Source: Lytechinus pictus
Lineage: Eukaryota
Assembly (NCBI RefSeq): GCF_037042905.1
Contig: NC_087251.1
Span: 24,058,001-24,122,000, forward strand
Length of the DNA stretch: 64,000 nt
Direction of reading: 5' to 3'
Both the position numbers and the translations under genes were made by a program. The notes below the pieces were generated by a model. It worked only from the letters and a program-made list of their open reading frames with translations, ran no database searches and was not told the DNA's origin. This document shows positions 1-64,000 of this stretch, in pieces. Within the stretch, counting starts at the first letter, position 1; the number at the start of each line of letters is the position of its first letter.

Positions 1-2349
1 TTGAAGACTGATAGTGGAACACATGACAATGACATGAAAAGTGAAACAAAATTATACAAAAATCACAATGTTATTGGTGAAAAGGATGTCTGCTAAGAAG
101 TGTCAAACCTGGAAAACATTTGAAGGTTAAAAATTGCACCTTTCAAATATAGATCCTCTGTATTTGCATTTTGCAAGAGTACCTTTCTAAATTGCTATTT
201 GGTTCAATAAAAAAGTTGTTTTTTTTTTATTAAAAGTGAGAAAGTATCACTTAAACACATGTCTATTTGTACCATGATGGGCATTGTTTTGTTAATTTCT
301 AAATTAGTAAAGCATCATGCAATTGTTACTGCCTATTTTAATTGAGGACAGTTTTTCAAAGATAAAAATATGTAACTACTTACAAAACAGAAAATAATTT
401 GTTAAAATTCTATGCTCTATGAGTTAGCATCAGTTTAAACTCTGGATTAAACCTAAGGGATGATAATATTCAAATTAAAAAAAGAGGAATTATTCATTTC
501 TTTCCAAACTGCATCTAATATTAAAAGGTGATAGAAATGGAAGAGAAAGTTTGGATTTAGTTAGTCAAAGCTGGATGTGAATAATCTTCCTGATCAGTGT
601 CATGTCAGGGCTATCTATCTGTGGGAGTAATTGAATATTAGCCATGGCTCCCTGTGAGTGTGAGTGCGGGGGTACATCTGGACACACGTTAGAAGCAGGT
701 GCAGGACGGGGAGGCGCCCATCGAGAGAAGAAAACTAATGTTAAAGGCTCACTCATAGGCAGGGAAGTCCATTCAGATATTGCTTTCTTCAGAGAACTAC
801 TTAGAGATTGTAATTGATAGTGTTGATATATTTTGCCTTGAAGTCATATGTGAACTTTTGAAAAAAAGAGATGACTTATTGTAGATTTATTTTGATGCCG
901 GGTTTGACTGCAGATTCTTTTTATGTATAGGACGTATTTTTAATGTCTGTTACTGAAAAGGATTTTCATCTAAAAAGATATGTATCAATCAAACATGGAT
1001 TTATTGTTTACTTATTCTAGATGTAAACAGGCAATAATCACCTTTATAGTTATTTTTTTCTTTCCTCTGGAGCATACTTATTTTTTTTTAAATGAAATTT
1101 ATGGGGAGCAAAATATCATTATATATCATATCGTTAGAAATGTTCATTTCTGGTAGAAGTCAATAATTATTTTAAAGAAAGTAATTCTATAAAGACTGAT
1201 TTAAGATGGCGATGAAATTATGCTTCCTTTATTCATTGTTATTACAATACCCGAGTCTTGGTCCTTATCACAAATTACACAGTAAACCATTGTTAAATTG
1301 CATTAAGCTAGAGTGATTATTCTATTTTGATCTTTATGTTACTATACATGTCCTGTAAATCAGTATCTTGCATGCAATTGTATCCAGCTATTCCTGTACA
1401 TTTGCCACTGACTAACTGGTAAATGGATTTATTTTGCTGCTGCAGTATGAAAGCTTCTATTTTTAGTCATATTATCATGCCATGTGTGAACCAGCCGATA
1501 GGATGTAGATGGTGTTTTAGACGTGGCGGCTGAAGTTGGACGTGGTTACATTGACACCATTCTGAGATCTAAATTAAAATTTATTTCAAGAAAATTCTCT
1601 GGTACATCATAGTGACAGTAAACATCACACAAGTGTAGTAACATTTTAGAATTAATTTCCCATTTTTCTTTTGCACTTTATTTTTCTTTTGAAAAATCAT
1701 TAAATGAGATTATTTATGTGGTATTTGTTGTTCCTAATTCGCCAACATCTTACTGCATTATTGGTATTTTTTCTTGATTAAGTCAGCAAATTGTCAATAG
1801 TGTATATTTACATGTATTGACATTATTGTATGAAAATGTACAAAATCTTGCTAAGATGATTTAAAATTCTTTTGAAGTTTTATTAAATGAAGTGGTTTGG
1901 GGGTAGTTTTATACCTATGTCCAGTATATCTGTAATATGATTATATTCAGACCTCTCATTATTTCCCTCATGTGTATATTTGTTACCCCCCAAAAAAATA
2001 AAAATAAATAAACATTAATATAAATATCAGTAATAAAACAATTTTGTAATGATATCTTGTAATGAATATTTTACATTTACAACATAATATTAACTTTTTA
2101 TTGTTACTCAAACAATAGAAGTTACTAAAGTAACTCATTTAATGTTATTGCGTTAACTAATCAATTTCAGAAAGAGTGAGTAAAGAAATTTCTCTTATTT
2201 GTAATTTATTTTATGTCTTGTAAAATATGGGTATAAAAGATGTAATAAAAAAGAATGAAGACAGTAAATAAAGACATGAGATGAAGATGAAAACATGATA
2301 AGGCAAAGTAGACTGAGTTAACAATTACACATGTGTACCATATCTGCAG

Positions 2350-2514
2350 GTAACAATACGAGTTGATGAGAGTATCATGGCAACGGGGAATACAGAGGGG
2401 GACTTCATGCGTTTTACCAACAAGCGGGAGTTTCTAGTAGGGGGTGCAACTAATCCAGAACGGGTTCCGGGATACTCAGAGGTCTCACAGAACTTCAGAG
2501 GAAATCTCAGAGAT
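2350..2514 (+). CDS. NRXN: alpha-neurexin exon (LNS2 C-terminal part; first exon in window, gene continues upstream)
   Basis: tgcag|GTA...GAT|gtaagt, 165 nt, phase 0-0; VTIRVDESIMATGNTEGDF...FLVGG...NFRGNLRD matches neurexin LNS2 VTISVDG...FYVGG...NFMGCLKE. Confidence 0.93.
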
Positions 2515-2594
2515 GTAAGTGCCATTTTCAGAGTTCATTGTCTTGGTTTTGTTGATTGAGATATAAGTGCTTGTATTATTTCCATTTGAAGACA

Positions 2595-2665
2595 AAGATA
2601 AGAGAGAGAGAGAGAAAGACACACACAGAGATAAATAGAGATAGATAGATAGATAAGCAGAGATA
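2595..2665. repeat. compound (GA)n/(CA)n/(GATA)n microsatellite
   Basis: Directly visible. Confidence 0.85.
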
Positions 2666-4711
2666 AAAAGGTATCCAGCTATAAATGTCTTATGAGAGCA
2701 GAAGGGGGAGAGAGGAGGGGGCATATTGGCATAAAAATGACTATAAGGATAAAATTGTAGTTAGAAGATAAATCGTAAATCATAGAATGCGAAAGATAAT
2801 AAGGGATACCAACAAAGTTAGACAAACATACTGACTGCATGACAAACAAACTGATTTACTGAGGAGTAGGCAGAAAATTAACTTTCGAATCTTAGAAAAA
2901 AATAACCAGGAGGAATAATGACGAAGGACTTTTTACAATAGTTCTCTTTTAGAATCATTATAGTTAATGATGGTGTTCATTATTACAAAATACATTCTTT
3001 ACTTTGGTGGAAAAAAAGGATTTGATTGATTTTGACTTCTGGGTTAAACTTGGCAATTGCATAAGTGTTATAAGCACTTTGAATTTGCCAGTACTGGTCA
3101 GAAAAGCAAAGCTATTTCCCCCCTCACTGCCCCTCATCACTGCTCACCACCCCTCATTGCCCCACATTTTCCACCTGATCTAGTTGGACAATCTGGAGGC
3201 AGATTTTTTTTCTGTCTGCTTCAATTGAAAACTGACCTCAATTACTCCTTCATTTTAGAGTAAAGGATGCTCGTGATTTTTTTTTATCGTATATGAACTA
3301 GTGATTCAATTCTATTGCCCTATTTCTATCACACAATTGCAATTTTTGTAATTTTCTCAAGCTGAATTGAGATCCATGTGATGACAGTCGGCTTTCTCAC
3401 CACAGCCCTCAACCCTTCTTATTTTTTTCTCTTCACATTCTACTTATCTGTTCAAAGGTTCTTCAGAGATTTTCTGAATTTCTTTGAAAGGATAACCATA
3501 AGAAAATTAATGATTTCTGTGTTTTCTTTTCCTTGCTTGTAACATTACAATATAAAAGTATTTCAAGTATGTAGCGATAAACATGCTCTTTAAGACTTTT
3601 GTTTTAAACACCTTAATGATTATTAAGAATTTGATAATAAACATTAAAGTGATAAAATGACAAAGAGGGGCTTTGTAAAGATGCATAATTTATGTAAGAT
3701 TGTTGATTCCAGTAAAATAACAACATGGTTAATGCTATCAAGCATCGAAATTATCCACGTACAAGAATTTTCATCAAAGTCCAATTATCATCAAAGTATA
3801 TAGCTCATGAGCTACCTTTATCTAGTACAATACGAAGACAGTCCCCTTAGCTAGTGTTATCTAGAGTTTTATGAGTCATTGAACTTAAATGATATTGGGT
3901 AAATAATCATTCCATGTTATAAGACATTACACATTCATCAACGCATACAATCTTGAAGGAGACATTAAGCGAAGTTCAATAAGGAATATGATTGAAAACA
4001 AATGTCACACTGGAGGAGCATTTTAGTTTTGTATAGATTCTGTATGGAAAATGAGTCATGCAGGTATATTATATAGAAATAATCATGCAGGTATATTTCT
4101 TGATAAGATAAGAGCTATTGATAATGATATTTGCTACTGAGTAGGATTTCATATTTTTACCACAAAAAAATAGTCAATAAGTCTTGGAACACCTCTACCA
4201 AATTATTTATTACAAAATTTTGTCATTTAAGGTTATGCAATTCAATTAAGGGAGAACTCACAGAGTATATTTCGTTTATTCTCATTTCTCAATGGTTATC
4301 AAAATAGATAAATTATGTATACAGCAATATCCTCTTGCTAAGTTTATTGAAATGTGAGTTCCAGAATATGTCACTAAAATTTCAAATTACCATGAGGAAG
4401 GCTTGGTTTATTTGATAGAACCTTCCACTGTCAAATGAATAACACGCCAACAACTTGAATATAAAGAAAACAAATAAGACATAACCTTTTGGCAAATAGG
4501 ACATATTTGCAGTCTCCAGACTTCATAATCAGAACAAAATTTTATGATCAGATCCAGGGGATAATATTTACAGTTGTATATTATGTTGGGTAGGTAGTGT
4601 TGGGCATATTTCTGTTTAGTATAAATCCTGTATGAGAGTAGATGTATTCATCCACACCAAAAATGATCATTTAGTTAACTTTGCTGTGTGAAATATTGTT
4701 AATCGCATCAG

Positions 4712-4986
4712 GGTCCCATCTTACAAAGAGTTGCGATAGATCTGATCGACCCCAACTATGGAAAGCCAGCAATGCCAAAATCTAAAATGTATGTTTCTTC
4801 AAATGTTTTCTAGATAATGGTGTACGGTATATTCATGAATTCATAATTTTCTCGACAATTTGGTGTGTTCGCCTTTGTTTACAAAGGACATTTTGCAAAT
4901 TTCATGTAGAAGAAATTATGACACTGATGGATTTCCATAGAGATACGATTGATTGGATCAATCGTAACTCTTTGTAAGACAGGACC
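4712..4986. mobile_element. MITE, PIF/Harbinger-like
   Basis: ~35-bp imperfect TIRs GGTCCYRTCTTACAAAGAGTTRCGA; CAG duplicated on both flanks. Confidence 0.8.
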
Positions 4987-7146
4987 CAGATATGATAGTT
5001 ACCTTCTCAAGAAAGAAAATGAATTATTAAACTATACTTATAATACAGAATATAAAGATCCCCTTAGTTTACAATCTTGAAATATATGTTTTCATATCTA
5101 ATGAAGATTATAATGTAAGAATAATTTCCCCCATTATCCTTAAGACAAAGCATTTTTATTTTCTTGCCTTGTTTTACTTTTCCATATAGATAATAATACT
5201 TCTTTAACCTTTTGACATCTGGTGCATGTTTGAAGCCTTCAGACTTGATAATTAGACTAGAATCATGATTGGATGTAGTGGTTTGAATTCATTTTTAATT
5301 GTGTTGCGCATCTTCCCTTTGAACCATGTACTCACCTTCAACAAATGTGTTTAGCCATCTGCTTAGAGGTTAAAGGGGCATCAATCCATAAATCCATAAC
5401 TTACTTATAGAGTTTAGCATTATTTGGGCTTTAAGTTTGTAAAATTAATCATCCTGAAAAAATTTGTTGTCTGTGGCAGGGTTTCGTTTGAATAATAGAA
5501 ACTAATGAGTATGAAATAGATCAATATGTCACATCAAATAGTGAGATATGTACATGTATCTTGCTATGTCTGGGTAGAGTACTGTTACACAGGTAATAAT
5601 TTTTACTGTCATCTTTAGACACATGAATTTGAATATTTAAATACTTTAAAAAAATACATTATTTAACCCTTGGTAGTGGTGACCTAACTAAAGATAAATC
5701 AAAACAATTTGATCACATCTCCTGCTTTTTTCAGGTTCACTGTCAGTAAAATGTATTTGCATAGAAATAGGTATGTTTGTCCAATTTATTTTATTAAGAG
5801 GGAGGGAACTTTGGAACACCTTTTATTATTGATTAAATCATGTTCATTCATTTCAAACTCAGATGGTCTTAATATGTATGATTATTTTAGAGTTGATTGA
5901 TTTACTCAAGAGAGGTTGGGACAGTATTTATCATGAGATATTCTTTTTTATCTACCATTTCATGAAGAGGAAACTGTTATAATACCATCGTTCCCTCACC
6001 TTTGCTTTACTGATATTCCCTTCATGAACTTTCATAAATACATCAAGCTCGTCCATCAGGGATACTGCAATTAAGATAAAGCGGCCTTAATGCAACCAAC
6101 AAAAGATTAAAATTAAATTGGTTCCAGCACGGCTGGATCGTGACAATAGACTCTCAAATGGTGAACATTCTGTTACACCGTAGCATATCACTGCAGTATC
6201 ACAAACTGCGAGGCAATTATGCCAATGCCAACAAACAATCAGATAAATCTTTAAACTGGAATCACAATGAATCCTCTATTCCTATTGGGACCCCCTCCAT
6301 GCCTCACTTTAGCTAATCAATGATAATTAACGACTGAAATCAATATTAGTTTTTTTTCTGAATAGCGATATCTATCCTGTGAGTGTACATGATTAGTCAG
6401 TCGTTCAGGTACCCAAATTTTCCACAATTTTTTTTATTATGTGCTTTACAGGAAATAAGAAGGTCGCCTTGTGATATCCGTTCATTACATTCAGCCGCAA
6501 TCATTGTTATATTTTTTGCACTTGTAATTTTATTTTCTCAAACACAAAATATGTACAGGGTGTATCAGAAACACAAAAAACTATCTTTCATGTCCTTTTT
6601 TGAAGATGAATATAAAATCAAAGCTAATTAAAATCACATTGCTTAAAAATTCATCTTATCAGTATTCAAATGAAATTGTATTGATTATGTATGTAGGACC
6701 ATGCATCGGTGGACACCATTATTTTGTGCCAAGTTGCATAATGGTTCATGTACAGGTTTAACACAATGAACAATGAAAAATGAATGGTATTAAAACATAA
6801 AATTCATCACCACTTCCAGTATAATAATTTGTTAATTTTATCTAAGAACCTCTTGCTTCAAAAAGTAAAATTCAATTCAAACAACAATACAGTAACCTGT
6901 TTTTAAAAAAATTCGATATGGCTGTAAAAGTGAATGCATAATTGCACTGTTCATTGGCAAGAATTCACATTTATTTGCTTTTTCATTGCACTTTTAAAGT
7001 GAATCACCAGCTGGTGTTCAGTGATGCATGGTCCAAGAAACAAAATTCAAGTGTCTTTGGAATTCTGATAATTGATTCTTTCAAATTTCATGATGGATTT
7101 GATTATTCTACCACAAACAATCATATTATTTTGCTTTGCTTTATAA

Positions 7147-8388
7147 GGCGGTGCTGCACCATCCCGAGTTTGCTCAATCTCGAGATTTTAGCCCGATCGG
7201 CCTACTTCGCGATTAATCTCGAGATTCAAGAAACCCCGTCTCCACCATCGCAAGAAGAGCGATTCCTGCTCGAGCGAGGCAACAAGCCCGATATTCCGAG
7301 CATGCGCACTTTCGGATCTTGGAGTTTCAACGGCCCGCACTTTTGAATAACTTCCCGCGATATGCAAGCAATGTACTCCTTTCACTAGCACTTTCGCCGA
7401 ATTCGACCGGTGTTATGCAACAATCCTCTCAGCTCAGCGAGTGAAGAAGTGATGTATTCTTCGTTAAATATGATGGCGGAGTAGGAGGCAACGACAGAGA
7501 GAGAGAGAGGGAGAGAAGGAGGAAAGAAATGCTATTTGCTCACATTTTGCGAAGGAATAAGACGACACTGCTGTCAGTGTTGTTATTGAATATGACCATC
7601 GTCGATGAGCGCCTCCCCCTTCGGTCTGGTCTCTCCCAAAATCCATTCACTGGTGGGACACCATCGTTGCTGATTAGGCAATTGATGAACGCTATTCGCG
7701 ATAATTATTATTATTATTATTATTATTATTATTTTGGCGTCACCTGTGCCTGGGAGGCGAAAAGCGAACTGAATCACTATGACCCGCAGGTCTCTCCTCC
7801 CGATATAACTGATTGGGGGGGATGCAGGTGGACCACTACACCGGGGTTTCCCCCTACTCTTATACGAATAGTGCAGTGGGTTCTTAACGTGCAAAGGTGG
7901 TGACTCTCCTCTACACGGGGCCTCCATTTAACGTCCTATCCGAGGGACGGAGTGTTTTCCATTGTAACATAGCCTGCATCTATGAAACATGGGAGAGACG
8001 TTTACACACAACGCACTGGCTTCAGTCATCATCATCAGATAATATATATTCGCATGTATAAAGTTGACTTTCGCAAGTGTTTATGTTTTGACCAAGGCGG
8101 AAGTGGAACGCGAATTGCATTATGGACTGACGTCATGAATAAATTACCCCGAGTCTAATCTCGAGTGCGTCTGCACCTACGAATTAGCGGGATAATTCGT
8201 AAAATAGCGCGCTATTTTGCAAATAAACCCGAGTTGACTTGGGATTGCAATCTCGAGATTAATCCTACGAACTAGCGCGATAATTGCGTCTCCACTGCAA
8301 ACATATCTCGAGATTTTTCAGATCGGGATAATTTGCCGGATCAGAAATAGCGCGCTAATTTGAAAACTCGGGATGGTGCAGACGGCCC
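7147..8388. mobile_element. non-autonomous DNA transposon (Harbinger-like) carrying a nested SINE
   Basis: TIRs sharing CTGCACCATCCCGAGTTT; internal AATCTCGAGATT palindromes; CpG-rich. Confidence 0.75.
7702..8030 (-). mobile_element. 5'-truncated Deu/Nin-domain SINE with (AAT)n tail
   Basis: Minus strand reads GTCCCTCGGATAGGACGTTAAATGGAGGCCCCGTG...GCACGTTAAGAACCC...ATTCGTATAAGAGTAGGG, resembling the recalled Deu/Nin core; (TTA)n at 7704-7733. Confidence 0.65.
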
Positions 8389-11184
8389 TATATAGATACA
8401 CCCAATATAACAGATGAAGTTAACTCCCAGAGGGTTTCCGCTAGATGAGAAAGTGAGTCCCTATTAAAGTTTAATGAAAAGCACGGATATATTCTCATGA
8501 GTTCTTGTTTTGGGAATAATTTTCTTGCCATTCATTCAGGCAGATGAGATCCATTAATCAATAAAACATTATTTTGTCAGGTTTGTGATATTTTTAGTTA
8601 ATCCTGAAATTAAGAAAAGAGACAGGGCTTTTTAGAAGTTAGGAAACGATGCAGTTCCTTTATATTATGAATGGAAGGTTTTAAAAAGGTTTGTTTTGGG
8701 TCAAATTTGAAAAAAAATTACCATTTGTTTTTTACTGCTTGAGAGAAGTGGGGGCTTGTATAACAGGTAAACATGTTATATTACAACAAATTTAGAGCGA
8801 TAATATGAATTTTGGTTAAGGTAAATTACTTGAAAGGAGTATTATAACCTGATCAAAATAGTTGCAAGTTGTCAATATACTTTTGGTAATTCAGCATAAT
8901 CATTTCAAATGCAGATTAACTATTAGTACGATACAGTAGGATGTTTATTCTAAAGTTATGGCTTTTTCTGTCTCTCTCGGGACAGGTCTTTATCACCCCT
9001 CAAATAGGCAACTTCCTTAATTGAATCTGTCCTGTGTAAATCAAAAGGCTTAATCCTATAACATTAAACAATGCAAACCTTACTCTCAATTCATAGCAAG
9101 TGTCACTGAAAAGGCAGGATATTAAACGAAACAGAATTAGTCATGTAGCCAATTAAAACAACTACACATTGCTATTGACTGTTTATTAGTTAACTCTAAT
9201 GAGTTTTGGGAGAGATAATGTTGAAAGGAGAGAGAGACAATCAGTGTGATTGAGTTATTGGTTTACACAAGTATCATCACATATTGTGAAAGACCTAGAG
9301 AGACATTATCTTGAACAATATTCATACATGAGACCAAAATTGATTTTTTTTTTTTTAATGTATTATTTTTTTTTTGTTGAATTTGTTATTTATTTATTTA
9401 TTTATTCATTTATTATTCAATTAATTAATTAAATATTTTATTCATTTATTTATTTATTCATTTATTTCTTTATTTCATGTTTATTTTCATTTATTTATTT
9501 CTATTTTTGTTGGGGGGTTAAGCTAACAACTATTAGTACTTCTATTCATATTGACAGTCATTCATTATCACCACTATCACATGTGACTTCAGAACTGGAC
9601 ACCGGTATGTTTAAAATATCCATACTTACACATAGCAAGCAGACAGTGCAACTGGGGGCTTCGTTTCTCCTGAAAAACAAATTCCATGCACAGATATAAC
9701 AGTAATTGTACAATCAAATGACAACTTTTTCACTATAACTCATGAAATAGTTGTTCTCATTTAGTAAAATCATTGAATATCTATGTTGATTCAACATCAA
9801 CAAGATATTTTAATGCAGGTCTATATCTGTAAAATACAATTTTTTTTAAAAACCCATTTTAACCCAGTACGATACAATTTGTTGCATGATATTCTTCGGC
9901 ATAGCACTTAATAAGTTAAATGTAGTGAAATGGTTGATAAACCAAACAGATTGATTTATAATCAGATCTAACTACCTTCCAATTTCTCTAATGTGATTCA
10001 AATCAAATACTATAATAAAAAGGTGAATGAATAGTTGACTTAATCCATACAGGGGCAGTCATTAGTGAATTACTGTTGCTTTTTCGAGACTATAACATCC
10101 CGTTAATAACATTGATGACGCTATAGCACAGTGTGTCATGGGCATTACGGTCTTCCACTTCATGGGCCGTTAAAATGTTCTATTTTAGGATATCTTTATC
10201 CTATTGTAAGCATGGTAAGCTAGCATCATGGAGGATATTTTGAAGACCCGTTATTACATTCTTACTTGCCTGAGTCCATAGGATAATGTAAGGCATTTAA
10301 TGGAATAGATGTCTATTACATTGGTATTTCATTGGGACTATGCAAGGCAAGTGTGTTATACAAGAAACACTGTTATGAATGGACTGGTTAGTTAGTTGAT
10401 AAAGAGGCATGATACATTTAAACATATATTTGAATCCTGCATGTGCTTTCACAAAGTGATAACTGTGTTTAAAGCTAATTTTTTTCTTCAAATATTCAAA
10501 ATTAGGAAACACATGAAAGCAGATTTTTGATCCAAGTTATAATGTAAAATTCTATTTCTTTTCTTGCAGTATTGCAATTGATATTGTATCTTATATTTTT
10601 GTTGGCATATAAAACTGACTCTCCATCACTTTTTTTAAAAACGGGGATGATGCAATGAGTTTAGTAGTAATAGTTCTTTTTTTTCTTTCTCTTTACTAAA
10701 CAAAGAGAGAATAAGTACTATCATTAAGCAGATGCCGCTACGATAAAGCAAAAAAAAAAAAATGTAACAGAAAAGTGTGTACTATAAAACCTGCATAATA
10801 CATGTAATGCAACTACTTCAAATCAATTAAATTAGTTGGATCATTTTACAGAATTACTGAATCATATCTGTCTAATGGTTCAAAGAGTTAAGGGAAATAT
10901 TAGAAGTAACTGTGAAGTTCGTAAGTCAGGGAGAAGTTAAAAAGAAGGAAGCAGTTTGTGTCATCAAAATTCCTGATAAACAAAGCATCTGCTTGGTCTG
11001 GAAAATGTCATTGCTTAGGGTCATATGGGTTTGGACGAGGTTCAACTTTTAAACAAATCGTATTTTTGGAATGTTTATGTTGAAATGCCCCATTAAATTG
11101 ACTGCCCAATTATCTTCTTTGATCTTCCTTGACAATCTCATGCAATGCATCTCTCACCAACCAACAAGTAAATTCTCTAACTCC

Positions 11185-11530
11185 AACCTCCCTTCTCCCT
11201 TCACCCATCTCTCCCCCTCCCTGTCTCTCTCTCTTTCTTTCTTTCTGTCTGTCCTTCCTGTTCCCCCCCCCCCTCTGACTTGGCCATCTCATTATTTCAC
11301 TTCAGATCTCTTTACTCTCTCCTTATCTCTATTTTCTCTCCCTTTCTCTCTGTCAATTTTCCCTCTTTTACTCTCTCTCTCTTCACCCATTTTTGTTTAA
11401 TTCTTCTCTCCCTCTCTCTATCTTGGTCATCTCTTTCCCTACCTCCTTTTCTCTATATTTCTTACTCTTTCTCTATCTTATTTTCCCTCTATCCTCTTTT
11501 ACACTCTTTCTCTCTTATTTCTTCCCCTCC
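11185..11530. repeat. polypyrimidine/polypurine low-complexity tract
   Basis: ~350 nt of CT-rich sequence. Confidence 0.85.
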
Positions 11531-14500
11531 TTGTTTCAACTCTTCATATTTGTTACTGAATGGAATTCTGATGACTGTCTCTGTCTCTATGTCATCTCTG
11601 ATATCTCCTGAAGTGCTCAAAAGCCTTCTAATGTTTATCGCTCCAAGTAGCATCAAAAATAGATTGAGCTGTTTGCTATTCTACCCTTACTGAGCAAAGA
11701 TAGGCTAAAACACAGATTCAGGTTATAGGTTCAAGAGCATTCCATCTGAAGTTCATGATTTCTGAACTGCATGTGCTAAGTGGAAAATAGTTTTTAATGT
11801 TTATTGGTTTAATATTCTTTAATATGCTTAGATATTCTTTAAGTATTCTTGAAGAATATGACATACTTATTTCATATCTTCACTGACTACTCATCGGTAC
11901 TGGTGTCTACAACATGAAAAAAGCACATCTAACTCTCTGTACTTTCATCAAACATTTCCACGTTGAAATCAATCTAGTGATATTGCAAAACAAGGTGTGT
12001 TTTTCATGTGACACCTGGATACCTTCATAACGCATTGAATTCCATACCCCTGACCAGTATTTACTTTTTCTTGATGCTTTGGTCTGTCCAGGATATTGGG
12101 AGAAAACGAAGAAAAGATCTCGAGACGTGATTTGAATGGCACGTCACGGAGGAGCATTTTCAAACAAGTCGGGCGTTTAAACACAGGTGCTGAAATTCTA
12201 GGCCGTAGACTCTCCCATTCCATGAGATTCATAGCCCAAAAAGTCAATATGGCATTTGCATTTTTTGTCTCCGATGCCAAAACTGATCCGAGTTCTCCAG
12301 AGCTATGTTGCAATTGGGTCCAGCCATGCTTCTTTTATCCACACGTGCCTTGGGGCAACGGTAAATAGAGAGAGAAAGCGAGATGACCAGGAATGGATTG
12401 TCCAGAGGAGGTTTTGAGATGAAGAAGTTATTTTCTGTTTATTTTCCAAATATTTGAAGTATGGGAATTCAAGTGCTTCCCTTCAAGGCACTTTCACTGC
12501 ATGCTCATACTTTTAACCTGTAGGTGGATTGGAGTAATTTCATGCTCATCTGTTTAGGATCATTTTTTAAAATACTTTATGTACAGTATATATAGAGTTT
12601 TTAAATTTCTTTAAGTGTTTAGGTTGCTAGATGTAATGTTAAACAAACATGGGAACGCTGCCTCATGTAAATTTCTTTGTAATTTGAAGACTTAACCGGC
12701 TTTATTCGACTAAATTACCTGCAAAAATTACCTTTAAATCCAATTTTATTTTGCCATGGAAAAAATATTGTTTAAAGGAATACTACTGATAGTATCCAAC
12801 AAGTTACATTTGAATGCAAAGTAAATCAAAATTGATACTGTATTACAATGTTTATACGAAAATAAGATCCTTTTATTTGACACCTGTAATTTCCTAAAGG
12901 ATATTAAAAGATGTCCTTAATGATAATACTTCCTATTTTATGGTTTTATGACAGTTCCTTTGAAACATCTTTGAAACTTACTATTACCTAATTTCTTTAC
13001 TCAATAGAAGGATAAAAATAAAGCATCTTAATCCTTTAGTGGTTTGTTGTTGTTTTTCCAAGTGGTGCACACTTAGATTTAGGTTTCTTTTGCTGTAACG
13101 ACATTGCGACTTTTATCTCACAGATCTCCCTCACTTGGTCAAAATAGAGACTGTATTTGATAGTGTGCTTTTATAGTTGGTAAACATGATCAGGTGGTAA
13201 ATAGCATCTATAGCTTCAGGATATATACATGTTTTCTTTCTTTCAAAGTCTCCAGATGCATTTCAAGCTCTGTTCCCACTGCCAGATTTATGTGTATTCC
13301 AAATTGCTTATGCAATTTTTATTGATTTTGAAGATTATATTTCTACCGATAGCTGGCAAATGCTGTGCTGTGCACAACATTGTAAGACGTGGGACTTGTA
13401 AATTAAGAAGGGTGAATAGATTTTGATCATTCCATACCTGGAAAAATCCACATGCACAAGGTGTAATATTGACAACATGTTTAATCTCATATTAGCTTTA
13501 TTCCAGTTTTTACTAACAATGTTATCGTATTTATAATCTATTAAATAAAAATAGAACATGAATACATCTCCAAAAATCATATCAGGATGGACTTACTAAT
13601 TTATGTTTCTTTGCTTTGTAGTGCTTGCACAATTATAACACAAAATATGGTTCTTTGGAAAACTAAAGATCTAATGGGAATGGGGTTAGCTCCGAGATAA
13701 TGTAAGGTCTCACTAGTGCCTATCCTCATTCATTTCATCATTATGTTAGAATTTGTATGTTTGATGATTTTAGAGGTTTGATCACAATGAATAATATTCC
13801 TCATGCATGTGGCCTTTAATGTGGATGTGGATTTCTAATGAAGAAGAAATCTGACCTCCACTATCTTCAGTAGATATCAAACTAGTTTCAAAATTGGCTC
13901 TGATAGAATAAGATACATGCTATTGAATTCTTGTTTAGTTAATAAGTTTTATATAAATCAGAGTCAGGGGCATGTTCACACCATTCACCGGCAGTATCAT
14001 GTGTCGCCAAGTTGTCTATAGGAGACTCGACGACACTTCTCGCCTGTAAAAACATTGTAGATAGTCCGGTGTCCCAAGCTCAGCCAGTAAGAAGCCAAAA
14101 CGGTTTATGCATAGCCGCAGCTATCACCAGAGGCATTCACCACGGAAATAATATTCACTCTAGAAGAAAAAAAGCAATTGAGCATTCGTAATCAATACTG
14201 CCACCTTTATTTTTCAGGGCGTATTTTAAGGAATGTGGGTGCACCTCGATGTCCAACTGTGGTAGGGGTACATGTTTTCATTAGAAATGGAATACGGGAG
14301 ATCAATAAAAGCGCGTTTCAGGGGGTTTTGAGACATGGGACGTGGGATGGATTACGTGTGCAATATTAGCTTGTTCTTGGAACTAAGCTTCTGCCATAGG
14401 CCCCCTAGCTGGAGTAACGTTGTACTTATGCCGACGACGCGAGAAGAGGATTTTGAAGGCTTTAGACTTCATTGATGATGGTTGGCTTGGTGATTGGGTC

Positions 14501-17028
14501 ATGTGATATGATCTCGGGATTGAAGAGTCATGTGACTGAGTGACAGGAGATTGAGTGCATTTTGCCACTTTCTCTCTATGTCTTTGGTTTCTGAGGTGTA
14601 GGGGTCTGTATCCAGGTACCGCACACCTGAGGTCTTGGAACAAGTAATAGAAGAAGTGCTGACAAAGTGATTCAATGTGACAAATAGCTATAGTATTTCT
14701 AGCCCAGATGACTCTATTTGATATGGTGCTTGAAAGCTCAGAGATAAATTTAGCGATCAAAAAAACCTTTAATACATTTTAGACAGACTACTATCATAGA
14801 GTTGTGATAATTAAAACAATTGATATTATACAATCAATTGGTTTATTTACCCCTATGTTTAAAATGGAAACATACTTTTTTTACCATGAAAATTATGGAC
14901 ATGGAGTTGTACATCATGACAAAAAACATTTGTGCAATTCTTTTCTATCAATTTTAGAATTAAATTGTGCTTTAAATAGAAGGCACAGTGATAAATTGTT
15001 TGTAAAAGATCATATAAACAATTGTTAATGAGATTGGTGACTTTTCTTGGGTCTGGAATTATGACTGTATTATTTGAAGGGAATGTTTTGTTACTATTTT
15101 TAGCTAGTTCTGTTTGCTGTAAATGTTTTTTTTTTTTAAATAGTGATGCATTCTCATCCCATTTATAAAGAGATCAACCATAACTCCATTATAACAAGTC
15201 ACCTGTTCAGGTAATGTATCATGAAAAGCCACCCCTGCCAAAGTAATATACATATAAATTGGTCTTTACCGATGGGGAGTGATCTCTCTATTATTAGGAG
15301 TTGGCCCAATTATCAGTTGTTAGACCTTTTTATATTCAAATCCATAATTTCAAAGTTGAATTGTCAATTACAGTAGTGACGCAAATCATTGTTACATTTG
15401 AATTTCCTCTGTTGTCTCACAATATTCCAAAGATTGGGATCAAATATGGATAGATGAAAATGTTAAGAGATTTAAAAACGGATCAAAATGTCTCTGGTGT
15501 TCCATCAAGTCTAACAGAAGTTACATTCAGATCTTAATATCTCCTCATGGGGGATGAATTTGTATTGTATGTAAGTGTATGGATTATAGATAGAAATTCA
15601 CATGTTCCCATATTCCTATAATTATCTACCTTAGAAGAAGGTCCTATGTATATCTACCTTCATCACATCTCACAAGCTCTTGCTGTAATCTCTTCAGTAT
15701 CTTTACCTGTATTAATAATTGATAACCATATTTCATTTTGAAAGGGACACTCCCAAGTCATGGAATAAATGCACTCCAAATCTCTGGGAATGTAAACAGG
15801 TCTTTGTTGCACAAGGCTTTTCCCTTTTTTTACCTGCCTTGCTTTTCATTTGCAATTTGGGGGTAAAGTATTATTCTTCCATAATGGTGTATCGTGGAGA
15901 AAATTCCCTGCTGTATATGAACAGTAGTTTCTTAACACTTAAGTAAAGAAAATTAACACTTGAATGAATAAACAGATCTAGAGCTTTGGGTTTACCCTTC
16001 TGACTAAACTACATGCTTTACTGAAAAATTCAGTAAAACTTACAATGTACATTGACTATATGAAAAGTGTATAAAAATGCCTCCTTTTTAGAGTGAAAGC
16101 GGCCAGTTAACACCTCTTGTACCTCAGAAGATTGGTGTGTTTGAATGTCCTGGCCAGCATTCTCACCATTCATCATAGTAGAAAATAAACAGTATCGCAG
16201 CCATTGACTGGAGGCAGTATTCAGAGCATTTGTTTACATAGAGCATGCAGGGATGAGATGAATATTTGATGCATGGGTTTAAGGCAAGATAGCTCTCTAA
16301 TGACCCAGATTTATTTCAAGTGCTACATGCACATTTATTTTCAGAACCTCAATGAAAATACCTCTTTATTTCTTTTTTGAGGAGGGTGGAAATTGTTGTT
16401 TTAACTGAGGCAATTCATCAGATTTATTGAAAAATATGACAATGAGATTACAATATTGAATAAAGTAGTGATGATACACATTAGAATGTTTAATTTTTTG
16501 AATAGATGTAAAATATAAATGATCTTCCCCTTTGTAAAATGACACTATGAATTCAGAAAATCAATATACATTTCAGTTTCAGATTATAAACCTCTGAAAC
16601 TTATCATACATGTACAATATTTTGTGAAGAGGTATGTCAAAATATCTGATACAATTAATGTTTTGAAAATAAGTCATTATAAAGCCAATTTTGAATTCTA
16701 TGTATTTCTGCCTATAGGTAGATTCAGAGGTTTTATAATGATAATATTTTATCATGTCTAGAATATTCTCTTCTAATTCAAATCATTGATTGTATTTTGG
16801 CATTTTTAACTCACCTTGCCCAAATGAGCAGATGAGTTTATGCCATTGCCCCTACTTCATAATTTCTTTTTTCCGATGTAAATTCTGTTTGTATTATATA
16901 GCATGAGATGGGGGATTTTTAATTCTTGCATAGAATTTTGAAAACTCATTAAATATGCTAATTTATGCACACTGTTTGAAAAAAGATTCAACTGATTTTT
17001 ATTTTATTTTTGTTCAATTTTTTTCCAG

Positions 17029-17205
17029 GTGGTTTACAACTGTGATGACTTTATGTTGGAGCTTCTTGACTTGGCTTTCAATGGTAATGACTTTATTCAG
17101 ATATTTGGTGATATCACCTTCACAACAGAAGATGTTGATGCCATTGACCCTATCACCTTCCTCACCGAGGAATCATTCCTTCTTCTTCCAAAGTGGATGG
17201 CAAAG
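17029..17205 (+). CDS. NRXN: alpha-neurexin exon (LNS2 end / LNS3 start)
   Basis: ttccag|GTG...AAG|gtaagg, 177 nt, phase 0-0; VVYNCDDFMLEL...DPITFLTEESFLLLPKWMAK (neurexin DPITFETPESFISLPKW motif). Confidence 0.95.
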
Positions 17206-17441
17206 GTAAGGCATAGTGAATGCTTTTATTCTGAGATATTTCTTTTCTCTGACCATACTCCTTAGAAGTGTTATGTAAACAATGCATGCATGTGACACAG
17301 CTTTGAATAATGAGCAAGAGTACATCAGCATGTGTTTGGCACGTCAGTGACAGAAAGTCATCATGGAATATAGTAACATTATGCCCTTATAACTCTCAAA
17401 TCTTATTTATAGCTGAGGTTTATCTTCAAAAGTAACGGAAG

Positions 17442-17472
17442 GTGTGTGTGTGTGTGTGTGTGTGTTTGTGTG
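17442..17472. repeat. (TG)n microsatellite
   Basis: Directly visible. Confidence 0.9.
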
Positions 17473-19119
17473 ACTCAATGTGCATTTTTCATTACTTCCT
17501 GTCAATCTAAGAAAAAGCACGTTTGAATGTACAAGTAAAAAGTTGTTAAATAGGTAACTATAATGTTTTTTTGTCTTTTTAATGTCATTGATATTCATTG
17601 AATTTGAGAAGTAATACTTTCCTAATCATTAGTTTAGAGGTCTGTGTGGTAACAGATAGAGCTCTAGGAATAAAGATAATAAAATTTAGCTTTATTTTTT
17701 GCACTTCAATGTTATTTTAAATTTCTAAGTTTGCTGCTTTTCATTTTTATCATATAGGGGGCAAAATTTCTTCAATCATGTTAGAATCATGAGAACTTTG
17801 ACCTTCTACTTGTTCCTCTTGTGGGTGAATTTCTATCCCTCTTTCTTGCCTCCAGGTTCATGCTATTGAACTTTAAACATGTGACTCCTATGTTAGTATT
17901 GGCAGGATTTTCTTGCATGTAATTTGGTTAACATGATCCGGCTATCTGTTATTGTTGCATCAAACAGTGTGCCAGCTTGTAGATGGGGGATTGTTAAACA
18001 GCCATCTGAAATTGCTTGCTCAGTCATAGAGATAAACACACACAGTCTGTAGGACATTGATTGAGTTTTAATTCCCCCCGAAAAAAACATTTTGGGTGGA
18101 ATTGTGAGTTTAATTTTAATTTATTGAATGGGATTCAATCTTAATTCTTTAATCTCAATCTTCAATTTTATGCAAAGAGCATACTTTCATGATACTTGTA
18201 CTTGTTTAATTGCCTCTTTTTGAAAATATTGGGGCTAAATGATTTTATTATTATGTGTAGTAATTTTTTAACACCAATGAGGCTAAACTTGGTTTATTAT
18301 GATTTGATGCTCTCATTCTCCTCCAATTTTTAAATCTAACATGTGTTCAATATTTTCTGTTCATTGATTACATTAAGATTTTGTGGTTTTCACCCAATTT
18401 TTTTTTTCAAGACCACATCCAACACAGAATAAGTAAATGGAAAGATTTATGAAATTATCAAATTAGAAAGCTTATTTTCAAACTTACTAACCTGGATGTT
18501 TATTTGTGGGACTGAATGAAGCCAGTGAGGATGAGATGAGTTATGCCTAGCATTTGGACTCTGGATGAAAGGACTATCTTGTTACCCAGTGTTTATGTGC
18601 AGGCAAGGACCGATCCATTACCATCCTACTGCAGTCATGATAAATCAGGCTTTCAGCAGATTTACAGGTGCTATGAATGGAATTGCCTTTGAAGATGGAA
18701 AGAGATCCAGGGGGTGGGGTGGAAAGGAAAAAACTGAAGAGAAGGGAGATTTAAATTTAAAATTTGAAAACTTGGGTATGAATCAAATTAAAACTGATGA
18801 TTATACAGTAATAAAGTTGATCATGATGCTACACTATGGGAATCAAGGGTAGATACTTGATCATTACATTAGAACATGAAGTAGGGATTCCTAAACATGC
18901 ATGGCAAAATCAGCTGAGCTATAAGTGAAATATAAGCAGCAATAGGAGTAATGTAGGAAAATGTCATGGGATAAGATTGTATGTATCATGGTAAAAGAGA
19001 ACCTCTCACAAAAACTCTTGATAACCAAAAGTCAAGGTCTTGAAGAAGAATAAGTGAGATAGTATCTATCATTCACCTGACTGATAGGCTTTATCAGGCT
19101 TTCAGTAAAGCCGACAGAC

Positions 19120-19305
19120 AGAAGCGTGTCGGGAGGGCATTTCAAGGAGTGCAAATTCGGCGGGTATTACGAGGTCCATTTGCTTGATTTCCGTCAATCG
19201 GCGGCACCATCTCTCGCCTGTGTTGCCATGGTGATGGCATGGACGAAAGGCCTCTAGTTAGGCTACTTTGCTTTATTTGGAGGGCGTGGGCTGCATGCGC
19301 AACAG
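19120..19305. promoter_or_regulatory. candidate intronic promoter/enhancer
   Basis: CpG-rich patch with X-box GTTGCCATGGTGAT (19222-19235), GGGCGTGG (19282-19289) and NRF1-like TGCATGCGCA (19292-19301). Confidence 0.35.
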
Positions 19306-19954
19306 GATGAGTCTCTAAAGAATAACATCTTTGTCGATGACTTATTCAAGAAGAAGCAGCTTGAGTGACAGTTACTTTGTGTTGGCTCATATTATGAGAT
19401 GTGTTTTTGTGTTTATTTTAGCAGTTTCCGTGCAAGATACGTGCTTGGGGAAAGCCAGAAAGAATGGGATGTGCAAAAGTGAAAGTAGACAAACCAATGA
19501 ATGATGTTGATAATATCAGTCAAGTTTCATTAGTGGTTTTATTTATGTATCGCCATCTGTTTTACACTAATGTTAGATAATTTGTAGTCATATATCCTTC
19601 CATTTTTATGATTTAAAAAATTACTTGTTTAATTAGATTAGAATTTTTAAAACCATATTTAAAACTATTAATCTGGTTAGTTAGCTTATGAATACTTTGA
19701 TTTAAGTACAACACATATTGTGCTTTAGCAATTATGTGGAAGCTATGAAAAGGGTAAAAAAATTTCGAGTAAACAAAATGTGGAAAGTAGGAATTCATTT
19801 GGTATTAGTAAATGATGATCTCATTGTTAATGTTTTATCTGTCTCTTTTTTTCTGTTCAATCTATATCTTTCTATCAATCTTTGTTGAACATGTTTGTTT
19901 GCATGACTTGCATGCTTTTCTAAAAAACGTTTTATATTAGACAATCATAGTGAT

Positions 19955-20152
19955 TATGGCCGTACGCAGACATTTTTTGCTGGCGGGCAGGACGCATAAA
20001 CTTTTTAGAAAAAAACTTGAAAGCGAGGGAGCAAAGCGACCGAGCTTGTCATTGTGGCACATTTTGTTAAGTGAAATTGTAAAAAAAAAATTCAGTAAAA
20101 AAAAATGGTAAGTCTTCAAAACTGCTCCCCCCCCCCCCTGCGTACAGCCATG
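19955..20152. mobile_element. hAT-like MITE
   Basis: TIRs TATGGCCGTACGCAG / CTGCGTACAGCCATG; 8-bp TSD ATAGTGAT. Confidence 0.85.
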
Positions 20153-20742
20153 ATAGTGATTTATGAGATTTTCACTCGTATCTGCTTTAAGAGGAGTTTT
20201 CTCATATTTTTAATTCAAAGTATTCATAACAACTTATTAATGTTGGTTTGTTTTTTACTGGGAAGAGCCTATTGGATCATTTGAAAGGTGATTGATTTCT
20301 GGAAAAATGAAAATGTGGTTTATTTCATGCCTGGAACTTGTTTATGATGTGGTGATGTTCAGTCATTTTAACTCATCAACAATGATAGAATTTGAATGTA
20401 AATAAAGAAAATGAAACATAGCATGCTTATAGATGAATTTAATATGGTGGGCCTATATACTGATGATTAATTCAGTCAACTTGAGAAATGGTAGTATTGT
20501 TATACAGAATTGATGAATGTGCAGTTGTGCATTCAATCAACATTACAATACAATATATGATGTATAGCTCTCCCCGTGTTGTAATGGGTAATTCTAGTCC
20601 ATCGCTCATTTTCAGAAGGCTTTTTCATTAAATAATTTGTATGGTAAAAGCTTTATGAGATACCCTCTTTATGATAAGGGACCACAAGTGTCATGTCATC
20701 CATAAATAACAAGATGGCTGTACTTGTTTGATTGTGTTACAG

Positions 20743-20778
20743 TTTAGAAAACGCAGAAAGTGTAGAAAATGCAGAAGG
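20743..20778 (+). CDS. NRXN: candidate 36-nt cassette exon (FRKRRKCRKCRR) near start of LNS3
   Basis: gttacag|TTTAGAAAACGCAGAAAGTGTAGAAAATGCAGAAGG|gtaagt; phase 0-0, in frame. Confidence 0.5.
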
Positions 20779-22192
20779 GTAAGTTTTTAAGCATGAAAAA
20801 TATTCAGGATCCTTTACAAGAATTATTGCACCAATTGATGCAATGCTTCTTCCTTGTGAAGAAGGCATGCACTTTCTTCCTTAAAACTTTTCACTTTCTG
20901 CTTGAAAAATAGTGTCCTTCGGAATAAAGAGGTGGGCCGTTTCTTTTCTGACTATAGTAGAAATATTTCCATCAAGAATACAGGAAGTCGTAATATTAAA
21001 TAAGTTATTTATTACAAAGCATTGTCAGGATCACATAAAACTTTAGAGCACTTAATTTTTTTTCCAGAAAAACAACAATCGCCATTGACACTAGAATCCA
21101 CACACAAATCTATATAGAATTGGCTAGTGAATTAGTCATGCTTATATTTTAATGAAATTCTCAGAATCGTGTTTCAGTTCTTCTTTAATATTACCAATCA
21201 CTTAGAAGTTTTCTTTTTTATAGTGGTAGTATAATGATATTTTTGAATGCCTTCCCTGGATAACACTCTTTAATCTTGAGCTAATGATTGGATGGTCTTC
21301 TTCGCACCTCGTCTGCTCCCAGCAGAAATTTGCCCATCCATCTTTCATCGAATTGTAATTGCAAACACCAACTGCCACTCTTTTCTCTTGGCATCAAGAT
21401 CACAAAATATATAGTTTGTCTGCTAGTAATGTCAGTAGGTTTACCAAAGTATAGACGAAATGTTGTTATGTCTCTGCTTTTATTGATTATAATAGAACAA
21501 TATGCTTAAATTTTATATTCATTAAAGAAGTTATAATGCTAATGATATGAGATTTTCCCCATCGGCAACACTTTTTTTTCTTTGGACTGAGGTTGAAAAT
21601 TTTTCATTTCATGAGGAATAAAGGTATGACTAGCAACTACAAAGGGGAGGGGGTAGGCATGAAGTGCCTCATTCTGATAATCATTTGCAGAATTCACAGT
21701 TACAACATTCAACTTTTCTATGAAATAAGTTCAGAACTTTTATTCAGTGATATTAAAATAATGGATATGAAGTCTAAAGAATGAAAAGAATACTTGAGAT
21801 ATTCCATATTGGTTTAATGTGAAAGTGTACCAAACACTGCAAATGATAATATGTATCTGCTAAATATTATACATTTAACACCAAAGAACATCATCTGTAC
21901 TTGTATAAATGTCAATTATTTAGAACATAAAGGAAATAAGATGTATTATGGTTTTCATCTGGAATTGAACTCTGTGTTGGTTCTGTTTGAGCCCTAATAA
22001 ATTGTATATAATACAATCATACATCATATACAAAAATGTTGACTTTCAAATATTATTATATCTTGCATCAATTCTATAATGCTTAAACATTTATTTTTAT
22101 ATCATTTATCTTGTGTTATCATTTTGAGTATTTTGTTTCCAACTTGATTGAAAGTAAAAAAACACTTGTGGTTTTGATTTTTATTTTATCAG

Positions 22193-22231
22193 CTGAATAG
22201 TGCAAGTGATATCGCCCCCGGTCAGGGACAG
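22193..22231 (+). CDS. NRXN: candidate 39-nt cassette exon (LNSASDIAPGQGQ) near start of LNS3
   Basis: ttttatcag|CTG...CAG|gtaaac; phase 0-0, in frame, GC-rich island. Confidence 0.5.
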
Positions 22232-23106
22232 GTAAACCAAGATGAATTGATCATTTTTGTTATTTTGCCTGGATTTTTAACAATTAACTCATTAAATCAT
22301 GGAAAAAAACATTGGATTCTACATAACCCATCGAAAGAATGAATCATTTACTAAGTGACCATAGGGTGCTGAAAATATAACTTTTGTTCAATTAATATTG
22401 ATATATAATTAACACATTGATGATGTTAATGATTAAATCTCACTCTCAAAAGCATGCAGCAACTGAAATTGTCTTTTCCTTGAATTTCTCACATTTTGAA
22501 TATTTTAAAAAAAATCTCATGTAGAGATTCTTGATTTGTGTTAAGATTATGCACCATTTTTTCTGCATGGAGGAAAATTTCCTTTTTTATTTTTTCACCA
22601 TTCACTGAGATTCCTATGATGTCCTTATAGATGATAAGTTTAATAAGGATATTTGCTGTTTTAGGTGTAGATATTGATTAATTACTTTTTAATTATTCAT
22701 AAGCATGTATAATTGATATTTTCAGATAGCATGTCAAGAAGGTATTCTTTTATGATAGTGTTTTTGTGATGATTTCTTCAGATTTCTTTTGTATATAAAT
22801 TTACCTAATTATTGATTTTTTTATCATTATGATTCAAATTTCTCTTTTATCTTCAAGAATATTAATTTAACTTTTGTTGTGTGTTGACATCTTTTTCAAT
22901 CACTGAATGAATCATTGATAGACATTTTTGTCTCAAATCATTTTATCTTATTTACTTCTTGTTTATTTCTAATATTGCCAGTACTCTTGAGTTAAGTTTG
23001 ATTTGCATGAAGCAAACCTCCAAATATGTGAAGGCAAATCGAGTACAGCCCATTTACACAGTTGCAAGGCAACTTTCAGAGAATGGCAGGTTCTGATATC
23101 ATGTTA

Positions 23107-23387
23107 AGGCTTGGTCCCACTGCACTTACGGATGCAGAGAGGATGTAAAACGGAAAAGAATCTTGCCATCCATTGGAATACGTTACGTATCTGTTGTGTA
23201 CTCTTTACAAATGTGTTTCATACGCTCTATATCCATCAAGCATCCGTCCACTGTTATTTCATTGAACACCCATTTTTGTCCATTGTCTGGAGCGGATGAA
23301 AAAGGATGGAGCCACGCCAAAATTTCGCTTGTCCGCTGTATCCGTTATGAATACGTTTTGTGTCCGTCGGCCAGTGAGACCAGGCAT
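23107..23387. mobile_element. Harbinger-like MITE
   Basis: TIRs AGGCTTGGTCCCACTG / CAGTGAGACCAGGCAT; TTA flanks. Confidence 0.7.
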
Positions 23388-26380
23388 TTATGTTCTTGGA
23401 AACAGGTTCATATTACCTAATCTTGACAACAGTCAGGATCCCTGCCCCCATAAAAATCTAACAATATAAACCATGTGGATTTCTGATTTAAAAAATCATA
23501 CCGAGATTACATATTACAGAATTTAAGGATTTGGTTCCAGCTGCTCTGTCTTACCTGAGAAGAAATTTTGCAAGGTGAATTTTGTATAGTCTGTGCAATT
23601 GGGGTATAGATTTGGGTTGAGGTATTTGCATTTATTGATTGTAATCTCTTGACTCTGCATCCCAGATTGAAATAACTAAGTTACACATTGGTTGTGTATA
23701 TAGAGGATGTTCAAAAGGAAAAAGATAGAGTCAAAGTGATTACATTCCATTTTTGTGCATTTTTTTACTTTTTATATCTTATCTTGGAGTAGCATAATGA
23801 AAAACATTCACAGCCCAAATTTGGTAGTCAGTGGGGCCTGAGATATGATCATACAAATACCTTATTAGCCCCATTGAAAGTCAATGTATTATTGACCTGG
23901 TTCTAGACAATGTCTCCTCCAAAATAGGAAATGAAAAAAAAACAATGGAATGTGGAAAATCATGATGTCATATTTCAGTACTCAATTCTATCTGGTTGCA
24001 ACTGCTCCATTACCCCCACCCCCTAATCCGTTATTCATCATGATACCATATCAGATGTTTAACCCATGTTGGTGTGAACAATCATGAATGCTATATCCTT
24101 CAACTCCTCTACATTCAGAGCTACCAACCCTCTAAATAACTCAACAAACCAAATCCATGCAAAACAGTAATAGCAGTTCACTGCACTATCGCAATCAGCG
24201 GCCAGATCCGTCTACATGCCAACAATTGGAGGCATATCGCATGTCCCGAACAAATGCCTTGATTGATGAAATATGACTTGAAACATGACTTCTGGTCAAA
24301 GATTTCTATGTCTATTTCAGGACCACGACACTTTGATCATTGTGAATGTCGTGCCATCTCAAATCCGCAAGGAGTAAGAAAATATCAAGGAGTATATTTC
24401 CCTCTTTGGCTAGTATGATCAGTATAACAGTTGTGTAATCATAATAATACCATTCTGACGTCATGTTTACAGCATTGTAGAGATCTTTAACAGCTATGTC
24501 TTGATGACAATTCGACATGTAGATGATAATGTGACTTTTGTCTACTCTTGTGTTATATTTCACTTGTGATATGGTATTTTTCTATTGTAGTGCCACATCT
24601 CAGATGTGAATATGATATTTTCACCAAAAATGCAATGGACTTGACAGTCATTTTAATATTTTTTCCCCAGTCACCAGGTCATTTAGATGATGTGTGTGTT
24701 CTATCCCACCGCTGCCACCAAATGTTTCATCACCATGTCCTCAAACCATCACTAGAGGTTTTTAGCAGATCAAGGAAAATTTTGAAATAATCACATTTAA
24801 ATGCTATTTTAGAAGGTTGAAAGTGTAGTTGAATTTAACTTTTGATAGTGTGTTTGTAGTGCATTATCTCAGAAATTGAGACAGACTGCCAGTTCAAAAT
24901 TACTTGACCATGTTTTTCATGTGTGTTTCATTAATGTTGACTTTGGACACATCGTTAAAATGGTGACAATGAAACAACAACAACAACAACAAAACCCCTC
25001 TCTGATTTGTCCTCTTCTTTCAATCAGCATATCAAACCCAATCTGTCTGAACTACAGTGTCATCACTTAGAAATCCCAGTACTAAAAAACACCCCATTAG
25101 CAATTCGGAGCACGATGAGCAAGAGAAAACGAGGAGCGGATCTTCGGCCTCTTAAACTAATTTTTGAATAATTGATGCGGCTGATGCATAATTTACAGGT
25201 CACACATGCTTTTGCAGTTCTCCAATATCAGTGAATAATTGAGAGTCTCTGTGTGTTGATATTGTCTGATGTATGGATGAATGCCTTAAATCTAGACTTC
25301 TGATATCCATCTCCCAGCTGAAATGACTGAAATTTATTTACAGTTGAAGAGATATGTATTAAATGACAGAGGTCAGACATTTGTTTGATTAAAATAAATT
25401 AATGAGAATCAACATGCGATAAAGCCTTGCAATATCTCCATTTTGGTTTTGACCTTAGAAAACAGATTTGTAAACGAAGGCACACGAATACCATTGAGTT
25501 TTTCTTAATTGTATTCAAGTGATATAGAAAATTATCTATAAAATCTTATCCAAAACTGCTTCAACTCTTGGGCAGGAATTACTGAGAAGTTCAGCCTTCA
25601 ATTTTGTTTTCTGTATATTCATTTATTTTAGTTTTTGATTATTTGTAATATTTGATATTTCCAGCATTTTGTCATATTAAAATGCAATACTGCTTGTTAC
25701 TGTTTTAGATGGTCTCTTATATCCATTGTGAAATTGAAGTTTTCTAGACAGTAAAAAATTGATGTAATGTAAATTTATATTTTTCCACTTTTTACAATAA
25801 ATTTTGAAAGTTTCACAATTATAAGTCGACACAATGATTTCTTTGTAGGGGATACTGTAATTGCAAATAGATTTTAAAGCAGATTATGCCAACTGAATGA
25901 TGTTTTAGAGATTTGCACTTGAGCTCCCTACATTAGATATGCTCTATGCACTGTAGATTCACTGTGACGATCATTAATCATACAACCATGATCCTATTTA
26001 GCATTCAACTCTGCTCTGATTTATTATTTTTCTTGGTGCTCTCTAGAATCTTGAACACATTAAAGTAGGTTGGACACTGACCCCAGCAACTGTGAACTAT
26101 TTCAGTTGCAATATACTCTGCCTCTGAACTTGATTTTTGCCTTTGTGGACATATGGTATATTGAAAATGTGTATATCAAAGCTTCTCTATAAAATTACAG
26201 CTTAAGATATTTTGGGAAAACAGTTTCTTCTCAGTAATAGTATCTATATATTGCAGACACAATTATTCAGTACATTAATATTGTTTTTTTTTAACCAATT
26301 TACATACAGTGATATCATGAAAAAAAATTATTACCAACACTTCTTCATTCACAGAACAGATATACAGATATATAGAAGTA

Positions 26381-26590
26381 CCAGTGTGTTGGCTCAGTTG
26401 GTAGAGCGTCCGTCTCACAACCGGGAGGTCGGGGGTTCAAACCCCGGCCACATCAGACCAAAAGACGTTAAAAGATTGGAGTTGCTGCTACTCTGTTTGG
26501 CGTTCAACGTTCAATAATCTATTGGGCAAAGCAAATTTTCGGAGTATTTCATTTCATGTCTATTTCGAACAATAAAATATGGATTTTCAT
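26381..26590 (+). mobile_element. tRNA-derived SINE (Meta-domain-like core)
   Basis: A box TGGCTCAGTTGG and B box GGTTCAAACCC, tRNA-like head with CAC anticodon loop, then CCAAAAGACGTTAAAA...GCTGCTACTCTGTTTGGCGTTCAAC; no poly-T terminator after the head. Confidence 0.75.
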
Positions 26591-29543
26591 GGTCATTTTT
26601 TTTTTCATATATCTATAATTTGGGGTCCATTATAAATCATTAATGTGATTAAAAATGCTGATCAAGTAATAGTTTGGAATGGACATTAAAAATAGAAGAA
26701 ATTCACTGGATTTATGAAATATTCCTTTAATATTTGGAATAATAATATAATATTTGAAACTACTGTTTAGTCTGTTATTTTGATCTATGCCAGTTTTCTA
26801 TGTTTTGTATTCCCACTATGATTCACAATCTGGTATTAACCAGTGATGCATAAAAAGCCTGGTGTATATTTGATGAAGGGCTGACCATAAAAATTGCCCA
26901 TGTCATTAAACATTCAGCGGATTTATCCCAACATTGATCCCTGTGGGACCCCGCTCGGTTAGCTGAGCTGAGATGACTGGAAATTGGAACACAAAATGGT
27001 GGTCAGAATTTCAAACCATTTGGGATTAAGGGAGAAAGAGGAGATGAAGGGTAGAATAAAATGAAGTATGGTCGTGACAAGAATAGTATATAACTACCTT
27101 TGAAAGATGAATAGAAATTCAAAGCTTAATGGTCAATGAGGCTATGGGCAAATTGAATCTACAAATTGATATGAATAAATAAAGAACCGATTGTGAATAT
27201 TTTAATATCTAATATAGACAATTCAGAGATATAATAGACAGTATTGAGGGCTTTGAACATGAATTGTGGAATGTGGAATGCATTCTGTCATTGCAAACAG
27301 GGACCAAATTCTTTCAGTCAAGAACTTAAATATACTTATCTGTGATTTGAATGTACCATATACTATGATGTGGATGCATCAAGAATTTTATTATTTTAGT
27401 TAAATCTTGATACCATTCCCACTGATATTCTTGAATTCAAATTAACTTTTGCTAATTGCAAATATTTGACTTCCTTTTTAGAATGATCATCCATTCAAGA
27501 AATGCTAACCAATTTAGTTTGAAATAAATCACCTTACATGGGTTTATTATTCACTGTTCCTTAAAGGGCTTGACTATCAAACATCAATTTCTTTCAACTC
27601 ACTCTATTCCTGAAACATGGCCTCTTTTTAAAAAATTCAGCAGTGTATGGAACATGACAGCATTGTCACGCGGCAGCTATCACTGTCCTTATAGTGGGTC
27701 TTTGTAAGAAAGGTCGCTGTAACTTACGTTAATTGTGCCAGGGTGTTGGCAAAGCCTGCCCTCTTTGTACCGAGTATGAAGATGTGTTTAAGAAGTAATG
27801 GAAGGTGAAGGCCAGAACCTCCTCTGCAATTGATCTATGAATGAGAGGTCACAATCACAGCGAATATTTTAGGGGCTATAAGGGAAAGGTATAGGATGGA
27901 AATAACCCTGTCTGAATATGCCACTGATGCAGTTTGATTGTGTAAAGGTAGTCAGTCATGTGTGGACTATTCATTTATTATAAATTGACAAGACTGTAGT
28001 TCTCTGCCATCTCAGATAAACTATGCAAGTTCAGGCTTTGCTGGCTAATTACAGCCCCACCTTAAAACATTGCATGTCATATTGCATAGAGTTTGTTCAG
28101 TCTGATCTGGTAAGCAGTTTGTGAAAGACTACATATGATCAAGGAGTGGTCCTATCAGAAACGTGTCACACTGTCCACACCAAGTAATAGCTTCTGAGGT
28201 TTATCTCTGGGTAGTGTCTTTCTGATTCCTGTAGCCAGTGATATATTACTTGAACATCACCCACGCCTTGAGATATACAGGGTGCCTCAGCAAAAAGTTT
28301 TACCTCTCAGATCATGTTACCAGTATGTAGAGACTTTCATCAAGCAGTGGCCCTTTCCAGGATTAGACTCGCATTACAATCTTGATCTTGGACCATAAAG
28401 CCAAAGTCTGCAGATAGACAGAATGCCTCACAGATTGCAATAGCTTTTAATAAATGTTCTTGATACATCTTTATTGTACAAGGTGCTCTCTGTAAAGGTT
28501 CTGATGTTTTTTTTCCACTTTTGCATATTATACGTCTTTAGATATGTCATCCATGAAGAAGTAGTGTATTCTTAAGATAAATATTCTAGATCAAGTGATA
28601 TTTCTTTCCTATCTTTTAGTGATGTAAAAATGAAAAATCATAGCCCTTGGTTAAACAGGATATCTTGGCAAAATATAATGCCATTCATAATCCATATGAA
28701 AATCATGATATATGAAATGAGGCAGTAACCAGTAAGTTGAATCATTCTGTGTCTAATTCAAATCTTTAAAGAATAATGGGCAGAATTCATTCATTTAATT
28801 ATGAAATGTAAAGTTTGTTTTACAATGTACTTCTCAGGAATTGAGAATTTTCATATCATATAGTACTTTACAGTGATGTTCTATCCCCAGAAAAGTGATT
28901 TCTATGGATGTTATTTCCATTCATTGCATGATTACACTTAATTGATTATGCCATGTTATTTCAGTAATGTATAAATATTCAAATTTTCTGTAATTTCTCC
29001 CACATTTCATAGGATTTTACTTTACAGTGACTTTTGTACTTCACATGTCTGCATAGTTCTGTATGAATATGTACACTTTCAATTTCAATGACTTAACTCT
29101 CAGTTAATATCTCACTTTAACTTTATGAATATTTCTTCATAATTGGCATGATTAATTGCATGTAACCAACTTCAAAATTTTTATAGTATAGAATTTTTCT
29201 TAGGTTCTTTCCTTCATTCTGGGGTTTGCAATATTGTAAAATCATGTTGCATTCCTTGTCTATTGTTTAGCTAACAGAAGAAGAGAACTGCATACTGTAA
29301 GTTAGAATGTGATGACTGGATCTAAAACATTCTTCGGTTCAGTCGGTTAATTCTTTAATTTCACAGTATACATAATTGAAATCATGAACTCTTTCCACAC
29401 TGCCTTACAAGACAAGCTGTCGTAGAGGCACCTTAAAAATGTTGATGCCATTTTTAGCCGTGGCTTTTTGCTAGAACCCCACTTTTCATTTTCTCCTTCA
29501 ATCCTCTGATTCCTGCAGAGACGAAACAATGCTGGATCATATA

Positions 29544-30085
29544 CCGGGGGGGGGGGCACTCAACCAAAAAAGTAGTAGGTATGTACCGCGGATGAGACAA
29601 AAAACGGGGGCCTTGGAGCGGGCTTATTGTAAAAAGGAGGGTCCTCGGAACGGGGTTCGGAACTACAATGTTTGTGAAAACGGGGGTCCTTGGAACGGGT
29701 TGTCTGCGTGTGAGTGCGTATGCATCCCTATGGAACGTGCATGCAGCTAGCCCGGCGGCACGGGCGCCGGGTGCGCTAGCGCAGAGGCGATGGTCGGACA
29801 GCGCTCTACAGCCGCTTTTCACAAAAATTGCGGTTCATTGTAGCAGATCAATGTGGACGGAACGGCGTAACAGAAAATATGTGAAGCTTTGGAGCGGATT
29901 TCTTTCTTCTTTTTTCTTGATAAGAAGAAAATGCTATGCTTTGGAGAGGCTTTCTTTGTTCTTTTTCTCAATAAGACAAAAATGCTATGCCTTGGAACGG
30001 AAATTTGAGTGTAAAAATGGGGGTCCCCTCCACGGCACATACCCACTATGCATTATATACTGAGTGCCCCCCCCCCCCCCCCCCG
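29544..30085. mobile_element. MITE with poly-G/poly-C TIRs
   Basis: CCG(G)nCACTCA ... TGAGTG(C)nG termini; 8-bp TSD ATCATATA. Confidence 0.85.
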
Positions 30086-30403
30086 ATCATATATCTGCTC
30101 TGAAAGCTTTAAAATCCATTTTGAGTTCAAGCTGCACATGTAATTTTTGTCAGAAATTTTCTGATGACATCAAAGATACTTTTCCGATGTTGTTTTTAGG
30201 TTTTAATATTTTAGGATAATCAGTTGTAGACACAATGCTATCTTATGCTTGGGATGTATCCCTCTTGTTCATGCATATTAACTTTCTCTTTATTTTATGT
30301 TTGAAATATGTTGTTTTTCTACTCCCTCAACATTATGGATTAGTGAGAGGGGTACTCCTCCTAGTTGTTATGTAACCCCATTCCTATGTAATTCACCCCA
30401 CAG

Positions 30404-30643
30404 ACTGAAGGCACTCTCTCGCTTAGCTTCCGTACCAACGAGCCATCAGGGGTGATCATGTACAACCGAGGTGCCGATCACATCACAGACTTCTTTGCTC
30501 TGGAGTTGTTGGATGGCCACTTGTACCTGGTTCTAGATCTAGGATCCGGAGCTATCCGCTATAGGGCCGATTCCCTTCCTCTCAACGATGGTCTCTGGCA
30601 TTCTGTTGTGCTCTACAGACATCATAACAGAGGAACATTACAG
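30404..30643 (+). CDS. NRXN: alpha-neurexin exon (LNS3)
   Basis: cacag|ACT...CAG|gtaaac, 240 nt, phase 0-0; GTLSLSFRTNEPSGVIMY...DFFALELLDGHLYLVLDLGSG...LNDGLWHSV laminin-G motifs. Confidence 0.95.
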
Positions 30644-31065
30644 GTAAACGTGTGATTGGTTATCAGTGATGACTTATTTGTCCATATGGTCCACCAATAA
30701 CAATTTAGGTAAAGGTAAATGTGATGTGTACTTGTCAAAAGTGTGAGCCCCATTTAGCTATGGCTTTTTCCCACTCAGCAGTTGTTTCCTGCCAATTCTC
30801 CAATTCCTGGATCTGATGATAAATCTGGAATGCTTCATAAGATTCTGCATGTGGTTAAGCCTTGGACATTCCTGTAAGTTTTTTCATATGATATTACCCA
30901 AATTGGTATTAATATCATTAGACAGAGGACTTATTTTGACAAAAATTTTGCAGTGGAGAAGAGAAAACATTGACAAAAAGTGATAGATATTGATGTGTGT
31001 CATCAGGATAAGATATAAGTTATCATTCTCAAAGTGCTTTTCCCAATCCTTTTTGCTATTCCCAG

Positions 31066-31319
31066 ATTGATAATCGAGACCCGGGCAAGTTTAACGTTGG
31101 AGGTACAAGTAAGCATCTCAATCTTGTGGATCATCTGGTGCTTGGAGGAATTGATTTTGAGAATGATTCAAACTTCTTACCAATGGACTTGTACAGCGGG
31201 GCGCTACGGAGGGGTTATGTGGGCTGCCTCAAGAACCTGGTCCTACAAGGGACAACTATTGATCTTCCAACTTATGCTATTGAACAATCTAATGGGAACG
31301 ACATTGGAGTCTACTGTAG
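31066..31319 (+). CDS. NRXN: alpha-neurexin exon (LNS3 end)
   Basis: cccag|ATT...AG|gtaggt, 254 nt, phase 0-2; ...LVLGG...GYVGCLKNL...VYCR. Confidence 0.95.
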
Positions 31320-31907
31320 GTAGGTGTATACTTACATCTTGGAACTGAAAAAAATCTTGTATAGTCTGTTGCAGAAGACTAGAGTTTACATAAACTACAA
31401 AATCAAATGCATGTCCAATTGGAGGTAACGTTTGGGGTAATTGCAACTCTCCGCACCAGGCCTCTGGACTACTATGTTGTAATGTGTAAAAAGTAGATTA
31501 TTGCAAAATCATGTTAAACAGTGTGAGGAGCTACCACATCTTGTCTAAAAATATTCAATAATCCATTGTTTTTCCCTCCCATTTTTGGGAACAATAATTT
31601 TCATTTCATGTGCTTTAATTGTTCATTGTGATTTTATTCGAAGAGTAACAGTCCCTATTATTTCTGTTTACTGGCGTTTAGAACATTTTTGTGTTTGTTT
31701 TCTTTTGCTATTGTCTGATAATTGAAAGAAAAGGAATTTAATTGGTGGTGAGCAAATACCTGGGCCCTCATTTTTTTTTCATTTGAAATGCACAAGAATG
31801 GTGCATTTGCAACCAGGAATATGATAATGATAAAGGGATAGGTGTTTTCTTTTGGAGTTTTGTTGAATGTCTTATAACCTAGTCTTTCTGATCTTTTGAT
31901 GATGTAG

Positions 31908-32029
31908 GGAAGAAGAAGGGCAGTGCTCTAGCACACCCTGTAACCATGAAGGAACTTGCACGGAGGGCTGGAACAGGTTCATCTGTGATTGTCGTATAAC
32001 TGGCTATACTGGAAAGACATGTGACGAAG
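31908..32029 (+). CDS. NRXN: alpha-neurexin exon (EGF2)
   Basis: gtag|G...G|gtaggt, 122 nt, phase 2-1; QCSSTPCNHEGTCTEGWNRFICDCRITGYTGKTCDE, six-Cys EGF with the neurexin GWNRxxCDC signature (not in ORF track). Confidence 0.95.
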
Positions 32030-34960
32030 GTAGGTTACCAAAGCAACCAAGTACATTCCACCATTCACTTTGGCTGGCATGTTTCTCACTTGCATCACTC
32101 TTAAACGCACTGCCTGTAGCTTTTATGAGCAGTCTGGGGAGTGTTCGTTACTGAGGTGCAAAAGCTGTCTAGACCCAGAAATGTTCTTATTAGAAAGGGA
32201 GATTCTATGTGCTGATAAGTTGGATAAAGTCTTATTCAAAACCCCTGAAAGATATACATCTAGATCTGGCAAACTTGCCTTGTATCTGGAATATACCACT
32301 CTCACATGTACTTTACATCAGCTTATAAGCAGCTACAAAATAAAAATGAAGTATCATGTGTAGAGGTTCTTTCCTTTTTTAAATCAAACTTATCTTATGA
32401 TATTCCTCAAACTACTTTATGTTGAAATATCAACTTTTTGTTTTAAACATTCATTTATTTTAAAAAATCAAGTGAATCTATATGGACGATTTACTGAAAT
32501 TGATTTTTTTTTCAAAACACATTAATTGTTCTATGAAATTAAACACTTGACATTAATACTCAAACTGCATATTGGAGGAAATCTTTTAAAATAAATTCTC
32601 ACCTTGCACTTAGCCGAGCAGTGATATCCCAGACTCTGACAATATTGATGACAGCAAATCCTTTTTTTTTATCAAAGGTTTCTTGCTTGCTCTGCTCTTG
32701 CATTGAGATTGCCATATAATTTCCCTTTTGCAATATGAAAGTCAACATTTTTGCACTGCGTTTGTAACCATGGATGTTTTTTTAACAGGACAGAACATCT
32801 ATGCATGGCATGTAGAATGAAGTTTGTAGTGTTTTGCAAAGTTTCTTGAAGATCACTGCTGTTAACCCACCTCATGATTCATTTGATATGGCCACTGAAT
32901 GAAAATATATCCAGGCTATCTACATTCAAGAAGCCAAATCCCAAAACTTTTTTTTCAAAAAAAATTGAACTTTATTTTTATGCTGGAGACATAAAGAAAA
33001 GATCATAATGATTAAAAAGCTCAGACTTGTGTTTGAGACATTGATTCATAAAGAAGTGATTTTTTTTATGTTTAAGAAGAAAAACAGCTGGTTTAAAAAT
33101 TATCCAAAAAAAATTCACTCGGCCTATGTAAAAGTATAAGACATAAATCTAATAAAAATACCATTCTTTAAATAAAAGTGAGTGCAGCAAGTACTTGGAA
33201 ATTATTCATCCAAAATTTACTTATAACCTAAAAGCATATAACATCATTTGGATTCTGAGAAATTGCATAGATGCACCAACTTTCGCTTCAAATTGTATTT
33301 TCTTTATCTGTTCTCTATCTTAATCCCTTGAGCAATAGCACTTGCATGCTTAACGAATGCGCATCAAAGTATTGGTTTTAGTATAAACTGAGAACCACTC
33401 AAAGGGGATAAGTGTTGATAAGTTGGTGATTTCTACTTAGATTAGTATGTTGTTAGCAAAGGGTGTCATATTATGGGCCTGTCATGATTTTGTAAGATCA
33501 ATTTGTAGTTGTTAATTGTAATAATTGCATAGAAGCTTATATGCACAACTTGACAGTTTGATTAAATATGAAGTGAATGAAATGGGTCAAAATGTTTTGG
33601 CAGCTCCACTTTTTAATGAACCTACCAAACTAAATGCTGTAATGTGGATGTGAACTGACTGTATCCATTCTCTCATCACTGTGTGAGTGATAAGATATTT
33701 ATCTTTGTAAACTACCAATTAAATTCAATTAATTGCATTTTCTTCCTGAGGGCTGTATTTGCCAGATATCAGAATCCATCTTTGTTTTATCTAAAAATGT
33801 TTTTGAAATTGCAAGCTTCGGGCATATTATGACACCCTTTTCATTGACATTTCTTTAACATCTTATCTGTCTAATGACAAAAACTGTTAACATGCTTTCC
33901 AACTAACTTTCAAACTAATTAATTTTGTTTCCATATCCATATCCATTTCTGATACTGCTCATTCACTTTACATAACTCTCATTTAAGCATACATGAGCTT
34001 ATATGTGAAATGGGTATTATTCATGCATTACATGAATTTATATGCTTGCTATTTGTATGGATGTCAAAATACAATATTCCTGAATTCCATAAAATAAGGG
34101 AAATGGGAATAAATGGGTCATTTTGGTATCATTTTGGGACATTCAAAAACTATTTATAAAATAGATTGCCCCATCAAAATATAGATGGCTTTTAAGAAAT
34201 TGGCAAAGCTCAATCTTTTTCTTATCATACTAAATGTTTATGTTAAAAAAAAGGAACATTGATGATCCAAAACGATCTTGACTTGGAGTTAAATTAGATG
34301 AAGTAAAGTCAGTTGGAAAGACATTATTGTGTGTTTTGTGACTAACACAGTGTGTTCAGCTGTTAACATATGTACGTATTCAGACATCATTATCTCCTTA
34401 GTTTGTGCATCTTGACTAATCTTTTGCAGGCTCGTCTGTGAAATCTAACCTCTCTCTCATCTAACAGCATACTGTTTCTTCTCTCTGCTTGTCTGGTAGA
34501 TATTTTACTGGAAGATCTCTTTTAAATTAAGAAAATGGCCCTTTGAACAAATTTCTTCAATATTATTTTCAATGCTACTATGATATTTATTTGGTAAATA
34601 AAAAAAAAATTAAGTCACCCTTGTTACTAGCCCATTAACTAATCAAGACAGATATAATCCTATGAAAGAAATACTTGCTTCTCCCTCTCTCTTCAAATTA
34701 CTCTCATTTAGTTTTTTGAGATCTTCCAGTAAAGTATTAGGAATAGAATCTCCTTTTAGTCACTACCATCCATCCCAAATTTGCTGAATTAAAATCTTCT
34801 AACAATTCTCTGCTTGCTCCTACTCTTCCAAAAATTTGAATCCTCCTCCTCCTCCTCCTCTCCGATCATCCTCTCAACAATCTTCCCCTCCATTGCCGCA
34901 TCACTTTCTCACGAAAAATCCTAACCTGCTCTGTTACTTGCTCTGTCTGCTTTTCATCAG

Positions 34961-34978
34961 TGTTCACCGAGGAAGGAG
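34961..34978 (+). CDS. NRXN: candidate 18-nt microexon (VFTEEG) between EGF2 and LNS4
   Basis: ctaac branch point, UGC-studded pyrimidine tract, cag|TGTTCACCGAGGAAGGAG|gtgagt; phase 1-1, in frame. Confidence 0.7.
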
Positions 34979-36185
34979 GTGAGTGTGGTACTAATATGGG
35001 TAAAAGTATTGAGGACTAGGATATATACTAACATCTAATTATAATTGAAATGGATGATGAAACAGAAAAGAGATAATTGTGTTGATTGTAGTAATGTAGG
35101 ATAGAATTACCGATTTCTAACCCATTGTGAATGTGCATGAAAATTACAGATTTATCCCCCTCCTTGAACAATAGGTTCCCTACTCATACCTATGCCAGTT
35201 CATCTATCTATTTCACTTCAATTCTTATATTTCTTTTAATATTCTTTATACCACTATTTCTCCAAGTCTTTAAAAATCTATTCACCTTAAAGGGAAATAA
35301 GACTTCATCTTATAGGAACTTTAATTTTTGCGATTGTATTTTGGATTATTTTGTTATTTCTATTGCACTATTTTGTAGAAACACCTTTGCGCATTGTGCC
35401 AAGTACGTGAATATTTCAACATGAAATATTGAATATTTCAACATGAAATATTGAATATGAGCTGGTATCCTGTTGAGGGCGTTCTTGCATTGATTCCATG
35501 ATTTTAGTCTTAACCCTTGAAATTTCAAAGCACCACCCTACTCCCACAGGCAAAGGGTTAACCATTTCATGATTTCAATTACAATTCTGGTCAGTGGTTT
35601 GAAGTGTCCTGATATAACCATTATAATTATGATGGAAGACCTAATGTGCAGTCAAGCAACTGATTGCCCCTTTGAATTATTGATGAGGTTTTATTGGAAG
35701 GTGGTGCTGTGTTTATAGTTAAACCAGGGAAATGCTGTGCACGACTGTCGTGTGTTCAACCAAAGGGATTAATTTATTCACTTCAGTAGAGAAATTGGTG
35801 AACCTTTTATTTCCATGTTAAAATTAGAGATGAAAATCACAGGAATCGTATGTAAAATTTGATGCAGAATTTTCAGAGCTTCATTTATTTGGGCTGTGAC
35901 AATCCAAACAGTGCTATATATCATTGATTGAGAATTATGCTCTTGGCTCACATCAAGGCCAGAGAGTCAATGGATAAAACGTGTATTTTAATTTACTTCA
36001 TTATTTATTGATACAAGAAGCTCTTTGATTTTAGTGTAGATTAAGAAAATTCCACAATGCATGAACTTTAGGCAAAACTCGTAAAAGAGTTTTGATTATT
36101 GAACAGGGTTCATTTTCCATTCTTTAAGACACTGGTGATAAGACCATGATGACCATCCTCTCTTTGTTGAATCTCTTCTTTACAG

Positions 36186-36512
36186 AGGTAGCACGACTGT
36201 CCTTCAATGGTAACCAGTACATGCGCATCACAGTATCGGCAAACTCGCGCAGCAAGGTTGAAGACATCTTCCTCAGGTTCCGCACTCGCTTCCCAGACGG
36301 CCTCCTGGTGGCCACCTCCTCTGATAACGTGATTGACATGCTGATGGTGGAGCTGAAGCAAGGATTGATACGGGTGATCACCAACTATGGTATTGGTCAG
36401 ACGGTCATCACTGCAGGACACGGGCTGGATGACAATCGATGGCATGCTGTTCATGTCCAGCGGCGGGATGATCGTCTTATGGTCACTGTGGATAATACTG
36501 ACAGAGCCGAAG
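36186..36512 (+). CDS. NRXN: alpha-neurexin exon (LNS4)
   Basis: tacag|AG...G|gtaagg, 327 nt, phase 1-1; LSFNGNQYM...EDIFLRFRT...LDDNRWHAVHVQRR. Confidence 0.95.
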
Positions 36513-38055
36513 GTAAGGGCCACTTTCTATTAAAGCTTTCTAAACTTATATTGTATCCATTTCTAGTTATGTATTGTTTATCTGGAAACTCCTACACTTG
36601 TACAAAATGCTATGATATGCATTCAATTTGGCTGGATTCTCTCTCATATATATTTTGTGTGTTTTTTTAATCATTATTATCCAAGACATTTCATTCATTT
36701 CAGTATAATGGATTATAAGGATGACAAAAAGAGAATGTTTCTGTAAATATCCATGTGATTATACCTGCTACTGAATGATGATCTCAATTATTTATATATC
36801 TGTCTTTGTGAGCTTTTCTTTACTTTTCTCTTTCTTTCAACAAATATTTTGAGATTTTTTTCCATTTAATTAAAATTTTGATAGTTGACAGGTAGTTCCA
36901 ATACAAGATTTAATTTTTTGATGAAAGTCACTAAATGGCATCATATGTTATACACATAGCCCATAGAGCTCAGTGAGTTAAAGAAGGAATTCAAAGCCAA
37001 AATGAGAAAACATAATGATTGTGATCATGAATTACATTATAATGTTGTTGTATTATAAAGCCTGAATCTTCCTTAACCCTTTGTTTCCATCAAATTACTA
37101 GTACCTTTTTGAAAGTATTCATAAAGTACATCTACAAATTTCATTAATTATTTAGTTTTATATATTCCTCTACAAGATGGTTTAGTTTGATTAAACAGAA
37201 AATTCTGTTCAAACACTAACGAAGAGGAACTTTATATCATCAGCATACCAAAAGTTACTATTAGGAAAGTCTTCCATCCAACAAATGTGACAAGTCAATA
37301 AACCATCTCATGGCGATTACTCATTGTCAATTGATATACTTGGATAGAGTGTAGTATATCCTATGCATGATCCAAAAGGGAAAGATGAATATAACTATTT
37401 TATTATGGCTCATCTAAATGCTTTACAGGTTATTCTTTCATATGCATAATCTCTTAGTCATATCCCTGTCTATCTTCTCTTTCACTCTCATACAATTTCC
37501 ATTTTGTTTCTTTTTTCCAATATTGTAAATATATCATTAACTGTCAATTTCTTTTTACCAGATATAAAGTTTTCTTCTTTCATGCCATCATCAATTATAT
37601 ATAGATAATGGGACGATTGTCTTTATATATGATTGTAATCATTATTCCTGTGTGTTTCCAGTATCATCTGTTCTGTTATTTAATCACTTTACATATATAT
37701 ATCAGAAGTTTTATCCCAATAGTCCCATATGCATCATGTCATGTTAGTCATGTATCTATAGACTCCCTGTACATGTAGTGGTTCCCCAATGCATTCCAAA
37801 TTACTTTTTCTCAGTGTTTGCTTTTCATATCTTTTATCAATTCAATCATAAACATTTTAAACTGTAAAAAAATGAATTCATTGCTCAGTTGGCTGCCAGT
37901 AAATACAAAGATACATATGACCTTAAACAAAATATGTCATAACAAAATATGCTCATTAATGTTTTGTGTGTTCAGTATTAATTTTGCTTTTATTTCAAGA
38001 CTTTATTCAATAAATATTTGGGTTCAAGTTAAATTTATCGTATATGATTCATTTA

Positions 38056-38133
38056 AACTGCAGTTTCTTATGATGTCATTTGTTTGATGGAACTAACTGC
38101 AGTTTCTTATGATGTCATTTGTTTGATGGAACT
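38056..38133. repeat. perfect 39-bp tandem duplication
   Basis: AACTGCAGTTTCTTATGATGTCATTTGTTTGATGGAACT x2. Confidence 0.9.
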
Positions 38134-38799
38134 GAGCAATCATCATTGAAACATTTTTGTTTTCATTTGATCAAAACGCTTCAGTTAAAAGCTTATGTTT
38201 CTTTATGTCAATGTACTAACATTTATATGTAAATGAATTTGTTCAAATACTAACAATCTAGTTTATTTATCTTTACTTTCACTGAGAAGCAGGAATGAGA
38301 GCACACACAAAAGAATATTAACAAGTTATTTATCTGAAAATGCTTTTACATGTATCTAATTATAAATTTTCTATATATCTTAGTATTCTTATCTCTCTGC
38401 CTCTCCTTGGAATAAGTAGGCCTGTTGCAATTTTTTTTTAATCAGAAAGGAGAAATTTAACAATTAAATTGAATGGATTTTTTTTAGGTTGAATGTTTTC
38501 CTCTTTCAGAATGATATGCTTATTTCTAAAGATATATTTTTTTCAATAGTTTTCTTATGCATTTGGATTAATTAATGGTCAGATGTTGACTTTTGCACCT
38601 TTATTTTCATGAATTGATATTGAAATTTGAAAATTTGAAGAAAAAAAATAATGATAAAGATAAAAGATTTTGAGCTTTCTTGCTTCAAGGTAGATTTGGT
38701 AAAGATAAATCATGTAAATTAAGTTTTGTCAAGGTGTCACATCATGTTTATTTTTTTATTTTTCTCCCATTGCTAAAACAATGATAAATCTTTAAACAG

Positions 38800-38823
38800 A
38801 TAATGTGCCTCCTCGTCCTGATG
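38800..38823 (+). CDS. NRXN: candidate 24-nt microexon (DNVPPRPD) in LNS4
   Basis: aacag|ATAATGTGCCTCCTCGTCCTGATG|gtgaga; phase 1-1, GC-rich in an AT-rich intron; acceptor tract only moderate. Confidence 0.45.
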
Positions 38824-40810
38824 GTGAGATCATTTAAAGAACAATCTCAAAGACTTTGATAGTCTGCTTGGAACTATTTGGAATGAAGTTTCTTCTTTGT
38901 TCAATTAATTTACTGATGAGGCATGATATTCTGACAATTTTGACCTTTCCTTCAATTTTTATTTGTTCTCTGAGTACGTACGAGGAATGTCAAGTCACGA
39001 ACAGATCAAATGTGATCAGTGATTTCTAAGTTTTGTTTTGAATTTTACACACAGTCTGAGTTATATTTCAGACTGTTCTATTCTTTTTAAAGAGAATGAA
39101 TAACACAATCCGACACAAATGCACCTTAATCACAATTCTCACAATAGATAACAACACAGCACAAAATTTCTGCATGATTTTCAAGCATGAACCTGCATGG
39201 CACATATAGATGGATCAATGCTTGCAATTAAAACATCATTTTGCATCTATAGTGAGCGTATGCTGTTTGCATTCTCTTCTTTCTCTGTTTGTGACTTATT
39301 AATCTTTTGAACTGTAATTTCATATTTTGACGGATATAATCAATTTGAACAGGGCATGAAGCATGCTTATTCAAACTTACCATTATTATTCTACTAACAC
39401 AACTAACACAGCCTGGACAATTGATGTCTAATATTGTGTTCATATATATTCAACTTTGTTGATATAGTATTAGCATGCTAACTTTGAAATTCAATTGACT
39501 ATATTGTGTCACTTAATTTTGGAAATATTGAAACTGGTTTTTGTTTTCATTTTGATTTGAAAACAAACAAAATTAATCTATCAATATTAACTCATTGTAA
39601 ATTGCAATGTTGTTATTTAAGATTTTTTTTCTGAAGAGGACTTTGAATGTTCAAAAAGGAAGATCCAAATTCCATATCATATTTTGTGCAATACAATTTA
39701 GAAATGAGCCTTTTTCATTAAGAATAAGTGGGAAATTAAGAATTTGAAGGAGAAAGTCAAAATTAAGTGGGGAAAGAAGTTTTATTTGTAGGTTTATCTT
39801 TCTTGAAAAGAATTTCTGTAAAATTTCTTCTTTTCTTCGATTCAACCAGAATGGATGCTGCCTTCCAAAACATTGAAAAGCTGCTTCCTTCTTGAACTTT
39901 TTATAGAATGGTTGAGAAACCAACTTTCAACCTCTTTTCTAATTCTTACTACATTTCTTTCTGAAAAGATAAGCTGGAAAATGCTAGATATCATTTTTCT
40001 TGTTTATGCTATGGTTCCTTTTGTCAGGTCATCTCAATGCGAAGTAAATAATAAAGAAAGATACACAGTTGAATGCCTTGTTCCAGAATCATTTTTGTCA
40101 TGGAATGGCCTCTGATACACTGATGTTTAAAAAAAATGAGTCATCATCCATTGTACACAATGATATTGACGGTCTTATATTTTGATGCAAAGTTTGAAAT
40201 TAAAATATTTTGAAGAACTTTTGAAATTGAGGCTCACTTTGAATTTATCAAAATTAGTCTATAATAAATTAGTATGATTGTGAATTCAGTAATATATATA
40301 AGATGTAAAGGGCCCACTTGAATACTAGGATGAATATTATGACTGGGCCATCTTTTTCTACCATTGTGAAACAAATGTTGCAAATAGAATAAATTTAAGG
40401 TTTTTTTTCCAAGTTGATTCTTAGTTACTCATATATTTAGACAAGTCGAGGTCTGTTTATGACATATATAATTTTATCTGTGAATCATAAAGTTTCATCT
40501 TATCTTCCCTTTTCTGTTACTGGAAGTACTAAAGATATCTTATGTCAGTAGACATACTATTTTGAATAAAAGAGGTCTAAATCTTACCTTCATCACAAGA
40601 ATACTCTTTTAAAAAATAGTTTAATGAAACTCCAATAGTCCGAATGCATTATAAATTACAAACATTATTTTGGAAATGTTTATTCCATGACAACTGAAAC
40701 ATATGGTGAACCTCAGTTGGTAATTGAAGTTTTACTTTTCGATAATTTTGAAATATAAAATCTGAATCTCTTTAAAAAATTTTGAATTATTTTAAAAGAT
40801 ATATATTTTT

Positions 40811-41645
40811 TTTGTCTCGCCTGCATAGCAGAGCGAGACTATAGGCGCCGCTTTTCCGACGACGGCATCGTCAACATTGAAATCTTAACCAAGGTTAAGT
40901 TTTTGAAATGTCATCATAACTTAGAAAGTATATGGACCTAGTTCATAAAACTTGGACATAAGGGTAATAAAGTATTACTAAATATCCTGCTTGAGATTCA
41001 GGTCACATGACCAAGGTCAAAGGTCATTTAGGGTCAACAAACTTTGACCATGTTGGGGTTATTTGAGGAATTGTCATCATAACTAAGTTTATGGATCTAG
41101 TTCATGAAACTTGGACATACGAGCAATCAATTATCCTTGAGCATCCTGTGTGAATTTCAGGTCGCATGACCAAGGTCAAAGGTCATTTAGGGTCAACAAA
41201 CTTTGGTAATGTTGGGGGTATTTTTGGAATTGTCATCATAACTTTATAAGTCTATGGATTTAGTTCATGAAACTTGGACATAAGAGCAGCAATGTATCCC
41301 TGAATACCCTATGTGTGTTTCAGAAACATGGCCAAGGTCAAAGGTCAATGAAGTCTGGCCGTGTTGGGAGTATGTGTTGAATTGGCATCTTAACTTAGGA
41401 AGTTTATGGTACTTGCTCATGAAACATCGACATAAGGGTAATCAAGTATGAATGATAGTTTTGCCAATCCTTAGGTCACATGATCATGGTCAAAAGTCAT
41501 TTTGGGTCAATGGACATAATATTTTATTATCTTATTAATGTTTTCTTCTGTGAATAATTATTCATTAGTTGTTTTTCAAAGGAAGCACTGCTGCTATATC
41601 GAATTGCGTAATGCAGGCAAGACTGCCAGAGGCGTTCCACTTGTT
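40811..41645 (+). mobile_element. Helentron-associated non-autonomous element with internal ~160-bp tandem repeat (~4 units)
   Basis: Inserted in a T-run; subterminal IR GTCTCGCCTGCA / TGCAGGCAAGAC; 3' mini-hairpin then CTTGTT; units contain CATGACCAAGGTCAAAGGTCA. Confidence 0.75.
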
Positions 41646-42443
41646 TTTTCTTTTAATTAAAAAAACAGAAGTTTTAATACTTTGAACATACACATTACGT
41701 GATATTTATTTTGTGCTTAAAGACTCAAGAATATGTTGCTGACTATGACTTCCATGACATTTTTTTTTCAAATTAACAATTTCAAATAGTTTTTGTAATG
41801 GCTTTTATTGATACAAAAAATGAATTCCACCTGTACTTTACTTAAAATCAACTACATAAGTACATAGGTTAAAAAATTCATTTCATCTTTTGGATATCAT
41901 TTTCTCTGTGAGTGATGGCTTATGGTTAGTCTTCACACCAACTAAACAAAAATACAACAAAATCCAAGTATCATTACTCTTTGTTGAGAAAGTTCTTGAT
42001 CTTAGTATGGGAGACTTCATGAAAAGGGGAGCTTACTAAGTCCATTTAAGTTACAAAGTTATGTTATGAGTTTCAAGATATTGGTTTTTAGACCTGTATC
42101 ATTAATACAAGATAATATTTTAGAAGTCGAAAGGTGTACAGTTCATCCATTCAGGTTGACCTTTGACCTGACAGAAGGAACCTTATTCTTACACCAACAT
42201 TTTTTCTCTCTCATATTTGCACTCATGTTTTCTCTTTCCACCATGCATACCTGCCTGCTACTTCATCATGACCTTACTTGACCTTTGACCTCTTATCTTC
42301 AAACAAAATCTCTTCTCAAATCTTGGAATCTTCCACTCACTTTCACCTCCACACATCCTTTTCTGACCTATGAACTTTGAACCCTCTTGGCACGCTCTAA
42401 ATCTCTTCCGTGTATGTGTCACGGCAAACTTCTCTTCTCCCAG

Positions 42444-42464
42444 CATTTAACATAACGTACGGAG
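42444..42464 (+). CDS. NRXN: candidate 21-nt microexon (AFNITYG) in LNS4
   Basis: ttctcttctcccag|CATTTAACATAACGTACGGAG|gtgagt; phase 1-1, in frame. Confidence 0.68.
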
Positions 42465-43405
42465 GTGAGTATGGGTTTTTCTGCTGGACGACTGTATGCC
42501 TGTCTTTCATAATACCATTCTTTATCTTTGCCTTGCTATATGCATCTTAGGGCTTCCTCAAGCCTCTATCCCTATTTCTGGAATGACTCTTCATTTTCCC
42601 CATCTTCTTTGCCAATTCTCATCTCTCATCACTTTTTGTTGTCTCTCCTTATTTCTTATGTTTATTTTCTCTTTCTCTTCTTTTTTTCTCTCTCTCTATT
42701 TCTATTTTTTGCTCTCTTTCACACTAACTTTCTGTCTCCAATTTCTTGTAATGTTACTTGCTCTCTCTCTCAGTTACTTGTTCTCTCATACTTTTCTATG
42801 ATATTTCTTGTCTGTTCTCATTGTTCTTTTATCGCTGTTATGTTCTTTTAGGAAGAAATTCCTTTTGCCTTTTGACATTCTACTCGCATTTTTGAAAGCC
42901 GATAAAACATTGGCCATTCAAAAGCATTATGTTATGAAGCTTTGTCCTTGAAAAAGAAGACAATTTATTTTTGCTTTAAAGAAATACATTTTACAATGCA
43001 TCCTATCATAACTACATAATTATGTCAATAATTGTGACAATAACATTGTTCTTTGTGTACGCACTTGCCATAATCTCTCAATCATTAAACATGCTCGCCA
43101 AACATTGTGCATGCATAACATTCAACATCATTTTCTCTCTTTGTTAGCTCACTTCAAACACCTCACAATTTCAGTAGTCACATGAGGCTGTCATAATTGA
43201 AATCATATCATTTTTATTTACCGGCACTTGGAGTAGTAAAAAATTGTCATAGTAATACATGATAGTGAAGCACAAGCGAAAATTAACCAATATGACAATA
43301 GCAGCACACAAGCACACACTCATACAGTTTCATAATACTTTTTTATGCTTATAGGAGTGTTTGTTTTCCTATTGGTGACATTAACTCTACATTTTGATCA
43401 CACAG

Positions 43406-44173
43406 TGAGTGAGAATTTCCAGAGTGGTATCCTTGATTATCATTACATCGAGGTCGGAGGGGCTGCCAATCGTGACAGCATGCCAGATAACCCTGTCAAC
43501 TTTGTTGGTCACATGGAGCAGTTCCTGTACAACAACCAACCTTACTTTGACATGGCCAAGGCACGAGAACTTGATTACATCAGATTAAATGCGACCTTTG
43601 GTGAGAAGATGAGTCAGAGACCGAAGGTCAACCCGTTCACCTTCAGAACGAAAGAAGTCTTTGTCCAGCTGGAGACACCAGACTCATATCCAGCCCTGAC
43701 GCTTTTCTTCCACTTCAAGACGACGGAGCCCAATGGTCTGCTGCTCTACAGCAGCGGTGGCCGCACTGACTTCATCTCAGTTGGACTGGTGGCAGGACAG
43801 ATACAGTATGCCTTCAACATGGGGGCCGGACCTGTCAAGATCCATGCTAACACACCCCACAAGCTCAACGACAACAAATGGCACGAGGTGTCCATCTCAA
43901 AGAACAGCGTAGGTCGACATGTCCTGCAGGTGGATAACTCAATGAGTATTGCTCAGCCGTCATCCAAGGCAAGACATCTAGACCTGACCGAGAACCTTTA
44001 CGTTGGTGGAGTCGCTACAGATATGTACGAGGACCTACAGAGTGGAGTGGAGGCCAGGGTAGGCTTCCAGGGATGCTTTGCATCTCTAGAAGTCAATGGC
44101 AGGAAACAGGATCTGGAGGACTCAGCTATCAGCATCGAGATGGATAAGTCCAACCTGAAACGTGGCTGTGAAG
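43406..44173 (+). CDS. NRXN: alpha-neurexin exon (LNS4 end + LNS5)
   Basis: cacag|TG...G|gtatgt, 768 nt, phase 1-1; LFFHFKTTEPNGLLLY...LNDNKWHEV...LDLTENLYVGG...GFQGCFASL...RGCE. Confidence 0.96.
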
Positions 44174-46506
44174 GTATGTTGTATAATATTCCCATCACCC
44201 ATTTTTAGAGTAAAACAAATTATTGCAGAAGTATTTTCCTATTACCCCCCCCTCTTTGAAAACCAATCCAATGTCACTTTTGTTGTTAGAAATGACTCTG
44301 ATCACTGCTATTATGTTTAACACTATCTAGTGTTGGTGTTCACATACTTTGCTCTTCAATTCGGTATAAAAGATCTCTGACTCGATACTTCATTTTAATT
44401 TACGTCACTAGTATCCGAACCATTGCAAGTGGTGTTTTGTCTGGTGGAGAATGTCACTTATAATAAATATGTATCCCACCGCTGCCACTGTGTCATTACT
44501 GAACTAAGTAAACCAACACAAGAGGTACTACTTTGATCACATCTTAGTCTAATTTATTAAGCCACAAAACCAAGAAAGTAACATCACCAGATGGCACCAT
44601 ACACCACAGCAATCTGTCATTACTGACAACACAAGTAGCACAAGGTCTTAACAACATCTCTTAAGCAATTTCTAAGGAGTATGTAACCATAAATTTTCTG
44701 ATTGATTTTTTTCTTATTTGGATGAAGTATTGCCTTCAGTTGCAGCCAAAATACGACTATTGTTTACATATAGCTCCTTCCATTATTCTTTGTATCACAC
44801 AATATGATATGAAACCAATAGTTTATTATTTCTATCATCTGTAAAAAAAAAGTGACTCTAGGTATGGATTACACTTTATGAATATTTTTTCTATGAGTAT
44901 TGTTTCTTTTTTATATGATCATTGGAATCAAGAAGGAAAATCAGTTTCAGAGAGATGTGTAATTAGGAGTAAAATGAGTAGGCAAAACAGAGAGCTGTTG
45001 TTTCAGAGTAGAGTGTGTCCTTCAAATGACAGTTGTATCAATACACTTGTCTAGTGACATGAGAGAAGTTCCTCATCTTTGAAATATCAAGAACTACACA
45101 AGTTTTTCAGGAAGAGAATATTCTGGAGAAATTTATGTTTCATCCTCTAAGATATAGCAAAAGTCCTATATTTTCAACTGTGTTTGAAGTTCAACCAAGG
45201 TTTGGAAGCCAAGTCTATCCCATCAATAAGTTGAGTTGAAGAAAAAAAAGGAAAAAAATGAAACAAGAATAATGCAAAGAGAATGTCATCAGTATCAGAT
45301 ATGTGATAACAATGAAATATTCAATATCTATTTGTTTTTCTCCAATAATGTAATACAGGGTTTGACATCCTCTTGAATATATTAAATCTTCACAATTGTC
45401 ACTTACTGTAATTCAGTTGAGAACTTCTTCATCTAGTGAGAAGTAGGTATCATCAGCTCCCTGCTTATATACAAAGTGACCATCCAAATTTGAATAGCAT
45501 CTTGTATGATTACAACAACTTGATTAATTAAAACCATGGTTTATTAAAGATAAGGGCATTTTTATCATGTGCCTTTCTCATTTTTTTCTCCTAATTTACA
45601 TTGGAAACCAAGCCCCCCCCCCTGCCCCACCCAAACCTACCCTTGAGATCAGAGCTCCCTTTACATTGCAATATTTTTTATTGCTCGCTGACAATAGAAA
45701 GATGATTTTATAATTTCAAAGATGAGTAAGAGACCAAATGATGTTATGAATCAATAGTCTGTCAGACAGAATATTGATGATTCTCTGTCTATCTAAATAT
45801 CCTTGTTTGCTCCTGAATAAACAGTGATTTATCATGATAGTTATGCTGTCTTATTGATTTCACATTGGAGTTGTATTATCCCTATTGATTCTCAAAATGA
45901 ATCTCCATTGTTTCCCCAAAATCCTGCCACCTTGTAGATATCTTTTTATAGATTTTCAAGAAGTCAGTTTGATTTCAAGATTGAAAATTTCTGCTAGTCG
46001 CAGCTTGGCATTTTTAATTTTCTCTGATATGAAATTTTTTTAATTTATAGATATTTAATCGACTTGATTACCAAGTTGATAAGATAAGTTTGTTGAAGGA
46101 ACAATTCTTAATAAAACAAATGAGATGGTGGATACGTGTTACAAAAACTATAGCAAGAATGATAATTAATGATGATGTATTCTACAGCGCTAACTCCACA
46201 AAGTCAGGCTCTTATGGAACTCAAATAATAATTCTTTAATACAAAATTGTCCTGCATTCATGAGTTGACAAATTGTACTTTAAATTCACTTCTTAGTAAG
46301 ATTTGTATTTTGTTCTTATAAACAATAGATTTATTTTATAATTTATTTGATTTACATTAAGAATTTCTTGGCTCAGAATAAGTCTACAATATGATTTGCT
46401 CTTCTAAAGCCTGGGTCATTCAAGATTCATTATTGTAGAGCACTTAATTCTAATGAATGATAAGCACTTTATTATCATTTCTTCCCTCTTTCTCATCTTT
46501 AACTAG

Positions 46507-46626
46507 ATAATGGGGATCTGTGCCTAGCTGATGTATGTGCTAATGGAGGCCTTTGTATACCAGGTTGGAATGGATATAGTTGTGATTGTCGGATGACCAG
46601 CTTCTCAGGAATCAATTGCTCTGAAG
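46507..46626 (+). CDS. NRXN: alpha-neurexin exon (EGF3)
   Basis: actag|AT...G|gtgaat, 120 nt, phase 1-1; LCLADVCANGGLCIPGWNGYSCDCRMTSFSGINCSE. Confidence 0.94.
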
Positions 46627-47240
46627 GTGAATTATTTATTATTTTAGATGATAATACTTGTCTTGATAACTTGGACCCTGATCAGTTATCAGAGAGAGGC
46701 TTACCATCACTGTTTTATATTGGCAGGACTCATATGAAAGGAAATTTAAACTTACAAAAAAACAAATTCTACAAGGTACACCCATTTTTTTTGGGCTGAG
46801 ATAGTACAAGTCTGATTGAAAAGCAGTAATATCATATGTTTGACATGATAAATAGTGACATAAAATTAAATATAATCTAAATTCAGTTTTATCTTCAAAT
46901 GATTGTAAAGATCGCGAGAAATGGTGGATTAAAAAGTTGTGTTCTCTAATTCTATCAAGGACGTTGATTGCACTTTGGGAATATTCTGTCAAATAAGATA
47001 AAGTTGATGACATAAGAACAAATCTCCTGTTTTCTATATTTCTGTCCATTTTTTTAATTGAACAGAACTATGATTTACATTTACATTAAAATTCCAACTT
47101 CAAGATATATGTGAAATTGTAGCTTGCCAATGTTTGGGTATGTTTAAATAGTTTATGATTTTGTATTGCATTAAATGTTTCTTTAAGAAGGTAAGTAGAC
47201 TGATATGAAAAATAATATATTGCTCCTTCTTCTCTCCCAG

Positions 47241-47419
47241 TGAGTACATCCTTTGGTTTTGGTACTGGTGGTGGTCTCATCTCATTGGAGATACCTGAGT
47301 CTCAATGGTTACGGACAGACCATGATGATCTCAGTATGGGTGTGGCTACCAGGTCAGCTAATGCCATCATAGCCCGCATCGACAGTGCTACTTCTGACGA
47401 CTACATTGAAATGGAACTG
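47241..47419 (+). CDS. NRXN: alpha-neurexin exon (LNS6 part 1)
   Basis: cccag|TG...CTG|gtaaat, 179 nt, phase 1-0; FGTGGGLI...ARIDSATSDDYIEMEL. Confidence 0.94.
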
Positions 47420-48042
47420 GTAAATAATCAGAATCTTATGAAATTTTCTAAGATACATGCATATCACAAGAAAGCATGTAGTAGGAACCACTTGAATATA
47501 TCAAAATTTGCAATACTCTAAAATTAAGAGATTGAATTTGAACCTTATTTTGTTGAATTAAAGTTAGTGTTTAGTTATGCAGAAGATTTTTTTTCATTGT
47601 CCATTATGTAAGTACTAAAAAATCATTCTTATCAACAATTGATTGTAACTTATTTTTTTTATTCAATACCAGAAAATTACAGACAAATTCAAGATTGATA
47701 TTTCTTTTTTTTTAAATGGTATGGAAAGAATTATCCTGCAAATTCTGGATCAATCCAAAGTTAGTCATAACAACAAAACTTATCTGACATAATTCACCAG
47801 ATGAAATAGTTTATAATGGAAATCACTAGCTAGGAGGTTTTGTGCAATTTGTAATATTACTTTTAAAACTGAAGAATCTGTCAGTAGTAACATTAAAATA
47901 AGGTTGTTTTTTAGAAGTATGTTGTACTGACTGGCATATTCCTTAGAAACAGTGCAAGCATAGATATGAATATCTCTGGTACGACCAATAACACTTCTTG
48001 TAGATTGATACAATCTTGTTCTAATCACTTTACCTCTTTAAG

Positions 48043-48214
48043 GTAAATGGTTATCTCTGGACCATGTACAACTTTGGATCAGCTGACCACATGATCAGTG
48101 ATGACGTCAATCGCATCAACGATGGCGCATATCACGTGATTCATTTCTCAAGGACCGGGGCCAACGCTTCTCTGCAGATAGATCAGTATGCTCGAGTTTA
48201 CAAGACACCGAAAG
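48043..48214 (+). CDS. NRXN: alpha-neurexin exon (LNS6 part 2)
   Basis: ttaag|GTA...G|gtagaa, 172 nt, phase 0-1; INDGAYHVIHFSRTGANASLQID (neurexin [23 protein letters not shown]). Confidence 0.94.
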
Positions 48215-48610
48215 GTAGAATATACAATGAGAGTAATAATACCACATGCTGTTCTTATTACTACCTCATTGCTTTTTGCACTATTGAAACCAATATTTTG
48301 AGATGAGAAGGAATAAATAAACTTGCAAATGCTGGATGGTAACAATCATACTATGGTTTTAGACAGTTCTTTGATCAAAGTTGTAGATCCTTCCTTCACA
48401 GAGTTTAAATAAATAAGTTTTAAATTACTTTGCAGAAAATTTGTATGGATGGGTGTATTAATCACATCAGAAACTTCCTGGTCCAAATCATTTCTCTGGT
48501 TCGTCATGATACTTTTCTTATTCTTACTAACAAAATTTCTACAAGAAATTGCACAAGCAAATTTTCCCTGGTAGTTCAAAGAAATAATTGATTGATCCAT
48601 CATTTGACAG

Positions 48611-48981
48611 GCAAGCAGTCTACATTCTTTGATGACCAGGCAATGATCAACCTCGGTGGACGTGGTGATATCAGTGAAAGCAAACGAAAGAGGAGAAGAA
48701 GAGCGCCTTCCTCATCTCAGTTTGAAGGCATGATGTCTGGTCTCTCATACAATGACATGAGAGTACTAGATATAGCAGCGTCAGATGACCCACGCATCGT
48801 ACTCAGCGGGAATGTAGGTGAACTCCAGAATCCAGAGAATTACATCTATGGCTCACCGATACCAACAACGTCAGATGAGAGCACTATCTACCGCATCACC
48901 ACCACCAGGAAGACACCGGTATTACCACCAATACTCAATATATCAAGTACAGCAAATTCAGATCTCACATCTCCAACAAAG
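48611..48981 (+). CDS. NRXN: alpha-neurexin exon (LNS6 end + S/T-rich stalk)
   Basis: gacag|GC...AAG|gtaatc, 371 nt, phase 1-0; GKQSTFFDDQAMINLGG...FEGMMSGLSYNDMRVLD then Thr/Ser/Pro-rich. Confidence 0.9.
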
Positions 48982-49063
48982 GTAATCACAAGAAATTTAT
49001 TTTATTCACCACAGGATAGCGATGATTCACATCATTGAATAGTTTATAGGCGATAAGATTATA

Positions 49064-49217
49064 TAGGGGAGATCGGGGTAAGTTGAAACATTGTAATTTT
49101 CTTTAACGCCTGTAAAATAAATTTATGCAATACTGCCGTCAATTTATTTTACAGGCGTTAAAGAAAATTAAAATGTTTCAACTTACCCTGCGTTCCAACT
49201 AACCCTGATCTCCCCTA
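49064..49217. mobile_element. palindromic MITE (Tc1/mariner-pogo-like)
   Basis: TAGGGGAGATC...GATCTCCCCTA; inner ~48-bp near-perfect inverted repeat. Confidence 0.75.
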
Positions 49218-49576
49218 CCTATAATATGATAAAGGTTATTGAATCTTATTGGTAAATAACAAGTATAGTGTTTCATTTGAATAATAGCAGAATAAAACCA
49301 ACAGTGGATTTTTATCAAAGTTCCAAAAGAGGCCTTTGAAGTAGATTTTAGATTGTGCATGAAAATAATGCACAATAATATTCAATCCCTGAGTGGCTCA
49401 AATTGAATTATAAACAAATATTCTTTCTTGTGGGAAGTAAAATATCCATATCTTCATAAGTGTTGATGGAAGTGTGTTATTAAAGAATTACATTGTACAA
49501 AGTTTTTGTTTTATGGATATTGATCTCAATCATAAAATTAAACCATCTCAATTTGTGCATATTTCATCTTGAATAG

Positions 49577-49700
49577 ATCACAATGTCAATAGCACCTACA
49601 TCCGATGGTGAATACACACCTGATGATCAAGATATTATATTTGTAACTGGATCTGGATGTTTGTCTGATGTTCCAGAGGACTGTTCTCCACAAGCTGCAG
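49577..49700 (+). CDS. NRXN: alpha-neurexin exon (stalk, HS-site/Cys-loop 1)
   Basis: aatag|ATC...G|gtaagt, 124 nt, phase 0-1, bridges the phases of the flanking exons; DDQDIIFVTGSGCLSDVPEDC (not in ORF track). Confidence 0.9.
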
Positions 49701-50934
49701 GTAAGTTAGGGATATCATGATGACGTATACTCGGGTGTCTAGGAGTTCCCAAAGGGGTGGGTCCTCAAAAAAGTGGGACATATGCCCCCTTTGCCCACAG
49801 TTGAGACATACAGATCATCGGCGTTCATCCGAACTGTCGTATTAGTAAATTTTGGTCCCAAAAAAAAATTGATTTTGAGATTTTTTGCAGAAAATGAAAA
49901 AGTCCTATTATATTCATAACTACATTTCTAGGCAGCAATTTATTTTAGTTTCTGAGATATTTTGAGTTTTTCATGGCGATGCCACGCAAATTGTTGATAA
50001 AATGCCCAAATCCCATAGGAAACGTGTACTGTAGCAAAGCAAACAACAGCTGCGCGCACTTAATTTGCAAATGCGCGGTCAGTCTTACCGTCGTATCGAC
50101 ACTGCATTGACTTTGCACATGAAAAAAAATGATACTACGTTTTGACTGATCGCGCGCATTGACATCATGGTTAGGGTTGTTGTATCCCCCTTTTTTTTTT
50201 GTACAGGGAAACTCTCAACCGCAAGTTTCGGATGACCGCTGAAAATATGGTTGAAATTGATCATCTCAATGAATGTGTAAAATGTATGGGTGTTACCAAT
50301 TGTTAGCTTATAAAACAAAGTCACAATCATTCTATTGAATATAAACTGAATGAATAGCTAATGTACCTAAGTGATATTGATAGGGTCCACTGAAAGAAAC
50401 TTGCAATTGCTTGCATTGTTATATTGGAAACTAAAATCAATCTTATTTTTTGCAATTGAATTCAAATTTGGAATCAGTTGCTTGTTTGCTGCTTCCTGCA
50501 GAAATGCTTAATTGTGTTGGTATAATCATATTTCCTGTATCAGCCATATTTTTTTCATATTCACAATATATATCCAATTGTTCATGTTTTAAAAAATCCA
50601 TATAGCCTTTCTACAGATGAAGGGATGTACTATATCACAATCTCCATTTTAGAAATCATATTTTTAACATGCATGTGCTACCAATTAAAATGATTGTATT
50701 CATTTGATTTCTTTGAAAATTTGAATTCTTATATGCAATTAAGAAGACCAGTGATGTGAGAATTAGCTATATTTTGTTAGATTTTACAATTGGATGTTTA
50801 ACTTTTTTTATAGACTTTTATTTTCCTTTATTTATTATTGTTGCTCTTTAATGACTCAGTTACATCCACTTTTTTTAAATCTTGCCACAATATTGATCAT
50901 TCATTATTTTGTTGCATCATCTATTTCTTTACAG

Positions 50935-50946
50935 TTACTCCCAGAG
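50935..50946 (+). CDS. NRXN: candidate 12-nt microexon (VTPR) in stalk after Cys-loop 1
   Basis: ttgcatcatctatttctttacag|TTACTCCCAGAG|gtaaac; phase 1-1, in frame. Confidence 0.5.
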
Positions 50947-51312
50947 GTAAACATTATTTTATTATTTCAGCTAATATATTGATTTTATTTCCACTCTTCT
51001 AAAAATAAGTATATCTTTATTGATATTCCCTTTTCTTTGTTAATCTTTCCCGCTGACTCAAATATATTTCATAGCATGATTTTATTTTTCCCTTATCCTT
51101 CCTCTCTCCCTTCCACCCAAGTTGACAAAATTGAAGAGAAATTACCTAGAAAAAAAAACACAGCTTTTCCACACCCTATAAATTTTATTTTATGTGGTTT
51201 GAAGATAATGTTTCACCCTGTTAATAATTATGTGCACCATCATATAATCCTGTCCCAGATCACACCCTCAACTATTATAAGACTTATTTTGTTAATATTT
51301 TGTTTCCTTAAG

Positions 51313-52294
51313 CAAGGCTCCACATTAACTTTTTTTGGTGGTGGCCCATTCGCCACCAAAACCTTCAAATAATTTTTTTTGGTGGCCCGATATTAAAGTT
51401 TGGTGGCCCGAAAAATATAAAGAAAAACATTAAAAATGAATAAATGGGTATAAATGGTTTAACCACTGTCAAAAAAAATGAAAGAAAATAATAAAACGGC
51501 AAAAAAAAGTGTGAGAAAATTCCTTCCCTAAATTTGCCAAAATGTTGGAAAAATTCACATTTCATATAATGAAATGCCTTCCCAAAGTATTTACTTTCTC
51601 AAGAGTTGTTTAAGAAGTCATTTATAAACAAGAAAGAAAGTAACTGTCTGTGTATTTTTGGCTAGAAAAGACCGGAAAAGACACAGCTTCGAAAGAAACC
51701 AAGTAACAACATACATACAAATGCACATGTAGGACTGTGATGTACTCACCTATGTGTTTTTATGTGTATTATTTTCATTTGGAAATCAGTCTTTTTGAGT
51801 CAAAAGAGAGGTCATGATTCCTCTTTTTAATGCTTGTAAATAATCAGGATACACCAGATTTTATCAAAAAGGTCTGTAGAAGGGCATTTCATTGGTGTAA
51901 AATGTGACTTTGACTTGGATTTTCACAGTTCTGTGGAAGATTTCTTAGCAGCAACATTTCGTATTGCAGCTCCCCGAGTCTGAATAGGCTGCTAACGCAC
52001 AGCTGCTTCAAGCATGCAAAGCTCACGCCAGCCGGCCGGCCGGATAAAAGCTACTTAATGCTATAGCTGTAGGCCAACTTTGTGTGTGTGTTTGTGTGTA
52101 GATCAACAAAAAGGGCGCATGATAAACTGGCTTGCAATTTGAACTGTAGAAAGTTGATAAATGCGTGCAAAATTGCGCTATTCTGAAATTTATTGGTTGC
52201 CCGATTCGGGCCACCAAAACATAATATTTTTTCAATAATGGTTGCCCGAGGTGAATTTCTGGTGGCCCCGGGCCACCGCTAATGTCGAGCCTTG
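51313..52294. mobile_element. non-autonomous DNA transposon (hAT/P-like)
   Basis: TIRs CAAGGCTCCACATTA / TAATGTCGAGCCTTG; CCTTAAG duplicated at both ends; subterminal GGTGGCCC repeats. Confidence 0.85.
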
Positions 52295-53679
52295 CCTTAA
52301 GGGAAAATATGTCATCTTAAGGGTCTTTATTTTCTTCTAGTTTGAATGTTATATCTAACCTCATTCTCAATTTCTCCATGCATGCTTCTTATTTGAAAAA
52401 TAGGCTTACAGTTTCCCTAATATATATGGTAACAAGTTTAGAGAAGTATCTTTCCCCTTTTTGGTCATGTTCATTGATTGATTTGGGACATTTTTCTTTT
52501 TACAAATTTGTCCTTCAGATTGTCTGGTATATATGGCTGGTCCAACTATATTTGTCCTTGTAGGCCCATATTCTGAACTGCACTTACATAAAAACTTGGA
52601 TTAAATTAACATTTTACTCTTATATTTATGTTTCATAGAATTTTTTTTTTTTACTTGATTGGTCAATAAATACATTCTCAATCTCACTTTCAGATACTTT
52701 CTTTCTAACATATGGGCATTGTAAAAAGGATACATAACGTTACTATTAACTGTAAAGCTATATTATATTGGGGACAAAAAGTTTCAATCGTTAGTAAATT
52801 TGATTGTATATCTGAATGTAGCAGGTACCTGATTTTTTACAATATTTTAAGTTGGACTGGTGTTCAGAGTATAGGCCATAGACTTTACTAAATCTTCCAT
52901 TCTTGATAACACTCTATTGTCCTAAATCTTTCATTAAGTTATTTAATTGATATCTTTTATATGTTTAATAATAAAACAATGAGAGTGGTTTGTCTTGATT
53001 TGTTAATTTTCCCATTAAATGCACTTTCTTGACTCCCTATATTATTATGGTAACTTTTTCATCTAATGATAACTCCTATGGAATCCTTGTTTTTTATTGG
53101 CTGTTGCAAACTGTCACCATGGTAGTAACCATTGAATGGTAAAGTTAACATAAGAGCCCCTGGACTGCCACATATGCACTATATGCACTCAACAATGTAT
53201 TATGCTTCATATCCAAACTAGTCCGCCCCTGCCCAACCCAGGCCTCGTTCCCCAAGTAAAAATTATTTTGCTACTAGTATATGGAAGAAAAGAAATGGGT
53301 AACATGTGTCATTTGATTCAGAAATACGTCAGTTGTATTATTGATATATTTGAATGGGAAGTCAGTCAGATTTTACCACAGGTATTACGCAATTTAACAA
53401 AGGAAACCTATGTTATTGTGTACGTCTGATAACAATAAACCTATTATTAGTCTTGTTGAGTTTGAATGGCAACAGAATACTTCCCTATATGTTGAAGTAG
53501 TATAGATCTATAAATTCCTGCTCCAACTCATACAAATTTGTTTCAAATGCTATTGATGTTAATAAAGAAATGAAATGATTCTTTTCTAATACAAAAGTTT
53601 TTTTTTTCTTGTCAGATTTATTTCAAGAATTTTTGTATTCACATATTAATCATTACTATGTCTATATTTGTTTCATTAG

Positions 53680-54236
53680 GTGAGGATATCTTTGTACCCG
53701 GAGAGACTATGAGTACACCCCCTCCTGAGAAGCCTGGTGCCCCAGCAACCACGGAATCAGCTTCTCCCATGTCTCCCCAACCCCTTCCCCCTTCCAGCAC
53801 AGAGCCAGGATCAGGATGTGACGATGATGACGAGGATTGTATGACTGCTTCAGGAGAAACTTCAGGCACCAAACCCAGCCCAACCAAAGACTTCACTTTC
53901 ACCCCAGTTGGTGGAGGGGCTACCGTGATAACTGCTGGATCTACCCCTCAATCCGGAGCCAGCCAGGGTAACAATGGGTTTGATTTCCTTGGCGAAGCTG
54001 GGCTGGTGGTGGGCGCGGTATCCGCAGCAGCTGTAATCTTTATCCTTGTCATCCTTGCCATCTATAAGTTCAAGAATCGAAATGAAGGCTCGTACCAGAT
54101 TAACGAGAGTCGGAATTACGACTACGAGGCAACGCGCACCTCCCTCTTACCTGCCACGGCCACGAATGGCACCTTACCATCAAAACCTAAACCTTCATTA
54201 CCGCCAGAGTATGCGACAAAAGAATGGTATGTCTAG
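53680..54236 (+). CDS. NRXN: alpha-neurexin last coding exon (stalk, Cys-loop 2, TM, cytoplasmic tail)
   Basis: attag|GT, phase 1; TM GLVVGAVSAAAVIFILVILAIY, YKFKNRNEGSY 4.1-binding motif, terminal KEWYV-TAG. Confidence 0.97.
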
Positions 54237-57200
54237 CAGTAGTTATAGACATAGATAGATATATAGCACATATGTAGCTTTGTCTTCTTTTTGTATATTT
54301 GAAGAGAAAAAACAATCACATATATTATATAGTATTTCAATCAAAATTATTCTACCAGTGTGTGTATATAAAAAAGCAATGTCCTATGCTAATTTGATAT
54401 GCAATTATGAACATATGAAGCACTATGGTGGATGCTTCAGCGGTTGTTTTTTTAAGATGTTTTAAGGATCTTGCCAGATTAGTTAAGATGAATAGCATAC
54501 AAGTGACACCCAATTTATGGACCTCAATCAATTGACTATCACTTACAGAGTTTGGTGATAGGAGTTTTTTCTTCTTCAGATAATGAAAGTTTATTTTATC
54601 CAAATTAAAATACAAAGCCTATGTCCTGGTTCAAACCTGATGTTGAATCTCTTTTGAGATTTATGAACCCTCTCTCAGTAGAAAGCACTGAAAATGTTGT
54701 CTCTGTTGCACTTTAGGTCTCAGTGTTGGTTTGTGTACTTAAGATTCACCAGACTACTGTTGAATGAGAAGCATGATATCACATCATTTATTTGTATATC
54801 TTCCAACAAATGTTTTGGTCATGTATGTAATATTCTCTGCTTGTATAAGTATGTATTCAAACATGTGAATTTTGTTGTATTATTTTAGAATCTGGAAAAA
54901 GTTTTAAGCATGTTGTATTGGAATTCAGACTTTCATCATGTCTTGTGACAATAAGGGATTAAACTGTAAGTGCTCTTTTCATTAATGTTGCTATGGAAAC
55001 AGAGGATGATAAAGCATTGTGAACCACCAGACTGTATCAAAGTTCTTGTGATTTTATTGAAAGAAGAATAGAGCATGGACTAATGCTAGGTATTACTTCA
55101 TTGAATAGCATTTGAATCAGTATATGTTCATCAAGCTATAAGCAATGGCCTGACTTTTTTTTACAAACAGACCATTTCACAACCCTAGATTCAACTTTTA
55201 ATGTCAAAAAGACAAAATGGCTGTCAGTGGCAGTCTAAATTGACAAAGTTGTCATGATATTTCATGTGAAAGTCTGGAAAGAAGCTTCAGATGTGGGTCT
55301 TGTTTTTTTGCAATAGAATTTTACTGACAAACATTTGATTAGGTGCTACAAGCAAAATGATTCATACTTGTCCATGTATTTTTTTTCCCCTTCATTTTCA
55401 CTGCATTTTATTGTGCTGAATATAGATTACTTGTGACCACCTCGTGAATACAACTCATTGTAATTTATTGATCAAACTTCTGTGATTGATCAATTACACG
55501 TATATGATTAGCCAACAATAAAACACTTTGATTATGTGCTTAATGATAATCTTCCAACTAGACTCAAACTCAAGCCTCATTCAGATATGATTTGACAAAC
55601 CTCAGTATTTCTTATCACCCTACTTTATATACTAGTAAACATATATCTTACACTTCAAGGCTAAAAAGGGTCCAAAGTTGCATGGATAATCTGGTGAAAT
55701 TTTAAGTGATATCATCATTCATGTTATACAGTGTCATTAATATTTTAATATGGCATCATGAGTTTGTTCATGCAACCCTGGACAGATAATTTTTTCGATG
55801 ATTGGTACACATTCTTATTTTGTCTCCTTGCAAAAACTCTTGACCTTTTTTTATGCCATATGCTTCTTGTTGACTTGTACGCAAAAATATTGCGTAGCTT
55901 TTTTGCTGAGTTTTGTCAATCCATGTCTGAGTGAGGCTTTAGCAAGAATGGCAAATTGGCAATCCACTAGCACTTAACAAGATGCAATCATAATGTATGT
56001 ACTGAGATTCAATTCACTTTCAATCACAAAGCATAGAAATTCAAATTATATGACAGCTTTGGTTTTGTCCTTTGATAGAACAAACTAAAGAAACTGAAAT
56101 TCAAAGAAATTAAGCACAGTACTAAATATATTGCTGTTAAAGTTGTGTTAGTAATTTATTACTAAATGTATTTGCTTGTATGAATGACATAATTATGCTT
56201 ATCATATTCTAATTTATGGAAATGCAAAACACAATATCAGTCTATTTTGATTTTAAGGAATTTTTAAGTTTAAATCCTTGTAAGATGGGGATACTAATCA
56301 GCTTTTAAAATCAATAAATTGTGTTAATTTTAGAGTTTAAACATGTAACCCTTATCTGGATATTGCATTTTCCAGAGCAGTCAATGTGTGATTAGATTCG
56401 ATGTTAAATGTGTGCTAATTTAAAGATTGGGAAAGCTTTATAAAGTCTTTTGAGTAGACTTGATTTTCACTTTTATTGATGATTATGTGATTAATTATTG
56501 TTTATATATCCAGTGCCATGTATTTATTTACATATTTCATGTTAATTGGGATATCTTTTTTTTTTGCATTTATTTTCATATCTTTCATTATTTTTCTTTT
56601 GATTCCTTTTTATGTGTAAACTGAAACCAACATGAAATGAAATGAGATACGAAAAACAACTTAATTAGATTTTTCATTGAAGATTAATTGCCAGGTGCAA
56701 TTATAAAACAAAACAGGCAAGACAAAGAATTACATATAATATATTATAATCATTATTATTTATATTACTATTATACTGTCATGTAATGTAAATATGGATT
56801 ACCTGTAAATCTTACATTCCTTTCACACAAATTATGTTCTGTAGAAATAACATATACAGGTTTACAAATGAGATATTGTATAGTTTGATGAAGAAAGACA
56901 GGTGTACATAGAGATATGTATCTAGTTTGTAACATAAATAACCCATGAGTAGACTTTAATAAAAAATAAAAAAGAGACACATTCTATCATCAGAGAAGTG
57001 TAGTTAAAATTAGTTCTTTTTAGAAATCTTAGTAGATTTTGTGGTTATCATTCTTGCTGATATGCATGTATCAGTCATTTCTAATCTGTTTATTCAGACA
57101 TTGGTTTTTAAACTTGGATATAGTAAAACTAAATTCTTGTTTTACTTATTCACTTGGATTCTTGTGGTAAAATGGGTGATAGAGGCCATGATTATTTGTT

Positions 57201-58683
57201 TCAACTTATTTTATTGAGATAAATTCAAAGGAAAAAATGAGAGCTTTTTGTATGCTGAATACTTGGTTATTCCCCCCCCCCCCCCCACTTATAATATAAT
57301 ATGACAATAACATTGTTGAGGGAACTTCAAAATTACATAAATGGGTTTAAAGAATGTGGCCCATCTTTGAGAGTATGGTTTAATGCAAAATTTCTTCTCA
57401 TTTAAAAAACTATTACCTATTGATGCTTGATGCAGAATTAATTCAGTATATCATTCTCATAATCAGGCATATGTAGATATATATAAAAACTGGAATATAA
57501 ATTGATATGTATACCGATTGCTCTACTATATCCTTAGCTTACATTCTGTCAATTATTATATTTTGTTCAGAAAATACATCAAGAGCTGAAGTGACAGCAA
57601 TATACGATGCTGAAAACTTATACTTTTCATCAGCAAACAATATTCAATTAAAATGATCATGTGCAGCAACAAAAGTACCTGTATCTCTATTCCCGAGATT
57701 CGTTATCTCTTGAACATATATGCTGCAGTGAAGCAATTTGAAAAATGGTTTCAAAAAATTACTTTCTTTTAAGCACCCTCCATAATACAGTACAATGTTT
57801 GTATTTGAGTATACTTCTTAAACTACAAGCTTGTGTAAAATATTTTTCCTAACATATGGGTGCTGTGTTGATAGTTTATCATAATGTACAAGTATTTATA
57901 ATGTACTTTACCCAGGAATTAAAATTCTATACAAAACAATTCCAATCTTGGTCTTCATTTTTGACTTGCTGACCCATTTGTATTACACAAGACTACATTT
58001 TTTTGTATGATTAGTATTATAGGGTCATTTTATTTATGGTTAATGTTTTTTTTAGATAAAGCATGCAGCAAATTGGCAGTGATATTTATATGTCAGACTA
58101 TGTAAAAACAAATCGCTTCCAAATGAGTTCATGGTAAACCTCTACAGTCATTTATTTGAAAAGATTACTGTTATGTATTTTGTTTGTTTCAAGTAGGTTG
58201 TTATTTTGATATCTTTTATTCAGCCTCCCTGGCATATTTTCATTATGCAAGTGTAGCAATAAATGTGAATTTGAATGACTATAAACATTCTGTTTCTTTT
58301 GAATATTTTTGGAAAAATATAATAGTGAATTATCCGAGTTGATGAAGATGCTGACATTGCTGCTTGGTGGTGATGATGAAAAATGTAATACGGACAGGGG
58401 TGATGTATTTTAGTGAAGATGGTGATGGAGATTAGGGGGATGATGACATTGGTGATGATGATGATGCTCATGATGACGATGATCGTGCTGTTCACTTTGA
58501 AGTTTGTCAGTTGAATGTTAAAAACTGGAAAAGGGACGAAAAGCCATAAGCAATTAATTTCACCAGAAATATGACAATACAAAGGGTATTTTGTCTACTT
58601 TTCTCTTTGACAACTTTAAGCTTAAACTTTCATTGACAAGTTTTATTCTTCCTCCGCCTCGTTATCCTCATTATCCTTATCAT

Positions 58684-58945
58684 CAGTGGCGTACCTAGGA
58701 TTTTCCACAGGGGGGGCAAAATCGGCCGCCAAAAAAATTGACAAGCAAAAAAAAAAAAAAAAAAAAAAAAAAGGTCTTCAAGCTCGTCAGGGGGGCAATA
58801 AAGGTCTTCAAGCTCGTCAGGGGGGGCATAAAAGGTCTTTCAAGCTCGTCAGGGGGGGCAGTGATATGTATTTTGTATGGGTTGTGGCTCGTCAGGGGGG
58901 GCAGAGTGCCCCCCCTGCCCCCCCCCCCCCGTAGGTACGCTAGTG
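58684..58945. mobile_element. hAT-like MITE with internal ~30-bp tandem repeat x3
   Basis: TIRs CAGTGGCGTACCTA / TAGGTACGCTAGTG; 8-bp TSD CTTATCAT. Confidence 0.85.
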
Positions 58946-60906
58946 CTTATCATCTTTGTTAGTAATACCTATTGTGATAAACTATAAAGTTACCAATGTT
59001 TAACATAGGCCTTAAAAGCTGCAATTTGACAAACTGGCCATACTCATTTTATCTTCGTAAGATCAACAGGATGATGAGGAGAAAGAGGTTTTATGCCAAA
59101 TTAAGATCAAAGATGTGGATTCTTTTTTGTTAATAAATGAAAACATGTGAATTCATATAAAATATATCTCTCTCTGTGGAATTAAAATGGGCTTAGATTA
59201 ATTGTTGTTTAGTTATTGTATTGCCCGCAATATATGATGTACGTTAAAAAGGAAGCCCCAATATCGTGTTTTTTTTTTATCGATAATCATGTACTTCCGT
59301 TACTCGAAAGTACAAGTAAATCTAGTGAATTTACCAACTGTTGGTTTAGAAAATCTCAATTCGTTGGCTTGCAATTTTCTTTTAATCAACAGTTTGGAGA
59401 TTGATATGTTAACAATTTTTTTTTGAGCGTGTATCTAACGGGTGGTTCTCTTCCACTGCACATTGAACAGGATGAGTGCAACTGTTTTATAACCGTTGCT
59501 TCAAAGTTTTATCGATTCACCAAAGTGTTTTTGAAAGCTCAATATTCTTATCATTGAAAACAAGATCAAATTTTTAATTCATGAGATCAAAATAGGTGTT
59601 GATCTTCTTTTCATACAATTCATTCTTAACATGATTTTTCATTATGTTCAATATGTTTGGCACGCGCAAGTAAAACACTTGGAAGTTAACACATTCCAAA
59701 ACTATGATGCTCCACGAATGCATGGTGGTATATACTAAGACGATATGCTTTCAAGCCAGAGCAATTTGATTAGGGCAAGACGACCGCAATGTGACGTCAT
59801 ATACTATCCCGCTTATGCTCACCTTCCTTCGTTCTAAAGACAAAGGGCGCCTATTTTGCGTAGGTAAAAAGTGAGAAATATATATTTGACAGCCCCCACT
59901 AAATTCGCCCACACAGCCTGCCAAAAGAAGAGAGAGAACAAAAAGACGGGGGAAATAACGAAATCAAATGGAGAGAATAATAGGGGGGGAAGCAGACAGA
60001 AGATTGCTAAGAAACAGACATGTGTTCGAACGGAATTTGGTCTGATCATGTGTCTTTATGTATCTCAAAGGAAACAAGACCGGAAACGAGTAGTAAGATG
60101 GCCTAAGAGAGACGGAATTTCAGGAGATAACAGAATGGGACCAATACATTTAGCCCCTATTTCTATTGAATCACTACAACAACGAAAGATGTCGACCCCC
60201 CCCCCCCATGCAAAAGAAAAGTTTTTCATAGTATGAGACCAGGGGCGGCACCATGAAGGATATTTCGATTGGGAGATGGGAATGACTACTTAAATAAGTA
60301 TGACGTCATATACATGTAATTAAACCGCCCAAACCTTTCCTTTTTATTTTCTTCTTGCTTCCATTTTCTCCCTGTCCCCCTCTCTTTTCACTCCTAGAAA
60401 AATCATGGGGAGGGACCGTCTCTACCCCCTCTTGCGGCCCAACGCCCTTCACAGTAAAAAAAAAAACCCAGTTGTTTAAAGAGTTTAAACAATATTTGTT
60501 GGAGTGACAGGCTTGAACGACGTGCTTAAAATTTTAAACAGTGTTGGAAAAAACGATGCCTCAGGACTTTGTTTAATAAAGGACTTTGTAAGATTGCAGT
60601 TATGTAACAGGGCTCAACAGCCAATCACAGTTAAGATGTCCAAGGTAATTGCAATAATGGCAAAGTTGCAATAGTTGTAAATCTGTATGAAACGGGCACC
60701 ATGATTAAATGTTTTCGCTGTAGTTTTCTCGCTCACTACACTCGCACATAAAGAAACAGGATAGTTGATGCAAGAAGCTACCTGCTATATAGTAGACCGG
60801 CCAAAACGATTTTTTTATACTTTGGACGGCAGAATTTGTTAATGCTTGCTAATGCTTGGCATCCAAGCTAAAAGTCTTGCAAAAATACCCAGAAATAGCG
60901 TACGGC

Positions 60907-62275
60907 CGGATGCCAAGCGCACTTTTGCGTGAAAGTGTCATTTTTAGCCTAAAATCTAAAAGAATGTCGAAAATCACGCGTTTTGATATTTTGACGGAAT
61001 ATGTTAACATTTTTTATTATCTTTGATATGCGATTCTTTTTATTTGGTTTTTTCAAAATATAAGTCTCATAAATAAACATTTCAAATTTGAATATTACAC
61101 ACACATATATATGGCACAATGAAACATAAAACCGCGATTTCCTCAAAATAAAAGTTTTTGAAAACTATCAATAGTTTGAAGTTTTTTACACAACTTAAAT
61201 TCTTCGATTTAAATTCTTTTATCCATCGAATGTATAGTAAATGTCCTAATGCCACAAATATTAATAGAATTTTCAAATAAGATAGAGGATATCTCATTTC
61301 ATGTTATCCGAAAGGAGACAATGTGTATTTTACAATGTGCGCATTTTGAATGAAAACTTGAACATACCGTACATTATGTACATAATTACATGAGTAAGTC
61401 ATACTAATAGTTTTTATACTTTGGATAGAAAAATTTGTCATTTCTTGGCATCCCAGCTTAAAGCAGATACGAACCAATAGCGCCATCTCGAGTCCTCAAC
61501 TATTCATACCAGGCCAGTTTCCTGACCCATAAAGCTAGTGTAGTCTATTAATATAGACCCACTTGAATGATAACTTGCTAATTAACTACTCAATACATTT
61601 ATACCGCAGTAGTTATAGTAGAACAATTACCCTTCCTCTCAAAACATTTTAGTTTCTCTATACAAATTCAATGAGTTCAATTTATTATCTGTAGTATTAG
61701 TAGATATCTGAAAACGTATATTTTAACTATAACATCTATAACAATGAGAGACCACACACAGTTACTGAGGAATAACGTCCGGGCGGATGCTAAGTGCACT
61801 TTTGCTTGAAAATATCATTTTAAGCGTAAAATTTGAAAGAATGTCGAAAATCATGCATTTTGATATTTTGACGGAATATGTTAAAGTGTGACTACCTTTG
61901 ATATGCGATCATTCTTATTTGGAGTTTCAAATTATAAGTCTAATAAATATGCATTTCAAATTGGAATATTACACACACATAATGGCACTATGAAACATAA
62001 AATCGTCATTTAATACTCGAAATAAAAGTTTGTGAAAACTATCAAAATTCGAATTTATTTTACAACTTAAATTCTTCGATTTAAATGCATTTATCTATTG
62101 AATATACATGTATATCAATCGTCCTAATGTCACAAATATTTAAAAAATTTCAAGTAAGATGGACGATATATCATGGTATGTTATCCGAAAGGGGACATGC
62201 ATAATTTATCGGGTGGGCATTTTGAAGGTAAAATTGAATATACCGTACATTATAAACACAATTACATGTATAAGT
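60907..62275. repeat. diverged ~490-bp direct repeat (60907-61396 and 61784-62275), probably transposon-derived
   Basis: Colinear shared blocks such as AAAGAATGTCGAAAATCA, TTTGATATTTTGACGGAATATGTTAA and ACAACTTAAATTCTTCGATTTAAAT. Confidence 0.8.
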
Positions 62276-62477
62276 ACATACTTAAAACGAGTTACAAAAT
62301 TTCTGGCCGCAACTGCCCCTGCCCCCCCCCCCCGGGCCCTGGGATCGATATTTTGACTGGGGGTGCTGATGTAAATATGACAAGCAGAGGTTGTATATAT
62401 CTTTTAAAACGCTGTTTAACTATTACCAATGCTGTAAACCCTTGACGCCGATCATACGCCGGGCTGAAAATAGTTAA

Positions 62478-63011
62478 AGGAGAATGAAACCCTTGGAGCA
62501 AGTTAGCTTTGGTGAAAGCAGAAAAATCAAAGAATAAGATCAACAACAGTTTGAGTAAAATAGGACTAGCAATAGAAGAGTTATGAGCATTTGAATGTCG
62601 AGATCACTAATGCTATGGAGATCCTCCCATTGGCAATGCGACCAAGATCTATGATGTCACAGATGAACAACATCTCTTTTTGCTCATTCTAATCATTCAT
62701 CAATGATATAATGTTGTGAAACCTCTGTACTTGTCCTCTCATAAAGAGAACACCTCACCTTGTGATAGACTCTATAAAAGTGAGAATATAAGTGAAATAA
62801 GTACTAAAGTAATGAGGGAGTTGTACGTGTGTGATGGCACAGATCTTGGTCGCATTGCCAATGGGAGGATCTACATGGCATTAGTGATCTCGACATTCAA
62901 ATGCTCATAACTTTCTTATTATTCATTCAATCTTCCTCAAACTTTCAACAATATGTTTCTTTAATTTTTCTCTTTGATATGGATTCAGCTGGTTTCAAGG
63001 GTCTTTCTCCT
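62478..63011. mobile_element. Kolobok-like MITE with long internal inverted repeat
   Basis: TTAA|AGGAGA ... TCTCCT|TTAA; ~85-bp inverted repeat 62577-62660 vs 62830-62913. Confidence 0.8.
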
Positions 63012-63679
63012 TTAACTGTAAATTAAATGTAAATAAAAATATAAAAAATGAAATTTCACTGCGTAAAAATGTGGCATAATCTGATAATAACAAAGTTATT
63101 GATTTTTTTTAAATTTAGCATTGTGAAAACAGTTATACGTACGCCGTCATGATATATAGGTGGGCTCATGATGTCATGTTCCTACCTTCTTTTTCTGTTA
63201 CATGAAATTGAATTTATTTGAAGTTTTCATACAATAGCCAATAGGGAGGAGCGGAAAAATAACTTTCTCTACATTTCCCTCCGTAATCATGATAAAGGAT
63301 AAATTATGTGAGCGCGAGCTGAGGAAATTTGATATTCCGATCTGAAAAGGGGGAAATTTAACATGATTCAATGATGCGAGCTCGAAGTGCATGCTATCTG
63401 AAACTATTTGATATTCCGACCTAGGACTATTCGTAGGAATTCATGAAAAAGATATATATCTCATCAATTAATTGGCCTAATGAGAGTGCGATCTTTAAAT
63501 ATATTGTAACGTGAGACCCTATCAAAATAACCTTTTAAAAATAGTATGCTGCCACCACAATAGTTTAGAGAGTTATTGAGCTCTTGGCCAAGCATAATTT
63601 AACACTTGACCGTAATGAAGAAACTTTTCTTCGATGAGAACTTTAAAGAGCTAGTGAACCACCAATCAGAATAGCTATC

Positions 63680-63880
63680 TCATGATCCATAATATCTGAG
63701 TTCTACTACGAGCTCCGCGATTGGTCCATCTTCTTGCATCGACCGCCAACTTTTAGCCTCTCCATTCTGCCAGAACCACAGAGGTTGAAGGAGCTCCGAT
63801 GATCTGAAGAAAACCGTCTTTTCTCCCATCACAAGACTTCTGTCATACTCCAGCGTCCTGACCTTCACAGCAGAATTTAA
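63680..63880 (-). CDS. possible terminal coding exon of a convergent neighbouring gene, product unknown
   Basis: Minus strand caccag|TTA...TGA gives 66 aa LNSAVKVRTLEY...LQPLWFWQNG...ELVVELRYYGS with protein-like composition; acceptor weak; no family recognised. Confidence 0.35.
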   Translation of the reverse strand, partial: LNSAVKVRTLEYDRSLVMGEKTVFFRSSELLQPLWFWQNGEAKSWRSMQEDGPIAELVVELRYYGS

Positions 63881-64000
63881 CTGGTGAGTTTACTCACTAA
63901 GTGATTTAGTAAGATTTAATTATATAACCATGATATTTCTCATCTTTCATCGATAGAGTTAGCCCTGAACCAAATCTCTATTTACTCACATACAACACGT

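Follow-up and report, generated by a model that had tools for sequence, protein, structure and literature searches.

Introduction

The splice inserts of vertebrate neurexins decide which synaptic partners these proteins bind. At the sites known as SS1-SS6 the inserts are short and optional, and they lie in loops of the LNS domains, after EGF1 and in the stalk (Ullrich 1995; Treutlein 2014; both as cited in the available excerpts of PMC10084454). Among invertebrates, the honeybee neurexin I gene is described, in the accessible part of the report, as alternatively spliced at many sites, most of them within LNS-coding sequence (PMC2570956). A second related system is that of the neural microexons, a size class of 3-27 nt in published abstracts. 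According to the available text of PMC8797185, which holds no occurrence of neurexin or sea urchin, the targets of the eMIC domain have UGC motifs close upstream of the 3' splice site and a long pyrimidine tract, and the fly and mammal eMIC programmes have almost no exons in common.

Here we analyse a window of 64,000 nt from the sea urchin Lytechinus pictus (NC_087251.1, positions 24,058,001 to 24,122,000), in which an initial annotation had proposed six hidden microexons of 36, 39, 18, 24, 21 and 12 nt in an alpha-neurexin gene. The range it gave, 20743..50946, runs exactly from the first nucleotide of the 36-nt segment to the final nucleotide of the 12-nt segment. We find that the six comprise three genuine alternative exons, two segments that are likely to be real exons and one that looks like chance.

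Results

The window carries an alpha-neurexin gene of Lytechinus type on the + strand, from the end of LNS2 through the C-terminus. When exons B-M are spliced together with the three microexons that are already annotated, the translation has 1160 aa, of which 6 differ from L. variegatus neurexin isoform X1, and the exon B-M model is colinear with protein P0093. Pfam finds Laminin_G_1/2 matches on exons C, D, F, G, J and A, EGF matches on exons E and H, and a Syndecan match on exon M; the repeated LNS(LamG)-EGF-LNS ectodomain of an alpha-neurexin is thus seen in the Pfam matches and in the colinearity with the L. variegatus protein. The AF2 model of the Diadema orthologue has a transmembrane helix at 1049-1081, and the translation, with this single helix and a short tail, ends in EYATKEWYV and a stop codon; we take the terminal KEWYV to be a PDZ-binding motif. 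The domains and the 1160-aa colinearity with isoform X1 bear out the identity first assigned to the gene.

The constitutive exons around the segments, all on the + strand, were placed by several lines of evidence. Exon B (17029..17205; end of LNS2 and start of LNS3, ending ..PKWMAK) was located by tblastn with L. variegatus X1, by reading of its boundaries and by the spliced model; exon C (30404..30643; LNS3, starting TEGTLSLSFRT) by protein match, boundaries, Pfam and spliced contigs (run X1 record 5, run X4 record 6); and exon E (31908..32029; EGF2) by protein match, boundaries, Pfam and contigs of runs X1 and X4. Exon F (36186..36512; protein match, boundaries, Pfam) encodes the first two thirds of LNS4, covering positions 1-76 of the 126 in the Laminin_G_2 profile and ending ..VDNTDRAE, and exon G (43406..44173; protein match, boundaries, Pfam) encodes the remainder of LNS4 together with LNS5. 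Exon L (49577..49700; protein match, boundaries, spliced model) belongs to the stalk and ends ..CTPQAA, and exon M (53680..54236; Pfam Syndecan, AF2), the last coding exon, supplies further stalk, the transmembrane helix and the cytoplasmic tail. The intron after exon B is in phase 0, and those after exons E, F and L are in phase 1.

Public isoform models already include three of the six segments, all on the + strand, as alternative exons. The 39-nt cassette exon (22193..22231, phase 0) encodes LNSASDIAPGQGQ in the loop preceding the LSLSFRT strand of LNS3; of the L. variegatus isoforms, X1-3 and X5 include it, as do both L. pictus models, and it is missing from L. variegatus X4 and from 5/5 S. 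purpuratus isoforms. The 21-nt cassette exon (42444..42464, phase 1) encodes AFNITYG, which contains an N-glycosylation sequon, in a loop of LNS4, and the 12-nt cassette exon (50935..50946, phase 1) encodes VTPR in the stalk, with alternative use in isoform X2 of both L. variegatus and S. purpuratus. The RefSeq models neurexin-3a-like X1-X5 of L. variegatus and neurexin-3(-like) X1-X5 of S. purpuratus include or skip precisely the 21- and 12-nt exons and, in Lytechinus only, the 39-nt exon. Each of the three is included in some RefSeq isoforms and skipped in others, as expected of a cassette exon and in agreement with the proposal that the inserts are optional. Half of the initial observation was therefore already in public gene models and was not hidden, although a literature search found no publication describing these urchin isoforms. 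Unlike the set first proposed, the ten urchin RefSeq isoform models lack the 36-, 18- and 24-nt segments and show only the skipped form.

The six segments had been put forward because they are bounded by AG and GT, are multiples of 3 and are open in frame. Five are found at exact places with these properties, while the 24-nt segment came without coordinates; the four protein positions assigned to the set (LNS3 start, EGF2-LNS4 hinge, LNS4 and stalk) are correct. As evidence, however, these properties do not exceed chance: 11 introns contain 995 such segments of 9-51 nt, whereas the antisense strand gives 965 and 100 dinucleotide shuffles give 950 +/- 32, and each exact candidate length occurs 8 to 23 times per host intron. 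Some segments stand out from chance only once splice-signal strength is added, here as an ad hoc score built on the consensus (YAG, pyrimidine tract, GTRAGT) and not on a trained model. Three segments (18, 21 and 36 nt) score at least 12.3, where 0.27 are expected, and three were reached in 0 of 100 shuffles; the 21-nt exon ranks second of the 995. Among all 5467 AG..GT pairs, 18% are open and in frame, compared with three of the four that score highest. The annotated 39- and 12-nt exons score 10.59, a level at which chance yields about 6 segments.

The unannotated 18-nt candidate (34961..34978, + strand, phase 1; flanked by cag and gtgagt) would insert VFTEEG into the EGF2-LNS4 linker. Its splice score ranks first among the 995 open segments and among the 5467 pairs, a level at which 0.02 segments are expected by chance, and the roughly 100 nt upstream of it are pyrimidine-rich (pyrimidine fraction 0.76). 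It agrees in intron, phase and size with an alternative 18-nt exon of the crinoid Anneissia. Inserts at the hinge in other species are RHTWAT (alternative in Anneissia), IPAWGP (present in Antedon) and YVLRR (Amphiura); since the hinge peptides from different echinoderm classes have no common sequence, the agreement at this site is limited to position, phase and size. The neurexin models of Antedon, Amphiura and the other relatives are automatic predictions. Judged by its splice signals and its crinoid counterpart, the 18-nt segment is probably a real exon that is rarely included or tissue-restricted in urchins.

The 36-nt candidate (20743..20778, + strand, phase 0; flanked by cag and gtaagt, unannotated) lies at the start of LNS3, is built of two tandem 18-nt half-repeats and would encode FRKRRKCRKCRR. 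Its splice score of 12.38 ranks third of 995, level with non-coding sense-strand decoys that reach 12.1-12.4. The peptide, ..KCRKCRR, aligns with an insert at the same site in the crinoid Antedon, QRCRECRG, as the best local alignment (ranking first among the 322 candidates of that intron), and the alignment carries on over the opening residues encoded by the 39-nt exon. Across the whole window in six frames (59,983 windows), the 36-nt locus alone scores 32 or more against the Antedon insert, the next chance loci, at 30 and 29, being little below it; when the protein collection was searched with the region of this insert, only 2 proteins matched. From this resemblance and the splice signals, we judge it quite probable that the 36-nt segment is a real exon, rarely included or tissue-restricted in urchins.

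In the urchin transcripts that are visible, the contigs of runs X1 and X4, the 36-, 39- and 18-nt exons are left out. These runs, taken to be RNA by guess, give contigs without three GT..AG introns, and the check covered 20600-40599, a range within which neither exons B and G nor the 21-nt and 12-nt exons fall. Spliced contigs of both runs, together with 2 raw reads of run X22, join exon E directly to exon F. The exon C contig piece starts at 30402 in both runs, from which we infer that exons B and C are joined directly, and no contig piece in either run lies over the 36-nt candidate. In the bin with the 18-nt candidate, unspecified contig pieces have a mean word depth of 1.62 (X1) and 1.24 (X4). 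Assembled contigs lose rare splice variants. Raw reads of runs X21 and X22 (roughly 6% of either run) reach at most 0.9-2.1x depth, at exon F, and include 2 junction reads (E-F, X22), a yield too low to be informative on any microexon. A pattern search of 365 proteins found none of the peptides of the 36-, 18- and 24-nt segments. A protein search over the junctions gave 82 matches, and the six examined (P0205, P0308, P0318, P0260, P0339 and P0363; 71-98% identity to the urchin query) are exon-sized open reading frames running into translated intron, as genomic DNA would give, and are thus uninformative. No repeats of 40 nt or more were found within 20600-40599, so the 36- and 18-nt candidates are not part of such repeats in this range.

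The absence of the 36-, 18- and 24-nt segments from every transcript, isoform model and protein fragment examined is what would be expected if only the three annotated microexons were real and these segments were chance pseudo-exons that are never spliced. The roughly 1000 open AG/GT segments that arise by chance, the decoys that equal the 36-nt segment's score and the lack of sequence conservation among hinge peptides are consistent with this, but the rank of the 18-nt segment and its crinoid match, the position of the 36-nt peptide as the window's best match to a crinoid insert at the same site, and the excess of open, in-frame pairs at the top of the ranking make it unlikely. Both segments have strong signals far inside long introns (13.2 kb and 4.2 kb) and are missing from assembled mRNA, as would also be the case if they were stepping stones for the removal of those introns that are spliced out again and contribute nothing to the protein. 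We regard this as very improbable: neither acceptor directly precedes a donor-like GTRAGT, as recursive sites do, both have an open frame, and a crinoid protein model has a coding insert similar to the 36-nt peptide. Recursive splicing of the two segments was rejected, with no donor after either acceptor. Real exons that are seldom included or tissue-restricted remain our preferred reading of both.

The 24-nt segment is a different case. The candidate (38800..38823, + strand), which encodes DNVPPRPD, was picked as the best-scoring of 14 open 24-nt AG/GT segments in the LNS4 intron. Its score of 9.97 is within noise (chance yields about 12 segments at that level), an unspliced contig crosses it, and no insert resembling DNVPPRPD was found among the relatives' neurexin models. 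The proposal of a microexon here thus finds no support, and the segment is very probably a chance pseudo-exon. In the same intron a second sequon-bearing microexon was sought and rejected: seven other open segments contain N-x-S/T, all with poor splice signals (the segment at 38995-39018, for example, scores 4.97).

The initial annotation had also tied the six exons to activation by SRRM proteins through UGC motifs. UGC occurs within 40 nt upstream of the acceptors of the 18-nt (-34, -22 and -13), 12-nt (-22) and 24-nt (-29) segments, and none is present within 60 nt of the acceptors of the 36-, 39- and 21-nt exons. The total over the six acceptors, 5 motifs against about 3.2 expected (background 0.54 per 40 nt), with UGC near just two or three of the six, does not sustain the link. 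By motif content, the 18-nt candidate alone has a putative eMIC-typical, UGC-rich acceptor, and the 12-nt exon weakly so. That all six might be neural, eMIC-activated microexons forming a sea-urchin-specific combinatorial code, for which the initial annotation allowed up to 2^6 putative combinations, agrees with their sizes and preserved frame, with the pyrimidine tract and three UGC motifs of the 18-nt candidate, which recall eMIC targets as far as these are described in PMC8797185, and with the two tandem microexons of the crinoid Anneissia at the LNS4 site. We nevertheless consider it highly unlikely, given the three acceptors devoid of UGC, the 24-nt segment in the noise and sites that are common far beyond sea urchins; moreover, the 12-, 18-, 21- and 24-nt segments preserve frame within the 3-27 nt class of the published abstracts, but 36 and 39 nt are too long for it.

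Comparison across Ambulacraria shows how widely the sites are distributed. Asterias rubens, A. amurensis, Apostichopus japonicus, Anneissia japonica and Ptychodera flava all use an alternative insert of 21-24 nt at the LNS4 junction where the urchin has its own. Alternative use of this insert extends beyond urchins to sea stars, a sea cucumber, a crinoid and a hemichordate. The peptides are AFNITYG in urchins, AYNVSIG in the two Asterias species, AYNITQGR in Apostichopus, NLTSTDS and AMNLTSG in Anneissia and GPSMPTG in Ptychodera. Asterias also has a 12-nt stalk insert as in the urchin, alternative in both species (VTSK, compared with urchin VTPR), and Anneissia the 18-nt hinge insert noted above. 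The insert peptides differ in sequence from those of the urchin, with likeness at LNS4 (A[FY]N[IV][ST].. in echinoid, asteroid and holothurian) and in the stalk (VT.[KR]) and none at the hinge. No sequon is present in the LNS4 inserts of the Holothuria-like and Ptychodera models, so a glycan reading of this site is not universal. Alternative use is conserved at the protein level for the 21- and 12-nt exons, which belong to an old ambulacrarian set, whereas conservation is indirect for the 36- and 18-nt candidates, and, on the evidence of the predicted models, the insert sites predate sea urchins. A code built independently in this lineage is at odds with an LNS4 site that occurs in a hemichordate as well as in four or more echinoderm classes.

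Discussion

Taken together, our data make it probable that small surface peptides of this alpha-neurexin are switched in or out by a group of short cassette exons, all of which preserve the frame. Going by positions in the AF2 model of the Diadema protein, inclusion would alter loops and linkers while the folds stay. At the start of LNS3 it would introduce a basic Cys-x-x-Cys peptide and/or a 13-residue loop right before a beta strand; at the hinge, 6 residues would be added to the linker of about 5 residues between EGF2 and LNS4, roughly doubling it. In LNS4 the product would be a 7-residue loop, usually with an N-glycosylation sequon, at the loop matching that of SS4 in LNS6, and in the disordered stalk 4 residues would be added at the SS5 position. 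If they act as the vertebrate sites do, such switches would tune ligand binding and domain geometry. The LNS4 exon is a candidate natural on/off glycosylation site, the 18-nt candidate would be a hinge-length variant, and the 18- and 36-nt segments stand as two predicted exons.

More tentatively, and with slightly less than even confidence, we propose that Ambulacraria have kept a neurexin microexon code of their own at sites left unused by vertebrates, with a glycan switch in the SS4-equivalent loop of LNS4, a hinge-length switch and a basic LNS3 Cys-x-x-Cys switch, two members of which are unannotated in the sea urchin, where the ancestral SS4 intron is free of cassettes. If true, this code would have been retained for over half a billion years.

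The claim that the sites lie mostly outside SS1-SS6 holds for the LNS3 start, the hinge and LNS4, which have no counterpart in the aligned fish and bichir isoforms; the stalk site, in contrast, falls within the intron that opens vertebrate SS5. An SS1-like site, upstream of the window, is common to urchin and vertebrates. The urchin gene also has an intron at the SS2 position, preceding exon A, where no insert is known, and the SS3 position falls inside exon F, without an intron. At the SS4 position, alignment with fish SS4 isoforms places the J-K intron (48215..48610, + strand, phase 1), whose 396 nt contain no usable cassette in our intron scan. In LNS4, the urchin insert takes the loop equivalent to the one used by SS4 in LNS6. 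The Laminin_G_2 profile is interrupted at position 76 by the end of exon F and at position 78 by that of exon J, the two introns are each in phase 1, and each of these exons ends after a short strand that follows the ..TVD/..QVD strand.

Other described systems differ from the urchin set in further respects. Among the honeybee neurexin I variants are forms with truncated LNS domains, with fewer repeats and with alternative C-termini, in the part of that report available (PMC2570956). eMIC programmes use short frame-preserving exons, as does the urchin set, and the 18-nt candidate has the acceptor architecture described for them, whereas about half of the six urchin acceptors are without UGC; the near-disjoint fly and mammal exon sets, as given in the available text, would fit lineage-specific neurexin sites (PMC8797185). 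Since invertebrate neurexin splicing and lineage-specific microexon programmes have both been described already, the locus holds no surprise in kind. It suggests that the sister group of the chordates uses the same insert principle as vertebrate neurexins, mostly at other places, some of which have been kept across classes.

Exon structure of the neurexin gene

The largest open frame (43444-44184) matches neurexins in a protein search, the best match being S. purpuratus neurexin-3-like at 95% identity; the 90% cluster of this match contains five S. purpuratus isoforms, five L. variegatus isoforms and the L. pictus models. A plus-strand gene model was built by tblastn and boundary reading, with exons A (ending at 2514), B (17029-17205), C (30404-30643), D (31066-31319), E (31908-32029), F (36186-36512), G (43406-44173), H (46507-46626), I (47241-47419), J (48043-48214), K (48611-48981), L (49577-49700) and M (53680-54236). 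Pfam places Laminin_G, EGF and Syndecan domains on these exons. The product of exons B to M, spliced with three microexons, is 1160 residues long and shows 6 mismatches against L. variegatus isoform X1, a closeness that points to L. variegatus or a very near relative as the source of the window.

The A-B intron also holds an open 132-nt segment (13958-14089, plus strand) with a cag acceptor and a gtaaga donor. It matches, at 94-98% of amino acids, the exon directly before exon B in both L. pictus neurexin models, which differ from each other in the first exons ahead of it. This segment could belong to an alternative promoter for a neurexin beginning at LNS3, or could result from a split gene model. 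In exon K, 48682-48702 (plus strand) encodes a constitutive polybasic loop of LNS6, KRKRRRR, about 20 residues past the position of the vertebrate splice site SS4. S. purpuratus shares the loop and Diadema has it in the form of an Arg run; it is absent from the aligned fish sequences and disordered in an AF2 model (residues 797-807). It may serve as a convertase site or form a charge patch.

Short AG/GT-bounded segments compared with chance

The interval singled out by the initial annotation for a hidden microexon code runs from the first base of a 36-nt segment (20743-20778, encoding FRKRRKCRKCRR) to the last base of a 12-nt segment (50935-50946, encoding VTPR). The other segments, like these on the plus strand, have 39 nt (22193-22231, encoding LNSASDIAPGQGQ), 18 nt (34961-34978, inserting VFTEEG), 24 nt (38800-38823) and 21 nt (42444-42464, encoding AFNITYG). 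Five of the six are unambiguous, while the 24-nt segment is the best of 14 open AG/GT candidates of its length in the LNS4 intron. Splice dinucleotides, a length divisible by three and an open frame had been offered as evidence for all six. Across 11 introns, 995 open, frame-preserving AG..GT segments of 9-51 nt are present, against 950 ± 32 in dinucleotide shuffles and 965 on the antisense strand; there is no excess over chance, and the observation is real while its criteria are uninformative.

The splice consensus comprises a pyrimidine-rich acceptor ending in YAG and a GTRAGT donor. An ad hoc, untrained score of acceptor pyrimidine content plus YAG and of donor likeness to GTRAGT ranks the 18-nt segment first among the 995, the 21-nt second, the 36-nt third, the 39- and 12-nt segments at 7-8 and the 24-nt at about 19. 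Three real segments score at least 12.3 where 0.27 are expected, a count of three being reached in 0 of 100 shuffles, and two score at least 13.5 where 0.02 are expected; the chance yield is about 6 segments at the score of the 39- and 12-nt exons and about 12 at that of the 24-nt candidate. Under a stricter, same-strand null of all 5467 AG..GT pairs of 9-51 nt, 18% of pairs are open and in frame, as against three of the four best-scoring pairs, and out-of-frame sense-strand decoys score 12.1-12.4, as high as the 36-nt segment. At a score of at least 11.4 there are 5 segments against 1.56 expected, three of them the 18-, 21- and 36-nt exons. Unlisted open segments scoring 10.5-11.4 lie on the plus strand at 24671-24691, 26047-26064, 35379-35402, 9593-9604 and 8414-8452; their number fits chance.

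Annotated microexons and their relatives

Isoform alignment places the 39-nt peptide in L. variegatus isoforms X1-3 and X5 and in both L. pictus models, and in neither X4 nor any of the five S. purpuratus isoforms. In both L. variegatus and S. purpuratus, AFNITYG is skipped in isoform X3 and VTPR in isoform X2. The 39-, 21- and 12-nt segments are known alternative microexons: since RefSeq isoforms include or skip their peptides, three of the six are annotated rather than hidden. Our literature search found no published description of these three urchin microexons; neurexin splicing in an invertebrate is already described for the honeybee (PMC2570956).

Alternative inserts occur at the same neurexin junctions in isoform sets of other Ambulacraria. 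The LNS4 insert is AYNVSIG in Asterias rubens and A. amurensis, AYNITQGR in Apostichopus and GPSMPTG in the hemichordate Ptychodera flava, and the crinoid Anneissia has two of 7 residues in tandem (NLTSTDS, AMNLTSG). Most carry an N-x-S/T sequon, with none in Ptychodera or a Holothuria-like transcript (AFKNTQEP). In the stalk, Asterias has an alternative VTSK at the position of urchin VTPR.

Candidates new to the urchin annotation

The 18-nt segment has the strongest splice signals among the introns of the gene, a pyrimidine-rich region of about 100 nt upstream, and three UGC motifs at -34, -22 and -13 of its acceptor. UGC motifs upstream of the acceptor are a feature of neural microexons activated by SRRM3/4, and the urchin code is not generally marked in this way. 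At this EGF2-LNS4 hinge Anneissia has an alternative insert of 6 residues, RHTWAT, with the junction codon change expected of a phase-1 exon; the crinoid exon agrees with the urchin segment in intron, phase and length, and the peptide is not conserved. Single models of Antedon (IPAWGP) and Amphiura (YVLRR) also have hinge inserts. The 18-nt segment is likely a real exon. Its strong acceptor could also be used together with a weaker donor lying 21 nt downstream (34961-34999, plus strand; 39 nt, VFTEEGGECGTNM, score 10.44), a possible alternative donor.

The 36-nt segment consists of two 18-nt half-repeats. Its peptide RKCRKCRR|LN aligns with QRCRECRG|LS of the Antedon LNS3-start insert, GQRCRECRGLSDDTF(EE), and the match continues past the junction into the 39-nt exon. 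Against this insert it ranks first among 322 candidates in its intron and is the sole locus to score at least 32 among 59,983 twelve-residue windows in six frames of the whole window (next 30 and 29); models of Anneissia, Asterias, Apostichopus and Diadema have no LNS3-start insert. We consider it quite probable that this exon, too, is real and new to urchin annotation. The 24-nt candidate found no support in splice scores, relatives' inserts or the transcripts examined, and is most likely noise.

Transcript evidence

Two contig runs (X1 and X4, distinct from the isoforms so numbered) and two raw RNA runs were aligned to 20600-40599. Contigs of X1 (4623 nt) and X4 join exons C-D-E-F at GT..AG borders and are therefore transcripts. 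In both, E is joined directly to F without the 18-nt exon, and none of the contig pieces overlaps the 36-nt exon. The exon C piece starts at 30402, which appears to fit an upstream ..AAG (exon B) and not ..ACAG (39 nt) or ..AGG (36 nt). An unspliced X4 contig (38621-39522, 898 nt, depth 7.4) spans the 24-nt candidate; in X1 this stretch has depth 5.9, against 0 for the rest of the F-G intron. Raw reads give the gene hardly any coverage, with 2 junction reads only, E to F. As contigs drop rare forms, the transcript data show the main form only.

An X4 contig of depth 78.5 runs from 34569 back to 22246, with the two separated by 11 other letters. These positions are not connected by any repeat of at least 40 nt, and the contig is perhaps a chimeric, low-complexity one. 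Very high RNA and contig depth, with many mismatched joints, was seen at 25936-26602 around a tRNA-Val-like sequence (26384-26454, plus strand; ARAGORN). This probably reflects a tRNA-derived SINE family with transcription at many loci. Depth is likewise high, as in repeats, at 22601-23934 and 29271-30604.

Insert sites in the predicted structure and in vertebrate neurexins

The Diadema orthologue was modelled with AF2 from an alignment of 32 sequences, with a mean pLDDT of 73.9 and values mostly above 85 in the domains. In this model, the B/C junction at the LNS3 start lies in a loop directly before strand 53-61, the E/F hinge in a linker of about 5 residues from the last EGF2 cysteine to the first LNS4 strand, the F/G junction where a short strand ends ahead of loop 366-373, and the L/M junction in the stalk, which is disordered. 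Exons F and J end at positions 76 and 78 of the Laminin_G_2 profile, and the introns after them are both phase 1, each following a short strand after a ..TVD or ..QVD strand. This agreement of profile, phase and modelled strands suggests that the ambulacrarian LNS4 site is the LNS4 counterpart of the SS4 loop in LNS6.

Vertebrate sites SS1-SS5 were placed in the alignment by fish and bichir isoforms and mapped onto the urchin gene. SS2 corresponds to the intron before exon A (window positions below 2350), and SS3 falls inside exon F, so that no intron exists there. At SS4 the urchin has an intron in the same place and phase (J-K, 48215-48610; 396 nt, phase 1) with no usable cassette, and the best-studied vertebrate neurexin switch thus seems absent from this gene. 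Two more optional segments after EGF1 (LIPQTQSEEA and PDEKEG), upstream of the window, lie at the SS1 position. Nothing in the aligned fish and bichir isoforms corresponds to the LNS3-start, hinge and LNS4 sites, in line with the proposal that the segments lie mostly outside SS1-SS6; the stalk site coincides with a vertebrate one, as SS5 opens at the L-M intron that hosts the 12-nt exon. The proposed neurexin splice code distinct from that of vertebrates is partly right, for a code that predates sea urchins and overlaps vertebrate SS1 and SS5 in part.

What the first reader, a model, noticed from the sequence alone, without database searches (positions are those of the whole stretch)
20743..20778. 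Cassette encoding FRKRRKCRKCRR: splice-switchable furin or heparan-binding motif
Seen: a 36-nt purine-rich exon candidate with a GG|GTAAGT donor, built from two imperfect 18-nt repeats; 9 of 12 residues are basic and two are Cys. Known: R-X-K/R-R (RKRR) is the furin consensus, and basic clusters bind heparan sulfate. Inference: inclusion could allow clipping of the N-terminal LNS1-LNS2 part, giving a shorter membrane form without a second promoter, or could add HS binding.
Basis: partly seen in the sequence, partly recalled or inferred. Interest (0 to 1): 0.7.

Follow-up and report, generated by a model that had tools for sequence, protein, structure and literature searches.

The report
Unproven basic microexon in urchin neurexin
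A sea urchin's neurexin (nerve-cell adhesion) gene holds a 36-base stretch with working-looking splice signals that would add a strongly positively charged loop to the protein and would then likely help it grip acidic sugars, but no RNA read or annotated protein seen here uses it yet.

Summary
The window is a Lytechinus sea urchin alpha-neurexin gene. The 36-nt stretch is as described: CAG|...|GTAAGT, frame-preserving, FRKRRKCRKCRR. Its use is unproven. None of 189 fetched proteins carries it, and none of 15 junction reads at this intron includes it. The cassette that Lytechinus gene models do carry here is a different exon, 22193-22231 (LNSASDIAPGQGQ), which the finding does not mention; no listed read junction used that one either, so the RNA test is weak. 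Splice signals this good arise by chance about 0.05-0.3 times per intron of this size, but 0 of 894 chance pseudo-exons were two-thirds basic. I put real use at about 60%. The insert would sit in the loop between strands 2 and 3 of LNS3, likely the B-C loop where basic patches of laminin and Slit bind acidic glycans, so glycan binding is likelier than shedding. The furin context is poor (P1' Lys), the cut would fall inside the domain, and all 40 long echinoderm neurexins checked already carry a constitutive R-X-K/R-R loop in LNS6. No earlier scan note covers this exon; one covers the gene's SS1 microexons.

The parts
17029..17205 (+). Constitutive exon: end of LNS2 and first two strands of LNS3, ends KWMAK, phase-0 donor
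   Evidence: tblastn to urchin neurexin; RNA reads and contigs
20682..20742 (+). Acceptor region of the candidate: 4 YCAY, branch-point-like TAAC about 34 nt upstream, 27-nt AG-free T/G-rich tract, CAG
   Evidence: the regulatory meaning of the motifs is recalled, not tested
20743..20778 (+). Candidate 36-nt microexon, FRKRRKCRKCRR; two 18-nt units; single copy in the genome; inclusion not shown
   Evidence: not in reads or proteins
20779..20869 (+). Donor GTAAGT (AGG before it; 8 of 9 consensus positions) and two downstream GCATG at 20791 and 20865
22193..22231 (+). Annotated 39-nt alternative cassette, LNSASDIAPGQGQ, inserted at the same KWMAK/TEG junction
   Evidence: identical peptide in 4 of 5 L. 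variegatus and 2 of 2 L. pictus models; mapped with CAG|...|GTAAAC
30404..30643 (+). Constitutive exon, LNS3 from strand 3 on, phase-0 acceptor
   Evidence: Pfam Laminin_G; best PDB match neurexin-1-alpha LNS3; junction reads
48682..48702 (+). Constitutive KRKRRRR loop in LNS6 (exon 48611-48981), an R-X-K/R-R motif shared by echinoderm neurexins

Best explanation
This is likely a real but rarely or tissue-specifically used microexon of a sea urchin alpha-neurexin that would add a 12-residue basic loop to the third LNS domain and so would likely raise binding to acidic glycans such as heparan sulfate or dystroglycan's matriglycan. Shown: the gene, the phase-0 intron, the splice signals, the peptide, and a second cassette (22193-22231) annotated at the same junction. 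Predicted: the junction lies in a flexible surface loop between LNS3 strands 2 and 3. Inferred: inclusion in some cells (probably neurons), identity of that loop with the B-C loop, glycan binding, and a possible Cys-X-X-Cys disulfide. Furin nicking is a possible side effect, not the main function.
For: Frame-preserving; donor scores above 7 of 19 and acceptor above 8 of 19 true sites of this gene (leave-one-out). Third-best candidate in its intron. 0 of 894 relaxed pseudo-exons were >=66% basic, and 0 of 17 equally strong pseudo-exons were >=50% basic, held a furin motif or had a downstream GCATG. Branch-point-like motif and 27-nt AG-free zone (5 of 17 pseudo-exons have both). Two GCATG downstream (2.7% of 150-nt intron windows of this gene). 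The gene has five other exons of 39 nt or less that appear in relatives' isoforms. The 13-aa insert at this junction is modelled as a low-confidence loop between strands 207-210 and 231-239, so the site can take an insert. Precedent: B-C loop basic patches (laminin alpha1 LG4 RKR, Slit2 KVR) are needed for dystroglycan binding, and agrin's spliced KSRK creates a heparin site (PMC6450144 passages).
Against: 0 of 189 fetched proteins hold the peptide, among them 15 long urchin models (4 of 19 members of the urchin cluster were not listed). In four raw RNA runs (about 6%, 6%, 6% and 25% read) 15 reads skip the whole intron and depth is 0 in the bin that holds 29 of the 36 bases; by arithmetic that caps inclusion near 18% there, 35% for the 7 reads of organism A. 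No listed joint uses the annotated 39-nt exon either, and the joint table was cut (41 rows hidden). G at donor -2 occurs in 0 of 19 true donors of this gene. No TGC within 30 nt upstream. The basic composition can come from one 9/18-nt tandem duplication, and both differences between the 18-nt units change the residue. The GCATG and YCAY features were chosen after seeing the sequence. Conservation in a second species could not be tested. PMC6450144 finds no universal binding motif, and agrin's KSRK lowers dystroglycan binding.
Confidence: 0.42

Rival explanations
1. Pseudo-exon: a short purine-rich tandem duplication happens to lie between a YAG and a GTAAGT in a 13-kb intron; it is never, or only by noise, spliced in and has no function.
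For: Equally good splice form is expected 0.05-0.26 times per such intron and about once per gene. TRF lists 18 rows of short arrays in 14.6 kb. Absent from all fetched proteins and from 15 junction reads. Unusual -2 G.
Against: The array fills the AG-GT interval almost exactly and is in frame; 0 of 894 null candidates are as basic; branch-point-like and GCATG motifs are present; the positive-control exon had no listed joint in the same reads.
Confidence: 0.38
2. Real cassette whose main job is to add a furin site, so that LNS1-EGF1-LNS2 is shed and a shorter membrane form is left.
For: K-F-R-K-R-R gives basic P6, P4, P2 and P1 in a predicted flexible loop. Precedent: ApoER2 exon 6B adds a furin site that is cut and sensitive to inhibitor (PMC11293713 passages).
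Against: P1' Lys and P2' Cys, where Ser and Val/Ala are most frequent in good substrates and the motif alone is insufficient (PMC3545927 section 7; PMC3281273 passages). The cut leaves two LNS3 strands on the N-terminal piece, so the halves would likely stay attached, as cleaved SEA domains do (PMC6954182 passage), or LNS3 would unfold. A constitutive motif already exists in LNS6.
Confidence: 0.13
3. A young proto-exon, spliced in at low level in this lineage only, not yet under selection; perhaps grown from an 18-nt unit by duplication.
For: The 39-nt neighbour appears only in Lytechinus models (6 of 162 long proteins), so the intron may gain exons. The first repeat unit starts at the acceptor AG.
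Against: A neutral origin does not predict so extreme a composition; there is no read support at any level.
Confidence: 0.07

Closest known systems
Agrin splice site A/y (KSRK) in LG2
   Same: A spliced basic insert in a loop of an LG/LNS domain that creates a heparin site (PMC6450144 passages).
   Different: Agrin's insert is 4 residues in the J-K loop and is proven; this one is 12 residues with two Cys, in the loop between strands 2 and 3, and unproven.
B-C loop basic patches of laminin alpha1 LG4 (RKR), laminin alpha5 LG4 (RHR) and Slit2 (KVR)
   Same: Likely the same loop of the LG fold; basic residues there support binding to acidic dystroglycan glycan.
   Different: Those patches are constitutive. 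The loop equivalence here is inferred from strand order in the model and recalled strand names, not from a residue-level alignment. [quoted passage not shown]
ApoER2 (LRP8) exon 6B furin cassette
   Same: An optional small exon that adds a furin site to a neuronal receptor ectodomain (PMC11293713 passages).
   Different: Cleavage is shown for ApoER2; here the site would be inside a folded domain with an unfavourable P1' residue.
Vertebrate alpha-neurexin splice sites SS1-SS6
   Same: Same gene family and the same strategy of small inserts; six sites (PMC9812575 passage). This gene has SS1-like microexons.
   Different: No vertebrate, insect, mollusc, annelid, sea star or sea cucumber sequence parsed here has a multi-residue insert at this LNS3 junction. 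That none of SS1-SS6 lies in LNS3 is recalled.

Membership tests
Alpha-neurexin (host gene) | Six LNS and three EGF domains, one transmembrane segment, PDZ-type C-terminus | tested here: met
   20 exons give an open 1579-aa frame, 99.1% identical to L. variegatus neurexin X1 and ending KEWYV; Pfam and PDB matches
Cassette microexon | Canonical AG/GT sites of normal strength, frame-preserving, no stop | tested here: met
Cassette microexon | Inclusion seen in transcripts | tested here: inconclusive
   0 of 15 junction reads, but no listed joint for the 39-nt control exon either; 0 of 189 proteins
Cassette microexon | Exon and flanks conserved in a related species | not testable with these tools
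   No second urchin genome is held; metagenome scans found nothing
Vertebrate neurexin splice sites SS1-SS6 | Insert at a position homologous to one of the six sites | tested here: not met
   No parsed vertebrate isoform has an insert at this junction; positions of the six sites recalled
Furin substrate | R-X-K/R-R at P4-P1 | tested here: met
   RKRR
Furin substrate | Favourable P1'/P2' (small hydrophilic, then Val/Ala) | tested here: not met
   Lys, Cys versus the preferences; a preference, not an absolute rule
Furin substrate | Site in an exposed flexible loop | tested here: inconclusive
   Modelled with the 13-aa insert only (pLDDT <50 at 215-226); the candidate isoform was not folded
Furin substrate | Cleavage shown | not testable with these tools
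   needs expression
Heparin-binding splice insert (agrin A/y type) | Basic cluster in an LG-domain surface loop | tested here: met
   9 of 12 basic; junction lies in an inter-strand loop of the model
Heparin-binding splice insert (agrin A/y type) | Insert-dependent heparin binding | not testable with these tools
   needs binding assay

The most novel reading that the evidence does not exclude
Lytechinus has built a neurexin splice site of its own in the LNS3 glycan-binding loop, with two independent cassettes (a neutral 13-aa spacer and a polybasic 12-aa switch) that set glycan binding and convertase cutting; with the echinoderm-wide R-X-K/R-R loop in LNS6, echinoderms would make short neurexin forms by proteolysis where vertebrates use extra promoters.
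Probability: 0.12. Interest if true: 0.65.

Novelty: new member of a known kind. Interest (0 to 1): 0.36.

Why it matters
If used, it would give an invertebrate deuterostome neurexin a splice-controlled glycan-binding patch at a site where no vertebrate isoform fetched here varies: an agrin-like switch evolved again in another synaptic LG protein, testable in an urchin that now has transgenesis and knock-in tools (titles in search listing). If not used, it is an ordinary pseudo-exon. Either way two firmer points remain: a Lytechinus LNS3 cassette (22193-22231) and a conserved convertase-like loop in echinoderm LNS6.

Tried and rejected
No indexed holder was on record as RNA. Contigs of four runs gave no cover on either cassette; one (X17) runs from 17205 straight into the start of exon 30404, and two others (X1, X8) pass 17205 without touching the cassettes; contigs drop rare forms, so this shows the skipped form only (94 pieces and 80 loose ends not shown). 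Metagenome scans for related loci and for an exact exon stretch found nothing. A search for short protein fragments spanning the junction gave one bird protein without insert. The broad representative-protein search did not run, so the survey of distant animals is limited to 189 proteins. Transposon origin: rejected, single copy in the genome, though DNA search skips common words. Reading in frame +1 (LENAESVENAEG) as a shifted copy of the 39-nt exon: rejected; score 17 is expected 1.2 times per intron and the phase does not fit. Shared upstream motif between the two cassettes: rejected, 17% of random YAG sites match as well. Second acceptor at 20748: weak (score -0.68 with the first matrix) and frame-shifting. 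One search used one wrong donor (2518); one search corrected it to 2514 and its numbers are the ones used. Paper searches for urchin neurexin splicing, urchin microexons, neurexin-furin and LNS3 splicing (listings only, 20 of 51 and 20 of 839 shown) listed no paper on this exon; one search returned 0 papers. No supplements were opened; microexon tables of comparative splicing papers could bear on this.

Full report
Host gene. The exons of the window encode Laminin G and EGF domains whose best solved relative is neurexin-1-alpha. Homologue searches give sea urchin neurexins first. With 200 kb of upstream genome, 20 exons form one open frame of 1579 residues, 99.1% identical to L. variegatus isoform X1; the L. 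pictus models P0013 and P0018 match window sequence, so the species is a Lytechinus, most likely L. pictus. The intron 17206-30403 is phase 0 and lies between KWMAK and TEGTLSLSF, near the start of LNS3.

Observation. The candidate is as described: CAG, 36 nt, GTAAGT; FRKRRKCRKCRR; two 18-nt units. It is single copy in the genome.

A second cassette in the same intron. Gene models of Lytechinus do have an insert at this junction, but another one: LNSASDIAPGQGQ, in 4 of 5 L. variegatus and 2 of 2 L. pictus models and in none of 5 S. purpuratus or 3 Diadema models. It maps to 22193-22231 with canonical sites. Of 162 fetched proteins over 1100 aa, 149 have no insert, 6 have this one, 3 have one extra residue and 4 were not parsed. 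None of all 189 proteins holds the candidate's motifs; 4 of 19 members of the urchin cluster were not listed.

RNA. Four raw RNA runs, of which about 6%, 6%, 6% and 25% were read, gave 15 reads that join 17205 to 30404 (0, 1, 6 and 8) and zero depth in the bin holding 29 of the candidate's 36 bases. No listed joint used the 39-nt exon either, its bins held only trace depth (0.11 at most), and the tables were cut (41 joints, 32 inserts, 988 loose ends hidden). So these samples express the skipped form; they cap inclusion near 18% (arithmetic, 0 of 15) and say little about rare cell types. Contigs of four other runs showed the skipped form only.

Chance. With matrices trained on this gene's 19 donors and 19 acceptors, the candidate's donor beats 7 of 19 and its acceptor 8 of 19 true sites; its -2 G is found in none of them. 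In 854,001 null bases (other strand and flanks) 17 in-frame stop-free pseudo-exons scored as well, 0.26 per intron of this size, or 3 with an 8-of-9 consensus donor; a looser summed score gave 0.8-1.3. Splice form alone is therefore ordinary. The peptide is not: 0 of 894 relaxed pseudo-exons were 66% basic, 11 were 50% basic, 6 held R-X-K/R-R, and 6 had any residue class at 66%. The candidate also has a branch-point-like TAAC, a 27-nt AG-free zone, 4 YCAY upstream (94 of 894 null candidates have as many) and two GCATG downstream (2.7% background), but no upstream TGC. The link of these motifs to Nova, Rbfox and Srrm4 is recalled, and I picked them after seeing the sequence. The matrices are small and the null may include real exons. 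The gene has five other exons of 39 nt or less, which raises the prior. My estimate of real use is about 0.6; this is judgement, not a computed value.

Mechanism if included. An AlphaFold model of L. variegatus LNS2-LNS3-EGF2 with the 13-aa insert (mean pLDDT 84.6, 34 sequences) matches neurexin structures and puts the insert in a low-confidence loop between strand 2 (FLLL) and strand 3 (EGTLSLSFR) of LNS3. By recalled LG strand names this is the B-C loop. PMC6450144 (passages) reports that basic residues in that loop of laminin alpha1 LG4 and Slit2 are needed for dystroglycan binding and that agrin's spliced KSRK makes a heparin site while lowering dystroglycan binding; it finds no universal motif. 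[quoted passage not shown] Glycan binding is thus the likeliest effect (inferred). The candidate isoform itself was not folded.

Furin. RKRR fits the consensus and ApoER2 exon 6B is a true precedent (PMC11293713 passages). Against: P1' prefers small hydrophilic residues (PMC3281273 passages); Ser at P1' and Val/Ala at P2' are most frequent and the motif alone is insufficient (PMC3545927 passages and section 7); here they are Lys and Cys. The cut would leave two LNS3 strands on the N-terminal piece, so release is doubtful; cleaved SEA domains stay together until pulled (PMC6954182 passages). And 40 of 40 long echinoderm neurexins already have R-X-K/R-R in a loop of LNS6, against 1 of 118 parsed others (122 examined). 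In sea stars, sea cucumbers, a brittle star and Diadema it is followed by A/V/S/N then V/I, close to the preferred context; in Lytechinus and Strongylocentrotus by Ala-Pro. That loop is the better convertase candidate, though also untested.

Known context. Vertebrate alpha-neurexins have six splice sites and make short forms from separate promoters (PMC9812575 passages; SS1 position in PMC3084293 passages). The honeybee gene uses 12 splice sites and makes beta-like forms by splicing (PMC2570956 passages), so extra invertebrate sites are not new in kind. Searches (listings only) showed no paper on this exon. The scan's own index holds one nearby note, on this gene's SS1 microexons, and none for my search words.

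Verdict. Sequence observation confirmed; exon use unproven; glycan-binding insert 0.42, pseudo-exon 0.38, furin-shedding switch 0.13, neutral proto-exon 0.07. At best a new member of a known kind. Interest 0.36.

Noticed in passing
window 48682-48702 (exon 48611-48981): Constitutive KRKRRRR loop in LNS6; R-X-K/R-R is present in this loop in 40 of 40 long echinoderm neurexins and in 1 of 118 parsed others (an annelid). Possible conserved convertase site that would leave a short membrane stub; no paper on it appeared in the listing.
   Followed up: partly
window 22193-22231: 39-nt cassette LNSASDIAPGQGQ at the same LNS3 junction, identical in two Lytechinus species' models and absent from the other echinoderm models fetched.
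   Followed up: yes
window 17206-20110: In run X15, contigs cover most of the intron from 17184 to 20068 at about the depth of the upstream exon and stop near two A-runs (20081-20105) within a repeat, with no AATAAA/ATTAAA in 19900-20200. Read-through would end the protein 19 residues into the intron (a secreted LNS1-LNS2 form); internal oligo-dT priming or a break at the repeat is as likely. One run only.
   Followed up: partly
window 42444-42464 and 50935-50946: Further microexons of 21 nt (LNS4, AFNITYG) and 12 nt (stalk, VTPR), alternative in urchin models, with similar inserts in sea star models.
   Followed up: partly
window 10875-10937, 12383-12409, 13961-14089: The L. pictus models P0013 and P0018 start with extra 5' exons here, with no obvious signal peptide, and a separate short model covers LNS1-EGF1, although the genome holds one intact frame; probably an annotation split, an internal promoter not excluded.
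   Followed up: partly
window 23560-23574: Another in-frame 15-nt AG..GT candidate (KKFCK) scores above the finding's exon; it lies in a bin where repeat-like reads pile up.
   Followed up: no
window 22708-23675, 26096-26600, 29484-30100: Intronic stretches with deep, divergent, partly fitting RNA reads in all four runs: dispersed repeats.
   Followed up: no

Follow-up and report, generated by a model that had tools for sequence, protein, structure and literature searches.

The alpha-neurexin gene of the sea urchin Lytechinus pictus contains, in the intron between its EGF2 exon and first LNS4 exon, an 18-nt candidate cassette exon that, judged by its sequence, is a well-formed microexon of a known element class and is probably real and rarely used. 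Its position is not among the known neurexin splice sites. A microexon-like element encoding VFTEEG in this intron had been proposed in an earlier sequence-only reading of the same DNA, and this proposal is well supported by the reading frame and by scan and motif statistics; we consider it probable that the exon is a genuine one in some cell type. The explanation that we tentatively favor is a real cassette microexon, skipped by default, which a minority of cells would include via Srrm234/eMIC; neurons are the likeliest such cells.

Host gene and features of the candidate exon

The window, that is, the whole 64,000-nt stretch of contig NC_087251.1 analyzed here, carries on its + strand the part of an alpha-neurexin gene that begins late in LNS2 and runs through the stop codon. 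The gene comprises 14 exons in this stretch, with AG/GT borders throughout, and its translation is identical to the L. pictus RefSeq protein XP_063957469.1 (P0090) over 975 of 975 residues, a count from which the last exon was left out. The sequence shares 99.4% identity with L. variegatus and 93.6% with S. purpuratus. The host intron of the candidate is 4156 nt long, lies in phase 1 and separates the EGF2 exon from the first LNS4 exon (Table 1). Genomic read-through fragments from scallop and abalone end at the same EGF2/LNS4 position, and the intron position therefore appears to be old.

Table 1 Features of the alpha-neurexin EGF2-LNS4 region, in window coordinates
Feature	Positions	Strand	Basis
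Upstream constitutive exon (EGF2)	31908..32029	+	RNA-like contig joins and translation
Five further ACTAAY, two from one tandem duplication	33902..34643	+	motif match
AG-free zone, 198 nt, 71% pyrimidine	34760..34957	+	sequence
Branch-point-like CTAAC, -40 from candidate exon	34921..34925	+	motif match alone
Three UGC inside pyrimidine tract	34927..34950	+	sequence
Acceptor CAG of candidate exon	34958..34960	+	sequence
Candidate cassette microexon (18 nt, phase 1-1) encoding VFTEEG at EGF2-LNS4	34961..34978	+	sequence, frame
Donor GTGAGT of candidate exon	34979..34984	+	sequence
QKI-type element below donor, two UACUAAY (34989, 35026)	34989..35039	+	motif match
Downstream constitutive exon (first part of LNS4)	36186..36512	+	RNA-like contig joins and translation
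Alternative LNS4 exon of 21 nt (AFNITYG), annotated and used as internal control	42444..42464	+	RefSeq models, sequence

The flanking exons are joined in phase 1, and the candidate keeps the frame and is free of stop codons; purines make up 12 of its 18 bases. All motifs listed in the sequence-only reading (CTAAC, three UGC, CAG, an 18-nt exon, GTGAGT, and ACTAAY at 34990 and 35027) were found as described there. The three UGC begin at 34927, 34939 and 34948, corresponding to -34, -22 and -13 from the candidate, and each occurs as TGCT, hence also as an MBNL-type YGCY. Scored with a generic donor matrix, the candidate donor ties for the top score among nine donors. The nine bases around it are identical to those of the annotated 21-nt exon, which is present in RefSeq models of three urchin species, and both exons end in GGAG/GTGAGT. 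The AG-free zone of the candidate (198 nt) is similar to that of the 21-nt exon (263 nt), compared with 23-45 nt at constitutive exons, and is partly a matter of composition (P=0.025 with composition kept). Ten UCUC/CUCU tetramers lie within 200 nt of the candidate acceptor.

Taken together, the urchin neurexin models contain alternative exons of 12, 18, 21, 30 and 39 nt. With the annotated echinoderm neurexin microexons (the 21-nt exon in LNS4, the 30/18-nt exons at the SS1 position, and the 39- and 12-nt exons) the candidate shares the gene and the size class. Unlike these exons, which are in RefSeq, several of them across echinoderm classes, the candidate is found in none of the 15 urchin models.

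Neural and muscle splicing codes

According to two reports, eMIC-dependent exons are marked by a long AG exclusion zone, a near-acceptor UGC, a UCUC-rich tract and a CUAAY branch point (10.1101/2021.02.24.432780; 10.1101/2024.09.17.613571), and UGC is found in about three quarters of mammalian eMIC targets without being strictly required (10.1101/2024.09.17.613571). The candidate resembles this class in all of these respects. At 18 nt it lies within the eMIC-type length range (<=30 nt) and preserves the frame, three UGC are located between CTAAC and the acceptor AG, and a long AG exclusion zone, a CU-rich tract and a distant branch point are present. It thus shares with the SRRM3/4 (Srrm234 eMIC) microexons a length of <30 nt, frame preservation, a strong donor, the AG-free zone, the UCUC tract and the placement of UGC; unlike that set, it carries two downstream UACUAAY, which are muscle-linked in mammals, and is a putative member by its architecture. 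It should be noted that the splicing maps used here were drawn up in mammals and flies and are transferred to an urchin. Under the neuronal explanation, the exon would escape recognition in most cells because of its short length and distant branch point. In neurons, eMIC acting at the UGC-rich 3' splice site would lift it over the threshold, and a STAR protein of the QKI type, bound to the downstream UACUAAY pair, may tune inclusion.

The downstream sites themselves are conspicuous. Both ACTAAY at 34990 and 35027 are full TACTAAY (TACTAAT at 34989, TACTAAC at 35026), and a TAAT half-site at 35036, 3 nt past the second one, makes that site bipartite. The pair thereby has the motif arrangement of a QKI-activated cassette exon, a core plus a UAAY half-site in the proximal intron. 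Both TACTAAY lie within 55 nt of the candidate donor, for which the chance is ~2e-4 per 100 nt, and the whole + strand holds 11 full TACTAAY. In the first 100 nt after the donor, two ACTAAY are found at the candidate and none at 15 other donors examined.

An excess of ACTAAY around the exon, seven in 33900-35035 against roughly one expected, had also been claimed, and both figures could be reproduced: seven were found versus 1.0 expected from 2000 dinucleotide shuffles (P=0.0005), with a base-composition expectation of 1.3. None of 200 whole-window shuffles had seven ACTAAY in any 1136-nt stretch. The sites at 33902 and 33914 belong to one 12-bp tandem duplication; with this pair counted once, P is 0.0026. 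Five of the seven clustered sites sit 320-1060 nt upstream of the candidate exon, and the next intron holds six more (37215-39402). Counted over the full window, ACTAAY shows no enrichment (67 sites vs 85 expected).

The downstream pair speaks for an alternative that we rate as unlikely, namely a real microexon activated chiefly in muscle, or in another non-neuronal cell type, by a STAR protein of the QKI type and not by neuronal eMIC. In such a scheme the UACUAAY pair would activate, while the upstream YGCY and ACUAAY would repress the exon elsewhere. UACUAAY at such a downstream position goes with inclusion in muscle and skipping in brain in mammals, according to one study (PMC13004596), and the three UGC double as MBNL-type YGCY. 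For these two reasons, the label 'textbook neural' that the sequence-only reading gave to this architecture is overstated. A muscle microexon in Snap23 is likewise reported with two QKI motifs downstream, although the same source reports brain microexons under QKI control as well (PMC12064062). The mouse Snap23 exon (33 nt) resembles the candidate in its two downstream ACUAA(C), one of them bipartite, and in nearby YGCY; it differs in its weak donor and in being driven mainly by RBFOX motifs downstream, whereas the candidate combines a strong donor with an eMIC-like 3' side. The absence of the exon from neurexin models would fit a non-neuronal minority source. Against a mainly QKI-like activation stand the layout of the 3' splice site, which is close to that of eMIC targets, the lack of urchin QKI targets in the literature searched, and the failure to see inclusion in four RNA-like assemblies.

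Rule-based scan for exon-like elements

The window was scanned for a YAG preceded by a pyrimidine-rich stretch with no AG within 20 nt, followed by an exon of 3-51 nt and a strong donor, rules that were fixed post hoc, after the candidate had been seen. In the full tier, frame, UGC, branch point and AG-free zone were required in addition. Two matches were obtained on the + strand, the candidate and the annotated 21-nt exon, while two of the three annotated small exons of the window (39 nt and 12 nt) were missed. The full tier was passed by the candidate only, with none in 150 block shuffles and none on the - strand.

These numbers bear on whether the candidate is merely a pseudo-exon or decayed exon, that is, a set of splice-like signals in a pyrimidine-rich patch that is used never or at noise level. 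Individual ingredients are not rare: the + strand contains 22 AG-free runs of at least 110 nt, of which that of the candidate is the fourth longest, and the looser scan tiers were reached by chance in 6-58% of shuffles (58% for the loosest). It is the full combination, together with the fact that the only other + strand match is a genuine exon, that speaks against such an origin, as do the stop-free length divisible by three and the two UACUAAY by the donor. On balance, we find a pseudo-exon doubtful.

Two additional features were considered and rejected. A 16-bp stem that could hide the candidate donor is no stronger than in shuffles (P=0.32), and an RBFOX-type TGCATG, present once within 300 nt downstream, occurs likewise at 3 of 15 other donors.

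Inclusion in RNA-like assemblies and gene models

Of seven sequencing runs, six of them presumed to be RNA, the assemblies of four RNA-like ones were examined, X1 and X2 from one study and X5 and X6 from another study and organism, their RNA status being a guess. In all four, a contig joins 32029 to 36186 with no letters between. Contigs drop rare forms, and lack of coverage of 34961-34978 was thus not counted as absence. Contigs can nonetheless keep small-exon bubbles: in X2, two contigs of 58 nt lie at the LNS4 donor, and their mixed consensus fits the 21-nt exon in or out, with 28 of 28 letters matching the included or the skipped form in a by-eye comparison, and X1 retains side contigs of depth <5 beside one of depth 36.

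The VFTEEG insert is also missing from all 15 urchin protein models, which come from five species (5 S. purpuratus, 5 L. variegatus, 2 L. pictus and 3 Diadema). No insert at the EGF2-LNS4 junction was found in starfish, sea cucumber or hemichordate neurexin models, and among short proteins spanning this junction five fragments were found, none of them spliced across. Inclusion of the exon, which the sequence-only reading had placed in neurons, was accordingly not borne out by these sources, with the proviso on rare forms given above. The same skipped-only pattern is what a pseudo-exon would leave behind, although assemblies that lose rare forms cannot prove absence. If the exon is real, it would have to be rare. 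The urchin models sit poorly with high inclusion throughout the neurons: if neurexin RNA is mainly neuronal, one would then expect to find the exon in them. The urchin annotation presumably made use of nerve samples.

Skipped-only mRNA would also result from a recursive (zero-nucleotide) splice point at the AG immediately before GTGAGT, which would leave no trace in the message. Ratchet points consist of YAG/GT with an adjacent pyrimidine tract in a very long intron, whereas the candidate shows GAG/GT behind 16 purine-rich bases, with a better CAG 18 nt upstream, in an intron of just 4.2 kb. GGAG/GTGAGT also ends the annotated 21-nt exon, simply as a strong donor. A recursive site is for these reasons highly improbable.

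The EGF2-LNS4 linker across animals

Among 200 stored proteins with an EGF2 motif, the linker to LNS4 could be measured in 193, the other seven being genomic read-through fragments or non-neurexins. It is 7 residues long in 191 of the 193 (39 distinct sequences; many entries are isoforms of one gene), and this constancy may mean that inserts are poorly tolerated, a further point in favor of a pseudo-exon. The two exceptions are Antedon, with 13 residues, and Amphiura, with 12. In the crinoid Antedon (P0067), a six-residue insert with a sequence other than VFTEEG is located at the exact EGF2-LNS4 junction of one unverified model. The five-residue Amphiura insert (P0004) was discounted as a probable model error: it reads like an intron end, its last codon is incompatible with a phase-1 exon joined to the acceptor of a related locus (L001), and the model is a chimera that includes a trypsin domain. 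L001 is one of two echinoderm-like neurexin loci found in a metagenome scan; no microexon candidate was seen in the partial upstream intron of either L001 (1462 nt before the LNS4 exon) or L002 (~310 nt).

The urchin EGF2-LNS4 junction aligns without gaps to insert-free 3QCW. In every vertebrate isoform fetched the linker is 7 residues long, and some isoforms differ by 9 residues deeper in the LNS4 region. By these sequence comparisons, the candidate position is not homologous to any of the vertebrate sites SS1-SS6.

Predicted effect of the insert on the protein

LNS2-LNS5 of alpha-neurexin are described as a rigid core in which EGF2 tightly joins its neighbors (PMC4183798). In another source, the six-residue AS6 insert is located at the hinge that separates LNS1-5 from EGF3-LNS6, and it alters the binding of LRRTM2 threefold (PMC4489214). 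The term 'hinge', which the sequence-only reading applied to EGF2-LNS4, therefore suits AS6 and not this junction, which lies inside the rigid core. The candidate resembles vertebrate AS6/SS6 in being a rare six-residue insert at an alpha-neurexin domain junction; AS6 too went long undetected and affects ligand binding at a distance (PMC4489214). It differs from AS6 in its location between EGF2 and LNS4, within LNS2-LNS5, and in that this junction is invariant in the vertebrate isoforms fetched.

As a stand-in, Antedon LNS3-EGF2-LNS4-LNS5 with its natural insert was folded with AlphaFold from a 43-sequence alignment. The model has a mean pLDDT of 85.9, with 63 in the insert block, and overlays the crystal structure 3POY with an rmsd of 3.6 A over 580 residues (Z 47.5; Foldseek TM 0.82). 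An insert-free Diadema model has a pLDDT of ~90 at the EGF2-LNS4 junction. Insert-free model P0100 deviates from 3POY by 21.5 A because it contains LNS6, and is not like-for-like with the Antedon model. The claim that the insert alters EGF2-LNS4 geometry is thus weakly disfavored, as the Antedon model with its six-residue insert keeps the LNS3-LNS5 crystal arrangement. The model suggests that the linker loops out while the core stays intact; the evidence is weak because AlphaFold leans on the insert-free alignment. VFTEEG is predicted to form a short acidic loop that leaves the rigid core in place, and we expect it to loosen the structure locally or to expose an acidic patch, not to swing a domain. 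Under the favored neuronal explanation, the six residues would make the EGF2-LNS4 join looser or present an acidic patch close to LNS4. Either change may modulate ligand binding from a distance, much as the AS6 insert does at another junction in mammals.

A bolder version, which we consider quite unlikely, would make EGF2/LNS4 an echinoderm-specific splice site within the rigid core. Urchins and crinoids would each insert six residues here, the urchin exon would be under opposed codes, eMIC at the acceptor and QKI below the donor, and the product would be a rare neuron- or neuromuscular-specific neurexin with an unlocked LNS2-LNS5 core.

Implications for neurexin diversity in echinoderms

No description of urchin neurexin microexons was found by title or abstract start in the literature searched, which covers few subscription papers. 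The candidate exon may, however, already be listed in the tables of Torres-Mendez et al. 2019. VastDB includes a sea urchin, and the exon may be listed there as well. Extensive neurexin splicing is treated in two reviews as a vertebrate trait or as unreported in fly and worm (PMC12665717; PMC10084454). Public echinoderm neurexin models contain at least five alternative segments, and the candidate, if confirmed, would be a sixth. It would lie at a junction of bilaterian-wide fixed length, inside the rigid core and outside SS1-SS6. With a confirmed exon, it could also be tested cheaply whether an echinoderm reads the eMIC and QKI splicing codes in the same way.

Public gene models and metagenome loci

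The public L. pictus protein model XP_063957469.1 seems to be split and incorrect at the beginning. Its N-terminal residues are read from intronic sequence at 13946-14191, and an LNS2 exon at 2350-2513, which matches L. variegatus models, is left out. The Amphiura 'neurexin-1-like' model P0004 carries a trypsin-like domain fused at its start and is probably a merged gene model. Among the metagenome loci, L002 holds a second copy of the LNS4 exon at 311-634, which is more diverged than the copy at 1465-1788 of the brittle-star-like locus L001. Intronic blocks are common to both loci, but the L002 copy is broken up by unrelated sequence and is either a duplicate or a decayed copy.

Sequence downstream of the LNS4 exon

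In the contig sets of all four sequencing runs compared, low-depth contigs at 36513-36730 extend from the LNS4 exon donor into the intron or are located there just behind the donor. The reading frame past the donor is open up to 36670 and these contigs possibly represent an intron-retained or truncated, secreted neurexin; they could also be pre-mRNA. The same intron contains six additional + strand ACTAAC motifs at 37215-39402, and 13 of the window's 30 + strand ACTAAY sites fall within 33.9-39.4 kb. No exon candidate linked to the six ACTAAC motifs was found.

Small alternative exons and their counterparts

Small exons of the neurexin gene in the window
Feature	Position	Location	Remarks
Annotated 39-nt alternative exon	22193-22231	LNS3 start	in Lytechinus models
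21-nt exon	42444-42464	LNS4	encodes AFNITYG
Annotated 12-nt alternative exon	50935-50946	stalk	encodes VTPR

At the position of the 39-nt exon, the model from the crinoid Antedon carries an insert of 16 residues. Starfish models read VTSK at the position of the urchin stalk tetrapeptide. The intron preceding the 21-nt exon contains a degenerate tandem repeat (40905-41347, period 159, 2.7 copies). At the position of the 21-nt exon, protein models give AYNVSIG in starfish and AYNITQGR in sea cucumber (handles P0161, P0106 and P0353 cover the compared proteins), and L001 contains an unannotated 27-nt exon (3722-3748) encoding AFNVTQPDG. Ptychodera has an alternative 7-residue segment without a sequon at this position. 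The urchin, starfish, sea cucumber and L001 versions share an N-x-S/T sequon and, because this motif is retained in each of them, the small LNS4 exon may add an N-glycan.
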